Shown one piece after another: positions 1 through 42,938 of a stretch of DNA of 42,938 bases. Positions within the stretch are counted from its first letter, which is position 1. Every line of letters starts with the position of its first letter. Made by a program: the position numbers and the translations under genes. Source of the DNA: a virus (taxonomy: Duplodnaviria; Heunggongvirae; Uroviricota; Caudoviricetes); IMG/VR virus record IMGVR_UViG_2541047938_000003, positions 1 through 42,938 of that record. The stretch is one strand, 5' to 3'. The notes beneath the pieces are model-generated. The model ran no database searches. It was not told the origin of the DNA and was given only the letters and a program-made list of their open reading frames with translations.

Positions 1-1194
1 ATGATCACCGACACAAAGCTCAGGAAGGCGCTCGGCAAGAAAAGAGATGATATCGAGATTATTTCTGATTCGCACGGGCTCAACGCCAGAATCAGCCAGG
101 CCGGAAAAATATCATTTTTCTATCGGTATCGCTGGGCCGGTAAAGCGGTAAAACTCAATGTTGGTGATTATCCTGCAATGAGTATCACCCAGGCAAGAGA
201 GCGTCGCCAACAATTCAGAAACTGGTTAACTGAGGGACTGGATCCGCGAGAGCAGGTGAAGCTGGATAAGCAGACCCGACAGGAAGCGATGTCCGTTGCC
301 GAAGCGTTCAATTACTGGATTGAAAGGCACTGTATCGCTAACGGGCTAGTTAAAGTCGATTACTATCGCCAGGTGTTTGAGAAACATATCGCCGAACCGA
401 TGAAGAATGTCAAAGTCGATAACACAGCGAAAATGCACTGGATCAACGTCTTCGATTCTATAGAAAGCAGGGTGATGGCTCATTACATGCTTTCGCTGTG
501 CAAACGGGCGTTTAGGTTCTGCGTTAACAGAAGTGTGATCGCCTCAAACCCACTCGAGGGATTACTGCCATCTGATGTCGGGCAAAAGCCTAAAAAGAGA
601 ACTCGCAGGATGGACGATGACGATCTGCGCAAAATCTATCAGTGGTTGAAAAGCCATATGTCGATAGAGTCCGTTTTCCTGGTGAAATTTATTATGCTTA
701 CCGGATGCCGTACGGCTGAGATTCGACTTAGTGAGAGATCATGGTTTCGATTGGATGATAATGAGTGGGTCGTGCCTGCGGGCAGTTATAAAACTCGGGT
801 ACATATTAGAAGGGGACTCTCAGACGCCGCCGTTAACCTGGTCAGAAATCACCTCAAGAAAATAAACACCAATCACCTGGTGACTTCACAACGTAAAATT
901 GATGGCGGGATCAAAGATTCGCCCGTTCATTCACCTGTGGCATCCAATTACGCCCGTTCTATTTGGAATGGAACAGGTATGGCAGAGTGGTCGCTTCATG
1001 ATATGAGGCGGACGATAGCCACAAATCTCTCTGAGTTAGGTTGCCCGCCGCACGTAATTGAAAAGCTGCTCGGGCATCAGATGGTGGGGGTTATGGCGCA
1101 TTACAACCTTCATGACTATATCGATGATCAGAAACACTGGCTCCGCGTTTGGCAGAGCCATCTTGAAGAGATCATCGGAGAGCCCTTCAGTTAA
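1..1194 (+). CDS. int: Tyrosine-type phage integrase (P4-like N-terminus), apparently complete
   Basis: ATG at nt 1; N-terminus [10 protein letters not shown]...[10 protein letters not shown] resembles P4-family arm-binding region; C-terminal HDMRRT...LLGHQ...HY catalytic region (R-H-R-Y). Family assignment from memory. Confidence 0.85.
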
Positions 1195-1433
1195 TTTATC
1201 TTCTTTTTATCCTCCCACTCTTTGATTGACTCAGAGCGCCAGCGGTTAGGGTTGCCGGGCCAGTCAGGGGGTGGGAACGGGCATACGAAGCCCCGAGGCA
1301 TTGTGTCTGCACTTTGCCATGACCAAAGGGTTTTGCGTGAAATTTTGTAGCGACTGGTCAGGTCTGACGTTACCAAAATATCATCCATAGCTCTCTCCAG
1401 TTGCCCGTTCGGGCCATTCAAAATCTTTTTCAA
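1191..1433 (-). CDS. AlpA/Xis-like small HTH protein (putative excisionase or regulator)
   Basis: 80 aa; motif [20 protein letters not shown] typical of AlpA-family HTH; 3' end overlaps integrase 3' end by 4 nt (convergent). Confidence 0.55.
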
Positions 1434-1675
1434 CCAACCTGCCCGGGCAGGGAGCGGAGACGGCGCATGCCGGTCATCGCTGTGGCCACGTAGCTCGCCT
1501 TTCGGTTCACCACCTCCACCCAGACTTTCACGCCTTCAACCTTCACCGTATAAGTCTCTTTCATCTTGCTTCGCCCATAGTCGCCATATGTTTGCAAGTG
1601 AGCCGCCAGCGCAACATCGCAAGCGCGGCGACCAATAGGTGATTGCTTACTGCGATTAATCAGCTTCATCATCAC
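1430..1675 (-). CDS. Hypothetical protein
   Basis: 81-aa ORF tightly packed in the leftward operon (4-nt overlaps on both sides); no recognisable motif. Confidence 0.4.
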   Translation of the reverse strand: MMMKLINRSKQSPIGRRACDVALAAHLQTYGDYGRSKMKETYTVKVEGVKVWVEVVNRKASYVATAMTGMRRLRSLPGQVG

Positions 1676-2556
1676 TGCACTCCCAAAGTGGCTACGACAT
1701 CACTCGCTGTTTCGCGGTTACTGCCTTTGCTGGATATAGCCCGGCGAGCACTGACGCGGTGCAGCGTGAAGCCGTGCTGTTCGTAAAGTTCAATTACGCG
1801 CGGAGCGGTAGAATTGCTGATCACCACTTTCGCCCCCCGCTGGTGGGCTGCCACACAGCTTTCCGTAAGCTCTACCTGGCTATCCCATGAGAACCCACCA
1901 GCCGCGTAGTTAGTGAAACCCGCGGTGCCGGGCAGCGGCTCATAAGGCGGATCGCAGTAAACGACGTCACCATCACCAGCCAGCGCGAGCGTGCGCCTGA
2001 AGCCTGCATTCATGAATACGCATGTGTGAGATTTCCGCTTAAATGCCTTGATCTCTTCTTCCGGGAAATATGGCGCTTTATATTTCCCAAAGCCGACGTT
2101 AAAAAAACCGTCCAGGTTATAGCGAATCAGGCCGTTAAAGCAGTGCCGATTGAGGTAAAGGAATGCTGCTGCACGCTCGACCGCATCCAGCCGCTGCGCG
2201 TTGAATGCTTCACGAATTAACGTATAGTTTTCGGCATCATTAAGATGCCTGAATGCCTTCATTGCCTCATAGATCACCGAATCGGGGACCACCGCCAGCA
2301 TCTGATACAGGTTAATCAGGTCAGCGCTGACGTCAGCCAGAAGGAAGCGTTCGTGCTTGTCTGAGTTAAGGAACACCGAGCCGCCACCCACAAAAGGCTC
2401 AATAAGGCGTTTACCTGCGGGGATCAGGCGATCCAGTTCCGGCAGCAGCGAATATTTGCCGCCAGCCCATTTAAGGAACGGGCGCTGCCAGCTGCGCAGC
2501 GCCGGTTCTTCTATGGGCATCGCCGCAGCTCCACTGCAAACAGATCCGTATCTCAT
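1672..2556 (-). CDS. dam: Dam-family DNA N6-adenine methyltransferase
   Basis: FLKWAGGKYSLLPEL and DPPY motifs; alternative start at 2520 (MPIEEP...) has a better GGAG RBS than the ATG at 2556. Confidence 0.85.
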   Translation of the reverse strand: MRYGSVCSGAAAMPIEEPALRSWQRPFLKWAGGKYSLLPELDRLIPAGKRLIEPFVGGGSVFLNSDKHERFLLADVSADLINLYQMLAVVPDSVIYEAMKAFRHLNDAENYTLIREAFNAQRLDAVERAAAFLYLNRHCFNGLIRYNLDGFFNVGFGKYKAPYFPEEEIKAFKRKSHTCVFMNAGFRRTLALAGDGDVVYCDPPYEPLPGTAGFTNYAAGGFSWDSQVELTESCVAAHQRGAKVVISNSTAPRVIELYEQHGFTLHRVSARRAISSKGSNRETASDVVATLGVQ

Positions 2557-2711
2557 GCTGCCACCTGCTTTTCGTTAAGTTCTTCAGCCAGTCGTTGCGC
2601 CTTCAGTGGGTTGGTAACGACTTCACCCCACGGCAGCAACCATCCGTTTTTCTCTTTGAGCCAGGGAAGGCGCACCGCGCCAACCCTGATTTCGTCGTGA
2701 GCGTGAGTCAT
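2553..2711 (-). CDS. Small hypothetical ORF (52 aa), not in the supplied track
   Basis: ATG at 2711 overlaps upstream stop (ATGA) and its TGA overlaps the ATG at 2556; reads MTHAHDEIRVGAVRLPWLKEKNGWLLPWGEVVTNPLKAQRLAEELNEKQVAA. Hand translation only. Confidence 0.35.
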   Translation of the reverse strand: MTHAHDEIRVGAVRLPWLKEKNGWLLPWGEVVTNPLKAQRLAEELNEKQVAA

Positions 2712-3136
2712 AGGATGGACTCCATTTCGTCGATGTAGAGGCCCTGAGCAATCAGGCGGCTACGGCGGGCGGCACGGGCTATGCACTCCTGCCGTCTACC
2801 TTCCTGCGATTGCTCAATGGCGCGCCGGGTGAACAGGCGCGATTTGCCCTGCGGCGTCACAACCTTCGGCTTCGTGACCAGGTCGAAAGTCCGGTCGCAG
2901 ATGCCGTCCCCGTTGATCCACTTTTCCGACTCAACGATCTGCGCTATCTGTCCGGAGCCGCGGGTAATACCGTTGGCTACCCGGTTAAACTCGATGAGCG
3001 TTACGCCAAACTTCTCAGCGATTTCGCTGCCGGTTACCGGGCGGCCGCGCGTCTGAATCATCCAGATAACGCGCTCACGAAGGCCGGAGAATTGCCCGGT
3101 GCGCCCTGGCCTGCGGTAAAATGGTGTGCGTTTCAT
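2708..3136 (-). CDS. Hypothetical protein, possibly DNA-binding
   Basis: 142-aa ORF in operon context with stop/start overlaps; no confident family. Confidence 0.45.
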   Translation of the reverse strand: MKRTPFYRRPGRTGQFSGLRERVIWMIQTRGRPVTGSEIAEKFGVTLIEFNRVANGITRGSGQIAQIVESEKWINGDGICDRTFDLVTKPKVVTPQGKSRLFTRRAIEQSQEGRRQECIARAARRSRLIAQGLYIDEMESIL

Positions 3137-3750
3137 GCTGCACGCTCTGTGATTTTCTGAATTTCCGATTCCAGATCTGCAAGGAAGCTCTTAACCTCAG
3201 ATTCGATTTCGCGCGCCAGCTCTTCATCGAAATGAATCCGCTTCTTGAAATAGGCGAGGTCAGGCGGCAGGCGATCATCGAAACTAACGAAATCACACCA
3301 TTTCCGCCCGGTGCACATCATCTGTGCATGCATTTGCAGCATGTACTGGCGCTTTGGCTCACCAGTTTTCAGCGTTTCAAGATGGGTCCAGGTGTTGGGG
3401 CATTTGATTTCGATAAGCCCGTCGTCGTTGACAAGTCCGTCCGGGCTGGCTGCGAATCCGGGTATGGTTGGGTGATCGATGAGCCCAACTTCAGTGATTG
3501 CCGCATTGAACTCATTCAGCGCGTACATTTCGCGTGCCACTGGCTCAAGTTCAGTGCCGCGCATCATCGCGGCATTCGAAAACCCTTCCTCCAGCTTCCC
3601 GGTCAGCCGTTGGCAAATCAGCTCGGCCATGTAGTTCTGGCGGCTGGTGGAGTAGCCCGACTTAGTCCGGGCCATGACATCAGCCAGGCGACTGGCTGTG
3701 ACCTTGCCGCAGCGCGCAGCAAACCATTCAGGGGTGCGTTGCTCTATCAT
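3133..3750 (-). CDS. YqaJ-like phage recombination exonuclease
   Basis: N-terminus MIEQRTPEWFAARCGKVTASR is a YqaJ/lambda-exo family signature; sits immediately downstream of the bet-like gene. Confidence 0.8.
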   Translation of the reverse strand: MIEQRTPEWFAARCGKVTASRLADVMARTKSGYSTSRQNYMAELICQRLTGKLEEGFSNAAMMRGTELEPVAREMYALNEFNAAITEVGLIDHPTIPGFAASPDGLVNDDGLIEIKCPNTWTHLETLKTGEPKRQYMLQMHAQMMCTGRKWCDFVSFDDRLPPDLAYFKKRIHFDEELAREIESEVKSFLADLESEIQKITERAA

Positions 3751-4508
3751 TCAGCCTCCGTCTCTGCGACATTGACAGGTTCGGCGTTGTCGACAGCAAG
3801 ACTCATGTCATACATGCGTCGTTTCTCAACTGCGCCGATCACCTGTTTCTCTTCGGCGCTCAGAGCCACCCAGAACTCCTGATACTTAACGGTTCCAAGG
3901 CGCGCGGCGGACTCACCTTTTGCGATCAGTTCCGGGCGGCGGCTATCTGATTCATGGCCCGCATGAACCTCTGCCGTTGTTCCTTCAATTACTCGCTCTG
4001 CCTCGTCCTGGTCGAAGATGCCAGCGAAACCAAAGGCCAGACGCGCGCACTGGATCAGCGTCTTGTGGCGAAGCATGCGGGTAGGGTGGGACTGCCATGG
4101 CTGAGTGTTGCGTTTGCACTCTCCCATGTACTCGGTGACGATGGTCGGGTGCTTACGGTCTTTGCGGTAAATCTTGCAGGTACACGCGCCTTCCTCCTTG
4201 TCGTAAGAGAACTCCATGCCGTCAAACTGAGGATGCTCGTTGATAATGCGAGCCCATCCATCAACGCCGACGACCGGGACAATCCCGCCTTTATCTGGGA
4301 ATGCGTAAATCTCTTTGGTCCATGGGTTCAGGCCGTACTGGTTGGCGACGATCAACAGGGCTGTAAACTGCTCGTCCGTGACGTTGCCACCTTTGAACGC
4401 TGTATTCTTCAGCGTATTCATCAGGTCTGTACCGGCATCCATGCCGAGGCGTGCGGCCAGTTTCCCGGCCATGGTGGAAAGTGCAGTACTCATTGTTAAA
4501 TCCCTCAA
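3747..4508 (-). CDS. bet: Bet/RecT-family single-strand annealing protein
   Basis: Strong resemblance to lambda Bet from memory (TALLIVANQYGLNPWTKEIYAFPDK, VGVDGW, RMLRHKTLIQCARLAFGFAGI). Confidence 0.85.
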   Translation of the reverse strand: MRDLTMSTALSTMAGKLAARLGMDAGTDLMNTLKNTAFKGGNVTDEQFTALLIVANQYGLNPWTKEIYAFPDKGGIVPVVGVDGWARIINEHPQFDGMEFSYDKEEGACTCKIYRKDRKHPTIVTEYMGECKRNTQPWQSHPTRMLRHKTLIQCARLAFGFAGIFDQDEAERVIEGTTAEVHAGHESDSRRPELIAKGESAARLGTVKYQEFWVALSAEEKQVIGAVEKRRMYDMSLAVDNAEPVNVAETEAE

Positions 4509-4511
4509 AAA

Positions 4512-4796
4512 TTAAAACGGGCAGCCGGTACGGTGTTCCCAGTCGTATTCCGCCTGGGCGTAAGCAACTACCGAAATGAAATCGTTGTAGGCCTCGCCAG
4601 CTTTATCGCTGCGAAGCCCTTCGTATGGGCTGGAGTCTATCGGGATCGTGAAGTGGAAGAGGCCGGACGGCTCTTTAGGCATCATGTCGATGATTTTCTG
4701 CGCCCGGTCGTCGATCCACTTCTCTTTCTCGTCGGTGATCTGCTGCTCAGCCCAGCGCCGATCTTCGATGCGGTCGTAAGTGAGGTATGCGTTCAT
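4512..4796 (-). CDS. gam: Gam-like host nuclease (RecBCD) inhibitor
   Basis: N-terminus MNAYLTYDRIEDRRWAEQQ resembles the lambda Gam short form [21 protein letters not shown]; position after bet/exo. Confidence 0.65.
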   Translation of the reverse strand: MNAYLTYDRIEDRRWAEQQITDEKEKWIDDRAQKIIDMMPKEPSGLFHFTIPIDSSPYEGLRSDKAGEAYNDFISVVAYAQAEYDWEHRTGCPF

Positions 4797-4803
4797 GGTT
4801 GCC

Positions 4804-5775
4804 TCAGTAATGAATTTTCGCGCAGGGGATCAGGTTATCTTTCAGAGCGGTAAGCACTTCGATAGCCTGCTCGCGGGTTAAGCTGGTTTGGCTGGTGAGC
4901 GCGTTAACGATGTTGGTGCCGACCGTCTTGCGGTGCTTAACGTCAGCTTCACGCTTTGCCTGCTCATCGGCGAGGCGCTTCTCTTCGGCCAGGCGGGCAT
5001 CTTCGGCCTGTTTGGCCTTCAGGCGCTCGGCTTCAACCGCCGCGGCTTTTTCGCGTTCCGCCCGGGCTTCCGCTTCCTGCTTCTCGCGAGCTGCACGCTG
5101 TTCCGCTTCGACGCGCTGGCGCTCCGCCAGTTCAGCGCGGGCTTTCTCTTCGGCTTCACGGCGCGCTGCGGCTTCAATCTCCGCTTTGTGCTTCGCTTCG
5201 GCATCGCGGCGGGCTTGTTCTGCCGCTTCCTGTTTCAGCCGCTCATCACGTTCACGCTGAGCCTGTTCCGCCAGACGGCGCTGCTCTTCGCGGTCACGGT
5301 CAAAATCCTTGTTCATCAGTAGAGCCATTTCGTGGTCCGCTTCGAACTTGGCAGCCAGCTCCTGATCGAACCTGATGTTCATCTCCAGCGCTTCGGCGTG
5401 CATCGCGTTCATGGCTTCTTCAGCCTTAATGCGTTCCTGCTCGGCTTCCCATTCGGTGAGTGGGCGGCGGGTCGCATCGCGCAGCTCGTCGCAGGCATCA
5501 ACGAATCGCTTAATTTCGGCCTCAGCCGGACGCACAGCCTCTTTCAGGCGCTTCAGGTACTCACGGCCCGGCTTTTCGATTGCCGTCTTGCTGCGGGACA
5601 CCTGCGCTGCCAGAGAGGCAACACGGTCACGGCCTTTCTTCGTGGACAGGTCCGGCACTTCGTTTACAGCCTGGCGGATTTGCTCAAGGTACGCGTCAAG
5701 GCCGCCCGCTACGTAAAGCACTGGGGCCTGTTCCGGCTTGATTTCGATGACAGTTAAGTCCGTTACTTCGCTCAT
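4804..5775 (-). CDS. Hypothetical coiled-coil protein with E/R/A/K-rich repeats
   Basis: 323 aa; the long charged low-complexity stretch explains the many spurious antisense ORFs in the track. Confidence 0.5.
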   Translation of the reverse strand: MSEVTDLTVIEIKPEQAPVLYVAGGLDAYLEQIRQAVNEVPDLSTKKGRDRVASLAAQVSRSKTAIEKPGREYLKRLKEAVRPAEAEIKRFVDACDELRDATRRPLTEWEAEQERIKAEEAMNAMHAEALEMNIRFDQELAAKFEADHEMALLMNKDFDRDREEQRRLAEQAQRERDERLKQEAAEQARRDAEAKHKAEIEAAARREAEEKARAELAERQRVEAEQRAAREKQEAEARAEREKAAAVEAERLKAKQAEDARLAEEKRLADEQAKREADVKHRKTVGTNIVNALTSQTSLTREQAIEVLTALKDNLIPCAKIHY

Positions 5776-5845
5776 GGTTTCTCCTGAAATTTGGATGTGC
5801 AGATCCCGCCCGCGTAATGCCAGGCCGATCGGTTGAATAGGGTGG

Positions 5846-6043
5846 TTACTGCTGCGCGATGGATTTCGCCGGGAACTCGCCGTTGCGGATGATGCTTTCT
5901 ACCGGCCAGCACTCAGCTGACACTTTCTGCTCTGTAGCTGCCAGGCTGCATTCCTGCTGGCTGTCGTAAACGCCGAGAATGACATCCTGATAATCACCGT
6001 TGGTCATTGCCACGGTCAGGACGAGTGCGAATAAAGTTTCCAT
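5846..6043 (-). CDS. Small protein with N-terminal hydrophobic segment (likely start at internal Met)
   Basis: ATG at 6043 preceded by GGGAGGA; METLFALVLTVAMTNG... looks like a signal peptide or TM helix; 66 aa. Confidence 0.45.
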   Translation of the reverse strand: METLFALVLTVAMTNGDYQDVILGVYDSQQECSLAATEQKVSAECWPVESIIRNGEFPAKSIAQQ

Positions 6044-6171
6044 CAGTGAAGAGTCCTCCCGATGGCGACGGCGTAAAGGCGTTTTGCTTCTTCCCACGCC
6101 GGAGCATTGCGATGGAGCACCGCGAACGACGCGAGCCGTTGGGCCTCTCTGATCTGCTGCTGGTTTACCAT
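6043..6171 (-). CDS. Small hypothetical ORF (42 aa), not in the supplied track
   Basis: ATG at 6171 preceded by GAGGAA; stop overlaps the ATG at 6043 (TGATG); MVNQQQIREAQRLASFAVLHRNAPAWEEAKRLYAVAIGRTLH. Confidence 0.3.
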   Translation of the reverse strand: MVNQQQIREAQRLASFAVLHRNAPAWEEAKRLYAVAIGRTLH

Positions 6172-6503
6172 GATTTCCTCTTGGCCTTATCGCGGCGAAC
6201 GGAACGGTTAATACAAGACTTCAACGCATTTATTCAGTGTTTCAATGGGCGGTGGATGGCCGCCGGTTGTCATAAATGGGCAGACTCGAAAATCTGCCTA
6301 TGTATGGCCGATAAAAAACCCGCCGGAGCGGGTCATTCATTCTTTGGTATGCCGCAAAGGGCGTTTAGCGTTTCAACGGGAATGGCAAGTGCGGTGCTGG
6401 TCGCTTCACGGCGTTCCACCTCAGGCAAATATGGCACTGCCTCAGGCCACATCTCAGCCAGTTTTTTAACAGTTGAGACTTTGGTTAGAGCACCTTTAAC
6501 CTG

Positions 6504-7001
6504 CTATTGGAAGGCATCAACTTCATCGTAAAGAACGTTGATGGTTACCGTCGATTCAGTGAGTCGGTCGTGTAATTTTCCAACTTTCTTCAGCGTGCTG
6601 TAACTTTCAGGAACGAAACCCGAATCAATTACAGGCGCGAAGGAAGCTCCGAAGAACAGGTCGCTTTCAAGATCGTGCTTACCAATATGTTTTCCACGGT
6701 GGCGATAGCGATGATCCAAACCGTTCCTGGCTAATTCGTGATACTCACCATTAATAATGACCTTTAAAATTGCAGTTTTAGCGCCGACCTGCATCTTGAT
6801 GAAGGAGTTATCTTTGAAATCTTCCCGAGCCTTAGTTATTTGCTCATCGCTAGTGTTTTCCTGCTTGAGCAATGCCTGTCGAATTTCTTCAACAATTTTC
6901 GCCCTCTCATTAACCGCAGCTTTCGCTTTCTCAAACAATGGGGATGCGAGAAGCAGGTTATGGCATAGCTGATTTTTAATTTCGTTGTTAAGACGAATCA
7001 T
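6504..7001 (-). CDS. Hypothetical accessory protein, first ORF of the leftward early operon
   Basis: 165 aa; AT-rich by eye relative to flanks; contains RYRHRGKH (Rx4H-like). Not arginine-rich, so not N-like. Confidence 0.5.
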   Translation of the reverse strand: MIRLNNEIKNQLCHNLLLASPLFEKAKAAVNERAKIVEEIRQALLKQENTSDEQITKAREDFKDNSFIKMQVGAKTAILKVIINGEYHELARNGLDHRYRHRGKHIGKHDLESDLFFGASFAPVIDSGFVPESYSTLKKVGKLHDRLTESTVTINVLYDEVDAFQ

Positions 7002-7419
7002 TGACTTACCCTCTGTCGTTACCCGCTGATGCGGGAGAAATGCTTTGGCGATGTGGTAGGTGGGAGACCCATTTCGACCCGATTCGGCCTACTTATCTTC
7101 GGCAATAGCTCCTCGGGCCTCGCCGCTTTACGTGCGACATATTCCCGTCCATGAACCCTTCACCACATCCCATAACATTCCCTGTATTGGTCAGCGCCAA
7201 CTCCCTGCCAGTGTTGCCCGTTCTCACGCCGTTCTCGCTCTCGCGCGGGGATACTCTCTCACCGACCGGATCGCACCCGGTGATACAGCACGTTTACGTG
7301 TAGGGGTCTTAACAGGTCATTGACGCTGTAAATCTGCATGTTGTTAAAAAGCAGGCGACTTGCTGTCCGCCGCTGGCTAACTTCGCTCAGCTGTCGATGT
7401 TTCGTTTCGATGGGGTAAA

Positions 7420-7494
7420 TTTAGCGTGATGCTAAATTATGCGCAATAGCAAAATGCTAAATTGTTGAATGGTTTTATTTAGCGTATTGATTAA
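7420..7494. promoter_or_regulatory. OL-like operator cluster: three 17-bp sites of form TTTAGC-N5-GCTAAA
   Basis: 7420-7436 TTTAGCGTGATGCTAAA (perfect palindrome), 7445-7461 AATAGCAAAATGCTAAA, 7478-7494 TTTAGCGTATTGATTAA; same motif recurs right of the repressor gene. Confidence 0.55.
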
Positions 7495-7533
7495 TAAGCG
7501 ATTAAAAATTTACAGCGAAGGAATTCGGGACGT

Positions 7534-7557
7534 AAAAAAGCCCGCGCGATGGCGGGC
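7534..7557 (-). terminator. Rho-independent terminator downstream of the repressor gene
   Basis: Stem GCCCGC/GCGGGC (7540-7545 / 7552-7557) with 6-nt loop, followed on the minus strand by a six-T run. Confidence 0.6.
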
Positions 7558-7577
7558 TTGAGGGGTTTTGCGTGAGG

Positions 7578-8255
7578 TTATGGGATGTTTAGTATTTTGG
7601 CATCAACCACAACGCCGATGATTTTGCAGTTTCCATTAATTTCTAGCATTGGATATGCGGGGTTAAGGGGCTTTAGGAAGCGTCTGCCGGCATCGATTAC
7701 AAGCTTCTTAAAGGTCGCTTCGTTATCGCCTTCTAGCTTCGCGACAACCAGCTTTCCGTTGCGCGGCTCGACTTCAGGATCAACAAGTATCGCTGCTCCC
7801 TCGGGTATGCTCAGTCCAGCCGGGGAGGTCATAGAATCCCCTTTAACGTCCAGCCAGAATGAATCTTCTGAGCAGTCAACAGTCGTGTCATACCAGCGAT
7901 CTATCGCTCTTCGGTGATAAGGTTCTACAGCTTCCATCCATTGCCCCGCGCTTACCCAGCTGATTACAGGATAACTTCCTTTTGTCTCGTTCAGTCCTCG
8001 AAATGCAACGTTCGAAGGTTCTTCACTGGCGTGTAAAACATCCATCCAGCCAAAAGGCAGATCAAGCGCAGTTTCAATTTTGCGAGCCATCTTATCGCCG
8101 ATATTGCGATGAGGGTTTGGTCCCAGTAGCTGACTAAGCGCAGCCGGACTTGTCTCGATGAGCTCGGCAAACTGCGCTTTGGTCATTCCAGACTCGTGCT
8201 GACGCTTCTCGTACAGCGCTTCCAGGTTGGCTTTTCTGATTTCTTTATTTTCCAT
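7578..8255 (-). CDS. cI: cI-like repressor (HTH plus S24 LexA-type autopeptidase domain)
   Basis: Start set at ATG 8255 (MENKEIRK...); HTH region QFAELIETSPAALSQL; S24 motifs GDSM and VVAKL; operator repeats on both sides. Confidence 0.85.
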   Translation of the reverse strand: MENKEIRKANLEALYEKRQHESGMTKAQFAELIETSPAALSQLLGPNPHRNIGDKMARKIETALDLPFGWMDVLHASEEPSNVAFRGLNETKGSYPVISWVSAGQWMEAVEPYHRRAIDRWYDTTVDCSEDSFWLDVKGDSMTSPAGLSIPEGAAILVDPEVEPRNGKLVVAKLEGDNEATFKKLVIDAGRRFLKPLNPAYPMLEINGNCKIIGVVVDAKILNIP

Positions 8256-8273
8256 ACCTGCATTGTTACTGCT

Positions 8274-8339
8274 TTTAGCAAAATGATAAATGTGCAAATT
8301 GCTAAATGATGCTTGCGTAGTATTTAGCATAACGCTAAA
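8274..8339. promoter_or_regulatory. OR-like operators and candidate rightward promoter
   Basis: 8274-8290 TTTAGCAAAATGATAAA; 8323-8339 TTTAGCATAACGCTAAA (perfect palindrome); candidate promoter TTGCGT (8313-8318) - 17 nt - TAAACT (8336-8341) overlapping the operator. Confidence 0.5.
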
Positions 8340-8371
8340 CTCCAAATCAAACGACTCACCCGGAGACACCA

Positions 8372-8605
8372 ATGAGCACTGAACTACACCGCTGGCGCAA
8401 GGCCGCCACTACCGACGAATGGGCGCAGCTCGCAAAGTTGGCTAACACGACGCCAGGTTACCTGGACCAGATCGCCTACGGAAATCGCCGGGCATCTCCA
8501 GAAATGGCATCTGCTATCGAGAAAGGCACGAAGAATTTTCACCGCCAGGCTCCGGTCCTAAAAGAAAGCCTGGTATTCGCATCGCCGCGTGATACTGCGG
8601 CCTAA
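8372..8605 (+). CDS. Cro/YdaS-like small HTH regulator
   Basis: 77 aa, divergent from the repressor; GGAG RBS; HTH-like WAQLAKLANTTPGYLDQIAYG. Confidence 0.6.
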   Translation: MSTELHRWRKAATTDEWAQLAKLANTTPGYLDQIAYGNRRASPEMASAIEKGTKNFHRQAPVLKESLVFASPRDTAA

Positions 8606-8622
8606 CCACGAAAGGGAAAGCA

Positions 8623-9165
8623 ATGCATTCACTTGCGTATCAACACAATACCGGAATACACCCGGGAGCGATGATAAACCGCGCTCAAGCTAAAGCGACG
8701 CCGGACCACGAAAAGATCCGCGATGCGGTCCGTGCCTGGTCATCGGCGCTGGATAATCAGGACGTGGTGTCAGCGCTGATCATCAACGAATACCGGGAGC
8801 AGGGCGGGACCGCCATCAGCTTTCCGGACGACATCAGCCGGGCGCGCCAGAAGCTGTTCCGCTTCCTGGATAACCGCTTCGACTCTGAGCAGTACCGCGA
8901 GAACGTGCGCCAGCTGACGCCCGCAATCATGGCCGTTTTGCCGCTGGAGTATCGCCATCGACTTCTTCCAGAGGACAGTTTTATGTCCCGCTTAGCTCGA
9001 CTTGAGAAAGAAACGAGCGAGGCGAAAGTGGCCGTTGCGATGAACGCCCCGCGTCACCAGAAGCTCAAGGAACTCAGTGAGGGGATTGTAGAGATGTTCC
9101 GTGTCGACCCGGATCTGACCGCGCCGCTGATGGCTATGGTCACTTCGATGTTGGGGGTTATGTGA
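8623..9165 (+). CDS. CII-position regulatory protein (possibly YdaT-like)
   Basis: 180 aa directly after the cro-like gene; family assignment is a memory-based guess. Confidence 0.4.
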   Translation: MHSLAYQHNTGIHPGAMINRAQAKATPDHEKIRDAVRAWSSALDNQDVVSALIINEYREQGGTAISFPDDISRARQKLFRFLDNRFDSEQYRENVRQLTPAIMAVLPLEYRHRLLPEDSFMSRLARLEKETSEAKVAVAMNAPRHQKLKELSEGIVEMFRVDPDLTAPLMAMVTSMLGVM

Positions 9166-9255
9166 TGGGAAGTTTCAAAAATGGCGAAAGCCAGTCTGCG
9201 CGAACAGAACTGGCCTTCAGATGCAAATCGTGTGCACTCATTGCAGGAGGAATAA

Positions 9256-9401
9256 TGGCAAAAAATCCACGCTATTACCATACCGCTGTACATAAAAACA
9301 TAACCCGCGACCGCTTCATCCGCTCGGTTAACCCGATTGTGGCAGAGAAGATGCGCGCCATCCTGGAAGAACTGAAACGTAAGGAGAGTGGCCGTGGGTA
9401 A
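9256..9401 (+). CDS. Small hypothetical protein
   Basis: ATG at 9256 preceded by AGGAGG; 48 aa (MAKNPRYYHTAVHKNITRDRF...). Confidence 0.3.
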
Positions 9402-10293
9402 CGTATCCAATTTAGCCGAAGCCAGAGAGGCCAGAAGGCTCCAGAAACCGCGCACGAATGACGGTAAGGGGTTTGCCTTGCTGCACCGTAAAATTATGGA
9501 TGTGCCGTTCTACAAGGACGCTGAGGCGGCTCATTTATGGGTTCACATGCTCCTGCGTGCTAATCACGAACAGACACTGGTATCTACTGATGTTGGCGAT
9601 GTGATCTGCGAGCGCGGAGAGTTCATCACCGGGCGAAACACACTGGCAATGGAAACGGGTTTGACCGCTGATCGCGTTAAATCCCTTCTCCGTAAATTCC
9701 AGAATCTGGGCATGATCACCACCAAATCGAACAACCGTTTTACTGTTCTAAAAGTGGTCAAATATGACGAATATCAGTCAAATTTTTGTCCAGCAGATGT
9801 CCAGCCAGCGTCCAGCCCAAACATAGTCGTACCAATGCCTGCGGAGGTGGAGTGTCCAGCCGATGTCCAGCCAGTGTCCACAGATAACAATATATTAAAT
9901 AACTTACTACCTAACGGTAGTAAGTATGTCGCAAATGACCAGAAACCCGCTGAAGAGAAAAAGTCTCGTTTGTCATGCGATGAAGTATGGCAATGCCTGA
10001 AAGACGAACTGCCTGAAGCACGGGGATGGAGATGCCTCACTGATGAGCGACGCAATCTGATCCGCACATTCTGGGGTAAGGCTAATAAGATTGCCCGCAA
10101 CCTGGACGGCAAGCCGATGGATATGGACGGTTTCAGAAGCTATCTGCGTTACATCGCTCAGAACTGCCGCTGGATGCTTGAAGACCGACCAGACCAGAAG
10201 TCTGGGAAGACCTGGCGCCGCATGAAATTCGATAAGTTCCTGACCGAAAAGCTCTACATCGAAGTGCGCGAGGGGGATCGTGATGACCGCTGA
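9394..10293 (+). CDS. Replication initiator (lambda O-like role) with internal iterons
   Basis: Winged-helix-like N-terminus; embedded repeats and adjacent AT-rich tract; followed by DnaB helicase. Start may be GTG 9388 or 9394. Confidence 0.6.
   Translation: MGNVSNLAEAREARRLQKPRTNDGKGFALLHRKIMDVPFYKDAEAAHLWVHMLLRANHEQTLVSTDVGDVICERGEFITGRNTLAMETGLTADRVKSLLRKFQNLGMITTKSNNRFTVLKVVKYDEYQSNFCPADVQPASSPNIVVPMPAEVECPADVQPVSTDNNILNNLLPNGSKYVANDQKPAEEKKSRLSCDEVWQCLKDELPEARGWRCLTDERRNLIRTFWGKANKIARNLDGKPMDMDGFRSYLRYIAQNCRWMLEDRPDQKSGKTWRRMKFDKFLTEKLYIEVREGDRDDR
9787..9884. repeat. Candidate origin iterons (about six copies of TGTCCAGCC-like motif) inside the initiator gene
   Basis: TGTCCAGC 9787, TGTCCAGCC 9798, CGTCCAGCC 9810, TGTCCAGCC 9853, TGTCCAGCC 9865, TGTCCACA 9877; followed by AT-rich tract and palindrome CTTACTACC-TAAC-GGTAGTAAG (9904-9925). 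Confidence 0.5.
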
Positions 10294-11716
10294 TTTCATG
10301 GCTGTACCACAAAACCTCGAAGCAGAGCAGAGCGTTATCGGTGGCCTGCTGCTGGATGATGACAACAGCGAGCGAGTCCAGAAGGTTCTGGCGATGCTCA
10401 AGCCTGAATCGTTCTACAGCCGACCTCACCAGCTGATCTTTGCCGAGATGCGCCAGATGTTCCGCGACAACAAGCCAGTCGATGGTCTGACATTGTTCGA
10501 CGCGCTCGAAGGCAAAGGGCTCGCGGAGCAGGTAGGTGGCTTTGCTTACCTGGCGGAGATCGCCAAGAACACTCCCAGCGCTGCAAACATCGTGGCATAC
10601 GCTGCGTCAGTCCGGGAAGCCGCAATGGAGCGCTACGGTATCAGCCGCCTGACCGAAGCTACTGAGCTGCTGTATTCCCGCAATGGCATGAGCGCCACGC
10701 AGAAGTACGAGGCCATTCAGGGTATTTTCACCCAGCTCGCAGACCATTCAAAAACCGGTAGTCGCCGTGGGTTGCGGTCGTTCGGCGAGGTTATGGATGA
10801 CTGGGTAGCAGATCTGGAGAAACGCTTTGACCCTTCAGGCGAACAGCGCGGCATGAGCACCGGCATCCTGTCACTCGACCGGCTGCTGGCGCCGAAAGGT
10901 CTGGTTAAAGGCTCTCTGTTCGTGATTGGCGCAAGGCCAAAGATGGGCAAGACAACCCTGTACGGTCAGATGGCGATCAACTGCGCGGTTCGTGAGAAAA
11001 AGCCAGCGCTGATGTTCAGCCTCGAAATGCCGGGCGACCAGATCCTCGAAAAACTGGTTGGTCAGAAGTCTGGAGTTAACCCGAGCATTTTTTACATGCC
11101 AGCCACGGATGACGCCGATGACCAGTACCAGGGCGATTACGACGGCGACTTTAAGAAGGCGATCGCCACCGCCGGGCGATTGAGTGAAATCGACATGCTG
11201 TACATCGACGATACTCCTGGCCTGTCACTGGCGCACATCGTTAGCGAAAGCCGCCGAATCAAGCGCGAGAAGGGCTGCGTAGGAATGATTTTGGTTGACT
11301 ACCTGACTCTGATGACCGCCGAAAAAGCCGACCGTAATGACCTTGCCTACGGGATGATCACCAAAGGGTTGAAGAACCTCGCTAAAGAGCTTGGCTGCGT
11401 CGTCGTGCTGCTGACCCAGCTCAACCGCGAACTGGAGAAGCGAGTGAATAAACGCCCGTTACCGAGCGATTCCCGCGACACAGGACAGATTGAGCAGGAC
11501 TGCGACTACTGGGTTGGTATCCACCGGGAAGGTGCTTTCGATGACAGCGTGCCGCCGGGAGAAACCGAGTTAATCCTGCGACTCAATCGCCACGGCAGTA
11601 CCGGAACGGTTTATTGCAATCAGATCAACGGGGCAATTTACGACACAGACCAGCAGGCCGCCGCCGCAGAACGACGCGGGCGTGAGCAGCAGCCGAAAAA
11701 GAAAGGGGGATTCTGA
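10283..11716 (+). CDS. dnaB: Replicative DNA helicase, DnaB family
   Basis: DnaB-type N-terminus (QNLEAEQSVIGGLLLDD), Walker A GARPKMGKTT, typical RecA-like core. Confidence 0.9.
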   Translation: MTADFMAVPQNLEAEQSVIGGLLLDDDNSERVQKVLAMLKPESFYSRPHQLIFAEMRQMFRDNKPVDGLTLFDALEGKGLAEQVGGFAYLAEIAKNTPSAANIVAYAASVREAAMERYGISRLTEATELLYSRNGMSATQKYEAIQGIFTQLADHSKTGSRRGLRSFGEVMDDWVADLEKRFDPSGEQRGMSTGILSLDRLLAPKGLVKGSLFVIGARPKMGKTTLYGQMAINCAVREKKPALMFSLEMPGDQILEKLVGQKSGVNPSIFYMPATDDADDQYQGDYDGDFKKAIATAGRLSEIDMLYIDDTPGLSLAHIVSESRRIKREKGCVGMILVDYLTLMTAEKADRNDLAYGMITKGLKNLAKELGCVVVLLTQLNRELEKRVNKRPLPSDSRDTGQIEQDCDYWVGIHREGAFDDSVPPGETELILRLNRHGSTGTVYCNQINGAIYDTDQQAAAAERRGREQQPKKKGGF

Positions 11717-12060
11717 TGACCATAACAATCCGCGGGCAGATTCTTGCAGCCCTGCGTAACAACCCGGGCCTGAACAGTGCTCGTATTGCCAGCATGATCG
11801 GCATGACCACCAAAAAGATTTCCGGCCCGTTAAGTACGTTGTTTGCAGACGGCCTGATCGAGTTCGAAGGCAAGCACGGACAGCGGCTTTATCGGCTGAC
11901 CGATTACGGCATGAAATACGCACCAGAAACAATCCCGGCTATGCCGAAGGGAAATTCGAAGCTGGTGCAGCGTACAGAGGCAAACGTGATCTGCCAGGAG
12001 TGCCGCAACAGCGCGGCGATGAGAAGGGTATTGATGGTTTGGGGGAGGGTAGGGGTATGA
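11716..12060 (+). CDS. Hypothetical winged-helix protein
   Basis: 114 aa; ILAALRNNPGLNSARIASMIGMTTKKISGPLSTLFADGLIE resembles a wHTH; stop overlaps next start (ATGA). Confidence 0.45.
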   Translation: MTITIRGQILAALRNNPGLNSARIASMIGMTTKKISGPLSTLFADGLIEFEGKHGQRLYRLTDYGMKYAPETIPAMPKGNSKLVQRTEANVICQECRNSAAMRRVLMVWGRVGV

Positions 12061-12518
12061 CAAACGTAAGTGCAGTAGAAAAAATGGCTGAATTAATGCA
12101 GCAGATGGAAGAGAACTCGCCCCGAGTTGCTGCTCTCCAGTATTGCCTGACACAGGTTGCGGAAAAAGTCGAAGAAGCAGAAAAGCGCAATGCGGAGCTT
12201 GAAGCCAGATGCGCTGCGCTGAGTGCGGAGAATTCGGGACTGAAGTCAGCGATTGACGCAACTATCGGATGGCAGCAATCAACCGATCCGGAGAATGTCG
12301 AAAGCGTTCGAATGCTGGTCGACGTTAAAACCCCGGTAACCGACGCTTTCCTGGCTGAAGTTCTGGCGCATGGGGTGGAGATGGCGGCTTGCGCTCTTGA
12401 TGACGTAAACCAGTTTAATTACGCAAACATGCTTGACGATTTAGCGCAGAAACTTCGCAAGGACTCCAACACCGCAGACCCGTTAGCCGCTGGCATCATC
12501 ACTGAGGTGGGGGATTAG
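12057..12518 (+). CDS. Hypothetical protein with coiled-coil segment
   Basis: ATG 12057 with G-rich RBS; 153 aa. Confidence 0.45.
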   Translation: MTNVSAVEKMAELMQQMEENSPRVAALQYCLTQVAEKVEEAEKRNAELEARCAALSAENSGLKSAIDATIGWQQSTDPENVESVRMLVDVKTPVTDAFLAEVLAHGVEMAACALDDVNQFNYANMLDDLAQKLRKDSNTADPLAAGIITEVGD

Positions 12519-12521
12519 GGT

Positions 12522-12749
12522 ATGGCTAAGTCACAAATGAAATTGGCTAATCGCGCATGGCGTACAGAAACAAAGGCTTTGGGCTGGCATGAAGGGCGTG
12601 GGATGAATCGCAAGCAATGGAAAACTTTCTGCCGGGAAAATGCCGCCACAACCGTAGAGTCGCAAAAATACAGCGATTGTCCTGTATTTGGCGATCAGCA
12701 AGAAGCCAGAGAAATCGTTGCCGAAGAACTTACCGAATGGACACTATAG
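12522..12749 (+). CDS. Hypothetical small protein
   Basis: 75-aa ORF in operon context. Confidence 0.4.
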   Translation: MAKSQMKLANRAWRTETKALGWHEGRGMNRKQWKTFCRENAATTVESQKYSDCPVFGDQQEAREIVAEELTEWTL

Positions 12750-12758
12750 GACTAACCC

Positions 12759-13430
12759 ATGACCAAACTAACCAAAGAACGCTTGGAAGAAATCGCAGAG
12801 CTTGCAAGAAAGGCGACGTACAAGCCATGTGCAATGCACATGACGAATTTATTGGTAGTATGCGATAGCGAAGTTATCGAGGAAATGGCCCGCCAGTTGC
12901 TTGCAAGCATGGAGCAGGAGCCTGTGTCGTACACCTGTAGTGACGCGTTAGATGATGTTTACTGTGGTAGCGCAGCCATGATGGGGCCCGCTGGCGCTGT
13001 GGGAGAAGTACCACTCTACGCAGCACCACAGTTACCGCAGCCAGCGGTGTTATCAGTGTCTGAGGGCGTGCTTAAAAGCCTCTTACCCGATGTTGAGAAG
13101 TCCGAGTTCTGGTTTGAGCATAATGGGAAAATCTTTTTTGAAGGTGTGAGGTTTAACAATGCGGTATTTGAAGCCTGCCGCGCCGCCATGCTTCAGGGTG
13201 CCGAACTTGTAAGTAATCGTGATGAGTTGCCGGATGGTTGGGTGGCTTGCAGTGAGCGGATGCCGGAGAAAGCTGATGAAGTTTTGTGTGCCAAAGAATT
13301 CGATGGTCCAGGTGATTGGCGCCAAAAGGTTGGTTATTACTTAGCGGGGAAATGGACGGTGTATAGCGCATCATGGACGCCGACCCACTGGATGCCACTG
13401 CCAGCAGCACCGCGGCAGGAGGTGAAGTGA
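12759..13430 (+). CDS. DUF551-like phage protein
   Basis: C-terminal WVACSERMPE...VLCA...GYYLAGKWTVYSASWTPTHWMPLP matches the remembered DUF551 pattern. Confidence 0.55.
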   Translation: MTKLTKERLEEIAELARKATYKPCAMHMTNLLVVCDSEVIEEMARQLLASMEQEPVSYTCSDALDDVYCGSAAMMGPAGAVGEVPLYAAPQLPQPAVLSVSEGVLKSLLPDVEKSEFWFEHNGKIFFEGVRFNNAVFEACRAAMLQGAELVSNRDELPDGWVACSERMPEKADEVLCAKEFDGPGDWRQKVGYYLAGKWTVYSASWTPTHWMPLPAAPRQEVK

Positions 13431-13467
13431 CGAACAAGATGACGAGAGTTACCATAGATATAAATCA

Positions 13468-13489
13468 AGGCCCTTAGGGGCCTTTTATT
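13468..13489 (+). terminator. Rho-independent terminator
   Basis: AGGCCC-TTAG-GGGCCT perfect 6-bp stem followed by TTTTATT. Confidence 0.65.
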
Positions 13490-13523
13490 CTATGATAAAC
13501 GGACTTTGTTTGAGAGTGACGCC

Positions 13524-13850
13524 ATGAAGCCCAAGAAGCTAAATGCTGAGCAGCAATACAAATTAGACCTTGAATTGGTCAAGAAGAAGCCTGCGAACCG
13601 GACCGAGGCAAAAGCCCATTTGGCCGCACAGTTACGGATCAGCAAGTACAAGACGCAGACCTCTTCCAAAATCCGCGTAGGCAGTTTTAAGGGGCGGAAG
13701 AAGGTACATTTCAGTAAGGCGGAACAAGCAGCCAGGGCAGCACTAAATAAAGCAAATGCCATTAGATTTTCCGAAGGGGAGGTCGAGTCCGTCGATACGG
13801 ATAGAATCTCAGAAAGTAACAAACGCTGGCGCGGGAGAACTGCTGACTAA
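13524..13850 (+). CDS. Hypothetical basic protein
   Basis: K/R-rich ~108 aa ([11 protein letters not shown]...); start could also be 13506. Confidence 0.4.
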
Positions 13851-14104
13851 TGTCTGACTGGAATATTGCTGCAAAGCCGCAGGAAGAACGCGACAAGGTC
13901 AACGTTGACCTGGCAGCCTCCGGCGTAGCCTACAAAGAGCGCCTGAACATGCCGGTTATCGCTGAGGTGGTGATGCGTGAGCAGCCCGAGCATTTGCGTG
14001 ATTACTTCCTTGAGCGTCTGAAGTTTTATCGCGAGAAGTCGATAGATTTACCAAGGGCATCCGATCCGCGGTACATGGAAATGGCTGATTCTAATAAAAA
14101 ATAA
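13850..14104 (+). CDS. Hypothetical protein
   Basis: 84-aa ORF immediately following with overlapping stop/start. Confidence 0.4.
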
Positions 14105-14155
14105 GCCCTAACGTGTTGATGACCTTATCAGACCTAAACAGGAGGTTTTTCTAAA

Positions 14156-14695
14156 GTGATTAATATCATTGTTGATTCCAATGCTTGGAATTTTTTACAT
14201 GTGAGTGGGATCTCCTTAAGCAACGAGCTTCTTAGCGATTATAACTTTCAGATAACATTAGAGGTGTCTCGTGAATTGCAGGAGTTAGTGGGCAAGGAAG
14301 GGAAGGAAGCTCTTTATGAATTCTTTGTAAGTGAGACTCAGTCGCTTGAAGAGCCCTTATGCTATTTTGGTTTTTACAATGAGTCAGTGCCTGCTGATGA
14401 ACAGCGGTTTGGTGGATTTGGTGTTGGCGGGTTCGCATCTGTTCATCAAGATGATTATTTTCAGAAAACATTCCGCCAAATAAAATCATCAAAGCGTGGT
14501 ATTTATTATGGCAATGAAGCTGACATGCTGATCGGGTCAAGAGGAATTGGGAACACTTTCATACTAACAGAAGATAATAATAAGTCAGGCCCGATGAAAG
14601 AGGCTGAGAACACTATCTTTGTTTCAAGAAAATTTCCTATGACTGTGGAGCAGTTTAAGGAATATCTTGATCTTGAAACCTCAAAAACTCTTTAG
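14156..14695 (+). CDS. AT-rich accessory protein (moron), function unknown
   Basis: GTG start preceded by AGGAGG; markedly AT-rich by eye; N-terminal IIVDSNAW plus later acidic residues loosely PIN-like (speculative). Confidence 0.5.
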   Translation: MINIIVDSNAWNFLHVSGISLSNELLSDYNFQITLEVSRELQELVGKEGKEALYEFFVSETQSLEEPLCYFGFYNESVPADEQRFGGFGVGGFASVHQDDYFQKTFRQIKSSKRGIYYGNEADMLIGSRGIGNTFILTEDNNKSGPMKEAENTIFVSRKFPMTVEQFKEYLDLETSKTL

Positions 14696-14882
14696 TTACT
14701 GCGCTTTGATTTTTCATAATCACTCCGCCATAATCATGTCATCGGAGCCTGAACAACTCCGGTGACTTCTTCGCATTTAAGGGGACTTAAATGCGACCAC
14801 AATCTGAACTCATCGCCTTGTCACAGATGCAGACATGCACCTGCGATTTTCTGCATTCTGCGGTTTCCGTCAAGGAGGCCGT

Positions 14883-15338
14883 ATGATTATCCCCAAAGAC
14901 GGCATCAAGCTACACCGTGGAAATCTTGGTGCTATCACTCAGCATCTGAAGCCACTTCTCGAAAACGGTGAGTGCTTCCGGCTCCAACTCAAAGACTGGC
15001 GCGAGAAGAGAAGCCTTTCACAAAATAGTCTGAGCCACGTTTGGTACAAGGAAATAAGCGACTACCTGATCAAGTCTGGGCGCACTGACGCAACGCCTGC
15101 ATGGGTAAAGCGAAACCTCAAAAAAACTTATCTGGGTTATGAAGAGGTTGAGTACACCGATTTCGTCACCGGAATTAAGACGATTGAATTAGAACTCCGC
15201 CACACGTCCGATCTGGACACTGGCGACATGCACCATTTCATGTGCCAGGTGGAAGGCTGGTGCGCTCAGTTTGGCCTGGTGCTCACAATCCCTCAAAGCA
15301 GCGAATTTCAGGTGCTGCGCGATAAGCAGGAGGCCTGA
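14883..15338 (+). CDS. ninB: NinB-like recombination protein
   Basis: ATG 14883 after AGGAGG; SLSQNSLSHVWYKEIS resembles lambda NinB SLDQNRKLWACLGDVS. Confidence 0.7.
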   Translation: MIIPKDGIKLHRGNLGAITQHLKPLLENGECFRLQLKDWREKRSLSQNSLSHVWYKEISDYLIKSGRTDATPAWVKRNLKKTYLGYEEVEYTDFVTGIKTIELELRHTSDLDTGDMHHFMCQVEGWCAQFGLVLTIPQSSEFQVLRDKQEA

Positions 15339-15508
15339 TGTCAACTCCACTTTCCCGCGTCATCACAAACGAAATCTTTCGCGTTCCGGCGCGCCGCAAG
15401 CCTAAGCCCGCGGTTAAGCCGTCCGATATCCCGACCCTGAAAGACTACACCGCCCGCCTGGTGGATCAGAAATGGCTGCGTCTCGCAGCGAGGAGAAAAT
15501 CAGCATGA
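15338..15508 (+). CDS. ninE: NinE-like small protein (56 aa), not in the supplied track
   Basis: Hand translation [56 protein letters not shown]; C-terminus resembles lambda NinE; ATGA overlaps on both sides. Confidence 0.55.
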
Positions 15509-16173
15509 GCATGTATCAACGAATTAATGGCGCTGACTGGCGCAATATCTTCGTCGTCGGCGATCTGCATGGGTGCTACACGCTGCTGATGAATGAGCTC
15601 GAAAAGGTTTCGTTCGACCCTGCGCGTGATTTGCTGATCTCGGTTGGTGACCTTGTTGACCGCGGCGCGGAAAACGTCGAGTGCCTGGATCTGATTACTA
15701 TGCCGTGGTTCAGGGCAGTGCGCGGTAACCATGAGCAGATGATGGTTGATGGGCTTTCAGAGCATGGAAACGTCAATCACTGGCTGGTAAACGGTGGCGG
15801 TTGGTTCTTCAATCTCGACTATGACAAAGAGGTGCTGGCTAAGGCTCTGGTTCACAAGGCAGCTGAGTTACCACTCATCATCGAGCTGGTTACCTCCGAT
15901 CGGAAAATCGTAATTTGCCACGCTGACTACCCGCATAACGAATATGCGTTCGACAAGCCGGTCCCGAAAGACATGGTCATCTGGAATCGTGAGCGGGTTA
16001 GCGACGCTCAGGGCGGCATTGTCTCGCCGATAGCCGGTGCTGATCTGTTTATCTTCGGCCACACCCCTGCGCGCCAGCCCCTGAAGTATGCCAACCAGAT
16101 GTACATCGACACAGGAGCGGTGTTTTGCGGAAACCTCACGCTGGTTCAGGTGCAAGGTGGTGACCATGAGTAA
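15505..16173 (+). CDS. ninI: Ser/Thr protein phosphatase, lambda NinI-like
   Basis: Near-identical blocks to lambda NinI from memory: [84 protein letters not shown]. Confidence 0.9.
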
Positions 16174-16450
16174 AACCTACCGCAGCAAGAAGTGGCTCGC
16201 CGCAGTCGGCCAGATTGAGCAATGCGTCCTTTGCGGAGCGTGGGGCGTACAGGTAGCACACCGCAATGAAGGTAAGGGAATTGGCATGAAGACAGACGAC
16301 TGCGCCACCGCCGCTATCTGTGTCACCTGCCATTCAGAGATTGATAACGGGAAGGGGCTTAGCCGTGACGAGCGCCGCCAGTTAATGGATCGCGCCATCG
16401 TCCTGACCATTATTCAGATTGCCCGTCGTGGCTTGGTGGTGCCTGCATGA
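16166..16450 (+). CDS. YbcO-like (DUF1364) putative nuclease
   Basis: Start MSKTYRSKK...; Cys/His pattern CVLCGAW...VAH...CVTCHSEID resembles DLP12 YbcO. Confidence 0.55.
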
Positions 16451-16806
16451 AAATCTACGACATCACACCAATCGGCAAGCCTCGCATGACCCGCGCGGAT
16501 AAGTGGAAGCAGCGTCCACCTGTAATGCGTTACCGCGCTTTTTGCGATGAGGTCCGCCTGCGCAAGTTGACCATGCCTGAATCCGGATCACATGTGACAT
16601 TCGTCCTACCAATGCCACCAAGCTGGAGTAAGAAGAAACGAGCGGAGTTCGCCGGGAAGCCCCACCAGGCCAAGCCAGACTGCGACAACATGCTGAAAGC
16701 CCTGATGGATGCGCTTTATGAGGATGATGCTCACATCTGGGATTGCCGCATCACAAAGGTCTGGGGAGAGAAGGGGCAGATCATTATCGGGGAGTGCGCA
16801 CCGTGA
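16447..16806 (+). CDS. rusA: RusA-family Holliday junction resolvase
   Basis: KPDCDNMLKALMDALYEDD motif characteristic of RusA; nin-region position. Confidence 0.8.
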   Translation: MKIYDITPIGKPRMTRADKWKQRPPVMRYRAFCDEVRLRKLTMPESGSHVTFVLPMPPSWSKKKRAEFAGKPHQAKPDCDNMLKALMDALYEDDAHIWDCRITKVWGEKGQIIIGECAP

Positions 16807-16915
16807 CCAGAGACGAGATAACCCGATATCAGGCCGAAAGCGTTAAGCGCGCCAACCTGCCGCCAATAGCAAAGCACAGCCAGACCAAAACCAACCAGCC
16901 ACAGAAGGAAGCCGC

Positions 16916-17605
16916 ATGAACAGTCAGCAACTGGAATACGTACGTCAGCAGCTCATTGTGGCGACCGCAGACCTCAGCGGGGCGACGAAAGGGCAGCTGG
17001 TCGCTTTCGCCGAGAACGCTCAATTCACCGCGACGGCGCGCAGCCGGGGGCGGAAGAAAGTCTATGACGCGCAGAAAAAGCGCATGGTTAACCCCGACGG
17101 CCCGCCGATGAGCGGCAGTCAGTCACGCGCCAAGGGCTCGTCAATCGCGCTGGTGAGTCCGGTAGAGTTCGGCACCGCATCATGGCGCCGCGCTGTCCTG
17201 TCTCTGGAAGACCATCAGAGAGCATGGTTGCTCTGGACCTACAGCGACAATATCTGCTGGGAGCTCCAGGAGACGATTGTCCGCTGGGCGTGGGAGCAAT
17301 TCAACCAACAATTTGCAGGTGTGCGCATTGCAAAGAAAACGGTAGATCGCCTGCGTCAGCTCATCTGGCTGGCGGCTCAGAATGAAAAAGCAGATATTTC
17401 AGGCAGGGAAGGCTGCTTACGTTATGCGCCAGCTTCTATGATCGGAATTAAACCCGATAACTGGAGCCATAACTATTCTGGCTACTGGCGGGCTATGGGG
17501 GAAATTTTCCAAGGATTGGACAGACAAGCTTTGCTGACGGTTTCTCGATCACGTTCACAACAAAAAACGACTTTTTCGCGGCATGGTATTGCAAAAGTCA
17601 ATTAA
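16916..17605 (+). CDS. Putative late-gene antiterminator (Q-like)
   Basis: 229 aa, last gene before terminator/tRNA/lysis region; family resemblance is memory-based and weak. Confidence 0.5.
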   Translation: MNSQQLEYVRQQLIVATADLSGATKGQLVAFAENAQFTATARSRGRKKVYDAQKKRMVNPDGPPMSGSQSRAKGSSIALVSPVEFGTASWRRAVLSLEDHQRAWLLWTYSDNICWELQETIVRWAWEQFNQQFAGVRIAKKTVDRLRQLIWLAAQNEKADISGREGCLRYAPASMIGIKPDNWSHNYSGYWRAMGEIFQGLDRQALLTVSRSRSQQKTTFSRHGIAKVN

Positions 17606-17671
17606 ATAGCATATATTTCATGTAAATCTGATATCGTCGCCATAGCTTCGTAGGTCGACAAAGAATTAAGA

Positions 17672-17696
17672 GCCTCGCCATCGTGCGGGGCTTTTT
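17672..17696 (+). terminator. Rho-independent terminator (candidate tR'-like)
   Basis: GCCTCGC-CATCGT-GCGGGGC stem (one G-U pair) followed by TTTTT. Confidence 0.55.
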
Positions 17697-17703
17697 CATT
17701 TCA

Positions 17704-17778
17704 GGGTCAGAAGCACAGCGGTTGTGCGTTCGGCTGTTAACCGAATGGTCGAAGGTTCGAATCCTTCCTGTCCCGCCA
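17704..17778 (+). tRNA. tRNA-Asn-like gene (anticodon GUU), phage-encoded
   Basis: Hand-folded cloverleaf: D-stem GCAC/GTGC, anticodon stem TTCGG/CCGAA with loop CTGTTAA, T-arm GAAGG-TTCGAAT-CCTTC, 3' GCCA; one U-U mismatch in acceptor stem. Confidence 0.55.
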
Positions 17779-17813
17779 AATTCGCCGGTCTAGTTCAGTG
17801 GCAGAGGTGGTAA

Positions 17814-18239
17814 ATGCCGAGCAAAGATTACTATCTTAATCGAAGGGCTAGGCTTGCTAAGGCCGTGGAAAAGTTGGGTGGTCGTTGCGCGAGTTGCGGA
17901 TCCGAATATTCGCTTCAGTTTGACCACATAGACCCTTCCACCAAATCAGCAAATGTAAGCGAGATGCACTATCACTCAGATTCGGTGTTTTATGCTGAGG
18001 TTGAAAAGTGCCAACTACTATGTTCTGCATGCCACATTCAGAAAACCAAATTTGACCTTAGCTACTTAGTAGCTGGTGAGCTGAATGGTATGAGCAAGCT
18101 AACAATGGACAGCGTCCAGTTCATCAGAGAAAACTACATTCCACGACATAAGGTTTATGGAGCCAGAGGGCTAGGGAGAATGTTTGGTGTAACACATCAA
18201 ACAGTGCTTTCAGCCTTAAATGGCGAAACCTGGAAATAA
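17814..18239 (+). CDS. HNH homing-type endonuclease
   Basis: CASCGSEYSLQFDHIDP ... CQLLCSACH matches the HNH zinc-finger nuclease pattern; AT-rich; flanked by tRNA-like sequence. Confidence 0.75.
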   Translation: MPSKDYYLNRRARLAKAVEKLGGRCASCGSEYSLQFDHIDPSTKSANVSEMHYHSDSVFYAEVEKCQLLCSACHIQKTKFDLSYLVAGELNGMSKLTMDSVQFIRENYIPRHKVYGARGLGRMFGVTHQTVLSALNGETWK

Positions 18240-18656
18240 GCTGCGCGTCAGAGGTTCGATTCCTTTGCCCGCTCCAGTAAAAGCTTTCCAGTCTGCGATG
18301 ATGGGTTCCCCGGAGTGACTGGAAAGCGACCTGGTTTTGAATGGGCGCTGCTTTTTGCAAAATTGCTGTGTGAAAATACTGACCTTTGGGTTCAGCGCTC
18401 ATCCAAAAGCATCACGTGAATTCACCAACGCTCATGTACTCTCCAGGAAACAATAAGTGATTCTGAAAAGTTCCGGTTAGATATTGCCCCGGTCACCGGA
18501 TGATTTTATCTTTTGGTTCGTGGTGAATCCCCCTATGCGGCGGGGCGTCCAGTCAAACTTTTTTGTCCAGGTTTGTTTGCGCGGAACTAGTCGGCTGGGG
18601 CTGTTCCACCGGGAGGCACCCGGCGCCACCTCCTTGACGGTATTGTTATTTTTCAT

Positions 18657-18683
18657 GCCTGTTCGTCCGAGCAGGCTTTTTTT
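18657..18683 (+). terminator. Candidate rho-independent terminator
   Basis: GCCTG-(10 nt loop)-CAGGC followed by seven T; short stem so moderate. Confidence 0.4.
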
Positions 18684-19092
18684 GCCCGCATTATCTTCAT
18701 TGAAAACTGGCAACTCAGAGAATCATCCAAATTAAAAAAGCAGCAACGAGAGCGATTACTAATACATTCTTCGCTTTTTCTCTTCTGCTGGCCTTCACAA
18801 AAGGATTCACTATCCGGCAGTGGCTACACACAAGTGATTCTGGGTTAATTAACTTTCCGCAGTAGGGGCAGGGCTTGATAATCATTGGTACTAATTAAGT
18901 TGTGAGAACGTAGTCTCATTTAACCACATTTATCGAGTTGTTTTACTAATGGTCTAGTTATTTCAGACATATTCATCAATTTCAGGCTCACGGGAATCAT
19001 CCGCTACGTGCTTTGTTGATAAATCCAGCCCGTGAAGCCTGACCCTTTTCAAACACACACACAGCGCCATCCGAAAAATCGGAGGTGAGGCT

Positions 19093-19371
19093 ATGACCAG
19101 AATGAGCACCATTTACAGCAGACTTTCATATGGAACAGGAACCACGCTGACCGGCTGCGGTGTATCAGCGAAGGCATATGCCGAAACAGCAAAAACAGCA
19201 AAAGAGGTGTCCTGGATGTTGGCCGACAGAATTGCAGGGTTAAGCCTGAGCGACTGGGCAATTATTGTCGGTATCGCATGCACTGTTATTACCTGTGCAG
19301 TGAACTGGTATTTCCGCTGGAAAGAACGGGAGGATCGTCGCAATGGCTATGCCACCAAAGCTGAAGAATAA
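19093..19371 (+). CDS. Holin, S21-like pinholin
   Basis: GGAGGTGAGG RBS; TM segment and C-terminus resembling phage 21 S (…YF..REDRR…); dual-start-like MTRMST. Confidence 0.7.
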   Translation: MTRMSTIYSRLSYGTGTTLTGCGVSAKAYAETAKTAKEVSWMLADRIAGLSLSDWAIIVGIACTVITCAVNWYFRWKEREDRRNGYATKAEE

Positions 19372-19891
19372 ACTAAGCGCAGCGGTCGTTGGTTTGATTC
19401 TTGCCGGGGCTTCCGCCCCCGTGATTCTCGATCAGTTTCTGGATGAGAAAGAGGGTAACAGCCTGACAGCATATCGCGACGGCGGCGGAATCTGGACAAT
19501 TTGCCGTGGCGCCACGATGGTTGATGGCAAACCAGTAGTTCAGGGCATGAAGCTGTCTGCTCAGAAATGTGTCCAGGTAAACGCCATCGAACGCGACAAG
19601 GCGCTGGCGTGGGTTGAGCGAAATATCAAGTTACCACTGACCGAACCACAGAAAGCGGGTATCGCTTCTTTCTGCCCATACAACATCGGCCCCGGAAAAT
19701 GCTTCCCGTCCACGTTCTATAAGCGAATTAACGCTGGAGACCGTAAAGGTGCCTGTGAAGCTATTCGCTGGTGGATCAAAGACGGTGGCCGCGATTGTCG
19801 TCTGACCAAAGGTCAGAAGAATGGCTGCTATGGGCAGGTAGAGCGACGAGATCAGGAAAGCGCGCTGACGTGCTGGGGGATAGACCAGTGA
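19343..19891 (+). CDS. SAR endolysin (T4-lysozyme-like with N-terminal signal-anchor-release domain)
   Basis: N-terminal hydrophobic [19 protein letters not shown]; lysozyme E-D-T region [20 protein letters not shown]; resembles phage 21 R. Confidence 0.85.
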
Positions 19892-20406
19892 GTTTGCGTT
19901 ATCAGCTCATTGCTATTTTGCTGCTGGTGGCCGTCGCATTCATCGCTGGTGATGTATGGAGTAGCCGCGGTTGGGAAAAAAAGTGGGCGGAACGTGATAG
20001 CGCGGAATCATCGCAAACAGCGAACGCGCAGACCGCCGCCCGCATGATTGAACAAGGGCGAATTATTGCCCGTGATGAGGCTGTAAAAGATGCACAAGCA
20101 CAAGCCGCTAAATCTGCTGCCACTGCTGCTGGCCTGTCTGCCACTGTTAGCCAGTTGCGTACCGAAGCAACAAAGCTTGCCGCCCGGCTGGACGCCGCAA
20201 AGCACACCGCAAATCTTGCCGCTACCGTCAGAAGCAAAACAACCGACGCCGACGCCGCTATGCTCGCCGACATGCTCGGAAGTATTGCAGAAGAAGCTCA
20301 GCGATATGCTGGAATCGCTGACGAACGCTACCGCGCCGGGATGACGTGTGAGCGGATTTACGACTCGGTGAGAGAGTCAAACAATAACCCTATAGCCTCG
20401 CAATAA
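19888..20406 (+). CDS. Rz: Rz-like i-spanin
   Basis: GTG start overlapping endolysin stop (GTGA); N-terminal TM ([15 protein letters not shown]) then coiled-coil periplasmic domain. Confidence 0.7.
20090..20344 (+). CDS. Rz1: Rz1-like o-spanin lipoprotein embedded in +1 frame of Rz
   Basis: Lipobox LLASC, proline-rich mature region; entirely inside the Rz ORF. Confidence 0.7.
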
Positions 20407-20438
20407 AAGGGGTTTTAACAGCGGTGATCACTGGGCTT

Positions 20439-20467
20439 TTGACTTTGTTGTCTTTAGGTTAAAATAT
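20439..20467 (+). promoter_or_regulatory. Candidate sigma70 promoter for the downstream moron
   Basis: TTGACT (20439-20444) then 15-17 nt then TAAAAT/AAATAT; spacing not ideal. Confidence 0.35.
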
Positions 20468-20480
20468 TAGTTCTCATAAA

Positions 20481-20948
20481 ATGGAGAATTTAATGTTTAA
20501 GCAATTCAGGCGCAATATTGCCTCTGCAAAGGTAAGAAAGTATATAGCTCACTGGATGGAAGTTATGTCGCTTACATTCAGAAATTCTATGGCAGGAAAT
20601 TATATTGACCAGAAGGATTTAGACAGAATTAGCCTTGTTATTATTAGCACTGCAATCACTGAGGCAAAAGTTTGTAGTGGCATAATCATGACATGTGTTG
20701 CTGATGTGGCGGCTAGAGCAGGCATGACCGAAGAGGATTTAAGTTATCTTCCGTATCAGGTGCTTGCCATAACGAAAGGGGTGGAAGGTCGTTCCCCGTT
20801 AGAGTCTAAGAAAGGTATGCTTGGGCTCATTTCACCTGGTTATGAGTTTTCTGATCAGGATGCGGGTTGGTTCGATACTAATATTGAAATCATAACTAAG
20901 CAGCTTAAAAATGATCTGCGAAGCGTAGTTAACAAGTTGCAAGATTGA
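20481..20948 (+). CDS. AT-rich accessory protein (moron), function unknown
   Basis: 155-aa ORF between lysis cassette and terminase, with its own upstream promoter-like sequence and a strong downstream terminator. Confidence 0.5.
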   Translation: MENLMFKQFRRNIASAKVRKYIAHWMEVMSLTFRNSMAGNYIDQKDLDRISLVIISTAITEAKVCSGIIMTCVADVAARAGMTEEDLSYLPYQVLAITKGVEGRSPLESKKGMLGLISPGYEFSDQDAGWFDTNIEIITKQLKNDLRSVVNKLQD

Positions 20949-21183
20949 TTATTTTCGCGTGATGATTTCATCACCACCTCCGGTTAGTTGCTATTAGTTT
21001 AGATTTTACAACAGGCATTCACCGAGTTCCTGTGATAATGTCGAAACTCATTAATCAGGTGCGCGAGTGTCGGGTAATACCGGTCCGGACGAAGCGTGAC
21101 GCTGCTATAAGTTGGAGGATGGTGCAGACGACCAATATCTTCTGGCTCAATGGTCCGAATCCATTCCTGATTACCACACCCAA

Positions 21184-21211
21184 GCCACTGGCATCCGCTG
21201 GTGGCTTTTTT
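21184..21211 (+). terminator. Rho-independent terminator immediately upstream of terminase small subunit gene
   Basis: GCCACTGG-CATCCG-CTGGTGGC 8-bp stem (two G-U) followed by TTTTTTATT. Confidence 0.6.
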
Positions 21212-21224
21212 ATTGGAGTAAGCA

Positions 21225-22223
21225 ATGGCAAAACCGGACTGGGGCGAGCTTCAGCAACGGTTCCTGTCCGAACATGCCAAAACCGGCATTTCCCCGAAAG
21301 ATTGGTGCGAAGAGCAGGGACTGAATTACACATCTGCGCGGCGCTATATCAAAAAGCCGACTGCGCAAAAAACTGCGCAGAAGAAAGTGCGCAATGCGCA
21401 GACTGAAAAAGCCCCAACAACTGTGCAGCGTGAGCAAACACCAATTGATGCGCATGCAGATGCGCAGGAAAGTGCGCAACCCTTCAACCTGCGCAATTAC
21501 GGGCTGAACGATATGCAGGTAAGGTTTGTTGAGGAATATCTAATCGACCTCAATCGTACCGCCGCTTATCGCCGCGCCGGTTATAAAGGGGAGGGCAACA
21601 CGGCTTACGTTAACGCCTCTCGATTGCTAAGGAATGCTAAGGTCAGCCAGGCAATCCGTGACGCGCTGGACGAACGCTCGCGAAGAGTGAAAGTAACCCA
21701 GGACGAAGTGTTGAAATGGTGGTGGGACATTGCGACGGCAGACGCCACGCAGCTGACTGAACACCACCGCGGCTGTTGCCGTTACTGCTGGGGGCTCGGT
21801 CATAACTACCAATGGCGCGACGCCGTCGAATTCAAGGAAGCCGAGGAAAAGGTTGCCGGGAAGGAAGGAGCCAAGCTACCGCAGGACACTGGCGGCTATG
21901 GTTACGACGGCACCGTAGACCCGAACCCGGATTGCCCGCGCTGCAATGGCGTCGGCATCGGTCGCTCTGTATTTCACGACACGCGTGATTTAACTGGTGC
22001 GGAGCGGCGATTATTCGCTGGGATTAAAGAGGGCAAATCTGGCCTTGAGGTCATCACCCGTAATCAGGATGAAGCAATGAAGATGGTGGCCCAACACCTC
22101 GGCATGCTGAAAACAAAAACCGAACTGAGCGGGCCGAATGGTGAGCCTATCCAGCACAGCCACTCTTTAAGTGCGGAGGATCTCACTGATGAGCAACTCG
22201 CCGCAATTATCGGCGGTAAGTAA
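21225..22223 (+). CDS. terS: Terminase small subunit (Terminase_2-like) with C-terminal Cys-rich region
   Basis: N-terminal HTH-like region; central block RTAAYRRAGYKG...AYVNASRLLRNAKV; CxxC...CxxC pairs near C-terminus; precedes large terminase. Confidence 0.7.
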   Translation: MAKPDWGELQQRFLSEHAKTGISPKDWCEEQGLNYTSARRYIKKPTAQKTAQKKVRNAQTEKAPTTVQREQTPIDAHADAQESAQPFNLRNYGLNDMQVRFVEEYLIDLNRTAAYRRAGYKGEGNTAYVNASRLLRNAKVSQAIRDALDERSRRVKVTQDEVLKWWWDIATADATQLTEHHRGCCRYCWGLGHNYQWRDAVEFKEAEEKVAGKEGAKLPQDTGGYGYDGTVDPNPDCPRCNGVGIGRSVFHDTRDLTGAERRLFAGIKEGKSGLEVITRNQDEAMKMVAQHLGMLKTKTELSGPNGEPIQHSHSLSAEDLTDEQLAAIIGGK

Positions 22224-23607
22224 GCAGGCAGCAGCCAGGGAACTACTCAAGCGGCGCAATGCGCGCGCAAGCCTTCACGACTTCATTCAGTACATTAACC
22301 CCGAATACATCACCAGCAAGTTCTCTCAGACGGTTTGCGATGCTCTGGATCAGTTTTTGCTGGATATGATGAATGGAGTGCGCCCGATTCTGATTCTCGG
22401 CGCGCCGCCGCAGCATGGTAAATCAGATATCGTTTCGCGTTACCTGCCAGCGTATTTCTTCGGCAAGTACCCGGAAATGCGCGTGGGCGCGCTGTCGTAC
22501 TCTGCTGACCTGGCTGGAGACATGAACGCCGATGTTCAGCGCATTATGTCCACGCCGGAATACCGCAACATATTCCCGGGCGCATGGCTGGGTAATAAGC
22601 CCGACGATGGCGTCGCCGTAAAGCGGAACACCGACGAATTCGGCATAGCCAACCATAAGGGGACGTATGTTTGTGCTGGTGTAGGCGGCCCGTTAACGGG
22701 TAAGAAAATCGATCTCGGTATCATCGATGACCCGATAAAAAACGCCAAAGAAGCACTTAGCCCGACAACTAAGAAATCTATCTGGAACTGGTACGTATCC
22801 ACGTTCAAAACGCGTCTGTCCAAAAACAGTGGCGAAATCATCATGGCGACCCGCTGGGCGACAGATGACCTGTCCGGGCGTGTGGTGGAAATCACGCCGC
22901 GCGCTAAGGTGCTGGCGTTCCCTGCAATCAACGAGCAGGGCGAAGCGCTGGTTCCAGAGTTGCACCCAAAAGAGAAACTGCTCGAAACCAAAACTATTCT
23001 CGGGGATTACTTCTGGTCTGCGATGTATCAGCAGTCACCAAAACAGGCTGGTGGCTCCATCTTCAAAGACGAATGGATCAAGTATTACCTCCCGAAAGAC
23101 TTGCCGACCAACTTCGACATAGTCATCCACAGCTGGGATATGACGTTTAAAGACAGCGAAGGCACTGACTACGTTGTCGGTCAGGTGTGGGGTAAAAAGG
23201 GCGCCAATGCTTATCTGCTTCACCAGGTACGCGCGCGCATGAGCTTTACCGCAACGCTGAAAGCCGTTAAATGCATGGCTGACGAATACCCTAAAGGCTT
23301 ACGTAAGCTGGTGGAGGACAAAGCTAACGGCCCGGCGGTTATTGATTCACTGAAAAGCACCGTAGCAGGACTCGTCCCCGTCGAGCCGGACGGCAGCAAA
23401 GTAGCCCGTGCGCATGCAATCACCGCTGTATGGGAAGCGGGTAACGTTTTCCTTCCCCATAAAGACATCGCACCGTGGATCACCGAGACGGTCGAGGAAA
23501 TTACCACGTTCCCTGTCGGCGCGAACGATGACGTTGTCGATGCAATGACGCAGGGGCTACGCGATTTGTATCAGAGAAAAACACTCAGCCCACTGGACAT
23601 CATGTAA
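22189..23607 (+). CDS. terL: Terminase large subunit
   Basis: ATG 22189 after GGAGGA; Walker A-like LILGAPPQHGKSD; ~470 aa. Confidence 0.85.
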   Translation: MSNSPQLSAVSKQAAARELLKRRNARASLHDFIQYINPEYITSKFSQTVCDALDQFLLDMMNGVRPILILGAPPQHGKSDIVSRYLPAYFFGKYPEMRVGALSYSADLAGDMNADVQRIMSTPEYRNIFPGAWLGNKPDDGVAVKRNTDEFGIANHKGTYVCAGVGGPLTGKKIDLGIIDDPIKNAKEALSPTTKKSIWNWYVSTFKTRLSKNSGEIIMATRWATDDLSGRVVEITPRAKVLAFPAINEQGEALVPELHPKEKLLETKTILGDYFWSAMYQQSPKQAGGSIFKDEWIKYYLPKDLPTNFDIVIHSWDMTFKDSEGTDYVVGQVWGKKGANAYLLHQVRARMSFTATLKAVKCMADEYPKGLRKLVEDKANGPAVIDSLKSTVAGLVPVEPDGSKVARAHAITAVWEAGNVFLPHKDIAPWITETVEEITTFPVGANDDVVDAMTQGLRDLYQRKTLSPLDIM

Positions 23608-24950
23608 TGACGAAAAAAAATATCGTTGGTCGTCTGAATGATGGCCTGGTTAGCTTAATGACTTCGCTCGGCGAGAAGATCGGCGCGGTGCGGTATAGCA
23701 GCAGTAAACCCGACGTGCCGGATAAAGAACTGCTCGCGATGTATAAAAAATCGTGGGTGGTGAAAAAGTACATCAACAAAACCGCTGACGACATGCTGAA
23801 GTTGCCCCGTAAATTTTCGGGCGATGTCGATAGCTCCATAACCAAGCGCATCGCAGACGCTGAAAAAGAACTGAAATTAAACTCAGTCTTTCACAGCGCG
23901 CTGGGATGGGCCTCTCTGCTGGGTGACTCGCTAATCGTGGCTATCACTGATTGTGCCGATGACCAGATTGCCTTGCCGCTCAATTTGCAGAGCGAAGATA
24001 TCGTTAAATTCCTGGTGTTTCGAAAAGGTGAGTACACGCCGGACAGTAATGTCATCACCGACATACGTTCGGACTGTTTTGGTGAACCGCTGACGTATCA
24101 ACTTGACGTCGGAACGAAGCAACTCAGATTTCACCATAGCCGCTGCTGCCGAACGAAGCTTGGAAATCACAGCATTAAGGATCGCGCGAAGTTTGGCACG
24201 TCAGACCTTCAGGCGCCCTACGAGCATATCAAAACGTTCGACACTGCAATCCTGAGCACCGGCGACACCATTCAGGAAGCAAATGTCGATGTGCTGTTTA
24301 TCCCCGGCATGAATAACCAGATCGCAGCGGGTCAGGAAGGGCAGGTGCGCGAATACGCCAGGGTGATGAAGGACACCAAATCTTCAACCGGGATGTTATT
24401 GATTGATGCTGGCGATACCCAGGCGCAGGGGCGCTATGAGCAGAAAAACGCGCAATTTACCGGGCTGTCGGATGTGATCAGCAAAATGGCGATTGTACTG
24501 GCCGGGGCGCTGGACAGACCTATAACAGTTCTCTTTGGGGAGTCGGCCAGTGGGTTCAGTAGTGGCGAGGAAGACAACAAATCCTATTACGAGACGATTA
24601 ACGGCCTGCAAGAATCCCGGCTTCGCCCTATGCAGGATTTCGCCGACCAGTTCACGCTGGACAAACTCGCCATTACGGAAAGCCTTACCTACGAATACCC
24701 GACAATCGACAGCATTAACGAGGCAGACGAAGCTAACCGGTTTAGCCAGTATGCGACGGGCTTCAATACGCTGGTAACGTCGTCAATTCTGACGGAAGAA
24801 GTCGCAATCAGGGAGATGATTAACCGCGGCGTGCTGAAGACGGTCACCGAAGAAGAAATTAAGGGGATCGTCAGCACTGGCGGTAATTCTGGTTCATGGG
24901 GTGGTTATGGAACTAAAACTGCTACTGGAGCGCCAGCAGGGGCGGCGTAA
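23607..24950 (+). CDS. Portal protein
   Basis: 447 aa immediately after terminase large subunit (TAATG overlap); size and position typical. Confidence 0.65.
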   Translation: MTKKNIVGRLNDGLVSLMTSLGEKIGAVRYSSSKPDVPDKELLAMYKKSWVVKKYINKTADDMLKLPRKFSGDVDSSITKRIADAEKELKLNSVFHSALGWASLLGDSLIVAITDCADDQIALPLNLQSEDIVKFLVFRKGEYTPDSNVITDIRSDCFGEPLTYQLDVGTKQLRFHHSRCCRTKLGNHSIKDRAKFGTSDLQAPYEHIKTFDTAILSTGDTIQEANVDVLFIPGMNNQIAAGQEGQVREYARVMKDTKSSTGMLLIDAGDTQAQGRYEQKNAQFTGLSDVISKMAIVLAGALDRPITVLFGESASGFSSGEEDNKSYYETINGLQESRLRPMQDFADQFTLDKLAITESLTYEYPTIDSINEADEANRFSQYATGFNTLVTSSILTEEVAIREMINRGVLKTVTEEEIKGIVSTGGNSGSWGGYGTKTATGAPAGAA

Positions 24951-25758
24951 GCCTCGCCGCCGGAGGATGCGCCCCCCAACACCGAGTAAGCGCGCTGAGG
25001 TCTGGTACCGGGATCGGCTTACAGAGTTCATTGACGGAATGGTTCAGGCCTACATTGATGAGCTGGACAAGCCTACCCTGACTGATGCCACTGATATTAC
25101 TCCGCTGTCTGTTACGGCGCGACTTGCCGCTGTCATGCAGCGCCTGGCGAGCATTTCCATCAAGGAAGTCGCCGCCAGGCTCTCTGCCGGGTTCGTCGCG
25201 CGCGCGAACTTTCAGAACAAAGAACAGACGCAGCGCACTTTCTTCCAGGCTTTTGGAATCGACCTTACCGGCTTGCTCGGCGATGGAGCGATAAAGCCGG
25301 AAATGGAAAAGGCGGTAAGTGACAACGTTGATCTGATCACCTCCATCCATACCGATTTTATCCACGATATCGGCGAAGCGGTTTTCGCCAATATGAAGGA
25401 CGGTGGTCGGCATGAAAACCTGATCGACATTATCAAAGAGCGTGGCGGAGTTACCCGAAGCCGTGCGAAATTCATCGCGCGCGACCAGACTTCAAAACTT
25501 AACGCTGACTTCACAGAAGCCCGGAACGTTGCGCTGGGCCTTGATATTTACGAGTGGGGCGGCACAGGGGATGAGCGTGAAAGGGACAGCCATTTAGTGC
25601 TTAACGGCATGCTCTGTAAATACTCCGACCCGACAGTCTATTCAGACGACGGCGGCAAGACCTGGAAGAAGCGATCAACCATCGGGGCATTTATCGGCAA
25701 ACCTGGTGAAGATTACCAGTGCCGGTGCCTCGCTCTCCCTTACGTCTCATGGGATTAA
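24901..25758 (+). CDS. Head morphogenesis protein (Mu F / SPP1 gp7-like)
   Basis: C-terminal block YEWGGTGDERERDSHLVLNG...CRCLALPYV resembles the Mu F family minor head protein domain. Confidence 0.7.
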   Translation: MVMELKLLLERQQGRRKPRRRRMRPPTPSKRAEVWYRDRLTEFIDGMVQAYIDELDKPTLTDATDITPLSVTARLAAVMQRLASISIKEVAARLSAGFVARANFQNKEQTQRTFFQAFGIDLTGLLGDGAIKPEMEKAVSDNVDLITSIHTDFIHDIGEAVFANMKDGGRHENLIDIIKERGGVTRSRAKFIARDQTSKLNADFTEARNVALGLDIYEWGGTGDERERDSHLVLNGMLCKYSDPTVYSDDGGKTWKKRSTIGAFIGKPGEDYQCRCLALPYVSWD

Positions 25759-25761
25759 TTT

Positions 25762-26910
25762 ATGAAGTGGAAACGAACACCGCAGGGGTACGTGATTACC
25801 ACTGCGACGATAACCCGTGCCGGGCCGATTGAGTATTACGGCCACGAACTCGGGTTAACCGGCAGCGATGCCAACAAAAAAATCACCGTTATCCGCACCC
25901 TCGACGAACTGTCTAAACCCGAAACACTCGCTTCCTTCAACGGCCTCCCGTTCACCATTACTCACCCCGATGACGGGGAGGTGACCGCTGCAGACCATAA
26001 AGACAAGGCATCTGGTCACATTGCTAACACACGCATCGAAGGTGGTGAGGTGGTTTGCGACGTTTATCTGACTGATGCCGCAGCAATAGAGACGCTCGAG
26101 GAGACGGGGATACGTGAGGTTTCAGTGGGTTATGAGCCTGCGGAGCTGGTGGAGCGTGGCGGGAAGTTTTACCACATTAACATTCGCGGCAATCACGTCG
26201 CGGGCGTGGCAGAGGGGCGTTACGGACCTCAGTGTAAGTTAAACGACAAAAAAGGTAAGCCAATGTTCAAAACATTAACTGATGCCCTGCGTTTCCTGAA
26301 GGGCAAAAAACTGAAGGATGCGGAAGGCGCCGCGCTAACTCCTGATGAACTGGTCGGAATGATCGCCGCACTGGAAAAAGCTCTGGAAGATTTGAGTGGG
26401 CAGGGAACAGAAGAAGCGACGGCGCAGGCTCAGGAAGTGCTGGCGCAACTCGCAGACCTCAAGAAACAACTGGAAGGCATGACCGGGGCGCCGGTGACCA
26501 CCGATGAAGATCCAGGTACTGCTGGTGGCGATGACAAGGACACGAAAATCGCTGCGCTTGAAACCGAAAACGCCGATCTTAAAGCGAAGATTAAGGCGCT
26601 GGAAGACGAGCTTGAGCAACTGAAATCTGGCAATGAAGCCAGCACTACACTTGCTGACGCAAAAGCCCGGTTCCCGAAAGTAAATTTCAACGATGCCAAA
26701 TCAGCGCGTGACGTTCGCGCCGCTGTTCTGGTGAGCACTAAGGCATTTAACGATGCCCAGGTTAAAACAATGACCGACAGCGAAGTACGTGCCGCTTACG
26801 CAGCCATTCAGGCGACCTCTAAGCCGCGTAGTGAAATCGGTGCTCACCTGCTCAACGACTCCTCGAAACAAAGCACCAAAACCGCAACTCAACGCCTTGG
26901 GGGTAAATAA
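25762..26910 (+). CDS. Putative scaffolding/prohead core protein with C-terminal coiled coil
   Basis: 382 aa between morphogenesis and capsid genes; acidic coiled-coil C-terminal half. Confidence 0.45.
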   Translation: MKWKRTPQGYVITTATITRAGPIEYYGHELGLTGSDANKKITVIRTLDELSKPETLASFNGLPFTITHPDDGEVTAADHKDKASGHIANTRIEGGEVVCDVYLTDAAAIETLEETGIREVSVGYEPAELVERGGKFYHINIRGNHVAGVAEGRYGPQCKLNDKKGKPMFKTLTDALRFLKGKKLKDAEGAALTPDELVGMIAALEKALEDLSGQGTEEATAQAQEVLAQLADLKKQLEGMTGAPVTTDEDPGTAGGDDKDTKIAALETENADLKAKIKALEDELEQLKSGNEASTTLADAKARFPKVNFNDAKSARDVRAAVLVSTKAFNDAQVKTMTDSEVRAAYAAIQATSKPRSEIGAHLLNDSSKQSTKTATQRLGGK

Positions 26911-26912
26911 TC

Positions 26913-27395
26913 ATGGCATTTGGATTCACTGACTGGGACGGTGCCGACGGCACTATTAAACCAGGTTCAATCAAACGCGCCTCCAGCTCTAACGATAAAA
27001 TCTGGGGCGAAGAGAACCTGACGGATACACCACTGGCCTACGGTACTTTCGTGGCAGTTAACCCGCTTGGCGGAGTAATGCCACTGGCAGCTGATACCCG
27101 CATTCACGGCATTGTCGTTCGCGATATCTACGGTGAAGCGTCACCAGCTAACAAGCAGGCAAACATCGGTCACTTCTCTCACGGTGACTGCGTGGGCGCC
27201 CTGACCGTAGATGCAGCAGACTTTGCTCGCGGCGACACCGCTTACATCATCCCTGCCGGGGCAGATGCTGGCAAGGTTACCAATGTGGCAATCGGCAATA
27301 TTGATTTGGGTTACTGGGTTGAGGATGTAAGCGCAGGTAATAACTGCGTGGCGATCACCCTGGGTTACGTACAGAAAACGGCAGCAGGAGTATAA
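26913..27395 (+). CDS. Head structural protein (possible decoration protein)
   Basis: 160 aa directly upstream of the capsid gene. Confidence 0.4.
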   Translation: MAFGFTDWDGADGTIKPGSIKRASSSNDKIWGEENLTDTPLAYGTFVAVNPLGGVMPLAADTRIHGIVVRDIYGEASPANKQANIGHFSHGDCVGALTVDAADFARGDTAYIIPAGADAGKVTNVAIGNIDLGYWVEDVSAGNNCVAITLGYVQKTAAGV

Positions 27396-27398
27396 CCA

Positions 27399-28367
27399 AT
27401 GCCAATGGAAGCCGCAGATTTTGAAAACGTACTGCAAGAGGTGCTAACTGAGCGCGATATGCAGTTGCAGGAAAAAGAGTTGCCGGAAATTAACATCGGT
27501 GAAGCATTGCCGGTTAAAGAAGGGTTGGACTTCGCTCTGGAGTACGTTGATTTCGGCGTATCTAAAGTTGTCGGCTCTGTAAAAGACGGCATTATCGGTA
27601 ATAAAACCAACAGCCTGAAAACTATCGATAGCGATATCGAATGGATGAAAGCGCCTGTTGGACAGTGGGCAAAGGCCGCCACCTGGACGCAGCAGGAACT
27701 GGAGAAGATCGCCCGCCTGAACATCAACCTGCAATCCAAAAAGCAGGATGACCTGTACGCAAACGCCCTGGCAACGATTCAGTATGCTGGATACGTGGGG
27801 CATGGCGGAGTGAAGGGGCAAGAAGGGTTATTGACTGGCTCTGCTGTTCAGTTGATTACCGATCCAGCCAACAAGACCATTACTGATATGACGTCAGATG
27901 AATTCGTTAAGCTGGTGCTGGATGCTTACAACGTGGCGTGGCGCAAGTCCAGCTACCGCATTCAGCCTACGCATATTGCAATGGATGCCAGCGACTTTAT
28001 GCTCGCCATGCAGAAGTTCGACCCAACGCCAGTAATCGTAGGAACTGACCTGCTTCCTATTGCTGCGATGGATCGGATTATGGCTGCACTGCGTAAAGCG
28101 TCAGGTAACGAATCGTTCAGCATCACGTTTGTTAAGGTGCCAAGTAATTATGCGGTCGGCATCAAGGCGGGAAAAACGCGTCTGGCGGTTTACACCTACG
28201 AGGCTGATTACCTTGAAATGGAAGTTCATATGCCAGAGCTTCTGGCTGTGCGCTCCCGCGACCTGTTGACCTATGAGTGTGGCTATCGTTCTGCCTTCGG
28301 TGGTGCGATGTGGAAACAGCCGCAGTCCGCGGTGTATGTGGATTACAAATCCTCTCCGGCAGAGTAA
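27399..28367 (+). CDS. Major capsid protein (by size and position)
   Basis: 322 aa, follows scaffold and decoration candidates. Confidence 0.6.
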   Translation: MPMEAADFENVLQEVLTERDMQLQEKELPEINIGEALPVKEGLDFALEYVDFGVSKVVGSVKDGIIGNKTNSLKTIDSDIEWMKAPVGQWAKAATWTQQELEKIARLNINLQSKKQDDLYANALATIQYAGYVGHGGVKGQEGLLTGSAVQLITDPANKTITDMTSDEFVKLVLDAYNVAWRKSSYRIQPTHIAMDASDFMLAMQKFDPTPVIVGTDLLPIAAMDRIMAALRKASGNESFSITFVKVPSNYAVGIKAGKTRLAVYTYEADYLEMEVHMPELLAVRSRDLLTYECGYRSAFGGAMWKQPQSAVYVDYKSSPAE

Positions 28368-28381
28368 TCACAGGGGGTAGC

Positions 28382-28744
28382 ATGGATTTCACCGTTCGTT
28401 ACCCCGAGTTCGCCAGTGTTGCCCCTGCTCGAATAGAAGGGGCGCTACAGGATGCAGCAAACCAGATGAGCCGCAAAGTATGGAACAAGCTCTATGAGCA
28501 AGGGCTTCATGCTTTAGCGGCACATCTTCTTTATGCCTCAGGTGCGTTAACCCCTTCCGGAAATTCCAGCGGCAAAACTGCCCAGTCAATAACCAGTCGT
28601 TCAGTGGCTGGATTGTCTTTAGGGTATTCCGCCCCGGATGCCGGGTTTGGTGCAAATCACGATGGTTATGCCTCCAGTTCTTACGGCCAGGAATACATCA
28701 GGTTACGTAAGCTGGTGGGCGTCCACGTGCTGGCGATTCGTTAG
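28382..28744 (+). CDS. Head-tail connector/completion protein (putative)
   Basis: ATG 28382 (MDFTVRYPEF...), ~120 aa after capsid gene. Confidence 0.4.
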   Translation: MDFTVRYPEFASVAPARIEGALQDAANQMSRKVWNKLYEQGLHALAAHLLYASGALTPSGNSSGKTAQSITSRSVAGLSLGYSAPDAGFGANHDGYASSSYGQEYIRLRKLVGVHVLAIR

Positions 28745-28759
28745 GGCGGAGTGTTTCTC

Positions 28760-29332
28760 ATGACGCCAGAAGAAACCTTAAGACTAACCACGGAATATCT
28801 GAAGAACCTTCAGGCGATGAAAACCCATTACGTCGCCGTAGGTTTGCCAGCGGGCAAGGTGGGAAATAAAACCCACGATGACGGAACATCGATAATTGAG
28901 ATCGGGGCGGTTCACGAGTTCGGTGCTGAAATCGATCACCCTGGCGGGACGGGGTATATGGCAACCGGTGGAAAAGCTACGTTTACCCGCAAGACCTTCA
29001 TGGGTCCGGTTAGCGGATTTACAGCGGCTCACAAGATAACGATTCCTGAACGATCCTTTCTTCGCGCTCCTTTCACCCTCAAAAAGTCGGAAATTAACCG
29101 GGCAATCGAAAAGGCCTGTGAAGCCGTAGGCTCCGGGCGTATGGATGCTGACACCGCATTAAATTTGATAGGCGCGACGGCGCGAAATATCAGCGTGAAG
29201 GCCTTTGAGACTGCCGGGTATGGCACGTGGTCAGATATCACTGCTGCAACTAAAAAGGCTAAAGGATCGTCTGCGCCGTTAATTGATACAGGCGCCCTGC
29301 GTGGTGCCATAACGTGGGAGGTTCGTAAGTGA
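28760..29332 (+). CDS. Structural protein (putative head-tail joining)
   Basis: ORF in structural operon; start at MTPEETL. Confidence 0.4.
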   Translation: MTPEETLRLTTEYLKNLQAMKTHYVAVGLPAGKVGNKTHDDGTSIIEIGAVHEFGAEIDHPGGTGYMATGGKATFTRKTFMGPVSGFTAAHKITIPERSFLRAPFTLKKSEINRAIEKACEAVGSGRMDADTALNLIGATARNISVKAFETAGYGTWSDITAATKKAKGSSAPLIDTGALRGAITWEVRK

Positions 29333-29685
29333 GCGACTTATCAGACCTTGATATGAGCGACGCATTAATCGGCTGGGAACAGCCTGTAAAACTCAAAACC
29401 CGTACTGAAACCACCATCGATTTTGAACCGTCCGTGACTGTTAGCAGCCAGGACATTCTGGCGGTGGTGCAAAGTGCGAACAAAGAGAATCTGACGCTGG
29501 ATAGCCTGGACTGGTCGAAAGAATATCTGCTGATTCATGCACGGCTGAAAATTGAAACCGGTCAGTTTATTGAGAAGGGAGGCAAGGATTACAAAGTCGT
29601 GTCCCCGGCTGATTACATGGATTATGGATTCTGCGCCGTCATAGCTGAGGAAACCCGGCTCCCGCTACTGGTGCCAACGCCATGA
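29329..29685 (+). CDS. Structural protein, unknown
   Basis: 118-aa ORF with overlapping stop/start in structural operon. Confidence 0.4.
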   Translation: MSDLSDLDMSDALIGWEQPVKLKTRTETTIDFEPSVTVSSQDILAVVQSANKENLTLDSLDWSKEYLLIHARLKIETGQFIEKGGKDYKVVSPADYMDYGFCAVIAEETRLPLLVPTP

Positions 29686-30170
29686 CACAACCCCATCTGA
29701 AAGCGGTCGCGCGTTTCGTGCGTGACCTTCTGGACTACGACGAGCAACTGATCAAGTTCGACCGCCGGAACGTGCAGGCGTCCGACTTTTCCACCAGTTA
29801 TATCGTGGTAAACGGCTCACTACCGCAATCAGTGCTGGCCCGGGGCCAGCGCTTTAATGGTGACGCTGAAGTGATGACTTATAGCGCCTCAGTGAGTCAC
29901 GCGATTGCCCTGGAGTTTTACGGGGATAAGGCTTACGTCAATGCTGAAAGCTTCCTGATGCTGAGTGAAAGCCAGCACGCCAACGAACTGCGCCGCACGC
30001 ATTCACTCACCATCATGGCCGTCTCAAACATCATCGATGTGGGGCAACTCCTGGGGCAGTCCCACGGCAACCGTGTTCACCTGAGTTTCAATGTTCAGTA
30101 TGCCCCTGCGCGGGACGTGCAGACACTGCGCATCGATACGCCGCAGTTTCAATTTTTAGAGGATAAGTAA
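29682..30170 (+). CDS. Structural protein (putative tail completion/terminator)
   Basis: 162 aa immediately upstream of the sheath-like gene. Confidence 0.4.
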   Translation: MTQPHLKAVARFVRDLLDYDEQLIKFDRRNVQASDFSTSYIVVNGSLPQSVLARGQRFNGDAEVMTYSASVSHAIALEFYGDKAYVNAESFLMLSESQHANELRRTHSLTIMAVSNIIDVGQLLGQSHGNRVHLSFNVQYAPARDVQTLRIDTPQFQFLEDK

Positions 30171-31673
30171 ATGTCGGCATCAATTAATAACGTCATTAAT
30201 GTGACGCTTCTCGAAGAGGGACGGGCGGCGGCGCGAGATAACATCAACGTTTGCGCAATGCTTACCAGCCAGACGGGGGTATTGAGCACCGCTGAACGCT
30301 GGCGTTCATACAAAAGCGCATCTGCTGTCGAACAGGACTGGGGGGCTTCTTCGGTCACCGCAGCATTTGCGAATGTGTTTTTCGGGACCAGCCCTAACCC
30401 GGTATCCGCGGGCGGCACGCTGATCGTCGGTTACTGGAACGCTGCCGGGGAAACGCTGCCTGCGACCAGCGGTGTACTGCGTGGCGGTGAGATTTCTCAG
30501 GCAGTCGTACTGCCAGCGTTACGCGAGAAGTCTGACTGGTCATTCAGTATTGAGATTGACGGTACGAAGCACGATGTGACCGAAATTAATGGCATGACGG
30601 CGACGACACTGGCAGATGTAATCGCCCAAATCCAGGCGAAAATTACGCCAGATGTTGCATCGGTTGTTTTTGATGGCAGCCGTATAGCGATTACCAGCAA
30701 ATCGACAGGGACTAACTCTGTTGTTGGTTATCCGACAGTGCTGGATGGTGGCTCTTTTATTGGCGATCTGCTGGCGGTTGCGGAGGGTTCCGGCGCTTCG
30801 CTGGTAAACGGTAGCGCATCAACTGAGATTTCACCGGAAACACAACTGGAATCTCTCAGCAAACTCAAAGCGCAGGTCAACGTAAAAGGCGCGGCCTTCA
30901 TCGACAAAATTCTCGATGCGCAGGTGCCGTTGATCGCTTCATGGGCTAAAGCGAACGCGGTAATCGTGTATGAGACATTTACCGGTTCGGCAGCTCTGGA
31001 AGTTGATCCGACTAACCCGGCATGGGCGGTAACACTCGCCAGCCAGAGTAATTTCCGCATGCTCTACAGCAAATCAGGCAACCGGAAATTTAGTGTTAGC
31101 TATATGGCGCGCACGCATACCGTTAATTTCAACGGAGAACGCACTGCAATCACTTTGCACCTCAAAACGATGAACGTGCCGGCCGAAAGTTATGAGCAGA
31201 CGGAGATCGACAAAGCGAAGCGCGTAGGTCTCGACATCTACACCACGATTAAAGACGTTCCCTGCGTGCTGTCAAGCGGTGCTAATGATTTTGTCGACAA
31301 CGTCTATAACCTGATGGCCTACGTTGACGCAGTGCAGACGGATTCCTTCAACCTCCTTAAAACCACGCCGACTAAAGTCCCACAAACCTATTATGGCGTT
31401 GATCAGTTAGAGGACTGTGTAGAGAAAACCACGCATGGGTTTGTGAAGGCTGGGGTGTTCAATCCGGGTACCTGGACGCTGCCTGACTTCTTCGGGGATC
31501 GGGATATGTTTCTGCGAAATATCGAGCAAAACGGGTATTACGTGCTGGCCGGTGACCTGAAAGACCAGTCAACCGCAGACAGGCAGGAACGCAAATCCCC
31601 GGTTGTTCAGGTAGCAGTGAAGAATGCTGGTGCTGTTCACAGTGCCGATATCATCATCAATTTCAATAAATAA
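30171..31673 (+). CDS. Tail sheath protein (putative)
   Basis: 500 aa followed by a ~140-aa tube-sized protein, chaperone and tape measure; consistent with a contractile tail. Confidence 0.55.
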   Translation: MSASINNVINVTLLEEGRAAARDNINVCAMLTSQTGVLSTAERWRSYKSASAVEQDWGASSVTAAFANVFFGTSPNPVSAGGTLIVGYWNAAGETLPATSGVLRGGEISQAVVLPALREKSDWSFSIEIDGTKHDVTEINGMTATTLADVIAQIQAKITPDVASVVFDGSRIAITSKSTGTNSVVGYPTVLDGGSFIGDLLAVAEGSGASLVNGSASTEISPETQLESLSKLKAQVNVKGAAFIDKILDAQVPLIASWAKANAVIVYETFTGSAALEVDPTNPAWAVTLASQSNFRMLYSKSGNRKFSVSYMARTHTVNFNGERTAITLHLKTMNVPAESYEQTEIDKAKRVGLDIYTTIKDVPCVLSSGANDFVDNVYNLMAYVDAVQTDSFNLLKTTPTKVPQTYYGVDQLEDCVEKTTHGFVKAGVFNPGTWTLPDFFGDRDMFLRNIEQNGYYVLAGDLKDQSTADRQERKSPVVQVAVKNAGAVHSADIIINFNK

Positions 31674-31683
31674 GGAGCGGTAA

Positions 31684-32115
31684 ATGTCTAAGATTGTTAT
31701 CAGTGCAGATACCGCGACCATCGTTCTGAATGGGCGAATCATCACGGATATCGCTGCGGGGGACTACGTCACGCTGACGCCATCCAATCCTCTTACAAGC
31801 CGCGCCAATAGTGCGAATAACGGCGTCACAATCTCCGGGCGTGTTGATGCCGGGGTGCATGTGATGGTGATACGTGTCCAGAAATTTTCTAACGATGATA
31901 TCTGGCTTAACCAGCAGCGCAACGCCGCGATCCCCGTTGTCCTTAACGGCTCAGTTAAAGAGTCGTTCGTGCGCGACGGCGCGGCACTGAAGGAAACCTA
32001 CGATCTACAGGCCGGTTCTATCACTACACAACCGACGCAAACCAAAAACAACCAGGACGTTAACGCACTAATGGAATACACCATTGAGTACCGCAATGTC
32101 GTGCGTAACGTATAA
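31684..32115 (+). CDS. Tail tube protein (putative)
   Basis: 143 aa between sheath and chaperone. Confidence 0.5.
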   Translation: MSKIVISADTATIVLNGRIITDIAAGDYVTLTPSNPLTSRANSANNGVTISGRVDAGVHVMVIRVQKFSNDDIWLNQQRNAAIPVVLNGSVKESFVRDGAALKETYDLQAGSITTQPTQTKNNQDVNALMEYTIEYRNVVRNV

Positions 32116-32123
32116 GGCCAGAT

Positions 32124-32537
32124 ATGTCTAAAGAACAGCAGAAAAAAGCACTCGAGATGATCAAGGCGGTCTACGATGACGGTTTTGCTGAGATTAACGG
32201 CAACCGCTACGACTTTGCAGCGATGACGCACAAAAAACGCCGCAAGGTTTTTGCCTTCTTCACAGGCATTGCCTCTGAGTTATCGCGGCAGTCTCTTGAG
32301 TTTCTGGACTCAGAGCGATTCGAGGAAATTGAACGCCTGATGTTCGATTACGTTCTGTTTGACGGTGTGCAACTGTCCAAGCAGCCGGAACACTTCGAAT
32401 CCTACCCTGGTGATTACGTCATGCTAATCACAACAGCGCTTCAGGTTATCAGCCTGCCTTTTATGGGCGGGAGCAATATGAACTCACGTTCAGAAGCTCC
32501 AGACGTTCAGAAATTTACGTTAAAGCCTCGAACATAA
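32124..32537 (+). CDS. Tail assembly chaperone (putative)
   Basis: 137 aa immediately upstream of tape measure; a -1 frame stays open from 32414 to 32704. Confidence 0.5.
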   Translation: MSKEQQKKALEMIKAVYDDGFAEINGNRYDFAAMTHKKRRKVFAFFTGIASELSRQSLEFLDSERFEEIERLMFDYVLFDGVQLSKQPEHFESYPGDYVMLITTALQVISLPFMGGSNMNSRSEAPDVQKFTLKPRT

Positions 32538-32690
32538 GCGACGACATGAGCATGTATCTGGCGCTGTCAAAGGCCGGATACGGCCCCTATCACGAACTAG
32601 TTAAATTAGACACACCAGATCTGTTTGACATGCTTGAGTTCGAGAATATCAGCGCAGACATTCAACACTACGAGATGGAGAAGGCGCGGA

Positions 32691-34487
32691 ATGGCGATAG
32701 TTAACGAGCTTATTACCAAATTCGGTTTTATCGGTAATCTGGCGCCGCAGGAAACCTTCAATGCAAATCTGAAAGCGTCTATTGGTTTGCTTGCCGGGCT
32801 TGGAGCCGCTATCGCCGGTTCGGCTGCGGGGGTTGCTGGCTGGGTGACGTCTGTCAGTCAGTCTATTGATCCGCTGGTCCAGTTCTCCCGGGAAACGGGG
32901 GTGGCGATCGAGACCGTTCAGTCACTGGGTTACGCGGCGTCTGTAAATGGCTCAAGTGTTGATGCGTTGCAGGCTTCGCTAGGTGAGATGACAAAAAGAG
33001 TGGGGGAGTTCGTTTCCACCGGCGAGGGGGAGGCGAAAGACGTTGCGGAAAGGCTGGGCCTTCAGTTCAAGGATATGAACGGGCAGGTAAAAAACTCCGA
33101 TGTGATATTTCGTGAACTGGCCGACAAACTGCACGGCATGAGCCAGGCAGAGAAGTTTTCTGTTCTGGATAAGATGGGTATCGACCGTTCCATGGTGCAG
33201 TTGCTATCCATGACGGGCGAAGAAATATCTTCGTTGCAGAACAAGGCCGAAGCGCTTGGTGTTGTCACGCAAGACCAGGCCGATCAGTTTGCAGCCTACA
33301 ACGATTCTCTGACAACGCTGGGGAAAGGCTTTGATGGTATCAAATTTCAGGTTGCCGTCGGATTTGTGCCGGTACTGAAAGACCTGGTGGATGGGTTTAC
33401 GGACTTTCTCATTGCTAATAAGGATCTCATCAAAAACGGGCTGGCCCATCTTGGGGAAATTATCTTCTCCGTTATGGGTATGATCCGTCGCTTCCTGCCG
33501 ATTATTGGTCTTATTACCACCGGATTTGTAGCCTGGAAAATTGCTGCTATAGGACTTAGAACGGTGCTGGCAACCATATTCTCTCCTGTCGTACTGATCA
33601 CTGCCGCCATTATCGCTCTCGTTCTTGTTATCGATGATTTGCTGACGGCTATGGAAGGTGGCCAAAGCGTTATTGCTGATTTCTTCAAAGATAACTGGGG
33701 AATAGATATTGTTCCCGCACTGAAAGAGGCGAAAGCGTCGCTCATGGCTTTCATAAACTACGCCATTGGCGTGTTTAAACCGCTTGCTGATGCGATTGCC
33801 TCCATGTTCAGGATGGTGTGGCATCTCATCACAGGTGCGTTTACGGGTGATTTTCAGGATGCGATGAAGGATGCGCAGAATATCTTTGATTCTCTTATAG
33901 CGTTTATCACTGGTGCATTTGGTGTCGTTGGTGATGCGATTAAATACGTGTTTGGCGATGCCGGCTCGTTTGTCGTTGATGTATTCACTACTGCCATCGA
34001 AAACACGAAGCTGATGTTCTCAGCACTATGGAAGTTAGTCACTGGCGATTTTGAAGGTGCATGGGGGGATGTGGTAAAAATCTTCGATAACGGCGTCGAA
34101 CTGATGAAAAAACCATTCACGGCTTTTATTGACTGGGCGAAAAACATCTTTGCTGGGCTGGGGGAATACATCAGCAATATTATCAGCAACGCTGCTTCAA
34201 ATGCCTGGAATGCGACAAAGTCATTCTTCGGGGTCGGTGAGGATGAACAGCAGCAGGGAGTAACCGGCGGCGGTAACGGCGGCATGAGTCCTGGTGGTAT
34301 TCCTTACGGCATGAATGCTGCGGTGGGACTCGGTGGTGGTGGCGTGACAAGCAATTCAAGCGTCAGCCAGCAGAACACGATTCACATCAACACATCCGAT
34401 CCGGTTGTCGCCGGGAATACTGCGGCAGATAGCCTGCAACAAAACATGAAGGATGCCAACCGGTTGAGTGGCAGAGGAGGTCGGTAA
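32691..34487 (+). CDS. Tail tape measure protein
   Basis: ~600 aa; N-terminal TMP-like region, central hydrophobic segments, Gly-rich C-terminus. Confidence 0.8.
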   Translation: MAIVNELITKFGFIGNLAPQETFNANLKASIGLLAGLGAAIAGSAAGVAGWVTSVSQSIDPLVQFSRETGVAIETVQSLGYAASVNGSSVDALQASLGEMTKRVGEFVSTGEGEAKDVAERLGLQFKDMNGQVKNSDVIFRELADKLHGMSQAEKFSVLDKMGIDRSMVQLLSMTGEEISSLQNKAEALGVVTQDQADQFAAYNDSLTTLGKGFDGIKFQVAVGFVPVLKDLVDGFTDFLIANKDLIKNGLAHLGEIIFSVMGMIRRFLPIIGLITTGFVAWKIAAIGLRTVLATIFSPVVLITAAIIALVLVIDDLLTAMEGGQSVIADFFKDNWGIDIVPALKEAKASLMAFINYAIGVFKPLADAIASMFRMVWHLITGAFTGDFQDAMKDAQNIFDSLIAFITGAFGVVGDAIKYVFGDAGSFVVDVFTTAIENTKLMFSALWKLVTGDFEGAWGDVVKIFDNGVELMKKPFTAFIDWAKNIFAGLGEYISNIISNAASNAWNATKSFFGVGEDEQQQGVTGGGNGGMSPGGIPYGMNAAVGLGGGGVTSNSSVSQQNTIHINTSDPVVAGNTAADSLQQNMKDANRLSGRGGR

Positions 34488-35293
34488 TGGGGATTCTAGA
34501 CGGCCTCATGCAGGCGCAATCCTCGGGCAAAGATACTGTTAAAAAGGTAGGGATCGGCGGGTTCTCAATGTTTGCGCGAGTTAGCGACGCTACTGAATAC
34601 CCATCTCAAGTTCCGGTAGACGTGCTGGAGGACGGTAGTAACGCGTCTGACGATATTATCAATGGCCCGCTGACGATAAAAATCAGCGGTGTTGTTGCCG
34701 ATATTTTTGTCGATGCGAAACCAAACTCTTCTTTTAGCCTGATGCCAGATTATTCGAAGTATGGTGAGGTGCTGGAGTACATCCCCGCAAAGACGCAGCA
34801 GCAGTTGCAAAAAATGAATGAGATTGCCGACCGCGCAGAGCAGGCCATCTTAAAGGCAAAACGCCTGGCTGATAAAGGAGCCGACCTGTTTGGGCTGGTG
34901 GGCAACCCGTCTACTGGTGGCGCTAAAGGTATACGCGAGCAATTTCTCGACTTCATTGAGGGGGTGTACTACGGCAAGCAGCTTATTTCCGTGGAGGTGG
35001 ATTATCGCACCCATGAAAATATGGCGTTAAGCGGCCTGACCATCAGTACCGACAATCAAACGATGGAAACTAAGTTTGAAGCCAGTTTTACAAAAATCAC
35101 CTTCACGCAACTGACTACCGCACCGATTGAGCAGCACTTCAAATCCCCCTCGGCAGCTGCTAAATCAAAAACGGCGGGCGTTGCTAATAAGGGGGCGCAG
35201 ACACCCGCTGATAATTCTAAAAAAAGTAACGGGACCAGCCAGTCAAAATCAGTCATGACCTCGTTAAAAGGGGCGGCGAAATCTTTATTCTAA
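34487..35293 (+). CDS. Tail/baseplate assembly protein, unknown
   Basis: 268 aa after tape measure. Confidence 0.4.
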   Translation: MGILDGLMQAQSSGKDTVKKVGIGGFSMFARVSDATEYPSQVPVDVLEDGSNASDDIINGPLTIKISGVVADIFVDAKPNSSFSLMPDYSKYGEVLEYIPAKTQQQLQKMNEIADRAEQAILKAKRLADKGADLFGLVGNPSTGGAKGIREQFLDFIEGVYYGKQLISVEVDYRTHENMALSGLTISTDNQTMETKFEASFTKITFTQLTTAPIEQHFKSPSAAAKSKTAGVANKGAQTPADNSKKSNGTSQSKSVMTSLKGAAKSLF

Positions 35294-35305
35294 TGAGAGC
35301 AACGT

Positions 35306-35641
35306 ATGGATCCGATAACCAACATCACTGACGAACCTATCCAGCGGCATGTTCTGATTTTTGACCGTGGTGAGGCTGTGGTCACTATTCGTTATCTGCC
35401 TACGGTTGAAATGTGGAAAATGCGCGTGGAGTACAACGGTGATTACATCGACGGCGTGAAGCTGTCCCTCGGGACGCTACATTTTCGGCACAAGAACTGG
35501 CCTTTCGACGTTGTGTTACTTTGCGCTGACAATTCCGGCATTGACCCATATCGGGCTGACGACTTCGCCAGTGGTCGCATCGAAATGTATCTGGTCACGC
35601 CGGAAGAGATGATTGATATTCGCGGGGGAGACGTGCCGTGA
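35306..35641 (+). CDS. Tail/baseplate protein, unknown
   Basis: 111-aa ORF in operon. Confidence 0.4.
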   Translation: MDPITNITDEPIQRHVLIFDRGEAVVTIRYLPTVEMWKMRVEYNGDYIDGVKLSLGTLHFRHKNWPFDVVLLCADNSGIDPYRADDFASGRIEMYLVTPEEMIDIRGGDVP

Positions 35642-36585
35642 TGGATACTTTTTACCGTGATTATCGGCTGACGGTGGGGATCGGCAATCAAGCAGTGATT
35701 ATCGAGCCACCGATCACCGTGTCATTCAAGGCGCTGGAAACTGTGGACAAGAAGTCACTCGGCAAGCTGAGTGTGTCCATCAACGGGCTAAAGCCTTCCA
35801 CGCGTCTGCAATTGCTCAAGTCCGAAGATGAAGAGAAGTATATCCCCGTTCGACTCGAGGTTGGTTACGACGGCAAGCTGCGCCAGGTATTTCAGGGTTC
35901 GGTTAAAAGCGGAGCAGTAAAGCGTGAGGGGGCGATCCACATCGTCAGCCTGGAATGTGAAGACGGTGGCCACGACTATATCAACGCCTTCACATCGCGC
36001 ACGGTACGCGGGAAAGATCAGGTCGTCGATTCTGTCTTGCAGGATATGCCAAACACGAAAAAAGGCTCTGTGACGAAGCAACAAGCACTCATCAGGCCGA
36101 AGGTTCTGGTAGGTAGCTCCAGTAAAATTCTTACCGATACCCTTGCGCCCGACGAGTCATTTTTCATCAAAGATGAGCGCGTCCACATCCTCAAGGCTAA
36201 TGAGGTTACATCGGGTAACATTCCAGTCGTGAATGCGCGTAGCGGCCTGCTAAATACGCCTCAGGCTACGAAGATTAGCGCGCAGGATGACGGCGGGAAA
36301 AAGGCCAAAAAGCCGACCAATGAGCCTGATACGGATCCGGCAGGCAAAAAAGATACTGACTCGAGTACCTTAGCCAAATCCTCGAAAGGGCAGATCGTAT
36401 TCGATACGAAACTGAATCCTATGCTGGTGATCGGTGGGCTTTGCGCTGTTGAAAGCGTGACGAACCCCGCGTTAAACGGGGTTTATAAGATATACCAGAT
36501 TGAAACCAGCGGGCAGAACAACGGGGCAGCCTGGTATCAGAAGGTGGTATGCCAGCCTGCCGGAAATTACTCAGTTGTTAACTGA
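35638..36585 (+). CDS. Baseplate hub-like protein (putative)
   Basis: 315 aa; position between tape measure and spike/baseplate genes. Confidence 0.45.
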   Translation: MMDTFYRDYRLTVGIGNQAVIIEPPITVSFKALETVDKKSLGKLSVSINGLKPSTRLQLLKSEDEEKYIPVRLEVGYDGKLRQVFQGSVKSGAVKREGAIHIVSLECEDGGHDYINAFTSRTVRGKDQVVDSVLQDMPNTKKGSVTKQQALIRPKVLVGSSSKILTDTLAPDESFFIKDERVHILKANEVTSGNIPVVNARSGLLNTPQATKISAQDDGGKKAKKPTNEPDTDPAGKKDTDSSTLAKSSKGQIVFDTKLNPMLVIGGLCAVESVTNPALNGVYKIYQIETSGQNNGAAWYQKVVCQPAGNYSVVN

Positions 36586-37104
36586 AGATTTTACTTCTTG
36601 CGTTACGCTGGAATTGGTTTTTTCTGGTGGGTGACGATCTGAAAGCCAGCCAAGAGCAAAAATAATGACTGTGAGAATAAAAATTTTCTCGCCTATTGAA
36701 AACTTCACCTTACCACCTGCATTTTTAAATGCCGTTTTCTCCTCGGTTGATAGTTTTCTAAATTGCTTATGGGTTAATACCATGACCAATGGGCGAGGTG
36801 GTTGAATATCTTCCTGACCATCCTCTAACAACGTTGAGTCCGAAAAGAAACCAAGCCGCTCAGGTGCTTGTTCCTCTACGTTCTCAGCGTGTTTACCGGT
36901 GGAGTTCTTTTGACCCGCGAGCAAGTTTCCACTCGTGTAAGACAAACCGGTACCGGGAATGCCTGCGGTTGCCTTTACCCCTTTTTTACCAACGTTCAGG
37001 GTAGCACCAGCCTTACCAATTGATGCGCTAGTAATGCCTGTTTTACCTATGTTTATATGAATGCCTGGTGCAATTTTGATGCGCTGTCTGAATTTGAATC
37101 CCAT
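36571..37104 (-). CDS. Reverse-strand accessory gene: DUF4236-like N-terminus with C-terminal TM helix
   Basis: MGFKFRQRIKIAPGIHINIGKTGITSASIGKAG...GIPGTGLSY matches the remembered DUF4236 pattern; hydrophobic IFILTVIIFALGWL; strong RBS AAGGAGAG; AT-rich; opposite strand to all flanking tail genes. Confidence 0.6.
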   Translation of the reverse strand: MGFKFRQRIKIAPGIHINIGKTGITSASIGKAGATLNVGKKGVKATAGIPGTGLSYTSGNLLAGQKNSTGKHAENVEEQAPERLGFFSDSTLLEDGQEDIQPPRPLVMVLTHKQFRKLSTEEKTAFKNAGGKVKFSIGEKIFILTVIIFALGWLSDRHPPEKTNSSVTQEVKSSVNN

Positions 37105-37219
37105 GAGTGACTCTCCTTAGTATTAAACGCTGGCGCAGGTTCGCTCTACGGCGATTAGTATGAGTATTTATCTAGCCATCCATTGAACCCACTCTGGCGG
37201 TTTTTTATGGGCTTAATTT

Positions 37220-37837
37220 ATGATCGAAGAACTTCACGACACTATCGGCCTGGGTGTTGAATTTGCTCTGGCCGATGTTCACACCATTGTTGTCGCAAAA
37301 ATAACGTCTGTAAATGACAAAACAATCAGTTGCGTCCCCGTTATCAATCGGGTTGTGAAAGGGAGCAGCAAGCAACTCCCAGAGTTCATTGAAGTCCCCC
37401 CGGTAATTTTGCAAGGCGGTGATAGTTATATCGCCGAACCAATTGCGGCTGGTGACTATTGCCTCGTCCTTATCTCTGAGCGTTGTTATGACGCTTGGTA
37501 TGCGGGTAGCGACTTTGTTTCACCACTTGAAATGCGTATGCACGATTATTCAGATGGCTTCGCTCTGTGTGGGGTTAACCCACAGGCTACCGCGATCAAT
37601 ATCCCTAAGAAGAACAGGATGATGAAGGGGGATTCTGACCACGAGGGTGATTTAAACCTCACAGGAAATATTACCCAGAAAGATGGTAAGACGACTCTGG
37701 AAGAATGCGATGTTCTGAATGTACTTCAATATTCCCAGGTAAAGACAGGCGGTAAGTCTGGGGTGTCTGGTTCATTTCGAAGCGATGACGGGAAAACAAT
37801 CACAGTTACCAACGGTATTGTCACGGAGATCTCATGA
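37220..37837 (+). CDS. Baseplate spike/gpV-like protein (putative)
   Basis: 205 aa at the start of the baseplate gene block. Confidence 0.45.
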   Translation: MIEELHDTIGLGVEFALADVHTIVVAKITSVNDKTISCVPVINRVVKGSSKQLPEFIEVPPVILQGGDSYIAEPIAAGDYCLVLISERCYDAWYAGSDFVSPLEMRMHDYSDGFALCGVNPQATAINIPKKNRMMKGDSDHEGDLNLTGNITQKDGKTTLEECDVLNVLQYSQVKTGGKSGVSGSFRSDDGKTITVTNGIVTEIS

Positions 37838-38214
37838 TTGTTTCAGCACTTGATAAAAATGACGACTGGGGATTTGGGCGCGGGAAGGCAAACTATATAA
37901 CTGGCGGTGCTGCTATCGCGCAGAAAGCCAAATGCCGGATCCGCTCGTTCAAAAACGATAATCCTCTCCACATGGATGACAACATCGACTGGCTTTACCT
38001 GTTATCAGAGAAAAACACCGAGCAGGAGATTCTGCGGGAGATAGAGCGCGTGACGCTGGCGACGGATGGGGTTATGCGCATTACCGCTCTGGCGATGGAG
38101 GTCAATAAGGCCACCCGGTCACAAAAAATCGAACTCAGCATTGAGACCGTCTATGACCAGCAGACGATCACCTTCCCGGTCAACGGAGCGTTGAAGAATG
38201 GCACTACAGTTTAG
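37834..38214 (+). CDS. Baseplate protein (gpW/gp25-like, putative)
   Basis: 126 aa immediately upstream of the J-like gene. Confidence 0.4.
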   Translation: MIVSALDKNDDWGFGRGKANYITGGAAIAQKAKCRIRSFKNDNPLHMDDNIDWLYLLSEKNTEQEILREIERVTLATDGVMRITALAMEVNKATRSQKIELSIETVYDQQTITFPVNGALKNGTTV

Positions 38215-39379
38215 CGACAACGGCCTTGAGACAAGCACTCTCCGGGAGTTATTTCAGGAACTGAGCGACGGATATAAGGGAATTTATGGTCAGGATATCG
38301 ATTTAGACCAGGAATCTCCCGACGGTCAACGCGTGGCAATCGAAGCTCAGGCTCGGGCAGATATTGAAGCCGCGCTGCAATGGCTTTATTCCCAAATGGA
38401 CCCCGATTTTAATACTGGTGATATGCAGCAGATTATCGCCAAACTTCACGGGCTTTTCCTTCGCCCCGGCTCCCGGTCTCAGCGTGACCTTAAAGTCACA
38501 ACAGACAGGCCGGTGCTTCTCTATAGCGGGTACAAGATACGGGACCAGGCAAATCAGGTCTGGGCTATCCGACAGGACGTGACCGTTCCGGCGGGCGTCA
38601 CAACAGCCACCTTTTTTGCTCAAAACTTTGGGAAAGTTACTGGGCTTGTGAATGACACCTTCACTCAACTCACACCAGAACCAGGGATTGTGAGCATTAT
38701 CTCTGATTCCGCGGTTGTGGTCGGTCGGGATGAGGAAACGCCTGAAGAATTCAGGCAACGCCGGAACCGGTCGCTTGAGAACCCGGCAACAGGTAGCACT
38801 GGGGCGGTTTTCGCTAAAGTTGCTCAACTGACAGGTGTAATTGATCTGAATATCGGAGAGAACGACACAAAAATTGATAATCCGACGACGGGTATCCCGG
38901 CCAATTCAATATGGCTGGTCGTTGAGGGGGGAGCGATTTCAGAAATTGTGGAGGTGATGGTTAAACAGAAAGGCGGTGGAACGGGAACGAAAGGCAGCAT
39001 AACCGGACGTTTTACCGAGACCCTGATTCGGCCTGACGGCACTTCATTTCTGATAGCCCATGAACTTCAGTTTGATCGGCCCATCTATAAGCCGCTTCAT
39101 ATCAGGCTTAATGCCCGCCGGAAGATTCAAAGCGAACCGATAGATATCGATACTCTCAAAAAATCTCTTGCATCACGCACCATGCATATTGGTGAGTCTG
39201 TGGATGCCAATGAATTTTATGAGAATGGGTATGGGGTAGGACGGGTAAATTTTGTGCTGACCAATCTGCAAATTAGCAGTAATGGGGCAGATTACACCGA
39301 TGCTGAGTTATCGCCAGGCTTTCAGGGAAAGTTCACGTTGAGTGTGGAAAATATAGACGTTAACGAGGTGGTCCAGTGA
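38198..39379 (+). CDS. Baseplate J-like protein
   Basis: 393 aa; size and order (W-J-I-fibre) typical of contractile-tail baseplates. Confidence 0.55.
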   Translation: MALQFSDNGLETSTLRELFQELSDGYKGIYGQDIDLDQESPDGQRVAIEAQARADIEAALQWLYSQMDPDFNTGDMQQIIAKLHGLFLRPGSRSQRDLKVTTDRPVLLYSGYKIRDQANQVWAIRQDVTVPAGVTTATFFAQNFGKVTGLVNDTFTQLTPEPGIVSIISDSAVVVGRDEETPEEFRQRRNRSLENPATGSTGAVFAKVAQLTGVIDLNIGENDTKIDNPTTGIPANSIWLVVEGGAISEIVEVMVKQKGGGTGTKGSITGRFTETLIRPDGTSFLIAHELQFDRPIYKPLHIRLNARRKIQSEPIDIDTLKKSLASRTMHIGESVDANEFYENGYGVGRVNFVLTNLQISSNGADYTDAELSPGFQGKFTLSVENIDVNEVVQ

Positions 39380-40098
39380 ATGACGACATCATTAACCGCT
39401 ACACGCTAATGCTCATCAAACAATATTGGGAAAAGAAAAAAGCAAGATCAGAGATACAGGCCATGCTCAGGCACTGGCAAATCATCGCCGATTTTATTCG
39501 TAACCCAGATAACTTTGATCTCGACCGGGTTACCGGATACCGGCTTGATGTCATTGGCCGGATAGTCGGCCTTCACCGTAGTGTGCCTGCTGTTATTGCC
39601 CGTGTATTTTTCGGGTTTGACGGACATCTGAATACCGCAGGCTTCGACAGTAAATCTAATGCGGCGTATGTCGGCGCACCTTTCTACAGCAAGTTTTCGC
39701 CGGCATATGGTGACTATCAACTGGCTGACAATGAGTATCGCAGGTTCCTTCGGGTCAAAATTGCGCGAAACGCCGCAGGTGCAACGATAGCGTCAGACGA
39801 TCGGGTCAGCCTGCAGGATGTTATACAGACGGCTTTCAACGGCGAAGCTTACGTGACCGACAGAAAAGACATGACGCTTGCTTTGAACGTTTCGCCGCGG
39901 GTATCAGTTGAAGAGTTACGCCTGATTGTGAAGCTTGGCCTGCTGCCGAAACCTGCGGGCGTTCGATACGATTATTTTTATCAGGTGACTCCTGGTCTGA
40001 CATTCGGTTTCTCGCGAAACCCTTCGGCCAGAGGATTCGCCAGCAAGTTTAATACCGCCTACCAGGGCGGTTTTTTTTCGAGGAAAATCCATGTCTAA
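39376..40098 (+). CDS. Baseplate/tail protein I-like (putative)
   Basis: 240 aa between J-like and tail-fibre genes. Confidence 0.45.
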   Translation: MNDDIINRYTLMLIKQYWEKKKARSEIQAMLRHWQIIADFIRNPDNFDLDRVTGYRLDVIGRIVGLHRSVPAVIARVFFGFDGHLNTAGFDSKSNAAYVGAPFYSKFSPAYGDYQLADNEYRRFLRVKIARNAAGATIASDDRVSLQDVIQTAFNGEAYVTDRKDMTLALNVSPRVSVEELRLIVKLGLLPKPAGVRYDYFYQVTPGLTFGFSRNPSARGFASKFNTAYQGGFFSRKIHV

Positions 40099-40981
40099 GA
40101 TTGTACGATATCAGGGAGATGTTCGGGCTTTTGCCTCTGATGCACAGGGAATGGAAAGAACCGTGTTTGGTGGAACAAATCAGGCGGATGACCTGACCTC
40201 GCAAATTACGGCATCTTTCCTTCGCGGATGGGGCATTGTTGGCGCTTCCGAACACCCCTCGCTTGAGGACTTCAATGCGGCAATGTATGCAATGAGTCAG
40301 TTCATTGCGTATCAGCACCAAATGGGGGTTCCAGAGTGGCATGCAGAACAGGAATATCATATCGGTTCGATCTGCACACATAACGGTGAATCTTATCAGT
40401 CCTTACAAAATGCAAATATTGGTAGCCAGCCGCCATCAGCAAAATGGACTCCTGTATTAACGTCAAAAAACGGTCTCGCAAACCTTGGTTTGGGAGAAGG
40501 CTCAGCGTTACCCGTTGGTGTACCTGTACCATATCCACTGGCTACACCACCAACAGGATGGATGAAGTGCAACGGTTCATCTTTCAATAAAACGTTACTA
40601 CCTGCGTTGGCTGCTGTTTATCCATCCGGCGTCCTTCCAGACCTGCGGGGTGAATTCATTCGTGGTTGGGATGATGGGCGAGGTGTAGATAGCGGGCGCA
40701 AGCTAATGAGCGCCCAGGAAGATGCCATAAGAAATATCTCCGGAACAGTTCGCATAGTATCCAACTCATATAATCAAAACACAGCAAGGCAAATGACTGG
40801 GGTATTTGGATGGAGTGAGTCATCGGCTGGAGATACCACTAATTTTGTACTTACAGCCGCATCAAACACATCCGGGTATAAAAATGGTGGGTTTACATTT
40901 GATGCTTCATCACAGGTTCCAACGGCCCTGGAGAATCGACCGAGAAACATTGCGTTTAACTACATTGTGAGGACCGCATAA
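40091..40981 (+). CDS. Tail fibre protein (constant N-terminal part plus current-orientation variable C-terminus)
   Basis: Crossover repeat lies inside the ORF near codon 130 (GLANLGLGEG); followed by a tail-fibre assembly gene. Confidence 0.7.
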   Translation: MSKIVRYQGDVRAFASDAQGMERTVFGGTNQADDLTSQITASFLRGWGIVGASEHPSLEDFNAAMYAMSQFIAYQHQMGVPEWHAEQEYHIGSICTHNGESYQSLQNANIGSQPPSAKWTPVLTSKNGLANLGLGEGSALPVGVPVPYPLATPPTGWMKCNGSSFNKTLLPALAAVYPSGVLPDLRGEFIRGWDDGRGVDSGRKLMSAQEDAIRNISGTVRIVSNSYNQNTARQMTGVFGWSESSAGDTTNFVLTAASNTSGYKNGGFTFDASSQVPTALENRPRNIAFNYIVRTA

Positions 40982-41584
40982 ATGGAACAGGTGATTTTAG
41001 ACGAAAACGGATATGCAACAACAGATGGTCAGATAACGGTCTACAACTATGATGGAGAAACGCGCGAATACATGACGTTATCAGTTGAGTATCTTGTTGC
41101 TGGTTTTGGTATCCCTGCGCATTCCAGCACTGATGCACCGGGTGAGCACAAGGACGGTTTTGCAATCTGCCGCAATGCAGATTCAACCGGGTGGGAATAT
41201 GTTGCAGACCATCGCGGTGAAATCATCTATAGCACCGAAACAGGAGAATCGAAAGAAATCACAGCTCTGGGTGATTACCCTGAAAATACAACCACTATCG
41301 CCCCGTTAACGCCATATGATAAATGGGATGGTGAGAAATGGGTGACGGATACTGAGGCACAGCATAGCGCCGCAGTAGAAGCGGCAGAAGCACAGCGCCA
41401 GTCACTGATTGATGCAGCAATGGCTTCCATCAGTCTGATTCAACTGAAATTACAGGCCGGACGGAAGCTGACGCAGGCAGAAACAACCAGGCTTAACGCT
41501 GTGCTGGATTACATTGACGCGGTGACGGCAACAGATACCAGCACCGCGCCGGATGTCATCTGGCCTGAACTGCCGGAGGCGTAG
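40982..41584 (+). CDS. Tail fibre assembly protein (Tfa/U-like)
   Basis: C-terminal …LDYIDAVTATDTSTAPDVIWPELPEA typical of Tfa chaperones. Confidence 0.7.
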   Translation: MEQVILDENGYATTDGQITVYNYDGETREYMTLSVEYLVAGFGIPAHSSTDAPGEHKDGFAICRNADSTGWEYVADHRGEIIYSTETGESKEITALGDYPENTTTIAPLTPYDKWDGEKWVTDTEAQHSAAVEAAEAQRQSLIDAAMASISLIQLKLQAGRKLTQAETTRLNAVLDYIDAVTATDTSTAPDVIWPELPEA

Positions 41585-42014
41585 GCCATTCAATATCTGG
41601 CGCACTGGAGGTATCAACCAGTTCCAGTGCGTTCAGATAATCCAGCCACAAATTATATTGCGCCAGTTCCTCACCTTTCAGACGACCAATAGCCGCTTTA
41701 CCAGGCCATTGTTTACTGTTCATGTATTCGTTGGCATGGTTAATCAATAATTGCCTCTCTGATTCGGCCTGTTCAATAAGTTCCTCATGTGATGGTGGAG
41801 GTATTTCAACCCATGTAGGATTGCCATAACCGTCCGACCCTCTGATTTTTCCAGTCGGCGGGAATCCTAAAAACTGGGTTGCATCCTCCTCGCTAATATC
41901 AGTGAATGTGGCGATTTCATCTTCGCTCAATTTATAATCGGAAATTGACGCAGCAGGATAGAATAATGCATTCTTTGGATCAAATTTATACATTTCAATT
42001 ACCCCGCTATCCAT
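41556..42014 (-). CDS. Alternative tail fibre assembly protein (inverted orientation)
   Basis: C-terminal …LDYLNALELVDTSSAPDIEWPTPP parallels the + strand Tfa; convergent and overlapping its 3' end. Confidence 0.7.
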   Translation of the reverse strand: MDSGVIEMYKFDPKNALFYPAASISDYKLSEDEIATFTDISEEDATQFLGFPPTGKIRGSDGYGNPTWVEIPPPSHEELIEQAESERQLLINHANEYMNSKQWPGKAAIGRLKGEELAQYNLWLDYLNALELVDTSSAPDIEWPTPPAVQAR

Positions 42015-42337
42015 CTGTATGCGACTGGCATACTTCCAACCTGTGAAACATCAAACCCCTGCCTCGATTTTCGCAACACATTTACGGCCCCTTTATTTGC
42101 TCCGGAATCTGATGCACAAACGATAACTTCGAAATCGTCATACGGAAATGGTATCGGGAATAAAATGTTAGTTTGATTTGATGCCATAGCAAATCCCCGC
42201 TGTATTATTCTCCCCGACGGGTCTCTATTCCATCCTGTCCCAGATGTCCATTCTGACATACTAGGTATCTGATTTTCCCCTGTTCCCACATTCCGTTTTG
42301 CCGCTTCTCCCAAACCAACCTTTTTTATAACCATCAA
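41999..42337 (-). CDS. Alternative tail-fibre C-terminal variable segment (promoterless, expressed only after inversion)
   Basis: Minus-strand ORF whose 5' end is at the right crossover repeat; begins …VGLGEAAKRNVGTGENQIP, in register with GLANLGLGEG of the + strand fibre at the left repeat. Confidence 0.6.
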   Translation of the reverse strand: MMVIKKVGLGEAAKRNVGTGENQIPSMSEWTSGTGWNRDPSGRIIQRGFAMASNQTNILFPIPFPYDDFEVIVCASDSGANKGAVNVLRKSRQGFDVSQVGSMPVAYRWIAG

Positions 42338-42389
42338 AAATCTGGTGATGCTTCGCCGTTTCTCCTGTTTTCATAACAGGAGAAATCCC

Positions 42390-42938
42390 ATGATTTACGG
42401 TTATGCCCGAGTATCAACAAACCACCAGGATACTGAATTGCAACTAACGGCGCTCAAGTCAGCGGGTTGTGAGAAAATTTTTGAAGAGCATGCCAGCGGG
42501 AGGAAATCGAATCGGCCGGTTCTAAAACGGCTGATCGCCACTATGCAGCCGGGGGATGAACTGGTGGTCTGGAAGCTGGACAGGATAGGCCGCAACGTTC
42601 TGCATGCGCTGTTGATGTTCCAGCAGTTACAGGAAAAGGGTATCAACTTCCGCAGTATTACCGATGGCGTGGATCTCAAAACAGCCAGCGGCCGCTATAA
42701 CTTTCGTAACATCCTTTCCGCAGCACAATATGAATCTGATCTTAATAGCGAACGTACCTTAGCAGGGCTGGCCGTAGCCAGGGCAAAAGGGCGAGTTGGT
42801 GGTCGCAGGCCTAAGTTCACGAATGAGCAATGGCGGGAAATGGGGGAGCGGATGGCAACCGGTGAATCACGACAAAGCGTATCAAAAACGTATGGAGTAG
42901 GGCTCTCAACTCTGTATAAAAAGTTTCCAGCTAGCTGA
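42390..42938 (+). CDS. Serine DNA invertase (Hin/Gin/Cin/Pin family)
   Basis: MIYGYARVSTNHQDTELQ... catalytic Ser region; AGGAG RBS; C-terminal HTH; immediately outside the invertible segment. Confidence 0.9.
   Translation: MIYGYARVSTNHQDTELQLTALKSAGCEKIFEEHASGRKSNRPVLKRLIATMQPGDELVVWKLDRIGRNVLHALLMFQQLQEKGINFRSITDGVDLKTASGRYNFRNILSAAQYESDLNSERTLAGLAVARAKGRVGGRRPKFTNEQWREMGERMATGESRQSVSKTYGVGLSTLYKKFPAS

Follow-up and report, generated by a model that had tools for sequence, protein, structure and literature searches.

The analyzed stretch of DNA (42,938 nt, hereafter the window) carries lambdoid early and lysis genes next to genes of a contractile tail, raising the question of whether both belong to one phage genome. 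Our analysis suggests, with a probability of about 0.9, that the window represents a single nearly whole E. coli prophage, in which lambda-like genes of phi80 type for control, replication, and lysis are combined with the head and contractile tail of an XM1-type small myovirus. Its limits are the start codon of the integrase gene and the stop codon of the invertase gene of one prophage, and it contains a single integrase, a single terminase, and a single lysis cassette (Table 1). The late genes share one strand, with two exceptions: a single inserted gene and the fibre cassette that is silent.

The ends of the element were located in sequences that overlap the window. The original prediction had placed attL just left of the window and attR beyond the invertase stop codon at its right end, and both were found there. 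Contig KE702357.1 of GCA_000461255.1, which is 100% identical to window 1-12556, contains the 17-bp phi80 core AGAACACTTTCTTAAAT beside kch, with its first base 203 nt left of nt 1. In Logan contig SRR958752_90, which is 100% identical to window 30091-42938, the core lies at the 3' end of yciI and begins 121 nt to the right of nt 42938. Internal att sites, named beforehand as an observation against this arrangement, were absent: zero copies of the phi80 core were found inside the window with up to 3 mismatches. A flanking tRNA or tmRNA gene had also been anticipated; the integration target is the phi80 attB region, which is neither. The element is very probably a temperate phage genome of ~43.3 kb that occupies the phi80 attachment site, flanked by kch and yciI. 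An identical flanking repeat and the same site were observed for the prophage of strain EC17CM13, and the NADC1036 prophage occupies the kch/yciI site too. The coincidence of window edges with CDS edges is a product of how the window was cut, with the first and last annotated genes as its limits, not biology.

The integrase shares 100% amino acid identity with phi80 Int across 397 aa, and the phi80 annotation places the int start 15 nt further upstream, i.e., outside the window. Its position at nt 1 on the plus strand and its convergence with an excisionase gene were as predicted. The "AlpA-like" label given to the latter is unsupported because the Pfam search of Xis returned zero matches; instead, the protein matches phi80 Xis (99% amino acid identity) and the PHROG excisionase family (1.4e-33).

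Table 1. Features of the window, with the evidence for each assignment
Feature	Coordinates	Strand	Evidence
Tyrosine integrase, phi80 type	1..1194	+	Transcribed inward from left edge; Pfam Arm-DNA-bind_3 1.4e-18, Phage_integrase 7.8e-17
Excisionase Xis (65-aa form)	1191..1388	-	Converges on int; stop codons overlap 4 nt
Leftward early operon	1430..5775	-	PHROG matches; 27-100% identity to phi80; 98.6% DNA identity to NCTC9040 prophage
DUF4060 protein	first gene listed in 1430..5775	-	PHROG
Dam methylase, intact	1672..2556	-	PHROG
orf142	listed between Dam methylase and exonuclease	-	PHROG
Lambda-type exonuclease (Exo)	3133..3750	-	PHROG
Bet-like annealing protein	3747..4508	-	PHROG
GamL	4512..4796	-	PHROG
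Agt/Mog-like protein	4804..5775	-	PHROG
DUF1482 small protein	5846..6097	-	Pfam DUF1482 5.2e-24
Nmad5-domain ORF, shortened by amber codon	6504..7001	-	Pfam Nmad5 9e-10
pL/nutL leader region	6997..7418	-	99% identical to phi80 32786-33207
Immunity region	7578..9165		cI, cro-like, CII-like/YdaT-domain protein
cI repressor	7578..8330	-	Pfam HTH_3 + Peptidase_S24 1.9e-29; PHROG repressor
cro-like	8372..8605	+	Within immunity region
CII-like/YdaT-domain protein	8623..9165	+	PHROG CII-like 1.1e-59
O-like initiator	9388..10293	+	PHROG O-like 1.5e-67
DnaB-like helicase	10280..11716	+	PHROG DnaB-like 2.6e-130
Ren-like protein	11716..12060	+	PHROG Ren-like 8.6e-29
nin region and late regulator	13850..17605	+	PHROG matches; includes Pol III theta-like protein
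NinB	14835..15338	+	PHROG; 99% identical to phi80
NinI phosphatase	15472..16173	+	PHROG; 92% identical to phi80
HNH	16088..16450	+	PHROG
RusA	16447..16806	+	PHROG
Q antiterminator	16916..17605	+	Pfam Phage_antiter_Q 2.7e-71
Late-leader region	17621..18687	+	Between Q and lysis cassette
isrJ-like RNA	17621..17694	+	Rfam at gathering threshold
tRNA-Asn	17704..17778	+	ARAGORN
HNH endonuclease	17814..18239	+	PHROG HNH
STnc100-like RNA	18495..18687	+	Rfam at gathering threshold; ends in terminator-like hairpin 18657-18676
Lysis cassette	19093..20406	+	Holin, lysozyme, Rz-like/Rz1
Holin	19093..19371	+	Pfam HP1 holin and P21 holin S families (weak matches)
GH24 lysozyme, hydrophobic N-terminus	19343..19891	+	Pfam Phage_lysozyme 5.7e-23
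Rz-like DUF2514	19888..20406	+	Pfam DUF2514 6.7e-44
Rz1 lipoprotein ORF, embedded in Rz-like gene	20090..20344	+	Lipobox LLASC read off translation
Terminase small subunit	21225..22223	+	Pfam Terminase_2 4.9e-28
Terminase large subunit, T4-type	about 22189..23607	+	Pfam Terminase_6N, 6C
Portal	23607..24950	+	Pfam Phage_portal_3 2.2e-84
MuF-like protein	24901..25758	+	Pfam Phage_Mu_F
DUF2213 scaffold-like protein	25762..26910	+	Pfam DUF2213
Cement protein	26913..27395	+	Pfam XM1_gp53_minor_capsid 2e-26
Major capsid protein	27399..28367	+	Pfam Major_capside 1.7e-51
DUF4054 adaptor	28382..28744	+	Pfam DUF4054
Neck and tail-completion genes	28751..30170	+	In-order 32-58% identity to XM1 gp2, gp4, gp5 and fEV-1 g12-g14
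Tail terminator	29682..30170	+	Pfam Phage_tail_terminator_9 2.7e-14
Contractile tail sheath, DUF3383 family, 500 aa	30171..31673	+	Pfam DUF3383 1.3e-69
Tail tube	31684..32115	+	PDB 7kh1 XM1 gp7, E = 2.8e-35, residues 1-141/143
Tail assembly chaperone	32124..32537	+	Block 32124..34487 34-46% identical to XM1 gp8/gp10, fEV-1 g17/g19
Conserved 52-aa ORF	32546..32704	+	By-eye alignment with fEV-1 g18 and XM1 gp9
Tape measure protein	32691..34487	+	Pfam PhageMin_Tail 6.5e-8, 33.1 bits (gathering cut-off 33.2)
Dit-like ring	34487..35293	+	Pfam Dit_like 1.5e-16
Plug	35306..35641	+	Central baseplate; block Pfam includes Pam3_gp18
Hub	35638..36585	+	Central baseplate; block Pfam includes E217_GP41 2.9e-9
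DUF4236 gene, inserted between hub and spike	36571..37104	-	Pfam DUF4236 4.9e-19
Spike	37220..37837	+	Pfam spike N-domain
Sheath initiator	37834..38214	+	Precomputed Pfam Sheath_initiator on identical contig
Wedge 1/baseplate J	38198..39379	+	PDB 7kh1 XM1 gp16, E = 1.1e-99; Pfam Baseplate_J
Wedge 2/DUF2612	39376..40098	+	Pfam DUF2612 4e-29
Tail fibre as now expressed, 296 aa	40091..40981	+	Constant N-terminus (baseplate docking) + variable C-terminus A; Pfam Collar 7.9e-13
Left crossover site, within fibre gene	40480..40499		20-nt inverted repeat, 90% complementary to 42304-42323
Invertible segment	40500..42303		Pfam Caudo_TAP twice + Gp53-like_C
Fibre C-terminus A	start of invertible segment, up to 40981	+	Part of expressed fibre
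Tfa-A	40982..41584	+	Inside invertible segment
Tfa-B	41556..42014	-	Inside invertible segment
Alternative fibre C-terminus B	from 41999 into right crossover site	-	Inside invertible segment
Right crossover site	42304..42323		Inverted-repeat partner of 40480-40499
Pin-type serine DNA invertase	42390..42938	+	Pfam Resolvase 4.6e-39, HTH_7 3.3e-9; stop is last window codon

The early and lysis genes (1-21 kb) follow the lambda order from Exo through Rz/Rz1, as judged by PHROGs and Pfam. The "lambda/21-like" description in the original prediction needs refinement: the early genes are phi80/HK225-like (phi80: 31% coverage, 95% identity; HK225: 24% coverage, 97% identity) rather than specifically lambda/21-like, and the likeness to phage 21 is limited to the holin (weak Pfam matches) and the lysozyme with its hydrophobic N-terminus. 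The CII-like protein is 78% identical to phi80 cII, and the phi80 counterpart of the pL/nutL leader bears the annotated nutL core, boxA, and pL -10. No homologue of the phi80 N antiterminator was detected in the window. The position of gene N in phi80, after a phi80-type nutL, is occupied by the Nmad5-domain ORF, in which a Leu codon present in the NCTC9040 version (222 aa) is replaced by TAG. Considering the absent N homologue and this premature stop, delayed-early expression may proceed in a different mode or be impaired.

Downstream of the lysis genes, the large terminase subunit (TerL) shows 51% identity to XM1 TerL and 74-81% identity to TerL of Morganellaceae prophages, whose heads are unrelated. 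The head block (23607..28744) shows 37-71% identity to Proteus phage ZX7 (70% for the capsid protein), compared with ≤28% to XM1 or fEV-1. In the tail, 15 consecutive genes (28751-40500) are arranged in the same order as XM1 gp2-gp18 and fEV-1 g12-g27 (32-61% amino acid identity), and Vibrio phage 1.052.A shows the same correspondence. The 500-aa protein, proposed to be a sheath on the basis of its size, matches the cryo-EM-solved XM1 gp6 (PDB 7kh1/7kjk) over essentially its full length (E = 6.4e-157, residues 3-499 of 500, ~52% identity), which argues against a non-contractile tail; its identity to fEV-1 g15 is 58%. The suspected tube and baseplate J genes likewise match solved XM1 proteins, gp7 and gp16. 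Identities are 36-54% to XM1 gp11-gp13 for the ring, plug, and hub (34487..36585), and 42-61% to XM1 and fEV-1 for the spike-to-wedge genes (37220..40098). The DUF4236 gene has no counterpart in XM1, fEV-1, or 1.052.A, in which the hub and spike genes abut. Contraction of the XM1 sheath has been visualised by cryo-EM (PMC10457771), and fEV-1 is a dwarf myovirus by EM (PMC8309999). Homology to the XM1 sheath, tube, and wedge makes it likely that particles of this phage would have a contractile tail.

Over its N-terminal ~120 aa, the fibre shares 47-55% identity with XM1 gp18 and fEV-1 g27. That the fibre gene is invertible, as had been proposed, is confirmed by the inverted repeats and by comparison with EC17CM13: the left crossover site is the exact point where co-linear identity with this strain stops, 41192-42318 aligns in reverse orientation (96%), so the sister prophage holds the segment in the opposite orientation, and in silico inversion generates an in-frame 237-aa fibre matching that of EC17CM13. 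The invertase (99% amino acid identity to phi80 PinL, 99.5% DNA identity to HK225) has an ORF spanning 42345..42938, with the true start likely the ATG at 42390. The presence of the segment in both orientations suggests that this invertase has been active recently. Flipping of the 1.8-kb segment by Pin would replace the fibre C-terminal half and its assembly chaperone with the alternative pair, presumably altering the receptor recognised.

A possible, though rather doubtful, alternative is that the element is a defective, non-inducible fossil of a mosaic prophage whose particles are no longer made. Such an interpretation could accommodate the lack of N and the amber stop described above, the stop codons that interrupt replication and Q genes in EC17CM13 and indicate that decay occurs in this lineage, and the rarity of the virion block (carried by only 5 out of 5,426 complete genomes of E. 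coli). Against it, every ORF for structural proteins, lysis, replication, Q, cI, int, and xis reaches the full length seen in its relatives, the att cores on both sides are intact, the fibre segment occurs in both orientations, and the virion block is 99.9% identical between unrelated strains from chicken and human.

Comparison with related prophages at the phi80 att site revealed module exchange, with either half shared without the other, in agreement with the predicted mosaic of lambdoid early/lysis genes and a contractile-tail module. The NCTC9040 prophage shares window 1-12066 and 14706-17250 at 98-99%, and joins this early region to head genes of lambda type and tail genes of Mu type. Conversely, window 18979-40499 recurs in EC17CM13 (99.9%) and the virion block in NADC1036 (about 94%), in each case joined to Rac-like RecE/RecT early genes. 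The same virion block is present in Kluyvera cryocrescens and Citrobacter murliniae (83-99% amino acid identity). Counting against our main reading, it had no DNA-level match among isolated phages of the phage collection searched. Such changes of partner, along with the different closest relatives of the two halves (phi80 and HK225 on the left; XM1, fEV-1, and ZX7 on the right), might also be seen if a lambda-like remnant simply lay beside an independent small myovirus prophage, with no single hybrid genome. This is very improbable, as a single att pair brackets the entire 43.3 kb with no core inside, only one integrase is present, and each essential function occurs once in complementary halves, the left lacking head and tail genes and the right lacking replication, immunity, and lysis genes. 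Moreover, known XM1-type relatives encode a polymerase, primase, or helicase of their own, genes that are missing here, and the junction from lysis genes to terS is repeated in E. coli, Kluyvera, and Citrobacter. Even less credible is a reading of the tail block as a contractile injection device that was domesticated, such as a tailocin, rather than as a virion component: the XM1-type tail is a simple machine, and the literature likens it to R-type pyocins (PMC10457771), but here a full packaging and head set (TerS, TerL, portal, MuF, scaffold-like, cement, capsid, and adaptor) lies directly upstream in the operon, neck and tail-terminator genes connect head with tail, and the element retains int, xis, and att.

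As a single natural hybrid phage, the element would consist of four parts: an integration cassette, the early and lysis genes, the virion block, and the fibre switch. The cassette, which is of phi80 type and comprises the Pin invertase, attP, Int, and Xis, determines the integration site. The LexA-like cleavable cI, cro, the CII-like protein, the O-like initiator, the DnaB-like helicase, the nin genes, Q, and the lysis cassette would take the phage through lysogeny, induction, replication, and lysis. The virion block forms one long rightward late operon, presumably transcribed from a Q-modified promoter just downstream of Q, and encodes the T4-type terminase, the capsid, and a short XM1-type contractile tail built from sheath, tube, tape measure, Dit-like ring, plug, hub, spike, sheath initiator, and a two-protein wedge. 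We infer that the prophage is probably inducible, that its late transcription depends on Q, and that its DNA is packaged by a headful mechanism.

Mosaics of lambdoid genes and contractile tails of this sort are already known. Aaphi23 combines a lambda-like gene order with the DUF3383 sheath family, and lambdoid myoviruses are also represented by phages of the SfV type. In the present element, the virion block is a composite as well. Yersinia phage fEV-1 and Vibrio phages XM1 and 1.052.A are the closest relatives of its tail, Proteus phage ZX7 of its head, and Morganellaceae prophages of its large terminase.

Comparison with related phages and prophages confirmed the observation that this stretch is a mosaic lambdoid prophage with a contractile tail, and its interpretation in the original prediction, as lambdoid early and lysis modules joined to a contractile-tail module, is supported. 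The ORF map shows leftward genes between 1.2 and 8.4 kb and one rightward block from 8.4 kb to the end, interrupted on the minus strand by a single gene at 36.6-37.1 kb and by two at 41.6-42.3 kb. Together with PHROG and Pfam matches, it gives the gene order of lambda: int, xis, recombination, immunity, replication, nin, Q, lysis and virion genes. Since the first ORF begins at nt 1 and the last, that of the invertase, stops at nt 42938 as had been noted, the window has been cut at gene boundaries. The phi80 annotation places the int start at an ATG in the same frame, 15 nt outside the left edge, and the window may be without the first five int codons and also without the pI promoter.

The ORF at the left edge is indeed a tyrosine integrase gene, its product being 100% identical to phi80 Int over 397 aa. 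The convergent minus-strand gene, which had been described as AlpA/Xis-like, encodes a Xis 99% identical to that of phi80; Pfam gave nothing for it and the AlpA label was dropped. The two genes adjoin attP in a phi80-type arrangement, in which the int and xis stop codons overlap by 4 nt exactly as in phi80. The annotated gene order of phi80 is pinL, attP core, pI promoter, int and xis, from which it follows that an integrated prophage has int at its left end and pin at its right, as in the window. Two contigs identical to the window extend past its edges. In KE702357.1 (GCA_000461255.1), which equals window 1-12556 with zero mismatches, the core AGAACACTTTCTTAAAT begins 203 nt left of nt 1, adjoining kch. 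In the Logan contig SRR958752_90, which equals window 30091-42938 with zero mismatches, the same 17-mer begins 121 nt beyond the right edge of the window, where yciI has its 3' end; tonB and then the trp genes come next. The att sites thus lie outside the window, as predicted: direct core repeats flank the prophage at kch/yciI, and zero copies of the 17-bp core occur within the window with up to 3 mismatches allowed. The expected direct repeats were found in the flanks, but the target is att80 and not a tRNA or tmRNA gene. An identical repeat flanks the prophage of E. coli EC17CM13 at the identical site, and the kch-yciI site is also occupied by the prophage of E. coli NADC1036. From attL core to attR core, the prophage measures 43,278 bp (~43.3 kb).

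The early region is co-linear with the phi80 annotation. At the DNA level, the early and lysis region is a patchwork of phi80, HK225, mEp237, CobraSix and HK639 segments; therefore, where the regulatory, recombination, nin and lysis modules had been called lambda/21-like, "lambdoid" was right and "phi80/HK225-like" is more exact. The cI product combines an HTH with an S24 self-cleaving domain (Pfam HTH_3 and Peptidase_S24, 1.9e-29), a cro-like gene is divergent from cI, and a CII-like gene lies downstream (PHROG repressor, cro-like, and CII-like at 1.1e-59). The Dam methylase gene is intact and encodes 294 aa; the phi80 annotation gives dam as a pseudogene with a frameshift, and the part that aligns in a single frame is limited to 152 aa.

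The early region departs from the phi80-like lambdoid group in its N antiterminator. The pL/nutL leader is 99% identical to that of phi80, and the match ends two codons into N. No N homologue was found in the window by tblastn with phi80 N, and a scan of the small leftward ORFs gave nothing convincing. Since N proteins diverge fast, it is possible that an N analogue is present that is too diverged for recognition; otherwise, early leftward expression may follow another route or be impaired. The position of phi80 gene N, directly after the nutL/pL leader, is occupied by an ORF with an Nmad5 domain, in which a TAG takes the place of a Leu codon of the copy in the E. coli NCTC9040 prophage, so that the ORF has 165 aa against 222 in that copy. 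The Arg-rich start of a maximal 83-aa ORF was considered as an N candidate and dropped, as the DUF1482/PHROG match starts at an internal Met.

A Q gene is predicted directly upstream of the late leader and the lysis genes (Pfam Phage_antiter_Q, 2.7e-71), and downstream of it come a promoter-like site and leader RNAs. Searching the window with Rfam gave isrJ-like, STnc100-like and tRNA matches in the late leader and nothing more; it may be that these "sRNA" families are no more than parts of the late leader that lambdoid prophages have conserved. Located 18 nt ahead of terS is a strong hairpin of terminator type (11 pairs, then a T run). It coincides with the onset of homology to the ~94%-identical virion blocks of NADC1036, TUM9803 and VE-F5. 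The features are listed with their coordinates in the table.

Features of the prophage in the order of the window, with supporting evidence
Feature	Position (nt)	Strand	Details
int	1..1194	+	tyrosine integrase
dam	1672..2556	-	Dam methylase
Other leftward genes, lambda order			lambda-type exonuclease, Bet, GamL, Agt-like, with intact dam (PHROG + Pfam)
83-aa maximal ORF	5846..6097		rejected N candidate
Nmad5-domain ORF	6504..7001	-	
pL/nutL leader	6997..7418		
Immunity, lambda order			cI (HTH + peptidase S24), cro, CII-like (PHROG + Pfam)
Replication, lambda order			O-like initiator, DnaB-like helicase, Ren-like (PHROG + Pfam)
nin region, lambda order			NinB, NinI phosphatase, HNH protein, RusA, Q (PHROG + Pfam)
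Promoter-like site	17589-17617		
isrJ-family RNA match	17621..		between Q and holin; Rfam, 68.7 bits
tRNA-Asn	17704-17778		with an HNH endonuclease gene between Q and holin, within 17621..18687
STnc100-family RNA match	ends at 18687		Rfam, 71.7 bits; terminator-like hairpin at its end
Lysis genes			holin, GH24 lysozyme with hydrophobic N-terminus, DUF2514 Rz with embedded lipoprotein ORF (PHROG + Pfam)
Terminator-like hairpin	21182..21207		
terS, onset of virion-block homology	21225		
TerL gene	22171..23607		
Head genes	23607..28744		
Tail genes	28751..40500		
Sheath gene	30171..31673		500 aa
Tube gene	31684..32115		
52-aa ORF	32546..32704	+	overlaps tape measure start at 32691
DUF4236 gene	36571..37104	-	
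Wedge gene	38198..39379		
Left crossover site	40480-40499		within fibre gene
Expressed fibre C-terminus + Tfa cassette	40500..41191		
Segment reversed in EC17CM13	41192-42318		
Right crossover site	42304-42323		

The 500-aa protein on which the contractile tail had been predicted is a sheath. A homology search that could have shown otherwise had the opposite outcome, a full-length match to a solved structure: residues 3-499 align with gp6 of Vibrio phage XM1 (PDB 7kh1/7kjk, E = 6.4e-157), the Pfam family being DUF3383 (1.3e-69). The next gene encodes the tube (XM1 gp7, PDB 7kh1, E = 2.8e-35, full length), and one wedge protein matches XM1 gp16 (E = 1.1e-99). From the first tail gene to the 5' part of the fibre gene, 15 genes follow the order of XM1 gp2-gp18 and of g12-g27 of Yersinia phage fEV-1 at 32-61% identity, and the same correspondence holds for Vibrio phage 1.052.A. 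The matched genes are those for sheath, tube, chaperone, tape measure, Dit-like ring, plug, hub, spike, sheath initiator, both wedge proteins and the fibre N-terminus. The simple baseplate has the XM1 order (ring, plug, hub, spike, sheath initiator, wedge 1, wedge 2 and fibre dock), collinear with XM1 gp11-gp18 at 36-56% identity. Pfam families detected in the tail include the neck terminator, Dit_like ring, Pam3-type plug, E217_GP41 hub, spike N-domain, Baseplate_J, DUF2612 and Sheath_initiator. The XM1 sheath has been imaged both extended and contracted (PMC10457771). By EM, fEV-1 is a dwarf myovirus, a group with genomes of <50 kb (PMC8309999), and the length of this prophage from core to core falls below that limit.

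Two further genes in the tail region deserve mention. Between the chaperone and tape measure genes lies a 52-aa ORF, shorter than the ORF length cut-off, which was aligned by eye with fEV-1 g18 and XM1 gp9; it may be a second chaperone product, possibly linked by a frameshift. On the opposite strand, a DUF4236 gene is placed between the baseplate hub and spike genes, which abut in XM1, fEV-1 and 1.052.A with no such insert. The sister prophages in E. coli have kept it, and it has the look of an accessory gene with expression of its own.

Judged from sequence relationships, the virion block is itself composite, with tail, head and terminase pieces that have different closest relatives. The head genes belong to the Pfam families of XM1: portal (Phage_portal_3), MuF, DUF2213, gp53 cement (XM1_gp53_minor_capsid, 2e-26), Major_capside (1.7e-51) and DUF4054. 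However, the head proteins are 24-28% identical to those of XM1 and fEV-1 versus 37-71% to those of Proteus phage ZX7 (capsid ~70%, cement 64%, portal 46% and MuF 42%). For the tail genes, the nearest relatives are fEV-1, XM1 and 1.052.A (at most 61%), and the ZX7 tail is only 25-33% identical. This reciprocal pattern, with 24-33% on the more distant side, places a head/tail recombination joint near 28744-28751. TerL is 51% identical to that of XM1 and 74-81% identical to those of Morganella, Proteus, Providencia, Xenorhabdus and Mixta prophages (loci L010-L030), in which head and tail bear no relation to those of the window; thus, the terminase has moved independently of the rest of the block. 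A TerL scan of the genome collection yielded 25 loci, with the same virion block in Kluyvera and Citrobacter alone. As the remaining loci share the terminase only, TerL is a poor marker for this type of phage. The G+C content of the block is 50-53%, as in the rest of the prophage, compared with 42% in XM1, which argues against a recent arrival from Vibrio. Relatives of the virion half needed protein-level searches; a megablast search of 21001-42938 against 50,697 phage records gave matches for the fibre-chaperone/invertase end only.

Whole-genome comparison with related prophages bears out the mosaic structure, as sister prophages at the same site share either half of the window and differ in the other. 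Indirectly, such natural hybrids also speak for the classical lambdoid trait, the ability to form viable recombinants with other phages of the group. The NCTC9040 prophage shares 1-5854, 6202-7046, 7204-12066, 14706-17250 and 18520-19892 at 96-99.5%, and its Pin gene is 97% identical to that of the window. Between the shared segments it has a lambda-type head and a Mu-type contractile tail, and none of its virion genes match those of the window. The EC17CM13 prophage shares 1-1663 and 18979-40499 (99.9%), and its early genes are of RecE/RecT and YdaT type. The NADC1036 prophage resembles it, with homology starting exactly at terS. Internal stops were observed in the replication and Q genes of EC17CM13 (18248..19156 and 23002..23811 of its locus, L001), so that this copy is probably defective despite a virion block 99.9% identical to that of the window. 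Out of 5,426 complete E. coli genomes, only 5 have the block. It also occurs, after lambdoid lysis genes and at 83-99% amino acid identity, in two of the species-representative genomes, those of Kluyvera cryocrescens and Citrobacter murliniae.

The invertible fibre that had been predicted was also found. Two inverted repeats of 20 nt (18/20 complementary), the left one within the fibre gene, flank a 1.8-kb segment that contains the 3' part of the fibre gene and a Tfa chaperone gene, opposed by a second Tfa gene and a second fibre C-terminus; Pfam accordingly detects two Caudo_TAP genes in opposite orientations. These crossover sites are the inversion breakpoints relative to EC17CM13, in which the flanks are 100% co-linear and the stretch 41192-42318 matches in reverse. 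In-silico inversion of the segment produces an in-frame 237-aa fibre, which matches the fibre annotated in EC17CM13; both orientations are thus in frame with a chaperone of their own, and both occur naturally. The adjoining invertase (Pfam Resolvase, 4.6e-39, and C-terminal HTH_7, 3.3e-9) is 99% identical in amino acids to phi80 PinL. The site core AAACCTTGGTTT is similar to the gix/hix core. In the Gin/Cin/Pin/Hin family, a Fis-bound recombinational enhancer lies inside the invertase gene. In EC17CM13 (L001 46074..47478), nothing close to the cassette of fibre C-terminus and Tfa expressed in the window is present, the corresponding silent Tfa being only 78% identical in protein. Hence, the cassettes within the invertible segment are themselves subject to exchange between strains.

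From these gene families, a working of the prophage may be proposed. Int and Xis would carry out integration and excision at att80, and cI would hold lysogeny until cleaved after DNA damage. The genome would be replicated by the O-like protein and the phage helicase. Q would allow RNA polymerase, starting at a promoter just after the Q gene, to continue across the leader and the lysis genes and then ~22 kb of virion genes. Packaging would probably be by headful with the T4-type terminase, and the tail would be built on the hub as in XM1 and contract upon receptor binding. Finally, Pin would invert the fibre cassette and thereby alternate receptor specificity. The most far-reaching possibility, to which we give slightly less than even odds (about 45%), is that this is an inducible temperate phage of E. 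coli with an XM1-type "minimal" contractile injection machine as its virion. In isolated form, this machine is so far known only from phages of Vibrio, Yersinia and Proteus with virulent-type replication. If true, the prophage would provide a lambda-like, genetically tractable E. coli model for a structurally solved machine, and would clearly illustrate the passage of an entire virion block between phages of virulent type and temperate ones. The finding is a textbook case of modular phage evolution, with breakpoints readable almost to the base, and the combination of a simple, structurally solved contractile tail with a lambda-like E. coli background and a built-in receptor switch could serve engineering. 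The mechanism is ordinary; a phage specialist would not be surprised by the finding, which raises no new question. Contractile tails are already established among lambdoid temperate phages, and Aaphi23 has the lambda order together with a DUF3383 sheath. The novelty lies in one particular combination, that of the phi80 att80 frame with a tail of XM1/fEV-1 type and a head of ZX7 type.

Among known systems, phi80 (with its relatives HK225 and mEp237) has the same arrangement of pin, attP and an inward int convergent with xis, with Int 100% and Xis and PinL 99% identical in amino acids and an identical 17-bp core and kch/yciI target. The early segments shared with phi80 include the nutL/pL leader (99%), NinB, the NinI phosphatase and the CII-like gene. 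The two differ in that phi80 has a head of lambda/N15 type, a tail that is non-contractile, and cos ends, against the XM1-type virion and T4-type terminase of the window. Where phi80 has a replication gene of lambda-P type, the window has a DnaB-like helicase; dam is frameshifted in phi80 and intact here, and the N gene of phi80 is absent here. XM1 and fEV-1 correspond to the window gene for gene in tail and baseplate (32-61% in amino acids) and are similar in genome size. However, they encode a DNA polymerase, primase or helicase of their own, neither integrase nor immunity genes are annotated in them, and they are without the invertible fibre segment and the DUF4236 insert. ZX7 (vB_PmiM_ZX7), the nearest isolated phage to the head block, differs in its tail (25-33%) and in its virulent-type replication genes (primase/polymerase and helicases), with no annotated integrase. 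Thus, the nearest isolated relatives of the virion block have virulent-type replication genes.

Aaphi23, an Aggregatibacter/Haemophilus phage, shares the overall plan in 43 kb: int, cI, cro, cII, O, DnaB-like P, dam, ninB, ninG and Q; holin/lysin/Rz/Rz1, terS, terL and portal; then a DUF3383-family sheath, tube, chaperone, tape measure, baseplate and fibre, with the baseplate layout of the window. Its sheath aligns with that of the window over the full length at 30% identity. It is nevertheless distant (~30% in sheath and capsid), with another integrase and att site, no invertible fibre and a host of another family. The NCTC9040 prophage is alike in its early region (98-99%), Int and Pin, and unlike in its tail, which is of Mu type (sheath with a subtilisin-like domain, DNA circularization protein, GP46 and YmfQ) and sits on a lambda-type head. 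SfV-type tails are also Mu-like, and Shigella phages of the SfV/SfIV type resemble the window in being lambdoid and temperate with contractile tails. By EM, SfIV is a myovirus, and it has a lambdoid switch (PMC3851460). At least three unrelated types of virion, in different E. coli strains, are thus borne by the same att80 platform with its Int and Pin: a lambda-like siphovirus, a Mu-type myovirus and an XM1-type myovirus. The switches of Mu (G/Gin), P1 (C/Cin) and e14 (P/Pin) are built like that of the window, with a serine invertase adjoining a segment that has short inverted sites at its two ends, the left one in the fibre gene, and two facing fibre C-termini, each with its own Tfa. In contrast to these, the switch of the window is joined to an XM1-type, baseplate-docking fibre N-terminus, and its cassettes vary by strain.

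Follow-up and report, generated by a model that had tools for sequence, protein, structure and literature searches.

Kil peptides block bacterial cell division. Lambda Kil acts through FtsZ and ZipA, blocking FtsZ-ring assembly and causing ZipA-dependent filamentation, whereas DicB acts through MinC. The overlap of a stop codon with the next start codon is the usual arrangement for translational coupling. Lambda Kil has been predicted to consist of two helices, at residues 4-18 and 21-38 (PMC11762379). The YdfD protein of E. coli K-12 binds IspG with its N-terminal domain, and the lysis it causes depends on cell division and is prevented when DicB or SulA is expressed with it (PMC8835842). Another family, Orf60a/DUF1317, is encoded in the exo-xis region and modulates both the choice between lysis and lysogeny and the induction of the prophage (PMC6213356).

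The window, i.e., the whole stretch of 42,938 nucleotides analyzed here, is a phi80/Rac-like lambdoid prophage with a leftward early operon dense in overlapping stop and start codons. The first-pass annotation had traced such overlaps, described as ATGA or 4-nt couplings, to three small ORFs hidden by a 60-aa cutoff. These are present where it placed them, at 2553-2711 on the minus strand (52 aa, orf52), 6043-6171 on the minus strand (42 aa, orf42) and 15338-15508 on the plus strand (56 aa), and conservation and family matches establish that all three are real, conserved prophage genes. Read from the sequence, the junctions include four successive ATGA overlaps of 4 nt across 2553-3750 on the minus strand: recT/exo (3747-3750), exo/orf142 (3133-3136), orf142/orf52 (2708-2711) and orf52/dam (2553-2556). 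A fifth joins NinE and a phosphatase gene (15505-15508). The junction between orf42 and the DUF1482 gene downstream, however, is not ATGA but a TGATG overlap of 1 nt (6043); dam/DUF4060 (1672) and NinB/NinE (15338) also overlap as TGATG.

Two of the three ORFs belong to families that are routine for Pfam, NCBIfam and PHROG, and the cutoff did hide them; orf42, in contrast, is truly overlooked by annotation. The orf52 product matches Pfam DUF1317 (PF07026; 69.9 bits, cutoff 22.3) and phrog_1998 (E = 4.7e-29) and is 57% identical to lambda orf60a (lambda positions 31169-31351). It is encoded between exo and xis, and comparisons between diverged homologs gave pN of 0.13-0.36 and pS of 0.49-0.83. 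It is the counterpart of lambda Orf60a, already known, and is neither Kil nor CIII, as had been proposed for these small proteins. The NPLKAQRLAEE motif and a location in the leftward operon beyond exo are common to both, but orf52 has 52 aa rather than 60, has a 142-aa gene between itself and exo and is followed by the Dam methylase gene rather than by orf63 and orf61. The 56-aa ORF is NinE, also already known (NCBIfam NF007245, 105.4 bits, cutoff 88; Pfam NinE PF05322, 28.9 bits, cutoff 25), and has NinB (phrog_72) on one side and a NinI-like phosphatase (phrog_246) on the other. Like lambda NinE, it passes the NCBIfam subfamily model and follows NinB in the nin region, although here the NinI-like phosphatase comes directly next and the nin region is shorter than that of lambda. 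The idea of a Kil- or CIII-like inhibitor does not extend to this gene either, which sits in the rightward nin region and not in the early-left operon.

Conservation marks orf42 as clearly coding. Its homologs form 13 protein clusters, ten of them exactly 42 aa long, and full-length homologs range down to 71% identity. Elsewhere in the set, one cluster is 41 aa long, another is extended upstream by 30 aa and two are frameshifted; the frameshifts count as a point against our main reading. Pairwise dN/dS is 0.03-0.34 for pairs with unsaturated dS, variable sites at codon positions 1, 2 and 3 number 16, 15 and 35, and 11 residues are invariant across 15 sequences. The comparison of synonymous with nonsynonymous variation, which the first-pass annotation had put forward as a check, thus favors orf42 as well as orf52, where pN is below pS. 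A Shine-Dalgarno site, AGAGG (6177-6181, minus strand), precedes the orf42 ATG by 5 nt, and at every homologous locus GAGG or GGAG precedes the ATG by 4-9 nt despite differing upstream sequences. Nevertheless, PGAP leaves orf42 unannotated in at least 22 of the 23 complete E. coli genomes carrying it, and it is unannotated in E. coli PEC422 and AW1.7. Upstream of orf42 and 3′ of the gene in the N slot, a terminator scan located an intrinsic-terminator-like hairpin with a T-run (6317-6334, minus strand); the adjoining segment, 6176-6293, shares 93% identity with the part of phi80 that lies between tL1A and tL1B.

Taken by itself, the orf42 of the window has no match to a Kil model, or to any other model, in Pfam, NCBIfam or PHROG, being too divergent for recognition by these collections. 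At the level of its family the picture differs. The HK97-type Kil family, phrog_2055, is matched by eight of the 15 members (best 27.6 bits, E = 4.4e-6), more often than any other family; lambda Kil itself scores 28.7 bits on phrog_2055, so that its distance is comparable to that of the orf42 family. An HMM built from 14 orf42 sequences matched the Kil of HK97 and mEp234 at 23.4-23.5 bits, ungapped over 36 residues, a score equaled by none of 5000 shuffles and corresponding to E = 6e-6 among 3072 real ORFs in which background scores do not exceed 10 bits. The HMM also scored 28.7 bits against a 39-aa peptide in locus L030 that passes the gathering score of Pfam Lambda_Kil (31.2 vs 27.6), and hhalign of the family against five annotated Kil proteins returned a probability of 72.7% (E = 3.2e-5). 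Lambda Kil was not detected directly by the orf42 HMM (-0.7 bits, 1561 of 5000 shuffles as high), and the profile-profile signal to lambda-type Kil, once bridging and HK97-type sequences are removed, is weak (E = 0.058). Nothing comparable was obtained for DicB (PF05358; -1.9 bits with the HMM, 1994 of 5000 shuffles as high, and no Pfam DicB match) or for lambda CIII (-1.9 bits, 1899 of 5000 shuffles as high), and the Pfam CIII model matched none of the small ORFs of the region. The earlier suggestion of Kil- or CIII-like proteins therefore survives for orf42 as a remote Kil-family relative, and the CIII resemblance was not found.

The AlphaFold2 model of orf42 has helices at residues 2-19 and 23-36 (pLDDT 90.4), and the peptide is thus predicted to form a helical hairpin like that of lambda Kil, with a core of ~35 residues; a fold search with the model was non-specific. 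Orf42 has in common with Kil peptides (HK97/HK022/mEp234 type, phrog_2055; lambda type, PF06301 and phrog_3924) a size of 40-50 aa, the predicted helix-turn-helix hairpin with its turn at an equal place, and a gene position in the leftward early operon between the terminator of the N slot and the gam/recombination genes. The ungapped positions common to orf42 and HK97 Kil are IN.Q..R.AQ..A..A....D.K.W.EA......AI. Orf42 differs in having LHRN in place of the FIGD turn motif, in lacking the basic C-terminal tail and in its terminal GRTLH, for which the Shine-Dalgarno site of the next gene codes. It also differs in being coupled to a ydfD-type gene, whereas lambda and HK97 kil are uncoupled. The constraint from that Shine-Dalgarno site on the last 5-6 residues inflates some of the scores, but the HK97 alignment stops before them. 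Since the orf42 profile also matches repeats in long, apparently TPR-like proteins, part of the similarity to Kil may be that of a generic amphipathic helical hairpin. As to membership in the Kil family, a direct model match at threshold is absent, while homology at the profile level and through intermediates, the hairpin core and the leftward early-operon position, from N/tL1 to gam/recombination, were all found.

The protein downstream, which the first-pass annotation had given as 66 aa with a signal-like N-terminus, is 65 aa long (5846-6043, minus strand) and by similarity is a YdfD homolog: it matches Pfam DUF1482 (PF07358; 85.3 bits, cutoff 25) and is 44% identical to K-12 YdfD (E = 2e-18), itself a DUF1482 protein. 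Its Shine-Dalgarno site, GGGAGG (6055-6060, minus strand), lies inside orf42 codons Gly38-Arg39, and the block ATCGGGAGGA that holds it is nucleotide-invariant in 10 of 10 aligned orf42 copies, synonymous sites included. A DUF1482 gene follows orf42 immediately in every locus examined save one doubtful case, L016, where it is uncalled and no ATG abuts the orf42 stop. The pairing is kept across differing flanks, both Rac-like (ydaE-recE) and phi80-like (gamL-recT-exo). In the window, the next gene downstream is a homolog of phi80 agt/mog (4804-5775, minus strand; 323 aa; phrog_1376 and phi80 annotation), an anti-toxin for GamL, and it is set off by a 70-nt gap after the ydfD-like gene, which makes the pair a separate cassette.

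Other loci show what else can occupy the position of orf42. In loci L030 and L035 and in E. coli BY63, a close DUF1482 homolog is preceded by a TGATG-coupled Kil peptide that Pfam or PGAP recognizes. Other small proteins found upstream of DUF1482 belong to phrog_3722 and phrog_22279, and in K-12 Qin the dicB gene is coupled to ydfD through an ATGA overlap. The Qin pair resembles the present one in order, in operon region and in a small gene that overlaps the start of a YdfD-type gene, and its upstream product inhibits division and keeps YdfD from causing lysis. It differs in the overlap (ATGA in Qin, TGATG here), and DicB and orf42 have no sequence similarity, only the position upstream of ydfD being common. 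In sister prophages with identical flanks, the slot is occupied by a phrog_294 Kil of the KilR (Rac)/phi80 type. These proteins are likewise early-left division inhibitors, but they have ~70 aa, are unrelated to orf42 in sequence and are uncoupled to a DUF1482 gene.

We consider it probable, with appreciable room for doubt, that the three real genes are to be read jointly as Orf60a (orf52), NinE (the 56-aa ORF) and a new, divergent Kil-family member (orf42) that works as follows. Judging from homology, position and the published dicB-ydfD work, orf42 would be a divergent Kil-family peptide that inhibits host division. After induction, leftward transcription would pass the terminator at 6334-6317, and ribosomes would load at orf42's own Shine-Dalgarno site and stop at its UGA. 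They would then resume on the ydfD-like gene, whose AUG overlaps that stop (UGAUG), and, because the Shine-Dalgarno site of that gene lies within the last orf42 codons, both small proteins would be made together; the steps up to this point are based on sequence and conservation. Division arrest would in turn keep the YdfD homolog's lytic action in check, given that YdfD inhibits IspG, that lysis needs ongoing division and that DicB plays an equal role for the Qin YdfD. Beyond this, it is possible, though we advance it only tentatively, that YdfD-type lysis genes always travel with an interchangeable coupled division inhibitor upstream (DicB, Kil, orf42, phrog_3722 or phrog_22279), orf42 being an FtsZ-ring inhibitor of a new sequence class that times or gates an IspG-targeting lysis protein during induction.

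It is also conceivable, but in our judgment unlikely, that orf42 is real and not a Kil at all, being instead an unrelated TPR-like two-helix hairpin and dedicated partner of the YdfD homolog, which it might bind and neutralize, or chaperone, in the manner of an antitoxin and with host division uninvolved. The strict co-occurrence and coupling with DUF1482 in the loci examined would fit such a role, as would weak TPR and MIT matches, the hits of the profile to long multi-repeat proteins and the lack of direct similarity to lambda Kil. Moreover, the upstream partners of DUF1482 come from unrelated families (DicB, phrog_3722, phrog_22279), so the slot may select any YdfD antagonist. However, the 23-bit match to HK97/mEp234 Kil stands far above the other ORFs of the 3072-ORF background, Kil is the commonest family match of the orf42 members (eight of 15), and peptides that Pfam, PHROG or PGAP recognize as Kil occur in the same coupled position. 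In addition, HK97-type Kil is found without any DUF1482 gene, which argues that the fold is not tied to YdfD.

A much less probable reading takes orf42 as a leader ORF, in which the act of translation delivers ribosomes to the ydfD-like start and the peptide itself is functionless. The TGATG overlap, the nucleotide invariance around the embedded Shine-Dalgarno site and the habit of gene callers, PGAP included, of skipping orf42 would all suit a leader, but a pure leader would keep frame and length and not residues, whereas purifying selection is strong along the whole length of orf42, as its dN/dS values and invariant residues indicate. The idea that the small ORFs are reading frames left open by chance where genes are densely packed, with coincidental overlaps, is already refuted by the conservation data: short ORFs are plentiful (105 with a length of 30 aa or more overlap the first 9 kb), so that a 40-50-aa ORF alone is no evidence and conservation has to supply it, but two of the three score above curated family thresholds, all three keep their frame in diverged relatives, and orf42 and orf52 are under codon-level selection.

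For orf52 and NinE, these results do no more than confirm that routine lambdoid genes go unseen under a 60-aa display cutoff. For orf42, a conserved 42-aa gene left unannotated in nearly all of the complete E. coli genomes that carry it can now be labeled as encoding a putative divergent Kil-family peptide. Kil peptides are under study as natural inhibitors of FtsZ, and a variant so far from lambda Kil would reveal which residues of the hairpin matter. The presence of a coupled inhibitor, be it DicB, Kil or, on our reading, orf42, upstream of YdfD-type genes in many settings would turn the dicB-ydfD observation made in Qin into a testable rule on the way in which prophages combine division arrest with a lysis protein directed at IspG. 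If the two-gene cassette reading is true, phrog_3722 and phrog_22279 would be predicted to be new division inhibitors.

The three small ORFs proposed in the first-pass annotation from chains of stop/start-coupled genes were confirmed at their coordinates: orf52 (2553-2711, minus strand, 52 aa), orf42 (6043-6171, minus strand, 42 aa) and a 56-aa ORF (15338-15508, plus strand). The coupled chains themselves are also present. Read from the sequence, four junctions in a row are ATGA overlaps (recT/exo, exo/orf142, orf142/orf52 and orf52/dam, where orf142 is the 142-aa gene upstream of orf52), as is the junction between NinE and the phosphatase, and one-base TGATG overlaps join orf42/DUF1482, dam/DUF4060 and NinB/NinE. 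The neighbor of orf42 has 65 aa, not the 66 aa first assigned to it. Since short ORFs are plentiful here (105 ORFs of at least 30 aa within 9 kb), conservation as coding sequence is the deciding question. The earlier observation is correct and mostly ordinary: orf52 and NinE are already known, textbook lambdoid small genes which, as had been suggested, were hidden by the 60-aa display cutoff alone, and orf42 is a real annotation gap.

The family of orf52 is known. Pfam DUF1317 matches it at 69.9 bits (cutoff 22.3), phrog_1998 matches it end to end, and tblastn hits in 213 phage records include its lambda counterpart, the annotated orf60a (31169-31351), which comes right after exo. The proposed synonymous versus nonsynonymous check, made against phi80, CobraSix, lambda and three relatives from metagenomes, gives two to five times less non-synonymous than synonymous difference, and the NPLKAQRLAEE motif is invariant except for one Q-to-H change. 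Lambda and the Stx phage Phi24B both show an impaired lysis-lysogeny decision and impaired prophage induction when orf60a is deleted (PMC6213356). The phi80 RefSeq record (NC_021190.1, comparison locus L001) has its own Orf60a/DUF1317 homolog, unannotated, at 2655-2807 (minus strand), which encodes 50 aa and lies between damL and gp35 with ATGA overlaps at both ends.

The 56-aa ORF is NinE, likewise already known. It reaches 105 bits with the NCBIfam NinE model (cutoff 88) and passes the Pfam NinE model, and the predicted bridge between ninB and a phosphatase is borne out by its neighbors, a NinB homolog (phrog_72, E 1e-40) and a NinI-like phosphatase (phrog_246). Farther along the plus strand, at the late-region junction, an isrJ-like Hfq-binding sRNA (17621-17694), a tRNA (17704-17775) and the sRNA STnc100 (18495-18687) all score above the Rfam gathering score.

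For orf42, no match was found in Pfam, NCBIfam or PHROG, and PGAP annotation of it is absent in PEC422 and AW1.7. Together with the DUF1482 gene directly downstream it is present in 23 of 5,426 complete E. coli genomes (at least 95% identity), and in at most one of the 23 is anything besides the DUF1482 gene annotated under the match. Among 5.8 billion proteins searched, its homologs fall into 13 clusters, with ten of exactly 42 aa, one of 41 aa, one with a 30-aa upstream extension and two frameshifted; full-length homologs range in identity down to 71%. Among species-representative genomes, a scan found just two true loci, both from Enterobacter and with 100% protein identity, besides two pattern artefacts. 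Here too the synonymous versus nonsynonymous comparison favors a coding frame: an alignment of ten DNA copies gives pairwise dN/dS values of 0.03-0.34, often with saturation at synonymous sites, and variable sites at codon positions 1, 2 and 3 number 16, 15 and 35, a third-position excess. All copies carry GAGG or GGAG 4-9 nt 5′ of the ATG despite differing upstream sequence. The final codons (ATC GGG AGG AC.) are invariant, synonymous sites included, and the GGGAGG within them is the Shine-Dalgarno site for the DUF1482 gene. The orf42 stop and the ATG of that gene overlap as TGATG, or read TAAATG in one lineage; locus L016 has no abutting ATG. We are in little doubt that orf42 is clearly coding and a real gene. 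A plus-strand ORF of 174 aa (6007-6531) that overlaps it was rejected as a gene because the substitutions track the minus-strand frame.

The stretch is a lambdoid prophage, of which phage phi80 is a mosaic relative, and a prophage in E. coli PEC422 shares 99.9% identity with it over positions 5700-7100. Every gene between about 7000 and 1191 lies on the minus strand, and together they form the leftward early operon. In transcription order it holds an Nmad5-family gene in place of N (7001-6333), a strong terminator-like hairpin with a T-run (6334-6317), orf42 (6171-6043), the DUF1482 gene (6043-5846), a phi80 agt/mog homolog (5775-4804), gamL (4796-4512), recT (4493-3747), exo (3750-3133), the 142-aa gene (3136-2708), orf52 (2711-2553), dam (2556-1672), a DUF4060 gene (ending at 1430) and xis (ending at 1191). 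A second strong intrinsic-terminator-like hairpin with a T-run lies at 7538-7559 (minus strand), after the LexA-like repressor gene. The Nmad5-family gene (222 aa) fills the exact slot of antiterminator N, and no N homolog was seen. Over its start and leader (6997-7100) it shares 97% identity with those of phi80 N, and the sequence past its terminator (6176-6293) shares 93% with the tL1A-tL1B interval of phi80. An amber TAG at 6504-6506 (minus strand), where PEC422 has TTG (Leu), is the sole difference between the two over 1401 nt and shortens the protein from 222 to 165 aa. The gamL and agt/mog homologs add a second toxin/modifier-like pair to the operon, and the phi80 record labels this pair 'toxic without Mog' and 'anti-toxin for Gam'. 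Rfam gave zero matches over 5700-7100, and thus no known sRNA such as KilS lies upstream of orf42.

The DUF1482 gene stands directly downstream of orf42 in every recovered locus while the surrounding genes vary, with the order DUF1482, ydaE, racC-like gene, recE in Rac-like loci and DUF1482, gamL, recT, exo in phi80-like loci. In L016 the DUF1482 gene is uncalled and its reading frame has no ATG at the junction, and in four further loci orf42 was missed by the gene caller, yet is present and intact. The initial assumption that the 65-aa gene is the phi80 kil was dropped because the Kil of phi80 and CobraSix belongs to a different family, phrog_294. The encoded 65-aa protein shares 44% identity with E. 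coli K-12 YdfD (E 2e-18), itself a DUF1482 protein. YdfD, the Qin prophage lysis protein, binds IspG, and co-expressing a division inhibitor, either DicB or SulA, prevents the lysis it causes (PMC8835842). The ATGA-coupled upstream neighbor of ydfD is dicB, both in Qin and in phages mEp460 and PPompW, and orf42 therefore occupies the DicB position. Other proteins are tightly coupled 5′ of DUF1482/YdfD genes, namely a 66-aa protein (phrog_3722) in Citrobacter phage Omnitron, Salmonella phage SW-37 and E. coli EC2001 and a 37-aa protein (phrog_22279) in Klebsiella prophages (loci L025/L026, 1001-1201; L039, 1657-1857; L027, 1091-1204). By position, these two uncharacterised families are candidate division inhibitors or YdfD antagonists.

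The first-pass suggestion that such peptides are Kil- or CIII-like holds for orf42 as a Kil-family relationship seen through profiles, and not for CIII, to which, as to DicB, Rac YdaG and the Klebsiella 37-aa partner, it has no similarity. Compared directly with lambda Kil, orf42 gave nothing in hhalign, in HMMER or in Pfam searches to E 10; it took HK97-type Kil and more divergent members of the family to bring the link out. DUF1482 homologs that are 63% and 77% identical are preceded, via TGATG, by peptides of 39 and 42 aa, one of which passes the Pfam Lambda_Kil gathering score (31.2 vs 27.6 bits), while the other stays below threshold (21 bits) and is named Kil by NCBI; in E. coli BY63, PGAP itself annotates a Kil adjoining DUF1482. 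A full HMMER orf42-profile search of 1.8 billion representative proteins recovered more divergent members of 42-46 aa, and 8 of 15 family members match phrog_2055, the HK97/HK022/mEp234 Kil family (best 27.6 bits, E 4.4e-6), at about the strength of lambda Kil itself (28.7 bits). A 14-sequence orf42-family HMM scores the 39-aa Pfam-positive peptide at 28.7 bits and HK97 and mEp234 Kil at 23.4-23.5 bits (0 of 5000 shuffles as high), in an ungapped alignment of 36 residues that excludes the constrained C-terminus. Among 3,072 ORFs of the compared loci these two Kil proteins rank right after the orf42 family and one BUCT618 relative (E 6e-6), over a background of at most 10 bits apart from two loci fetched with an orf42-derived pattern (17 bits). 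In a profile-profile comparison, the family matches a set of five annotated Kil proteins with a probability of 72.7% (E 3.2e-5).

Both peptides are modelled as two helices, at 2-19 and 23-36 in the AlphaFold2 model of orf42 (pLDDT 90) and at 4-18 and 21-38 with a G19-D20 turn in the published model of lambda Kil (PMC11762379); Foldseek found no match to the orf42 hairpin in the PDB below E 4. A tblastn search of 50,697 phage records gave one weak match, in Escherichia phage BUCT618 (L023, 2001-2117, plus strand), a 38-aa 'hypothetical protein' (MNQQKFESAQRAARLAVKCRSKGAWKEAMRLLREAIYA) that scores 33.5 bits with the family HMM; this relative does not adjoin a DUF1482 gene, so hairpins of the orf42 type are not confined to the YdfD cassette. 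We consider orf42 a probable new and divergent relative of the Kil family, from which lambda-type Kil is reached solely via HK97-type and bridging sequences. The orf42 profile also matches repeats in long, probably TPR-like proteins, and a generic helical-hairpin signal therefore contributes to the similarity. These matches are 4-12 repeated stretches in proteins of 500-1500 aa (P0164, P0166-P0168 and others in the 1.8-billion-protein library), presumably TPR-like, and a Kil-type hairpin resembles a single TPR-like unit. That orf42 is instead an unrelated hairpin which binds the YdfD homolog directly seems unlikely. The position of orf42 in the operon is independent evidence for the Kil link. 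In prophages with the same repressor, N-slot gene and downstream genes, orf42 is replaced by a phrog_294 Kil (KilR/phi80 type), which bears the annotation 'phage encoded cell division inhibitor protein' in one and 'cell division protein FtsZ' in the other, and in Rac-like relatives the orf42/DUF1482 pair sits at the exact kilR place of Rac, directly before ydaE.

With its own ribosome-binding site and that of the ydfD-like gene inside it, and with the two genes overlapping at stop and start, orf42 is expected from the sequence to be co-translated with the ydfD-like gene from the leftward early transcript. An orf42 that serves as a leader ORF, its peptide itself irrelevant, is very improbable, as selection on its residues contradicts this. 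The small ORFs as chance open frames are refuted. As a Kil-type peptide, orf42 would, by homology and position, form a hairpin that blocks Z-ring assembly, and we give even chances to its inhibiting division. By analogy with dicB-ydfD, the resulting division arrest might restrain division-dependent lysis by the YdfD homolog, though that orf42 gates this protein is a tentative proposal. Orf42 belongs to a recurring cassette that joins a putative division inhibitor to a YdfD-type gene, and this recurring cassette deserves a simple bench test.

Follow-up and report, generated by a model that had tools for sequence, protein, structure and literature searches.

The open reading frame of 165 codons at positions 6504..7001 on the minus strand of the window, the window being the whole 42,938-nucleotide stretch of viral DNA analysed here, represents the first three quarters of a real gene, the true extent of which is 6333..7001 (222 codons). 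The gene belongs to the Nmad5 family (Pfam PF18757) and is interrupted in the window by a premature amber codon. Family membership and truncation are almost certain, and most likely the window carries a recent null allele, i.e. a pseudogene. The explanation which we favour as a whole, and which we consider fairly likely, is that Nmad5 is expressed with the leftward early operon and that its intact product would serve as a non-enzymatic adaptor, the conserved part of which has been lost from the window product. The features needed in what follows are:

6275..7004, minus strand: exchanged cassette consisting of the gene and its own terminator; phage phi80 has N and tL1A in that place
6308..6334, minus strand: terminator-like hairpin with a T run directly after the natural stop (terminator scan)
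6333..6503, minus strand: untranslated 3' part of the gene (codons 167-222 and the natural stop), which carries the conserved C-terminal motif
6504..6506, minus strand: premature amber codon TAG at codon 166, with T at 6505; TTG (Leu) in relatives
6504..7001, minus strand: 165-codon open reading frame, i.e. codons 1-165 and the amber codon of the Nmad5-family (PF18757) gene
7002..7418, minus strand: ORF-free leader of the leftward early transcript, about 410 nucleotides, phi80 type
7415..7495, minus strand: OL/PL with three 19-bp operator-like palindromes at 7419-7437, 7444-7462, and 7477-7495
7578..8330, minus strand: gene of a cI-type repressor with HTH_3 and Peptidase_S24 domains (Pfam, E 2e-29 for S24)

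The reading frame runs from ATG to stop in the ORF list, and to this extent the 165-amino-acid gene proposed in the earlier note exists; its 3' end proved to be a premature amber codon and not the end of the gene. A prophage of E. coli PEC422 differs from positions 5800-8400 of the window in 3 of 2601 bases (99.9% identity). At base 6505 the window has T and PEC422 has A, which on the minus strand gives TAG instead of TTG at codon 166, and the 171 nucleotides after the amber codon are otherwise identical. PGAP annotates in PEC422 a 222-amino-acid "Nmad5 family putative nucleotide modification protein" equivalent to window positions 6333..7001. Of 22 other related loci, which carry the gene at 86-99.9% nucleotide identity, all have TTG at codon 166 and a frame that is open beyond it, and 21 have 222 codons, the remaining one (L107) containing an indel. 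As codon 166 is TTG and open in all relatives and TAG in the window allele only, the real extent of the gene is 6333..7001. Of 5426 complete E. coli genomes eight have the gene, and none of these eight has the amber allele, which is present in public data on five contigs. It is a real, rare, and evidently recent mutation. The exact 165-amino-acid protein is already deposited in RefSeq under the Nmad5 family name (WP_021571181.1 / EQZ01574.1); the 222-amino-acid form is found there as WP_061348880.1. The AT-rich composition which had been estimated by eye was borne out by computation. The GC content is 43.2% for the 165-codon frame and 45.0% for the full gene compared to 51.5% for the window, placing the full gene at the 4th percentile among equally sized windows, and its GC3 is 0.45 versus 0.63-0.73 in the adjoining genes of the leftward operon (DUF1482, the 323-amino-acid gene, gamL, bet, and exo).

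Reading through the amber codon at 6504-6506 yields a 222-amino-acid sequence which matches PF18757 over positions 1-206 of 206 with 107.6 bits (E 1.2e-30), versus positions 1-99 of 206 only for the 165-amino-acid frame with 39.4 bits (E 9e-10). Both exceed the gathering threshold of 27 bits; the full-length Nmad5 domain is reached only by the readthrough, the translated frame being partial. The 165-amino-acid frame also matches PHROG 1965, a group of unknown function, and neither form found a model in NCBIfam. An exhaustive HMMER search with P0001, a 99% identical 222-amino-acid database form, as the query yielded 116 cluster representatives, and most of the distant ones align solely over residues from about 155 to 220. 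In a family alignment of 83 sequences tryptophan 185, proline 186, and asparagine 213 are invariant, and threonine 177, leucine 181, proline 193, leucine 212, and proline 219 are nearly so. All of these are located 3' of the amber codon. Identity reaches 70% or more in 22 columns, 13 of which fall at residue 177 or beyond and thus past codon 166. The family motif T-x-K-K-L-x-x-x-W-P-E ... L-N-x-x-x-G-[IL]-P is encoded in frame after the stop (6333..6503 specifies T177, K180, L181, W185, P186, P193, L212, N213, G217, and P219) and is absent from the 165-amino-acid product. No conserved set of catalytic-type aspartates, histidines, cysteines, or lysines was seen in the family alignment, and the pI of the Nmad5 protein is near-neutral.

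A structural model of the 222-amino-acid form was calculated by AlphaFold2 with the family alignment and reached a mean pLDDT of 89.5 and a pTM of 0.80, values which refer to this form and carry no information on the stability of the truncated protein. The model consists of helices at residues 6-19, 21-47, and 52-61, a beta-hairpin at 78-91, a long and mostly non-helical stretch at 92-142, a long helix at 143-172, and small C-terminal helices at 178-215. From its length and position the predicted helix 143-172 probably pairs with helix 21-47. The amber codon falls within this long helix, and as the end of the helix and the whole conserved C-terminal domain are lost, the window copy is most likely inactive. 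Foldseek yielded no match in the PDB at E<=1e-3, and a search of the PDB sequences with the family profile found no relative. Those BFVD matches at E<=1e-3 which carried a description were phage proteins named Nmad5 or unnamed "conserved" phage proteins, with a best E of 8e-9 and TM-scores of 0.6-0.7. Owing to the lack of conserved catalytic-type residues, the near-neutral pI, and the helical hairpin fold, the intact protein may be regarded as a non-enzymatic adaptor, which would be built from a long antiparallel hairpin of helices, a beta-hairpin whose basic loop is variable, and the small C-terminal domain.

The earlier note had drawn attention to the sequence RYRHRGKH, which fits the loose Rx4-6H motif of HEPN-type RNases, and had conceded that the motif might be due to chance. 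The sequence is indeed present (residues 98-105), and the caution was appropriate, as 69% of shuffled versions of the protein contain at least one Rx4-6H match. That four matches overlap (P about 0.012) is attributable to a local patch rich in histidine, arginine, and lysine with a pI of about 10. In the alignment RYRHRGKH belongs to the region with the greatest variability and many gaps, and only relatives with more than about 50% identity retain it. In the model it is found in a loop/beta, non-helical stretch and not at the start of a helix; the all-alpha four-helix bundle of HEPN RNases, whose last helix begins with the motif, is thus not what the model displays. Neither a HEPN nor an Abi family was hit in Pfam at E<=10, and PADLOC-DB 2.0 gave 0 families at E<=10. 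Of the checks suggested in the note, HEPN and Abi profile searches and structure prediction with fold search were both run and returned no HEPN-like bundle and no HEPN match. The HEPN RNase reading is therefore extremely improbable, and the proposed defence or abortive infection role found no backing in these searches. A Pfam hit of Ntox33 over the basic patch (E 0.12, 13 bits versus a cut-off of 28) was judged to be due to chance, and the validated "NMAD" domain of DefensePredictor is Nmad2, not Nmad5.

The position of the gene had been described as the first reading frame downstream of PL/OL beside the immunity region, and this description holds. The operator-like palindromes at 7419-7495 have the consensus ATTTAGC-N5-GCTAAAT, and the same repeat family recurs as three further palindromes at 8273-8340 (OR), both sets flanking the S24-type repressor gene (7578..8330). 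The repressor is annotated by PGAP as a LexA family protein (WP_021571182.1), and a terminator scan placed the terminator of its gene at 7538-7559. PL would be formed by a -35 box TTGCGC (7438-7443) and a -10 box TAAATT (7415-7420), the position of the latter matching the annotated pL -10 of phi80. Between OL and the ATG at 7001 there is no credible open reading frame. By pattern search the leader contains an rrn-like boxA, TGCTTTTTAACAA, at 7341-7353 and a boxB-like hairpin, CACGTAAACGTG, at 7289-7300, and a ribosome-binding site AGAGGG is found at 7009-7014. The 414 nucleotides from 7005 to 7418 are 99.8% identical to the pL/nutL leader of phi80 (JX871397), the record of which annotates pL, three CI operators, nutL boxA, the nutL core, and then N (98 amino acids) and tL1A. 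The leader RNA folds slightly better than shuffled sequences (z -2.1), and nothing in positions 5500-9500 scored above threshold in Rfam. A promoter scan reported no site, not even PL or PR, and is uninformative on a promoter of the gene's own.

Identity to phi80 covers the ribosome-binding site and ends four nucleotides before the ATG. The ABWA45 prophage shares the repressor protein and the downstream genes with the window but has a phi80-identical N gene in the slot, together with the antisense zinc-binding gene ECs_2282; identity between the window and ABWA45 resumes at about 6275. The first gene behind the shared phi80-type leader may be phi80 N, Nmad5, a Rha-family gene (in the Stx phage PA2), or a 70-amino-acid frame (in HK225 and NCTC9040). 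As the same leader precedes different first genes in different phages, the slot is a true swap site, located precisely where phi80 has N, in keeping with the hotspot for N and cargo genes postulated in the earlier note.

With PL and a nut site before it and no other gene in between, Nmad5 occupies the position expected of an N gene. Its N-terminus, MIRLNNEIKNQL, is not arginine-rich and no arginine-rich motif is present, a Pfam search gave no N_peptide match, and hhalign against phi80 N returned a probability of 1.9%. No match to phi80 N, to N of the PF25694 type, or to lambda N was detected in the window by tblastn. In one locus (L090) a homologue with 81% identity is found two genes downstream of a true N (PF25694), and in two others (L060, L065) distant members are found 60 nucleotides downstream of phi80-N-like genes. 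Nine loci with the same repressor directly upstream (L097-L099, L101, L102, L001, L006, L007, and L092) have no detectable N; in L006 a 70-amino-acid frame lies between the repressor and the gene. The assessment that the protein is not an N-type antiterminator is upheld by the missing arginine-rich motif, by the lack of similarity to phi80 N, and by the coexistence of N with Nmad5 in relatives, and the candidate function of an N analogue was rejected from the profile comparison and this co-occurrence.

The close subfamily heads the early-left operon in 24 of 24 lambdoid loci, ahead of kil, an agt-like gene of 323 amino acids, gam, a recombinase gene (Bet/RecT/ERF), and exo. Among 79 viral loci of the distant subfamily, genes of an Enc34-type replication module are present in 37, with a fixed order in 32-34 of these: a gene of 300 amino acids, a DUF2800 PD-(D/E)XK nuclease, an Enc34-type SSB, Nmad5, a small reading frame that is not always present, polymerase A, and VRR-NUC. 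At least nine more of the 79 have lambdoid recombination genes, and several loci have Ead/Ea22 genes. In the lytic Klebsiella phage VLCpiS11a Nmad5 opens an operon with an exonuclease, a gp2.5-like SSB/annealing protein, and a DNA polymerase. Four uncharacterised conserved proteins have been described in the Enc34 module in the paper on its SSB (PMC5686142). In M6/SN1-type phages Nmad5 is listed within a thymidine-hypermodification cassette (aGPT-Pplase, kinase, radical-SAM, and PLP enzyme), the genes of which sit just upstream of the polymerase gene (PMC9476957). No modification genes are annotated from int to rusA in PEC422 nor in the 24 lambdoid contexts.

Published genetics on Nmad5 are confined to CDS6 of the Dhillonvirus SM_S22, where the mutation K296E gives escape from the Tmn defence; this gene could not be cloned, apparently due to toxicity, and its deletion did not abolish Tmn sensitivity and gave no escape (PMC11846954). 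CDS6 genuinely belongs to PF18757 (E 1e-55), and its lysine 296, in the sequence T-D-K-K-L-I-K-A-W-P-E, aligns with lysine 180 of T-V-K-K-L-A-E-M-W-P in the window gene, which is encoded past the amber codon, so that the residue aligned to the escape site is missing from the window product. CDS6 lies between lysis and head genes and not in a replication module; this location, like the retained Tmn sensitivity of the deletion mutant, sits uneasily with a replication-linked function. In the first 14 kb of HK578, the type Dhillonvirus, no Nmad5 was found. Given the reported toxicity, the amber mutation may be tolerated or even favoured.

From these data the following course of events is proposed. 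Nmad5 would be transcribed from PL along with kil, gam, bet, and exo, and only after loss of the repressor. The intact adaptor would probably work with the phage exonuclease, the SSB or annealing protein, and the polymerase, most likely via its C-terminal motif, and it would be the same C-terminal surface at which a lysine to glutamate exchange alters the response of Tmn to a Dhillonvirus. The window product, ending at residue 165, would lack the last part of the long helix as well as the conserved C-terminal domain and with them this surface. The accessory role in replication or recombination, for which the gene neighbourhood is the evidence, is put forward tentatively.

It is improbable that the truncated allele is alive, be it by activity of the fragment, by amber suppression, or by complementation with a separately made C-terminus. 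The allele recurs on five contigs and appears to be stably inherited, the 165-amino-acid fragment could retain activity, and a 39-codon frame starting from methionine 184 (6333..6452) might provide the C-terminal motif as a separate product, its in-frame ATG lying one codon before tryptophan 185. The 171 downstream nucleotides contain no further mutation compared to PEC422, which is equally predicted by a recent mutation. No Shine-Dalgarno-like sequence is found at the proper distance before the ATG at 6452, the stop lies within the long helix, all invariant residues are lost with it, and the frame is intact in 22 of 22 relatives. A role of the intact protein as an early antiterminator which has replaced N of phi80, and thus as an N analogue, is very improbable. 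It uses the same leader and ribosome-binding site as phi80 N up to four nucleotides before the ATG, and there is no recognisable N in the window nor a detectable one in the nine other loci with this repressor; against this stand the three loci in which Nmad5 coexists with a true N or a phi80-N-like gene, the missing arginine-rich motif, the profile probability of 1.9%, and the frequent occurrence of the family within replication modules of lytic phages.

Participation of the intact protein in base modification, for instance as a non-catalytic subunit or specificity factor, with the window copy being dead, is unlikely. It is suggested by the name, as Pfam and PGAP call the family nucleotide modification associated from a predicted link to DNA-modification genes, by the M6/SN1-type cassette (PMC9476957), and by a BFVD structural match in the M6-like Pseudomonas phage PMBT3. 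The lambdoid contexts and the int-rusA part of PEC422 contain no modification enzyme, however, the commonest neighbours are the nuclease, the SSB, and polymerase A, and the family has neither conserved catalytic-type residues nor a fold match to any enzyme. Somewhat more doubtful still is a single-gene defence, abortive infection, or anti-defence factor, possibly a HEPN RNase acting through RYRHRGKH. The swap site with its varied cargo, the AT-shifted composition, and the four overlapping motif matches are compatible with it, and a guarded anti-defence protein would fit a Dhillonvirus Nmad5 which is reported to be toxic to clone and in which a point mutation lets the phage escape Tmn (PMC11846954); an anti-defence role of the intact protein as such we hold to be improbable. 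Pfam and PADLOC gave no support and no HEPN fold was predicted, the motif is restricted to the closer relatives and to a gap-rich, non-helical loop, and Nmad5 is conserved within replication modules of lytic phages. Located in the PL operon behind the operators, the gene would be silent in a lysogen and could not protect it; moreover the Dhillonvirus deletion left Tmn sensitivity unchanged, the DefensePredictor domain is Nmad2, and the window copy is truncated. The adaptor with a role next to replication and recombination proteins remains the preferred reading.

For the window this means that the reading frame is a mutated copy of a gene already named in the databases, and that the HEPN and defence lead can be closed. 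More interesting threads than the frame itself are the Nmad5 family and the prophages with a phi80 leader and no N. Nmad5 genes occur frequently in both temperate and lytic phages; the family has no solved structure and is reported to be toxic to clone and genetically linked to Tmn escape. Starting points on its function are now the company of exonuclease, SSB or annealing protein, and polymerase genes, the lack of catalytic-type residues, and the occurrence of the Tmn residue in the invariant motif. The natural amber allele and the 99.9% identical intact alleles form a ready pair for comparison. A wider reading, which is speculative and rather unlikely to hold in full, would see Nmad5 proteins not as modification enzymes but as accessory subunits of the replication or recombination machinery which are widespread and have escaped recognition, with the C-terminal motif as a Tmn-responsive contact surface, and would have a lineage of phi80-leader prophages including the window put Nmad5 in the place of N and retain no detectable N. 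If true, early leftward transcription in these prophages would pass terminators without a phage N, e.g. via the rrn-like boxA.

Compared to known systems, HEPN-domain RNases share with the protein the loose Rx4-6H matches in the basic patch only, and differ in HMM match, conservation of the motif, helical-bundle context, and fold match, none of which is found here. To phi80 N there is a likeness in the setting, i.e. the same leader (99.8%, 414 nucleotides), the first place in the PL operon, and an own terminator after the gene. The proteins are different, with 98 amino acids for N versus 222 for Nmad5 and no similarity in sequence or profile, and in other phages the two stand side by side. The Enc34 or "Nazgul-like" module (DUF2800, DUF2815 SSB, Pol A, and VRR-NUC) contains distant Nmad5 proteins between SSB and Pol A in 32-34 loci (PMC5686142). 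This subgroup has about 22-30% identity to the window protein, and unlike the Enc34 module the window phage has lambda-type Red/Gam and O/DnaB-type genes and no Pol A. Within PF18757 itself the 222-amino-acid reading matches the profile end to end and its predicted fold is like that of phage Nmad5 proteins, whereas the window copy ends after residue 165 and is found by itself in a lambdoid PL operon without modification genes nearby. CDS6 of SM_S22, finally, belongs to a lytic siphovirus, where it is encoded on the opposite strand; it is intact and only distantly related and has a much longer central insert, yet it carries the same C-terminal motif as the window gene, with its escape residue aligning to lysine 180.

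The transcript that leads into the Nmad5 gene (PF18757 family) begins with a pL/nutL leader of the phi80 type, which was delimited as follows:

7037-7353 within 7002-7418, minus strand: leader element of about 320-410 nt, free of open reading frames, with a boxA and a boxB-like hairpin

The boxA of this leader, TGCTTTTTAACAA, is rrn-like and differs by one mismatch from the rrn boxA sequence. The leader is common to phi80, HK225 and about 190 phage records at 95-99.8% identity, many Stx1a and Stx2a phages being among these records, and the first gene that follows it varies by phage, being phi80 N, Nmad5, Rha or a 70-aa reading frame. The leader behaves as a separate module. Its folding z-score is only -2.1, and no match to it was found in Rfam.

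In phi80 itself the place of Nmad5 is occupied by N. Searches of the whole window with phi80 N, a PF25694-type N and lambda N turned up no homologue, and no nutR was found either, the boxA and boxB-like elements each being seen only once. A candidate transcription stop lies behind Nmad5:

6308-6334, minus strand: hairpin resembling an intrinsic terminator, between Nmad5 and the recombination genes

Nine other loci with the same repressor upstream are likewise without detectable N (L097-L099, L101, L102, L001, L006, L007, and L092), and in one of them, L006, a 70-aa reading frame intervenes. Two IMG/VR contigs carry both genes:

L060, 5633-6615: phi80 N homologue and distant Nmad5 homologue
L065, 5603-6624: phi80 N homologue and distant Nmad5 homologue

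Because in both contigs a clear phi80 N homologue of 100-105 aa is located about 60 nt 5' of the Nmad5 homologue, N followed by Nmad5 is a recurring pair heading early-left operons, and the arrangement in the window looks like this pair minus N. A further variable insert at the same hotspot as Nmad5 is a gene of the ECs_2282 family, which in several relatives separates the first early-left gene from the repressor/PL region (also in L005, L100, L105, and L107):

L003 (E. coli ABWA45), 2353-2805, antisense to the early-left transcript: gene for an ECs_2282-family putative zinc-binding protein

The comparison of homologues also touches the start of the protein named 'nmad5' in the work on the Tmn defence system (PMC11846954):

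L113 (Escherichia phage SM_S22, PP627283), 5005-6009, minus strand: CDS6, 334 aa as deposited

Its Pfam domain begins only at M81 (MRLTKDIKNQ...), and codons 1-80 share their DNA with the head scaffolding gene, which is read from the opposite strand. M81 is probably the real start codon, which would explain why the SM_A8 protein was called 'N-terminally truncated' by 80 residues (PMC11846954).

Two further reading frames of the early-left region deserve mention:

6043-6171, minus strand: 42-codon reading frame MVNQQQIREAQRLASFAVLHRNAPAWEEAKRLYAVAIGRTLH, preceded by AAGAGGAAATC-ATG, between Nmad5 and the DUF1482 gene
4804-5775, minus strand: 323-aa reading frame rich in Glu, Ala, Arg, and Lys, just upstream of gamL

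The shorter one is left unannotated by PGAP and may be a genuine small gene; a reading frame of 42 codons also precedes DUF1482 in at least nine related loci (matched by length and position). On the strand opposite the DUF1482 gene, Rfam gives a weak fluoride riboswitch hit (5846-5908, plus strand; E 0.044; 19.4 bits, the gathering score being 34), which is most likely due to chance.

Position 1 of the window is the exact ATG of the integrase gene (1-1194) and position 42938 the exact end of a reading frame (42345-42938); the window looks like a predicted provirus trimmed at gene boundaries. Within the first 16.6 kb, likeness to the prophage of E. coli PEC422 (99.3-99.9% identity) is confined to 1-1744, 3091-8645, and 14706-16581, and the two differ in their replication genes, the window having a DnaB-like gene at 10280-11716. 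Of the 24 lambdoid Nmad5 loci, 22 carry a homologue of the 323-aa reading frame, which has no match in Pfam and shares 89.8% DNA identity across about 840 nt with the 'agt' region of phi80, where agt (alias Mog) is annotated as an anti-toxin for Gam.

What the first reader, a model, noticed from the sequence alone, without database searches (positions are those of the whole stretch)
7002..7533. Unusually long, GC-rich untranslated leader between OL and the first early-left gene
About 400-500 nt separate the operator cluster (7420-7494) from the first minus-strand ORF start (7001), with no minus-strand ORF of 60 aa or more and no N-like gene. A segment around 7040-7330 is GC-rich and looks structured. 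Candidates are an RNA-based antitermination element (nut-like or HK022 put-like), a small regulatory RNA, or decayed coding sequence.
Basis: seen in the sequence. Interest (0 to 1): 0.5.

Follow-up and report, generated by a model that had tools for sequence, protein, structure and literature searches.

The report
Structured boxA leader RNA without N
The long gap after the prophage's left operator is the phage phi80-type early-left leader, whose core is a conserved, unannotated 141-nt folded RNA placed just after a ribosomal-RNA-like boxA; it most likely lets RNA polymerase read through downstream terminators, yet here and in most relatives no N protein gene accompanies it.

Summary
About 410 nt separate pL from the first early-left ATG (7001). 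They hold no minus-strand ORF over 44 aa and no N homolog.

The stretch is not anonymous. Window 6997-7418 is 99.1% identical to the phage phi80 pL-to-N leader, which GenBank annotates as nutL (boxA plus a "core" hairpin). Homology stops at the start codon: phi80 has N, and this prophage has an unrelated Nmad5-family gene.

The leader has three modules:
- **boxA:** a hairpin followed by a near-rrn boxA (7341-7353).
- **Folded domain:** a 141-nt multi-helix RNA (7189-7329) with strong covariation (92-96% of cells paired, against 32-42% in slid controls). No Rfam family matches it. It occurs once per phage in roughly 140 viral loci from Escherichia/Shigella, Klebsiella, Edwardsiella and Hamiltonella (APSE), including O104:H4-type Stx2a phages.
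- **Long stem:** a ≥20-bp long-range stem like the lambda N-leader RNase III site, then a hairpin and Shine-Dalgarno sequence.

No phage protein co-varies with the domain. Intrinsic terminators typically follow it, here at 6317-6334.

Best reading: a nut-type cis antitermination signal with a large RNA domain where lambda has boxB, probably working with host Nus factors. Whether it needs any phage protein is unresolved.

The parts
7418..7494 (-). OL operator cluster with pL. The -35 is TTGCGC at 7441-7446, the -10 is CTAAAT at 7419-7424, and the inferred start is near 7411.
   Evidence: Repeated TTTAGC..GCTAAA dyads. Promoter placed by alignment to the annotated phi80 pL; homology to phi80 begins at the -10.
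7372..7411 (-). 5' end of the pL transcript ('segment A'), with small hairpins. Shared with phi80, HK225, KO-TP1 and the put-using phage HK639.
   Evidence: Alignment A1; HK639 sequence.
7354..7371 (-). Hairpin GGCG-ACAGCAAGU-CGCC immediately 5' of boxA, in the same order as rrn boxB-boxA. The terminator scan flags it only because boxA supplies a U-run.
   Evidence: PA2/P13374 keep the GGCG/CGCC stem with a different loop.
7341..7353 (-). boxA, UGCUUUUUAACAA: one mismatch from the rrn boxA UGCUCUUUAACAA.
   Evidence: Annotated as nutL boxA in phi80. In 99 of 100 distinct relatives a boxA with at most 2 mismatches lies at a fixed 25-31 nt from helix P1.
7189..7329 (-). 141-nt multi-helix RNA domain. 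P0 is 7320-7328 with 7192-7200. P1 is 7311-7316 with 7204-7209. P2 is 7303-7305 with 7217-7219. P3 is 7297-7300 with 7289-7292 (the phi80 'nutL core'). P4 is 7274-7288 with 7254-7268 and is nearly invariant. P5 is 7243-7248 with 7229-7238 and has a GAGA loop.
   Evidence: RNAalifold; pair counts with controls; model R1 scores 160.8 bits here, with the next best hit in the window at 12 bits; one hit per related locus; no Rfam family.
7034..7182 (-). Long-range duplex (5' strand 7161-7182, 3' strand 7034-7062) enclosing a variable insert. It is a lambda N-leader/RNase III-type stem whose 5' strand carries a boxC-like GGGAUGUGGUG.
   Evidence: Fold z = -2.71. The stem forms with 19-27 outer pairs in all 30 distinct variants, with inserts from 5 nt to about 200 nt and covarying inner pairs. 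The flanks align with the lambda, HK97 and 933W N leaders.
7002..7035 (-). Hairpin CCCGC-AUCA-GCGGG (7022-7035), then the Shine-Dalgarno GAGGG (7009-7013) before the ATG at 7001. A portable translation-initiation module.
   Evidence: The same ~43 nt precede unrelated genes in phi80, KO-TP1, HK639 and Enterobacter phages.
6333..7001 (-). First early-left gene, Nmad5 family and not N. It is cut by an amber codon at 6504-6506 (165 aa here, 222 aa in relatives).
6317..6334 (-). Intrinsic terminator GACCCGC-UCCG-GCGGGUU followed by UUUUA at the end of the first gene. It sits in the position of lambda and phi80 tL1.
   Evidence: phi80 tL1A/tL1B annotation; terminator enrichment across related loci.

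Best explanation
The region is the untranslated leader of the early-left (pL) operon of a phi80-related E. coli prophage. It is built from three RNA modules.

1. **boxA.** A hairpin followed by a near-consensus, rRNA-type boxA. By established knowledge of rrn and lambda antitermination, boxA is the loading site for host NusB/NusE. This step is inferred here.
2. **Folded domain.** Eleven nucleotides further on lies a 141-nt, six-helix RNA domain whose junctions and P4 hairpin are almost invariant. It sits where lambda has its 15-nt boxB, and it includes the hairpin that phi80 annotators called the nutL core. I propose that boxA and this domain together form a nut-type cis-acting signal. The signal would stay with the elongating polymerase and make it resistant to Rho in the 410-nt untranslated leader. 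It would also carry the polymerase through the intrinsic terminator at 6317-6334, so that the gam/bet recombination genes beyond are expressed after induction. This is inferred from anatomy and context.
3. **Long stem.** A long-range duplex of at least 20 bp, homologous in its flanks to the lambda N-leader RNase III site, followed by a hairpin and Shine-Dalgarno module. These probably set processing and translation of the first gene (inferred by analogy).

This prophage has no N gene, and the same RNA is found upstream of many unrelated first genes. The signal therefore probably works with host factors, or with a factor not yet recognised, rather than with a dedicated N.
For: **Identity with phi80.** Window 6997-7418 is 99.1% identical to the phi80 pL-N leader. 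JX871397 annotates nutL boxA and core there, and M11919 marks a 278-nt 'nutL regulatory signal' that covers boxA plus the whole domain.

**Structure.** Covariation is strong in P0, P1, P3, P4 and P5. The divergent APSE-2 copy scores 88 bits, with its P4 and P5 stems rebuilt by compensatory changes.

**boxA linkage.** boxA lies at a fixed distance in 99 of 100 distinct relatives.

**Context.** In the annotated relatives with a repressor gene in view the element sits after pL, at the head of the early-left operon; in APSE-2 it heads the recombination genes, with the upstream region cut off by the record end.

**Terminators.** 74 of 93 distinct loci have a stringent same-strand terminator within 3 kb downstream, against 21 of 93 on the opposite strand. 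In the window the terminator is at 6317-6334.

**HK639 swap.** HK639 shares pL and the first ~50 nt of the transcript, then carries an annotated putL-like antiterminator where this leader has boxA plus the domain.

**No partner protein.**
- No conserved protein partner: the best downstream cluster is in 74 of 138 loci.
- phi80-N-like proteins occur in 7 of 138 loci and HK97-N-like in 2 of 138.
- Among 50 loci whose domain is at least 97% identical to the window's, the first gene falls in at least 15 unrelated clusters.
- No N homolog is in the window.

**Long stem.** It is conserved in all 30 variants examined and aligns to the lambda and HK97 leaders.
Against: - No functional data were available. 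Antitermination is inferred from position, boxA and annotation of the phi80 record, whose experimental basis I could not read.
- The element occurs once per phage, unlike nutL/nutR or putL/putR pairs.
- In phi80 the site is annotated as N-utilisation, so a phage protein may be needed and simply be unrecognisable. N proteins are short and diverse, and two Edwardsiella phages do carry an N-like gene downstream.
- The P3 loop varies (UAAA, AAAA, AGAAA, CAAA, AAUG), which is unlike a boxB tuned to one N.
- The window's first gene has a nonsense mutation, so this particular prophage may be decaying.
Confidence: 0.55

Rival explanations
1. Orphan N-dependent nutL. The domain is the binding platform for phi80-type N. 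In this prophage N was replaced by recombination, so the site is a non-functional leftover.
For: The phi80 records call it nutL and place N directly downstream. Homology to phi80 ends exactly at the start codon. The first gene here carries an amber mutation, which hints at decay.
Against: Only 7 of 138 loci with the RNA have a phi80-N-like gene. Even so, the RNA keeps its helices through compensatory changes across Escherichia, Klebsiella, Edwardsiella and Hamiltonella phages. The same, nearly identical RNA precedes at least 15 unrelated first genes. That pattern indicates selection on the RNA without phi80 N.
Confidence: 0.15
2. Purely post-transcriptional leader. The folded domain and the long stem control processing (RNase III), stability or translation of the first gene, and boxA only shields the untranslated leader from Rho. 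There is no processive antitermination.
For: The long-range stem matches the lambda N-leader RNase III region. A hairpin overlaps the approach to the Shine-Dalgarno sequence. In rRNA operons boxA/Nus factors aid formation of long-range RNase III stems (established knowledge).
Against: The first gene, which would be the regulated target, is interchangeable and often tiny or absent. The 141-nt domain travels with boxA rather than with the stem or the start-codon module. Terminators are enriched downstream.
Confidence: 0.15
3. Sensor RNA. The domain is a riboswitch-like or host-protein-binding element that gates early-left expression in response to a cellular signal.
For: Invariant unpaired nucleotides at junctions and in the P4 internal and terminal loops, inside a multi-helix junction, are typical of ligand- or protein-binding folds.
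Against: No alternative terminator/antiterminator pairing is evident next to the domain. No Rfam riboswitch matches, even at E up to 10. The constant coupling to boxA points to the transcription machinery.
Confidence: 0.08
4. Decayed or unrecognised coding sequence: a frameshifted N, a small protein, or the 87-aa plus-strand ORF at 7060-7323.
For: Gene callers have placed small hypothetical ORFs over the region in a few phage records.
Against: phi80, with an intact N, has the same leader. No Pfam or PHROG hit for the 87-aa ORF. Indels are not multiples of three, and substitutions are compensatory in helices. The ATG after boxA is not conserved.
Confidence: 0.02

Closest known systems
Phage phi80 pL-N leader / nutL (GenBank M11919, X13065, JX871397)
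   Same: It is the same sequence: 99.1% over 422 nt, and 100% over the boxA-plus-domain segment. The promoter position, boxA, 'core' hairpin, long stem and Shine-Dalgarno sequence all coincide.
   Different: phi80 encodes N (98 aa) at the start codon, and the window encodes an Nmad5-family protein. The operators and immunity region differ. The phi80 records mark only a 9-nt boxA and a 12-nt core, not the six-helix domain.
Lambda nutL and N leader (boxA-boxB-boxC, RNase III site, N, tL1)
   Same: The order of parts is the same: pL, boxA, RNA hairpin region, GGGGUGUG-type long stem, first gene, terminator. The flanks of the long stem are alignable.
   Different: Lambda has a 15-nt boxB hairpin where this leader has a 141-nt junctioned domain. 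The lambda locus gives no hit to the domain model. boxA here is closer to the rrn consensus. There is no N and no second (R) copy.
HK022/HK639 put antiterminator RNAs
   Same: Both are cis-acting structured RNAs just downstream of pL in lambdoid phages that lack N. HK639 shares pL and the first ~50 nt of the transcript, then carries putL where this leader has boxA plus the domain.
   Different: There is no detectable homology: the model finds nothing in the HK639 locus. put is about 70 nt with two stem-loops, has no boxA, needs no Nus factors and comes as putL plus putR (PMC9378689). Here there is a single copy, always with boxA.
E. coli rrn leader antitermination signal (boxB hairpin-boxA-boxC; Nus factors and SuhB)
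   Same: boxA is nearly identical: UGCUCUUUAACAA(UUUA) in APSE-2 and several other relatives, with one mismatch in the window. A hairpin precedes it, and a long-range RNase III-type stem follows downstream. The rrn system works without any phage protein (established knowledge).
   Different: The rrn leaders have no counterpart of the 141-nt domain.

Membership tests
Lambda-type nut site | boxA sequence close to the consensus, upstream of the hairpin | tested here: met
   UGCUUUUUAACAA at 7341-7353. At most 2 mismatches to the rrn boxA in 99 of 100 relatives.
Lambda-type nut site | boxB: a short stem with a conserved purine-rich pentaloop recognised by the cognate N | tested here: inconclusive
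   P3 (7289-7300) is a covarying 4-bp hairpin with A-rich loops. The loop varies in length and sequence, and the hairpin is embedded in a six-helix domain.
Lambda-type nut site | A cognate N gene in the same phage | tested here: not met
   No N homolog in the window. The first gene is Nmad5. phi80-N-like proteins are in only 7 of 138 related loci. Unrecognisable N analogues cannot be excluded.
Lambda-type nut site | Paired sites, nutL and nutR | tested here: not met
   One model hit in the 43-kb window, with the next best at 12 bits. One hit per locus, and none in the phi80 pR region.
Lambda-type nut site | Confers N/Nus-dependent terminator read-through | not testable with these tools
   Only annotation of the phi80 records and terminator context are available.
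put antiterminator RNA (HK022 type) | An RNA of about 70 nt with two stem-loops, homologous to putL/putR | tested here: not met
   The domain model does not hit the HK639 putL locus. The architecture differs, with six helices in 141 nt. Description of put taken from PMC9378689.
put antiterminator RNA (HK022 type) | Acts without Nus factors through the beta' zinc-binding domain | not testable with these tools
   The constant boxA argues for Nus involvement, but nothing was measured.
rrn-type antitermination leader | Consensus boxA preceded by a hairpin, with no phage factor involved | tested here: met
   The boxA match and the upstream hairpin are met. Factor independence is only inferred from the absence of a conserved partner.
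Any Rfam 15 family | Match at or near the gathering score | tested here: not met
   No match at gathering thresholds. In the 6950-7600 search the best E-values are 0.14 (bxd_1, inside the leader) and 0.82 (AgvB, in the operator cluster at 7434-7478), both far below their gathering scores.

The most novel reading that the evidence does not exclude
boxA plus the 141-nt domain may be a self-sufficient antiterminator RNA that needs only host Nus factors and RNA polymerase. That would make it a third kind of RNA-based processive antitermination, beside put and the N-nut ribonucleoprotein. It would drive early-left expression in many N-less lambdoid and P22-like phages of Enterobacterales, including the O104:H4-type Stx2a phages and APSE. 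In that reading the phi80 'N' would be dispensable for it, or would act by another route.
Probability: 0.3. Interest if true: 0.8.

Novelty: new variant of a known kind. Interest (0 to 1): 0.62.

Why it matters
Early antitermination in lambdoid phages is textbook biology built on N-boxB and, as the exception, put RNA. Many sequenced lambdoid phages have no recognisable N, and how their early operons pass terminators is unknown.

This work defines a conserved, covarying RNA domain welded to an rRNA-grade boxA at the head of the early-left operon. At megablast sensitivity it is present in 224 of 5,426 complete E. coli genomes. It is also found in O104:H4-type Stx2a phages, phi80 (and so in DH5alpha), Klebsiella and Edwardsiella phages, and the aphid-symbiont phage APSE. 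No Rfam family matches it, and none of the annotated records examined labels it beyond phi80's 9-nt boxA and 12-nt core.

The domain gives a concrete, mutable target for testing N-independent early antitermination. It also corrects gene calls that place hypothetical proteins over it.

Tried and rejected
- **Rfam.** The gathering and permissive searches found no family for the leader.
- **Second copy.** A search for a nutR-like copy found none in the window (filters off), in the phi80 pR region, or in about 140 loci.
- **Homology to put.** No model hit in the HK639 locus.
- **Conserved protein partner.** Clustering all ORFs within 5 kb downstream of 138 loci gave no universal family. phi80 N is its own small PHROG of unknown function. 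Screens for arginine-rich motifs and the N C-terminal motif mostly returned out-of-frame ORFs, apart from two Edwardsiella phages.
- **Mutual information for tertiary contacts.** The signal was dominated by the three or four sequence classes. Only a tentative extra pair emerged, window U7251 with A7224.
- **Failed scans.** One viral scan had the wrong spacing and returned 0 hits. The host range therefore rests on phage records and IMG/VR only.
- **Literature.** No paper contains the domain sequence. The phi80 genome paper is not held. Papers on Stx phages and mEp phages did not address this element.
- **Single-sequence minimum-free-energy fold.** It mispairs P2 and P3, so I preferred the comparative structure.

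Full report
**1. The observation**

The window is part of an E. coli lambdoid prophage. It is 99.9% identical over 6400-8645 to strain PEC422.
- On the minus strand lie a LexA-family cI repressor (7578-8255) and a strong terminator at 7538-7559.
- Next comes an operator cluster of TTTAGC..GCTAAA dyads (7418-7494).
- No minus-strand ORF longer than 44 aa follows until the ATG at 7001.
- GC rises to 0.54-0.59 between 7000 and 7400, against 0.39-0.48 on either side.
- The first early-left gene belongs to the Nmad5 family / phrog_1965, not to N.
- tblastn with phi80 N and HK97/933W N finds nothing anywhere in the window.

**2. What the stretch is**

Window 6997-7418 is 99.1% identical to the phage phi80 leader between pL and gene N.
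- In the phi80 genome record, homology starts at the pL -10 and ends five bases into the N gene.
- That record annotates a 'nutL boxA', UGCUUUUUA, equal to window 7345-7353.
- It also annotates a 'nutL core', CACGUAAACGUG, equal to window 7289-7300.
- The older record M11919 marks a 278-nt 'nutL regulatory signal', equivalent to window 7113-7390.
- phi80 then has N (98 aa) followed by terminators tL1A and tL1B. The window has instead a 222-aa-type Nmad5 gene, here cut to 165 aa by an amber codon.
- That gene is followed at once by a good intrinsic terminator at 6317-6334, then by a DUF1482-family ORF, a 323-aa ORF, gamL and bet.

The long leader is thus the normal leader of this phage lineage. 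It is an exchangeable unit whose recombination joints sit at the promoter and at the start codon.

**3. Anatomy: the leader is a mosaic of modules**
- The first ~40 nt of the transcript are shared with phi80, HK225, the Klebsiella phage KO-TP1 and HK639.
- The segment from boxA to about 7190 is shared with phi80, HK225, KO-TP1 and about a hundred Stx2a-converting phages of the PA2/P13374 (O104:H4) type.
- Segment 7037-7190 is shared with phi80, the PA2 type and, at about 85-91% identity, the N leaders of HK97 and 933W-like Stx phages.
- The last ~43 nt before the ATG (hairpin CCCGC-AUCA-GCGGG plus the Shine-Dalgarno sequence) also precede unrelated genes in HK639 and Enterobacter phages.

**4. 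The core is a structured RNA**

Two pattern scans of IMG/VR, anchored on different parts of the element, brought in about 140 related loci. They fall into three or four sequence classes that are 51-99% identical to the window over the element.

RNAalifold on 23 representatives recovered helices P1 to P4. I added P0 and P5 by inspection. On that alignment:
- 92.3% of cells form standard pairs, against 33-41% when the 3' partners are slid by 1-3 columns.
- 18 of 40 pairs show changes on both sides, against 2-7 when slid.
- 0 of 500 column shuffles reach the observed values.

On 59 distinct sequences aligned to the covariance model the figures are 95.8% paired and 19 pairs with double changes. 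That alignment leans towards the model by construction.

Examples of compensation:
- P3: CACG/CGUG, CGCA/UGCG, CACA/UGUG.
- P1: CCUGUU/GGCAGG, ACUGUU/GGCAGU, and GUAAC/GUUAC in Edwardsiella phage Edno5.
- P4 stem: CACCGG/UCGGUG, CAUCGG/UCGAUG, CACCAG/UUGGUG, and CGCCAA/UUGGCG in APSE-2.
- P5: CGC/GCG, CCC/GGG, CAC/GUG, and UUC/GAA.

The P4 apical part (GG-YG-CGAUC-CG-G) and the junction strands (UAGACCCC, GAGAGNUA, YGUGAGAACGGGCAACAC) are almost invariant. That conservation points to a specific tertiary fold or binding surface rather than generic structure. P0 is missing in APSE-2, so the core is P1 to P5.

No Rfam 15 family matches the leader, even at E up to 10. No held paper contains the sequence.

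**5. Constant companions**

A boxA within two mismatches of the rrn core GCUCUUUAACAA lies 25-31 nt upstream of P1 in 99 of 100 distinct relatives.
- The window has UGCUUUUUAACAA.
- Seventeen of the 100 distinct relatives carry the exact rrn core GCUCUUUAACAA, six of them with the full UGCUCUUUAACAA; APSE-2, a separate locus outside that set, also has it.
- A small hairpin precedes boxA in the phi80-like and PA2/P13374-type leaders examined, as in rrn leaders.

Downstream, a long-range duplex of 19-27 pairs forms in all 30 distinct variants examined.
- Its inner pairs covary (GUGUGGUG/CACCACAC, GAUUGGAUG/CAUCCAAUC, GGUGC/GCACC).
- Its insert ranges from a 5-nt loop to about 200 nt.
- Its flanks align with lambda's GGGGUGUGUG...CACACACCACCAAAG. 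From my own knowledge of the lambda literature, that is the RNase III site of the N leader and includes boxC.

**6. Context elsewhere**

In every annotated relative I opened, the element sits at the head of the early-left operon on the transcribed strand; where the repressor gene is in view it lies after the repressor gene and pL. The relatives were phi80, HK225, KO-TP1, PA2, P13374, Edno5, Klebsiella phage ST13-OXA48phi12.2 and APSE-2.
- It occurs exactly once per locus. There were 95 hits in the first set of 100 sources (which included five control loci without the element, all of which gave none) and 45 in the second set of 46 sources.
- There were no hits in the phi80 pR region, HK639, HK97, a 933W-like phage or lambda. 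The phi80 genome record annotates no nutR.
- Stringent intrinsic terminators lie on the same strand within 3 kb downstream in 74 of 93 distinct loci, mostly at 0.25-1.5 kb. On the opposite strand the figure is 21 of 93.
- The class-1 sequence is present in 224 of 5,426 complete E. coli genomes, including DH5alpha, and is never annotated.

**7. Is there a protein partner?**

I clustered all ORFs within 5 kb downstream of 138 loci and found no universal family.
- The commonest cluster, whose representative looks Kil-like (my reading of the sequence; not checked against a family library), is in 74 loci.
- phi80-N-like proteins are in 7 loci and HK97-N-like in 2.
- Among 50 loci whose domain is at least 97% identical to the window's, the first sizeable gene falls in at least 15 unrelated clusters.
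- phi80 N is a small PHROG of unknown function, unrelated to lambda N.
- Two Edwardsiella phages do encode, as the second gene, a 105-aa protein with an arginine-rich motif and an HK97-N-like C-terminus. Co-occurrence with an N-type protein is therefore possible but rare.

**8. Mechanism**

*Shown:*
- sequence identity with the phi80 nutL leader;
- a covarying six-helix RNA coupled to boxA;
- a single copy at the head of the early-left operon;
- terminators downstream;
- no conserved phage partner.

*Inferred from established knowledge of rrn and lambda antitermination:*
- boxA recruits NusB/NusE.
- A Nus-modified polymerase resists Rho in the untranslated leader.

*Inferred from anatomy and from the modular swap in HK639:*
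- HK639 has the same pL and first ~50 nt, then an annotated putL-like antiterminator in place of boxA plus the domain.
- The domain would therefore be the specificity or anchoring part of a processive antitermination signal. It would occupy the place of boxB and carry the polymerase through the terminator at 6317-6334 into the recombination genes.

The long stem and the start-codon hairpin probably govern processing and translation of the first gene, as in lambda.

I put 0.55 on this reading. Within it, the need for a phage protein is open.

Rivals, with my confidence in each:
- an orphan N-dependent site (0.15);
- a purely post-transcriptional leader (0.15);
- a sensor RNA (0.08);
- coding sequence (0.02).

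**9. Comparison and novelty**

The element works like a nut site, and in phi80 it is labelled as one. It fails three membership features of lambda-type nut: no cognate N, no paired R site, and no simple boxB. It is not a put RNA by homology or architecture.

I file it as a new variant of a known kind: a nut-type signal in which a large, conserved RNA domain replaces boxB and is coupled to an rRNA-grade boxA.

The most novel reading that the evidence does not exclude is an antiterminator RNA that needs only host factors (probability about 0.3).

**10. Limits**
- There are no functional data.
- The experimental basis of the phi80 annotation could not be read.
- Host range comes from phage records and IMG/VR only, because the one genome-collection scan was wasted on a loose pattern.
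- The sequences fall into few classes, so counts of cells overstate the number of independent events. The counts of pairs and pair types, and the slid-partner controls, are the safer measures.

Noticed in passing
window 6504-6506 (minus strand), within gene 6333-7001: The first early-left gene (Nmad5 family) has an in-frame amber codon at position 166. E. coli PEC422, 99.9% identical over the region, has Leu there and a 222-aa product. The window copy is therefore a nonsense mutant.
   Followed up: yes
window 6317-6334 (minus strand): A strong intrinsic terminator (GACCCGC-UCCG-GCGGGUU followed by UUUUA) sits at the stop codon of the first early-left gene, in the position of lambda/phi80 tL1. 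The mirror-image hairpin on the plus strand (6318-6333) was also flagged by the scan.
   Followed up: partly
window 7538-7559: A GC-rich hairpin with a U-run lies between the cI stop codon and OL. On the minus strand it would terminate cI transcription just before the operators. A weak Trp_leader-like Rfam match there reflects only this terminator.
   Followed up: no
window 17621-17694, 17704-17775, 18495-18687 (plus strand): Rfam gathering-score matches to the isrJ sRNA, a tRNA and STnc100 sit close together elsewhere in the prophage.
   Followed up: no
window 5846-6097 (minus strand): The GTG-extended DUF1482 ORF begins with an arginine-rich stretch, MGRSKTPLRRRHRED, that superficially resembles an N-type arginine-rich motif. 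RefSeq starts the gene at the internal Met. It lies after the terminator, so it is unlikely to be an N.
   Followed up: no
L010 (HK639) 1810-2007 and 2350-2545: HK639 shares the pL region and the first ~50 nt of the transcript with this leader, then has its annotated putL-like RNA. A second leader-like region, with a long stem and the same ~43-nt pre-ATG module, precedes its next gene.
   Followed up: partly
L011 (Edno5) 3187-3507 and L048: Two Edwardsiella phages that carry the RNA domain encode, as the second gene downstream, a ~105-aa protein. It has an arginine-rich motif (NSRQRRAMRYR) and a C-terminus like HK97/933W N.
   Followed up: partly
L292 (Klebsiella phage MK422452) 2493-2927; L005 (phi346) 2411-2920: Deposited annotations place hypothetical protein genes over the structured RNA: one on the opposite strand in the Klebsiella phage, and several small ones in phi346. 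These are probably miscalls.
   Followed up: partly
window 7434-7478 (minus strand): A weak Rfam match to AgvB (anti-GcvB sRNA; 18 bits against a gathering score of 56; E = 0.82) falls inside the operator cluster. It is most likely chance.
   Followed up: no
E. coli DH5alpha NZ_CP025520.1 126790-126961: The common laboratory strain DH5alpha carries a 100% identical copy of boxA plus the domain, presumably in its phi80dlacZ remnant. A test strain is therefore already at hand.
   Followed up: no

Follow-up and report, generated by a model that had tools for sequence, protein, structure and literature searches.

The window analysed here, that is, the whole viral stretch of 42,938 nt, harbors a CI-type repressor gene (7578–8255, minus strand) encoding a protein of 225 aa with the Pfam domains HTH_3 and Peptidase_S24. 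The protein is a full-length homolog of lambda CI (34% identity; E 5e-32 against the lambda CI structure PDB 3bdn, residues 10–218) and possesses the residues required for self-cleavage, Ala-Gly (VSAGQW), Ser (GDSM) and Lys (FKKL), aligned with those of lambda CI. Its N-terminal helix-turn-helix belongs to the H-19B type (51% identity over 75 aa) and carries the recognition helix SPAALSQLL; its C-terminal S24 domain (residues 81–225) is 83% identical to P22 C2 at the protein level and ~77% at the DNA level. Two observations support the start at 8255: related loci (L008–L011 and L013) have in-frame stops 1–6 codons upstream, and every tblastn match begins at residue 1. On account of these stops, the PGAP start giving a 250-aa product is rejected; in RefSeq and in the KO-TP1 record the repressor ORF is annotated 25 codons too long and runs across OR, a recurrent error. 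An intrinsic terminator (7538–7559, minus strand; an 8-bp stem, 6 of its pairs being G-C, and then TTTTTT) lies after the repressor gene.

Divergently from the repressor, a cro-like gene (8372–8605, plus strand; Shine-Dalgarno sequence GGAGA at 8362–8366) encodes a protein of 77 aa, which is 61% identical to H-19B Cro over the full length (77 aa), shows a weak match to HTH_3 and falls into phrog_35. The following gene (8623–9165, plus strand) occupies the cII position and encodes a YdaT-domain protein (PF06254, E 6.9e-27; phrog_163, CII-like activator, E 1e-59; PDB 8bt1 YdaT, E 1e-4).

Both flanks of the repressor gene contain clusters of 17-bp sites with the consensus TTTAGC-N5-GCTAAA, whose half-sites are one helical turn apart; mismatches are counted below against this consensus, and the sites are given without strand. 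The first-pass annotation had listed three sites on the left and at least two on the right. All five were found where it had placed them, and the right-hand count proved to be three, with a sixth site at 8290–8306, giving a total of six sites designated OL1–3 and OR1–3. On the left, OL1 (7420–7436; TTTAGCGTGATGCTAAA; 0 mismatches) is a perfect palindrome, TTTAGC-GTGAT-GCTAAA, placed in the spacer and -10 of a putative leftward promoter, PL. OL2 (7445–7461; AATAGCAAAATGCTAAA; 2 mismatches) reads TTTAGC-ATTTT-GCTATT in the PL sense; it shares 2 bp with the PL -35 and lies 25 bp from OL1, centre to centre. OL3 (7478–7494; TTTAGCGTATTGATTAA; 2 mismatches), with its centre a further 33 bp from OL2, reads TTAATC-AATAC-GCTAAA in the same sense and has one good half-site.

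On the right, OR1 (8323–8339; TTTAGCATAACGCTAAA; 0 mismatches) is again a perfect palindrome, TTTAGC-ATAAC-GCTAAA, located in the spacer and -10 of the putative cro promoter PR. OR2 (8290–8306; ATGTGCAAATTGCTAAA; 3 mismatches) reads TTTAGC-AATTT-GCACAT in the repressor sense and has one perfect half-site; its centre-to-centre distances are 33 bp to OR1 and 16 bp to OR3, and it is centred at -43 of the proposed repressor promoter PRM. OR3 (8274–8290; TTTAGCAAAATGATAAA; 1 mismatch), which has one base pair in common with OR2, reads TTTATC-ATTTT-GCTAAA in the repressor sense; its centre falls at -27 of the proposed PRM, whose -35 coincides with the left half-site (8285–8290). OL1 and OR1 are the only perfect consensus matches in the 42.9-kb window. 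An independent repeat finder also detected these copies, spaced 25 and 33 bp apart on the left and 16 and 49 bp apart on the right. In the window, the cro side of OR1 holds no match at ≤3 mismatches that could serve as a fourth OR site.

The putative PR (8313–8341, plus strand) was found as the first-pass annotation had proposed it, with TTGCGT (8313–8318) and TAAACT (8336–8341) separated by 17 nt and overlapped by OR1. It is conserved among relatives, with the -10 TAAACT in 127 and the -35 TTGnnn in all of the 131 loci that carry a TTTAGC-type OR1. The overlap with a promoter, noted previously for PR, extends to the left cluster, which overlaps a putative promoter of the same design. The predicted PL consists of the -10 TAAATT (7418–7423, minus strand; identical in 119/120 relatives) and the -35 TTGCGC (7441–7446, minus strand; 17-nt spacer; TTG invariant among relatives). 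In both promoters TTGCGY is followed by 4 nt and the operator, whose last TAAA opens the -10; PR points at cro, and PL at a phi80-type nutL leader. A generic sigma-70 scan of 6900–8700 called no promoter. It missed PR because the -35 matches the consensus at only 3/6 positions, and the PL -35 does no better (3/6); given the weak -35 elements and the empty scan, the promoters were located from their conservation among relatives and from homology to annotated elements of phi80.

That homology covers window positions 7005–7418 (414 bp), which are 99.8% identical to phi80 32794–33207 with its annotated nutL boxA and core. By aligning the leader, the PL -10 coincides exactly with the annotated phi80 pL -10 (L017 2914–2919), and the PL -35 has the position of the annotated pL -35 (L017 2937–2942). 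Homology also places nutL of the PL leader (7289–7353, minus strand), with boxA TGCTTTTTA at 7345–7353 and the core at 7289–7300. A terminator-like hairpin (7354–7371) lies directly upstream of boxA; it was rejected as a terminator after PL, since the phi80 annotation shows its T-run to be the boxA TGCTTTTTA of this shared leader. For the ORF-free stretch 7005–7418, which is explained as a phi80-type leader, a put RNA like that of HK022 and a missing N gene were also considered. A search of the window for a phi80 N homolog found none, and an Rfam scan of 6000–9500 (E up to 1) produced sub-threshold chance matches only and no known RNA element.

The putative PRM -10 (AACAAT, 8262–8267, minus strand) is located 6 nt before the repressor ATG. 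Its pattern xAxxAT, at -12 to -7 from the ATG, has A2, A5 and T6 invariant over 12 diverged loci, and nearly all of the 131 loci have hexamers that fit it. Such a conserved -10, only six bases ahead of the start codon, suggests that the PRM transcript is leaderless. The proposed -35 of PRM is nothing more than the OR3 half-site.

How far the motif stands out from the rest of the window, a comparison proposed by the first-pass annotation, depends on mismatch stringency. At ≤3 mismatches the 24 window matches are not unusual (18.3 expected), and the hexamer TTTAGC by itself is not enriched in the window (27 vs 21.4). At ≤2 mismatches the motif is enriched, with 8 window matches vs 1.5 expected and a maximum of 5 in 200 shuffles. 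Five of these eight matches fall within two intergenic stretches comprising 257 bp, or 0.6% of the window; composition-matched shuffles of these 257 bp (n=2000), with an A+T content of 63%, gave a mean of 0.016 matches.

A search in related phages, also recommended earlier, covered 14 genome loci and 160 IMG/VR loci and showed that the sites are kept in register. OR1, OR2 and OR3 occupy a fixed register to the repressor ATG in all 131 loci with a TTTAGC-type OR1, many of which are close relatives, so that the independent lineages are far fewer, with 6 to 26 distinct sequences per site. OL1–3 with the 25/33 spacing occur in 120 of them, and the OL triplet is kept even at 0.25–2.2 kb from cI. 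The register is conserved across genera despite variable OL1 spacers and surrounding sequence. In OR, half-site columns average 1.93 bits of information vs 1.01 bits in other intergenic columns.

Each site also keeps its own deviation from the palindrome across relatives. The half-sites of OL1 are invariant and its N5 is variable (11 distinct sequences in 120 relatives), while the GCTATT defect of OL2 is found in 11/11 distinct sequences and OL3 is conserved as TWAATC-N5-GCTAAA (26 distinct sequences). OR1 is conserved in 131 loci, spacer included. OR2, present in every relative, has an invariant left half and a right half of the form GC(A/G)(T/C)AT (13 distinct sequences). Position 5 of the OR3 half-site is T in 15/16 distinct sequences and G in none. 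Conservation of the outer TAAA in OR1 and OL1 could partly come from the -10 function rather than from repressor contact.

The earlier suggestion that these sites define the likely immunity specificity is supported by related loci in which all six switch together to TTTATC/GATAAA: there the recognition helix of the repressor starts with NP or VA and not with S/T. OL2 becomes TTTATC..GATATT and the good half-site of OL3 becomes GATAAA in L012 and L014, and OR2 carries TTTATC in L012, L014 and L100–L103. The sites shift jointly with the repressor helix and overlap conserved promoter elements, as expected of operators that determine immunity specificity. The recognition helix of Cro, GYLDQIAYG, is essentially invariant between the specificity classes. 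The main determinant of immunity specificity may be half-site position 5, which the repressor and not Cro would read and which would be paired with the first residue of the repressor recognition helix.

We consider it improbable that the true repressor sites are the strong palindromes only (OL1, OR1 and perhaps OR3 and OL2), in a simpler design of one or two sites per promoter, with OR2 and OL3 conserved for some other reason, for instance promoter UP/-35 context or binding by Cro only. Such a design would suit the three mismatches of OR2 and the two of OL3, each with a single good half-site, as well as the fact that OR2 adjoins OR3 and shares a base with it; operator number also differs among relatives, with two OL sites in 933W and four OR sites in H-19B (PMC8065619). 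However, the good halves of OR2 and OL3 are invariant and change to TTTATC/GATAAA with the other sites (L012, L014 and L100–L103), which argues against a role as promoter elements, since that role gives no reason to switch. In addition, TTGCAC in OR2 fits no promoter geometry, judging from its spacing.

It is far less probable still that the repeats are no protein sites at all and reflect chance similarity or repeated promoter elements in AT-rich intergenic DNA. The base composition (63% A+T), the lack of window-wide enrichment of TTTAGC and of the 17-mer at ≤3 mismatches, and the terminal TAAA of OR1 and OL1 belonging to a -10 hexamer would agree with such an origin, but comparative data already contradict it: the register is kept across genera, the sites co-vary with the repressor helix and the OL triplet survives displacement up to 2.2 kb, while none of the 2000 composition-matched shuffles gave five sites. 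Equally hard to credit is binding by another protein, for instance a ParB/KorB-like one recognising TTTAGC-S-GCTAAA or the YdaT-type protein in the cII position. The RK2 KorB operator does have identical half-sites, and in the literature searched the KorA/KorB sites of RK2, which are unrelated, were the only TTTAGC operators to come up; KorB sites, though, have a 1-bp spacer instead of the 5 bp found here, and the ORFs examined around the region include no korB-like gene. As for YdaT, these proteins are reported to bind inverted repeats (PMC9986795), but the region and its surroundings lack a good match to the published motif TTGATT-N6-AATCAA, and the sites follow the N-terminal domain of the repressor over loci with differing neighbour genes.

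We therefore favor, with a probability of about 0.88, the reading of the six sites as the tripartite operators OL1–3 and OR1–3 of an H-19B-family immunity region in a lambdoid prophage. The hallmarks of such a region are present together: a repressor with HTH and S24 domains and with the Ala-Gly and Ser/Lys dyad of self-cleaving proteins, a divergent gene for a small HTH Cro followed by a regulator in the cII position (YdaT/phrog_163), three related pseudo-palindromes between cI and cro (8274–8339) over predicted divergent promoters, and a second cluster (7420–7494) at a predicted leftward promoter into nutL.

Under the tripartite reading, repressor dimers would bind through the N-terminal helix-turn-helix and fill OR1 and OL1 before the other sites, thereby blocking PR and PL, and the P22-C2-type C-terminal domain would let the repressor dimerise and occupy the weaker sites cooperatively. 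Through the same domain, OL and OR, 0.9 kb apart, may also be joined by a loop. Repressor bound to OR2 would stimulate its own synthesis from the leaderless PRM in a lambda-like manner, whereas OR3 would turn PRM off once repressor is abundant and would be the preferred site of Cro. RecA-stimulated self-cleavage at Ala-Gly would lead to SOS induction. The OR2 and OR3 centres, 16 bp apart, are packed more tightly than in lambda, and their simultaneous occupancy is uncertain. The distance of 33 bp between OR1 and OR2, vs about 24 bp, does not guarantee lambda-style adjacent cooperativity; the annotated OR1 and OR2 of phi80 are also 33 bp apart.

The closest known system belongs to phage H-19B (Stx1), whose cI, cro, OR and OL were reportedly the subject of work by Shi and Friedman in 2001 in Mol Microbiol. 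In the H-19B sequence compared here (AF034975; sites read from sequence register), a homologous Cro and a homologous CI DNA-binding domain are accompanied by OR1 at -84 to -68, OR2 at -51 to -35 and OR3 at -35 to -19 from the cI ATG, as in the window, with OR2 and OR3 likewise having a base pair in common and the PRM -10 at an equal position. The half-sites differ, being TTTACC/TTTATC and GATAAA/GCTAAA in H-19B vs TTTAGC/GCTAAA in the window; H-19B OR1 is TTTACC-N5-GATAAA, and position 5 of the left half-site is G in 0/3 H-19B OR sites. The operator sequence is thus not the same as that of H-19B, as homoimmunity would demand, although partial cross-recognition is conceivable, as H-19B OR3 also has a GCTAAA half. 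The recognition helix differs as well (SPSQLTQVS vs SPAALSQLL). Moreover, the C-terminal S24 domain of H-19B CI is not the one seen here, and H-19B has a lambda-type cII in place of the YdaT-type protein. A fourth OR site has been reported in H-19B (PMC8065619); a candidate for it lies at L018 1399–1415, with no equivalent in the window.

Lambda itself resembles the window in its tripartite 17-bp pseudo-palindromic operators flanking cI, divergent PRM and PR, and a PL leading into nutL; the centre of lambda OR2 is at about -42 of PRM, next to -43 proposed here. The operator sequence is unrelated, the spacings are 24 and 23 bp in lambda vs 33 and 16 bp in the window, and PR is overlapped by OR1 plus OR2 in lambda and by OR1 only in the window. 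The OL-OR distance is 2.4 kb in lambda and 0.9 kb in the window, which has no rexAB. With P22 the likeness is confined to the C-terminal domain of C2, whose 83% identity makes P22-like oligomerisation, cooperativity and RecA sensitivity of the repressor probable; the N-terminal DNA-binding domain of C2 has no significant similarity to that of the window repressor, so operator specificity differs. Phi80 shares the 414-bp PL leader, the PL hexamer positions and the 33-bp OR1-OR2 centre spacing, and the homology breaks off precisely at the PL -10. The phi80 operators, 19 bp long, differ in sequence; phi80 CI and Cro were rejected as relatives of the window proteins, being unrelated.

In the PaaR2/YdaS/YdaT switch of CP-933P from E. 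coli O157:H7, the repressor gene is leaderless, palindromes have been footprinted, and OL/PL matches OR/PR (PMC8630535). Like the window, this switch has a YdaT-family protein in the cII position, a PL with the same -35/-10 design as PR and three OL sites, and the half-site of its footprinted palindromes starts with GTTTAG. Unlike the window, it has 18-bp repeats, four in number and evenly spaced, and its repressor is co-transcribed with a toxin-antitoxin pair; PaaR2 and YdaS are not close homologs of the window CI and Cro (best PDB match of the window Cro, E 0.34). Taken at the level of sequence, the immunity region is a fresh specificity with its own half-sites within the well-known H-19B lambdoid family and not a new type of code, and the understanding of how such switches work is unchanged by this result.

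Among 5426 complete E. coli genomes, 27 to 126 (about 0.5–2%) carry this immunity type, which is also found in prophages of Enterobacter, Citrobacter, Klebsiella, Pantoea and other enterobacteria; only two deposited phages have it, neither of them studied. Its definition at the sequence level would make homoimmunity and heteroimmunity among these prophages predictable, corrects the recurrent 25-codon over-extension of the repressor in annotation, and offers a ready comparative series for the drift of operator specificity. We tentatively speculate, while regarding it as rather doubtful, that the parts of an operator read by the repressor may not be those read by Cro, with the repressor discriminating position 5 by the first residue of its recognition helix (G with Ser/Thr, T with Asn/Val). 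If so, a phage's Cro could work at the operators of its heteroimmune relatives, whereas each repressor would remain private to its own phage. Such asymmetric cross-talk among prophages residing in one cell is not predicted by the classical view of specificity as a property of the whole imm region, and the relatives would form a natural single-base/single-residue series for HTH recognition specificity.

The window holds a lambdoid immunity layout of textbook-like form, as judged from its sequence and open reading frames. A CI-type repressor of 225 aa (7578–8255, minus strand; HTH_3 and Peptidase_S24 domains), followed by an intrinsic terminator (7538–7559), lies divergent from a 77-aa cro-like gene (8372–8605) with an upstream GGAGA Shine-Dalgarno sequence, and a YdaT-domain protein (8623–9165) occupies the cII position. 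Of the 17-bp sites of the type TTTAGC-N5-GCTAAA flanking the repressor gene, the five listed in the first-pass annotation were all recovered where it had placed them: OL1 (7420–7436, no mismatches), OL2 (7445–7461, two) and OL3 (7478–7494, two) on the left, OR3 (8274–8290, one) and OR1 (8323–8339, none) on the right. Its count of at least two right-hand sites stands for both, while a third, OR2 (8290–8306; three mismatches, one half-site perfect), was missing from its list; OR2 and OR3 overlap by one base. No fourth OR site was found in the window, and OL1 and OR1 are the only perfect palindromes window-wide. The same copies were recovered independently by a repeat finder, spaced 25 and 33 apart on the left and 16 and 49 apart on the right.

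Enrichment over the whole window depends on stringency: neither the 17-mer with up to three mismatches (24 matches, 18.3 expected) nor the bare hexamer (27 and 21.4) is in excess, whereas the 17-mer with up to two mismatches occurs 8 times against 1.5 expected (200 shuffles, maximum 5). Two intergenic stretches totaling 257 bp hold five of these eight matches; shuffling them at a constant A+T content of 63% gave a mean of 0.016 sites, with five sites in 0 of 2000 shuffles.

Comparative material comprised 14 genome loci from Enterobacter, Citrobacter, Atlantibacter, Phytobacter, Pantoea, Biostraticola and Samsonia (repressor N-terminal domains 39–100% identical), and a further sample of 160 IMG/VR loci and the deposited phages KO-TP1, Chronis and H-19B. 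The motif persists in these relatives: a TTTAGC-type OR1 is present in 131 loci, all of which keep OR1, OR2 and OR3 at −84 to −68, −51 to −35 and −35 to −19 relative to the ATG of the repressor gene, and 120 of which carry the OL triplet with the same 25/33 spacing. Each site has its own signature, namely TTTAGC-KTTAT-GCTAAA (OR1), TTTAGC-N5-GC(A/G)(T/C)AT (OR2), TTTATC-N5-GCTAAA with G never seen at position 5 (OR3), TTTAGC-N5-GCTAAA with a variable spacer (OL1), TTTAGC-N5-GCTATT (OL2) and TWAATC-N5-GCTAAA (OL3). Half-site columns at OR average 1.93 bits of information, compared with 1.01 bits for other intergenic columns. The OL triplet of about 35 IMG/VR loci is found 0.25–2.2 kb downstream of the stop codon of cI rather than ~83 bp, its internal architecture unchanged, and it is also displaced in loci L008 (5143–5184) and L009 (4755–4829). 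Such displacements indicate that the interval between cI and OL is a variable slot for cargo, as expected of an OL region with rexAB-like cargo, in the same position as lambda rexAB or the toxin-antitoxin pair of CP-933P.

The operator reading is best supported by a change that affects all sites together. Where the recognition helix starts with NP or VA (L012, L014 and L100–L103; SP, SA or TP elsewhere), every site reads TTTATC/GATAAA in place of TTTAGC/GCTAAA, the OR2 and OL3 half-sites included. The earlier proposal that these sites are operators defining immunity specificity is thus supported at the sequence level. An origin of the repeats by chance, or as promoter elements only, is excluded, being contradicted both by the shuffles and by this switch. 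Binding by a protein other than the repressor finds no support: the spacing is not that of KorB sites, and no YdaT motif is present. It is also less likely that OR2 and OL3 are something other than repressor sites, since the one good half-site in each changes along with specificity.

We infer three promoters from sequence; a generic promoter scan called none of them. PR (−35 TTGCGT at 8313–8318, 17 nt, −10 TAAACT at 8336–8341), already proposed in the first reading, is conserved among relatives: 127 of 131 loci have the identical −10, and the TTG of the −35 is invariant. The putative PL (minus strand; −35 TTGCGC at 7441–7446, 17 nt, −10 TAAATT at 7418–7423) shares this design. Positions 7005–7418 (414 bp) are 99.8% identical to the phi80 pL leader, homology stops exactly at the annotated phi80 pL −10, and both PL hexamers coincide with the annotated pL positions. 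The phi80 annotation places nutL boxA at 7345–7353 and the nutL core at 7289–7300; this phi80-type leader explains a terminator-like hairpin from a generic scan. Phi80 CI and Cro are unrelated to those of the window and were ruled out as relatives. The window is therefore a heteroimmune mosaic with its left junction inside PL; the right junction, judged from E. coli relatives, is near 8645. Among E. coli prophages the left-hand homology breakpoints lie at ~7335, 7350 and 7368, and the right-hand one at ~8645 is 23 nt inside the ydaT-like gene; these breakpoints mark recombination boundaries of the immunity module. Homology to the phi80 leader starts directly past the first PL gene's start codon, where a 165-aa Nmad5-family ORF (6504–7001) replaces phi80 N, the ribosome-binding region being common to both; no phi80 N homolog was found anywhere in the window. 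A sub-threshold Rfam match to the Hfq-binding sRNA isrK (6313–6369, minus strand; 21.3 bits where the gathering score is 50, E 0.14) is probably due to chance.

The predicted PRM −10 (xAxxAT) occupies −12 to −7 relative to the repressor ATG; A2, A5 and T6 are invariant in all diverged loci and the six bases up to the ATG vary, which points to a leaderless repressor transcript. The lambda cI transcript is leaderless. So is that of CP-933P paaR2 (PMC8630535). A 250-aa repressor start (RefSeq/PGAP, KO-TP1 record), with its ATG inside OR1, was ruled out by in-frame stops that relatives have 1–6 codons ahead of the conserved start at MENKEIRK. The annotation therefore adds 25 codons too many and obscures the OR region, as at L016 (6279–7031) and L001 (4278–5030); the equivalent extension in the window is 8256–8330.

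Lambda CI can be aligned with the whole repressor (3bdn, E 5e-32; 34% identity), and the Ala-Gly cleavage site and Ser/Lys dyad are conserved. By alignment the repressor is a domain chimera: residues 81–225 share 83% identity with the C-terminal domain of P22 C2, and residues 1–80, the DNA-binding domain, are of the type of the Stx1 phage H-19B (51% identity). H-19B and loci L012–L014 carry another S24 domain on the same N-terminal family, so DNA-binding and oligomerization/cleavage domains reassort. Cro shares 61% identity with its H-19B counterpart across all 77 residues, and H-19B has OR sites in exactly the window's register: TTTACCATTTTGATAAA, TTTATCATATTGCGTAT and TTTATCCATTTGCTAAA. From its DNA-binding domain, Cro and site register, the element is assigned to the H-19B family of lambdoid immunity regions; its half-site differs and its immunity probably does too. 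As summarized in a review (PMC8065619), the H-19B operators were studied experimentally by Shi and Friedman (2001) and number four at OR, compared with three in the window.

Repressor dimers would occupy OR1 and OL1, the perfect sites, and occlude PR and PL, and the P22-type C-terminal domain would provide cooperativity at weaker sites and possibly OL–OR looping across 0.9 kb. With a leaderless PRM, site centers fall at −43 (OR2), −27 (OR3) and −76 (OR1); repressor at OR2 would stimulate PRM, and OR3, lying over the PRM −35, would shut it at high repressor concentration and be the likely first Cro target. RecA-stimulated Ala-Gly cleavage would lead to induction. Two features make this scheme less certain: the OR2–OR3 centers are unusually close (16 bp), and OR1–OR2 are 33 bp apart, a spacing also seen in the annotated phi80 operators.

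Of 50,697 deposited phages only 2 carry the module of N-terminal domain, OR and cro, both known solely from genome records or taxonomy listings; of 5426 complete E. coli genomes, 27 to 126 do, with no annotation of its genes beyond "LexA family protein" and "hypothetical protein". H-19B (L018, 1154–1387) and Pantoea loci of the TTTAGC class (L008, L010, L011) have an identical Cro helix-turn-helix, LAALAKTSVGYLDQIAYGFRRASP, but differ in repressor helices and operator position 5; Cro may thus be less specific than the repressor at these operators. The finding is ordinary in kind, a new specificity in the known H-19B family, and its added value is modest: the operator set is cleanly defined by comparison, the repressor start is corrected, and there is a hint on Cro specificity that can be tested.

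Follow-up and report, generated by a model that had tools for sequence, protein, structure and literature searches.

The window, by which we mean the whole 42,938-nucleotide stretch that was analysed, carries a replication initiator gene of the HK022-O/phage-L-gp18 type that runs directly into the gene of a DnaB-family replicative helicase (Table 1). The initiator protein matched phrog_345, "replication initiation O-like," with an E value of 1.5e-67, and its full-length identity by tblastn was 52% with the O proteins of HK022, HK620 and VT2-Sakai, 49% with gp18 of L and SE1Spa and 42% with gp43 of Sf6; the matches with HK022 O, L gp18 and Sf6 gp43 covered 92–100% of the query at E values from 1e-97 to 1e-63. 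The name "O-like" is justified by position and the PHROG label only, and the genome records of the group of prophages that share this locus label the initiator as "DNA replication protein" or "hypothetical." The start codon is most likely the GTG at 9394 rather than 9388, because an AGGAG is located at 9382–9386 and the annotations of the relatives begin at the corresponding codon. The helicase scored 548 bits with TIGR03600 (phage_DnaB; cutoff 499) and also matched PF00772 and PF03796. No gene lies between the initiator and the helicase ORF, and so there is no separate G39P-like loader gene at that place. The phage DnaB-type helicase would reach the candidate origin described below without a dedicated loader.

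The domain organisation of the initiator was examined on an AF2 model that, with a pTM of 0.36, was used for domain boundaries only. The N-terminal domain (pLDDT 70–86) showed helices and strands in the pattern usual for a winged HTH, and every Foldseek match of the model was weak (E ≥ 0.018), yet all of them were winged-helix DNA binders; solved structures searched by the initiator sequence gave no meaningful match. This domain is presumed to be the iteron-binding module, and the C-terminal helical domain is presumed to be the module that would recruit the helicase. The linker residues 129–191 have a pLDDT below 50 and are predicted to be disordered, and the candidate origin was found to sit entirely inside the part of the gene that encodes them.

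Table 1. Features of the initiator gene and the candidate origin (positions in the window).
Feature	Position	Strand	Details
Replication initiator gene, HK022-O/phage-L-gp18 type	9394..10293	+	299 aa
N-terminal winged-helix-like domain, coding part	9469..9777	+	residues 26–128
Iteron cluster 1	9787..9817	+	three 9-mers (9787, 9798, 9809), 11-bp period
Iterons 1–3	9787–9795; 9798–9806; 9809–9817		TGTCCAGCA; TGTCCAGCC; CGTCCAGCC
Inter-cluster spacer	9818..9852	+	length constant, sequence free
Iteron cluster 2	9853..9883	+	three 9-mers (9853, 9864, 9875), 11-bp period
Iterons 4–6	9853–9861; 9864–9872; 9875–9883		TGTCCAGCC; TGTCCAGCC; TGTCCACAG
AT-rich tract (presumed DNA-unwinding element)	9882..9901	+	AGATAACAATATATTAAATA; 20 nt, 90% A+T; local GC 25%
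Perfect palindrome	9902..9925	.	ACTTACTACC (9902–9911), loop TAAC, GGTAGTAAGT (9916–9925); 10-nt arms
C-terminal helical domain, coding part	9976..10290	+	residues 195–299; AF2 pLDDT 77–88, helical
DnaB-family replicative helicase gene	10280..11716	+	overlaps initiator stop by 14 nt

An earlier note on this DNA had described about six repeats in two clusters inside the initiator gene, translated as a repeated PADVQP peptide and followed by an AT-rich stretch and a perfect palindrome of 9-bp arms around a TAAC loop. The repeats were indeed found to be six, arranged as two triplets with the core pattern N3-CCA-N3, and the array reads CPADVQPASSP … CPADVQPVSTD in translation; the AT-rich stretch was likewise confirmed, and the palindrome is perfect, but its arms are 10 nt long and not 9. 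The iterons start 11, 11, 44, 11 and 11 bp apart, which places the triplets at a distance of 66 bp (6 × 11) with all six iterons in phase, and the sixth is truncated here as in all relatives. The phased three-copy pattern occurred twice in the window versus never in 100 dinucleotide shuffles, and exact TGTCCAGCC occurred three times versus 0.29 expected, all three within the array. The repeat analysis reported no inverted repeat within the array, the iterons being devoid of dyad symmetry. The three copies of the 9-mer in each cluster fall in three different reading frames and encode different residues; because the 9-mer occupies all three frames (11 mod 3 = 2), there is no peptide repeat at the 11-bp level. 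Two more copies of GTCCAGCC in a cI-like gene (7814 and 7848) were taken as chance, because they are spaced by 34 bp, fall out of phase and belong to a module that is not shared with the relatives. The sixth iteron was also considered as a DnaA box (GTGTCCACA) and dropped; no DnaA box with up to one mismatch was found in 9700–10000, and the counts across the window were those expected by chance.

Selection on this DNA was monitored in 70 unique close haplotypes, obtained from a viral-contig scan that yielded relatives at 95–100% identity; such relatives are fit for diversity statistics and unfit for covariation, for which diverse relatives were taken from a tblastn listing spread over identities and from exact-protein look-ups. 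The nucleotide diversity (π) at third codon positions was 0.002 in the 7-mer iteron cores, 0.006 in the 9-mers, 0.005 in the AT tract and 0.007 in the palindrome, as compared with 0.093 in the rest of the initiator gene, and the third positions of the iteron cores were 15–45 times less diverse than those elsewhere in the gene. The AT tract had a π of 0.0016 with one variable column in 18 (9884–9901; 70 haplotypes), and the palindrome arms had no variation in any of the 47 ori haplotypes. The 2-bp linkers between the iterons varied at all codon positions (π 0.12) and never changed in length. Similarly, the 33-nt spacer class at 9820–9852 had a π of 0.108 at all codon positions, which is near the synonymous level elsewhere. 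Because the linkers vary freely, gene conversion is disfavoured as the cause of the sameness of the cores. These results show purifying selection acting at the DNA level on exactly the iterons, the AT tract and the palindrome.

The geometry of the layout stayed the same in all of the 19 diverse relatives. Each of the 18 relatives with six iterons had its cores spaced by 11, 11, 44, 11 and 11 bp, even where the protein identity was as low as 42%, and in the same 18 the 33-bp spacer had drifted in sequence with its length fixed (core spacing 44). An AT tract of 87–95% A+T was present at the same place in all 19, and the AT tract and the palindrome followed at a set distance. In the initiator variants of 277 aa, one cluster and the spacer are removed exactly, and since such three-iteron variants exist, six iterons are not obligatory. 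The earlier note had named the lack of the repeats in homologous initiator genes as evidence that would count against it; they were present in every full-length homologue whose DNA was examined. The conservation was also checked in one-genome-per-species contigs, where seven of seven loci with six in-phase A-type cores lay within an initiator homologue. The same pattern scan gave 79 matches, mostly unrelated: either single chance matches, in about the number that our own rough estimate for 18 fixed bases in 596 Gb predicts, or simple tandem repeats; among these, the matches in the Bordetella MAG L155 and at Melainabacteria contig ends were simple tandem repeats and unrelated. Natural plasmids were considered as a source of evidence for autonomous replication and set aside: LR134256.1, the only small "plasmid" with the module, is a frameshift-ridden chromosomal or prophage fragment, and the other plasmid match is a prophage region within a 324-kb plasmid.

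The iterons of the relatives fell into four types, namely A (TGTCCAGCC), B (TTACCAGCA), C (TGTCCAACG) and D (GTGCCAACA, from Klebsiella phages), and these types followed the N-terminal domain of the initiator, whose identity was 71–100% within an iteron type versus 45–64% between types, without exception in the 19 cases. The C-domain and the N-terminal tail assorted independently of the N-domain and the iterons. In P0014, a B-type N-domain with B iterons was found in a gene that is otherwise Chronis-like, and in P0041, Izhakiella and L113 an A-type N-domain with A iterons was fused to three other C-domains. This covariation is confounded by physical linkage, because the N-domain part and the iterons are adjacent in DNA, and the confounding is mitigated by the exact cassette boundaries of P0014. 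As types A and C share TGTCCA, it is uncertain whether their specificities are distinct. The identity of the C-domain was also compared with that of the first 90 residues of the helicase across 20 loci, and the Spearman coefficient of 0.19 was no clear covariation, which leaves the helicase-recruitment step without comparative support.

The palindrome was analysed in the same way. As single-stranded DNA it folds with −9.3 kcal/mol (z = −5.1), and none of 200 shuffles folded as well. The relatives have six further arm sequences, always with arms of 9–10 nt (10 in 18 of 19 and 9 in ENT47670) and always with a 4-nt loop of the form T-R-A-M. Across the relatives, 7 of 10 pairs were altered on both sides, and 99% of the cells were paired versus 68% in shuffles. 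The palindrome centre lies 37.5 or 40.5 bp past the last iteron core, the former value being found in the window, L, Sf6, ENT47670 and ST512phi13.1. None of the seven arm sequences overall was linked one-to-one with any protein domain type. The seven arm sequences, together with the constant arm length and the T-R-A-M loop, point to selection of the palindrome as a DNA structure and not as a recognition sequence for a protein. The literature yielded no study that addresses an element of this kind in these origins. A further possibility, which is put forward tentatively and which we consider doubtful, is that every origin of this family requires, as a structure-specific part, a hairpin or cruciform of 10-bp arms where the AT tract ends on its distal side; a cruciform there could trap the DNA once it has melted, or the element could be the site at which the phage DnaB-type helicase enters or at which priming takes place.

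The nearest known systems are the putative origins in gene O, 18 or 43 of HK620, HK022, VT2-Sakai, L (ST64T type), SE1Spa, Sf6 and HK75. The window has in common with the HK022/HK620/L/Sf6 type the 3 + 3 iterons at 11 bp with clusters 66 bp apart, the AT tract, a palindrome of 10-nt arms and 4-nt loop, the location of this layout in the linker-coding part, and a DnaB-family helicase gene directly downstream and overlapping. It differs from that group in the iterons, which are TGTCCAGCC versus TTACCAGCA in HK620/HK022 and TGTCCAACG in L/Sf6; in the N-domain, which has 46–64% identity and has diverged in step with the iterons; in the palindrome arms, ACTTACTACC versus TCTCTAATAC; and in the C-domain, which is of a different type (46–47% identity). 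The GenBank records of HK620, phage L and Sf6 annotate the same structure as a (putative) rep_origin and the structure of phage L has been called a likely origin (PMC8022706), so that the origin statements found for this subfamily say "putative" or "likely" (GenBank features; PMC8022706). No published description of the TGTCCAGCC iteron type was found, and CobraSix annotates the gene as hypothetical. The layout being already known as putative in HK620, HK022, L and Sf6, TGTCCAGCC would represent a new iteron specificity within that type, for which the anatomy, the DNA-level selection, the covariation of iterons with the N-domain, the covariation within the palindrome and the homology to G38P were shown here by computation.

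The binding of G38P, the replisome organiser of Bacillus phage SPP1, to oriL and the origin function there have been established by experiment (PMC5615212). The N-terminal DNA-binding domain of G38P was found to be homologous to that of the window's initiator (hhalign probability 97%, E = 9.6e-11, 32% identity over 110 columns; tblastn 32% identity, E = 1e-4), and a representative search returned 12,507 clusters sharing a G38P-like N-domain at E ≤ 0.001, with roughly 2,000 representative homologues at E ≤ 1e-10. Gene 38 likewise has direct repeats of 11-bp period and then an AT-rich tract directly after the N-domain part, in the cloned oriL fragment. However, the SPP1 repeats (AGAAACGACAC) are unrelated in sequence and form a single array of ~4.6 copies, no equivalent perfect palindrome was seen by eye in the gene 38 region, the C-terminal part of the initiator is unrelated, and SPP1 has a separate loader, G39P, where the window has the helicase gene directly after the initiator.

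The earlier note had also taken the locus to mirror ori-lambda, and this held for the layout only, because no sequence similarity to lambda O was found (hhalign probability 0.06% with the family profile; no PF04492 match at E ≤ 0.01). Like the candidate origin, ori-lambda occupies a central part of its initiator gene, the segment that separates the DNA-binding domain from the partner-binding domain (PMC7466680), in the rightward early operon, with iterons followed by an AT-rich tract and an inverted repeat, which by our own reading of the sequence is imperfect and just past the AT tract. The iterons differ in form, lambda having four of 18 bp at ~20–24 bp spacing, each an inverted repeat (39034–39118), versus six 9-mers spaced by 11 bp. 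The helicase partner differs as well, since lambda O recruits the host DnaB via P, whereas the phage in the window encodes its own DnaB-family helicase as the partner in place of a P-type loader.

The same features were weighed against explanations in which the array has another function or none. The repeats could be a duplicated peptide motif (CPADVQP…) kept for protein reasons in a flexible linker, as the 33-bp unit encodes a repeated 11-aa peptide that is conserved among homologues, and repeats are frequent in linkers that, like this one, are predicted to be disordered. But the 9-mer recurs every 11 bp in three frames and gives different residues, the third-codon diversity of the cores is lowered 15–45 times whereas no constraint is seen on the peptide that separates the repeats, the four sequence types agree in spacing down to the single base pair, and the AT tract and the palindrome, which are not repeated, are under equal constraint, so we regard this explanation as very improbable and effectively refuted. 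The sequence identical to the array has also been reported as an evidence-level-1 CRISPR with the repeat TGTCCAGCCGATGTCCAGCCAGTGTCCA and one spacer in a prophage of Enterobacter sp. LU1 (PMC7402333, Table 4). A miniature CRISPR of two 28-nt repeats and one 38-nt spacer has next to no probability here: there are two repeats only, inside a conserved coding gene, each 28-nt repeat is itself made up of three units of 11 bp, the supposed "spacer" corresponds in all relatives to a homologous linker whose sequence drifts, and the surrounding replication module has no cas context. The published level-1 call is a false positive.

Two other explanations accept a function in DNA or RNA. Plasmid iterons act in both initiation and control, and by analogy the iterons may bind the initiator mainly for regulation or copy control (autoregulation, handcuffing, titration or a partition-like organisation) with replication starting elsewhere. 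The best structural matches, weak as they are, include the centromere-binding winged-helix proteins AspA and TubR, and G38P binds a second site, oriR, as well (PMC5615212). Nevertheless, the AT-rich tract is always adjacent, the replicative helicase gene is next, the position is equivalent to that of SPP1 oriL and TGTCCAGCC is confined within the window to the array, which makes a mainly regulatory role improbable. The palindrome and AT tract could instead form an RNA element outside the origin, either a weak antisense intrinsic terminator or a hairpin in the rightward mRNA. A pattern scan marked 9925–9902 on the minus strand as terminator-like (a 10-bp stem and then TATTTAATAT), the corresponding palindrome of phage L is covered by an annotated minus-strand terminator in its record, the plus-strand RNA fold had z = −3.4, and the covariation of the arms is equally compatible with RNA pairing. 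Yet the stem contains no more than 3–4 G-C pairs, neither strand of 9100–10400 yielded a promoter-like site, the minus-strand RNA fold was unexceptional (z = −1.7), no Rfam match was obtained in 8300–10800 at E ≤ 1, a single terminator-like match is the level of shuffles (mean 1.2), and ori-lambda also has its inverted repeat at this place. We therefore consider an RNA element unlikely, though it keeps some weight.

The DNA-level selection, the geometry, the covariation with the N-domain and the rep_origin annotations of related phages support the claim of the earlier note that iterons, AT tract and palindrome inside the initiator gene constitute an origin. On this comparative evidence, the array, AT tract and palindrome at 9787–9925 are probably the phage replication origin, of the HK022/HK620/phage-L/Sf6 type, with a probability of about 0.8. 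For what happens at this probable origin, namely the binding of the initiator, the unwinding, the recruitment of the helicase and the part played by the palindrome, we infer the following course. The N-terminal winged-helix domain of the initiator would bind the six TGTCCAGCC iterons, and because these are exactly 11 bp apart and the triplets are 66 bp apart, the bound protomers would align on one face of the helix. They may then assemble into a nucleoprotein complex resembling the O-some, bridging a spacer of which only the length counts, and this complex would destabilise the adjoining 20-bp tract of 90% A+T. The C-terminal domain would recruit the phage DnaB-type helicase encoded immediately downstream. 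The palindrome, which borders the AT tract on the side away from the iterons and is selected for its ability to pair, would most plausibly extrude as a hairpin or cruciform when the tract opens, and could thereby stabilise the opened DNA or mark the site of loading or priming. Since the origin is embedded in the codons of a disordered interdomain linker, its presence would be tolerated by the protein.

These findings locate a probable origin for a widespread group of prophages of Enterobacter, Klebsiella, Salmonella, Citrobacter and E. coli. Its anatomy would account for the recurrent false "CRISPR" calls in prophages, and it carries the warning that synonymous recoding of the initiator gene would destroy the origin. 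The TGTCCAGCC type and the Klebsiella-phage GTGCCAACA type join the TTACCAGCA and TGTCCAACG types, and the four together may serve as a natural set of matched pairs of initiator domain and iteron, useful for studying how winged-helix specificity changes, in which the natural cassette swaps define the exchangeable unit as the N-domain and its iterons.

The initiator gene of the window contains six TGTCCAGCC-like 9-mers (iterons), arranged as two triplets of exact 11-bp period that lie 66 bp (6 × 11) apart and together occupy 9787–9883. These are followed by an AT-rich tract and an inverted repeat. The two clusters of repeats, the AT-rich stretch and the perfection of the inverted repeat with its TAAC loop were all found as the earlier note had described them, and the only corrections were the length of the arms, which is 10 nt instead of the 9 bp proposed, and the start of the gene, which is probably 9394. 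The phased three-copy pattern, which did not arise in any of 100 shuffles, occurred at two places in the window, and the palindrome folded as single-stranded DNA gave a z of −5.1.

The window represents a mosaic lambdoid temperate phage whose left arm resembles phi80/HK225 and whose replication module resembles CobraSix. The small ORF preceding the initiator gene matches P22 orf48 and HK022 gp53 (DUF2740, phrog_1913) over its last 48 aa; the label “tail protein” given to it in PHROG looks like an inherited annotation error because the gene lies in the replication module in every relative examined. Two exact copies of GTCCAGCC are present in the cI-like gene (7814–7821 and 7848–7855), about 2 kb upstream of the putative origin; they are 34 bp apart and off the 11-bp phase, the cI module is not shared by the relatives, and the pair is probably due to chance. 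A phage-borne tRNA-Asn (GTT) gene is located at 17704–17778.

Features of the replication region in the window and their positions
Feature	Position	Strand	Remark
cI-like repressor gene	7578–8372	minus	divergently transcribed, precedes the plus-strand series
cro-like gene	8372–8605	plus	
cII/YdaT-like gene	8623–9165	plus	
orf48/DUF2740-type small ORF	9162–9401	plus	between cII-like gene and initiator gene
Initiator gene	9394–10293	plus	start probable
Six iterons	starts 9787, 9798, 9809, 9853, 9864, 9875		within initiator gene
AT tract AGATAACAATATATTAAATA	9882–9901		90% A+T, 3′ of iterons
Palindrome ACTTACTACC-TAAC-GGTAGTAAGT	9902–9925		perfect, after AT tract
DnaB-family helicase gene	10280–11716	plus	
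Ren-like gene		plus	downstream of helicase gene

The initiator protein aligned along its whole length with O of HK022, HK620 and VT2-Sakai at 52% identity and was 49% identical to gp18 of phages L and SE1Spa, and 42% identical to Sf6 gp43 and HK75 O (tblastn). The equivalent stretch is annotated as rep_origin in HK620, L and Sf6 (“putative” in the last two) and has been called the likely origin of L, while P22 itself has different repeats of roughly 20 bp (PMC8022706); thus, the family described here is L/HK022-type and not P22-type. The related phages, whose comparison the earlier note had proposed, showed the same layout in diverse homologous initiator genes. Among 19 such genes, to which Izhakiella, Citrobacter and another Enterobacter were added later, every six-iteron member had its iteron cores spaced by 11, 11, 44, 11 and 11 bp, together with a tract of 87–95% A+T and a palindrome whose arms are 9–10 nt and whose loop is 4 nt long, its centre lying 37.5 or 40.5 bp past the last core. 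With one genome taken per species, the full array of the window's iteron type (type A) was located within initiator homologues at 7 of 7 loci, all in Enterobacterales. In Salmonella prophages (loci L005/L006, 3395–3425), an exact 66-bp (22-aa) deletion has merged both clusters into a three-iteron variant with intact AT tract and palindrome. Because its 277-aa protein, P0008, is found in identical form on 20 Salmonella contigs, this variant is probably functional, and it is consistent with ori-lambda, where two iterons and the AT tract were reported to be sufficient for unwinding (PMC7466680). The module is also present on LR134256.1, a 20,968-bp Klebsiella aerogenes “plasmid 3” labelled as circular; this record also bears frameshifted chromosomal genes (glk, ypdA and cynX) and seems to be a chromosomal or prophage fragment assembled wrongly rather than a replicon.

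The repeats could in principle be a pure peptide repeat, and the PADVQP repetition seen earlier is indeed encoded (CPADVQPASSP/CPADVQPVSTD), but at the peptide level only the 33-bp unit is repeated. As 11 mod 3 is 2, the 9-mers of a triplet each fall in a different reading frame. In 70 unique 900-nt genes obtained from 86 loci with close relatives, the third-codon nucleotide diversity (pi) was 0.002 in the 7-mer cores, 0.006 in the 9-mers, 0.005 in the AT tract and 0.007 in the palindrome, against 0.093 in the remainder of the gene. Overall pi was 0.12 in the 2-bp linkers that separate the iterons and 0.11 in the 33-bp inter-cluster spacer; both varied in every codon position, roughly as fast as synonymous sites, but never in length. 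The three-frame reading and this synonymous-site pattern exclude a pure peptide repeat. Free linkers within a frozen array also make gene conversion an unlikely cause, and it cannot explain the AT tract and palindrome either, since both are single copy. In the AF2 model, the whole element is encoded within residues 129–191, a segment of pLDDT < 50 flanked by a winged-helix-like N-terminal domain (N-domain, residues 40–128) and a helical C-terminal domain (C-domain, 195–293). The protein is evidently able to tolerate whatever the DNA must spell.

Four iteron types with a common CCA centre were distinguished: A (TGTCCAGCC; the window, CobraSix, Chronis and many prophages), B (TTACCAGCA; HK022, HK620, VT2-Sakai and P0014), C (TGTCCAACG; L, SE1Spa, Sf6, HK75 and ENT47670) and D (GTGCCAACA; Klebsiella phage ST512-KPC3phi13.1). 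The N-domains (residues 26–128) were 71–100% identical within an iteron type versus 45–64% between types in 19 of 19 genes without exception, and the N-terminal tail and C-domain of these genes assorted independently of iteron type. P0014, from a Klebsiella pneumoniae prophage (L003/L004, 3390–3540), is a natural recombinant that combines an HK620-type (B-type) N-domain and TTACCAGCA iterons with a tail, palindrome and C-domain 99–100% of Chronis/window type (type A), the right-hand crossover falling within the AT tract. Likewise, in P0041, L113 and Izhakiella, A-type N-domains with A iterons are fused to three other C-domain types; that of Izhakiella australiensis (L142) is HK620-like and ends in EHDDR. 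These recombinants indicate that the exchangeable unit is the N-domain plus its iterons, as one would expect of a protein and the sites it binds; the covariation is confounded by physical adjacency, but the cassette boundaries lie exactly where predicted. The 5′ part of the gene (9409–9500) had zero nucleotide diversity across the 70 haplotypes and matches, at 85% DNA identity, the O genes of HK022, HK620 and Stx phages, which encode N-domains that are otherwise different; this stretch looks like the conserved left-hand anchor through which the cassette undergoes homologous exchange. At 9828–9838, the inter-cluster spacer carries GTACCAATGCC, which resembles the B-type iteron GTACCAGCAG and is also present in the spacer of HK620 (ATACCAATGCC). 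Lying 20 bp past the third core, this sequence is out of phase; it is missing from more distant A-type members and may be a relic.

Seven arm sequences were found in the palindromes, namely ACTTACTACC, ACTTATTACC, TCTCTAATAC, (A)CTCTCTTAC, TCTCTTCTAC, ACTCAATATC and CAATACTATC, the seventh in Izhakiella australiensis as CAATACTATC-TGAC-GATAGTATTG. The arms pair perfectly in all genes except ENT47670, where loss of the outermost pair leaves 9-nt arms. Across ten distinct palindrome sequences, both sides had changed at 7 of 10 pairs, and 99% of cells were paired versus 68% in shuffles and 29–48% in slid controls. The encoded peptides are unrelated (e.g., LLPNGSKY, ISNTDVLES and SLTNVRE), and there is no one-to-one tie to the C-domain, as two C-domain types accompany the arm found in the window and two arm sequences accompany its C-domain type; both points favour selection for pairing rather than a protein site that co-evolves. 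From covariation alone, a DNA hairpin or cruciform cannot be told from an RNA structure. As cruciforms extrude more readily when flanked by AT-rich DNA, a hairpin formed on melting of the AT tract is a plausible stabiliser of the opening.

The likeness to ori-lambda drawn in the earlier note held for the layout, with iterons, AT tract and inverted repeat in that order midway through the initiator gene, but is analogy only, as comparison of the family profile with lambda O revealed no similarity (hhalign probability 0.06%) and PF04492 was not matched. The profile aligned instead with the N-domain of SPP1 G38P (probability 97%, E 1e-10), an experimentally established origin-binding replisome organiser (PMC5615212). 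SPP1 gene 38 (L102 538–627 = X97918.2 35937–36026) contains an 11-bp-period array (consensus AGAAACGACACG, 4.6 copies) and then a 9-bp-period AT-rich array (AACAATGAT, 3.6 copies), directly after the N-domain coding part and within the cloned oriL fragment 35801–36151; the window shares this order of an 11-bp-period array and AT-rich tract right after the N-domain. A complete scan of 1.84 billion representatives found the N-domain in 12,507 clusters at E ≤ 0.001, and several more distant sequences of 15 inspected have a duplicated short peptide and then an Asn-rich stretch (AT-rich codons) past it; the layout is probably general for the family. Two representatives, P0132 and P0145, have G38P-type N-domains and duplicated iteron-encoded peptides (e.g., CPTDVQRIS twice) with a quite different C-terminal region lacking the CRWMLEDR motif, which suggests the same cassette coupled to other helicase-recruitment modules.

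The unchanging AT tract, the helicase context and the precedent set by SPP1 speak against a purely regulatory role of the iterons. That the palindrome is a terminator or RNA element is a minor possibility: on the minus strand its stem followed by TATTTAATAT scores as a weak terminator, but the stem has only 4 G-C pairs, such matches numbered 1 versus 1.2 in shuffles, and no promoter-like site was found near it. The equivalent of 9787–9880 in a prophage of Enterobacter sp. LU1 (chromosome 1,143,757–1,143,850) was reported as an evidence-level-1 CRISPR with repeat TGTCCAGCCGATGTCCAGCCAGTGTCCA and one spacer, an automatic call on identical sequence (PMC7402333, Table 4); this reading is a false positive, and CRISPR finders will make the same call again.

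From the anatomy, selection pattern, covariation and homology observed, we infer an origin in which N-domains would fill six in-phase sites on one helix face, the spacer of constant length and free sequence would let both triplets cooperate in one nucleoprotein complex, and the adjacent AT tract would open, with the palindrome assisting or marking the opened region. The C-domain would then recruit the phage DnaB-type helicase, no loader gene lying between; C-domain identity and the helicase N-terminus gave a rho of 0.19, so this step drew no comparative support. Model phages already carry annotations for an origin of this type; the novelty lies in the TGTCCAGCC specificity class, not described as an origin in the literature searched, and in the quantitative selection evidence, the cassette of N-domain and iterons, and the hairpin with its covarying arms. 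Usable leads are offered by the matched set of four specificities and by the structural palindrome.
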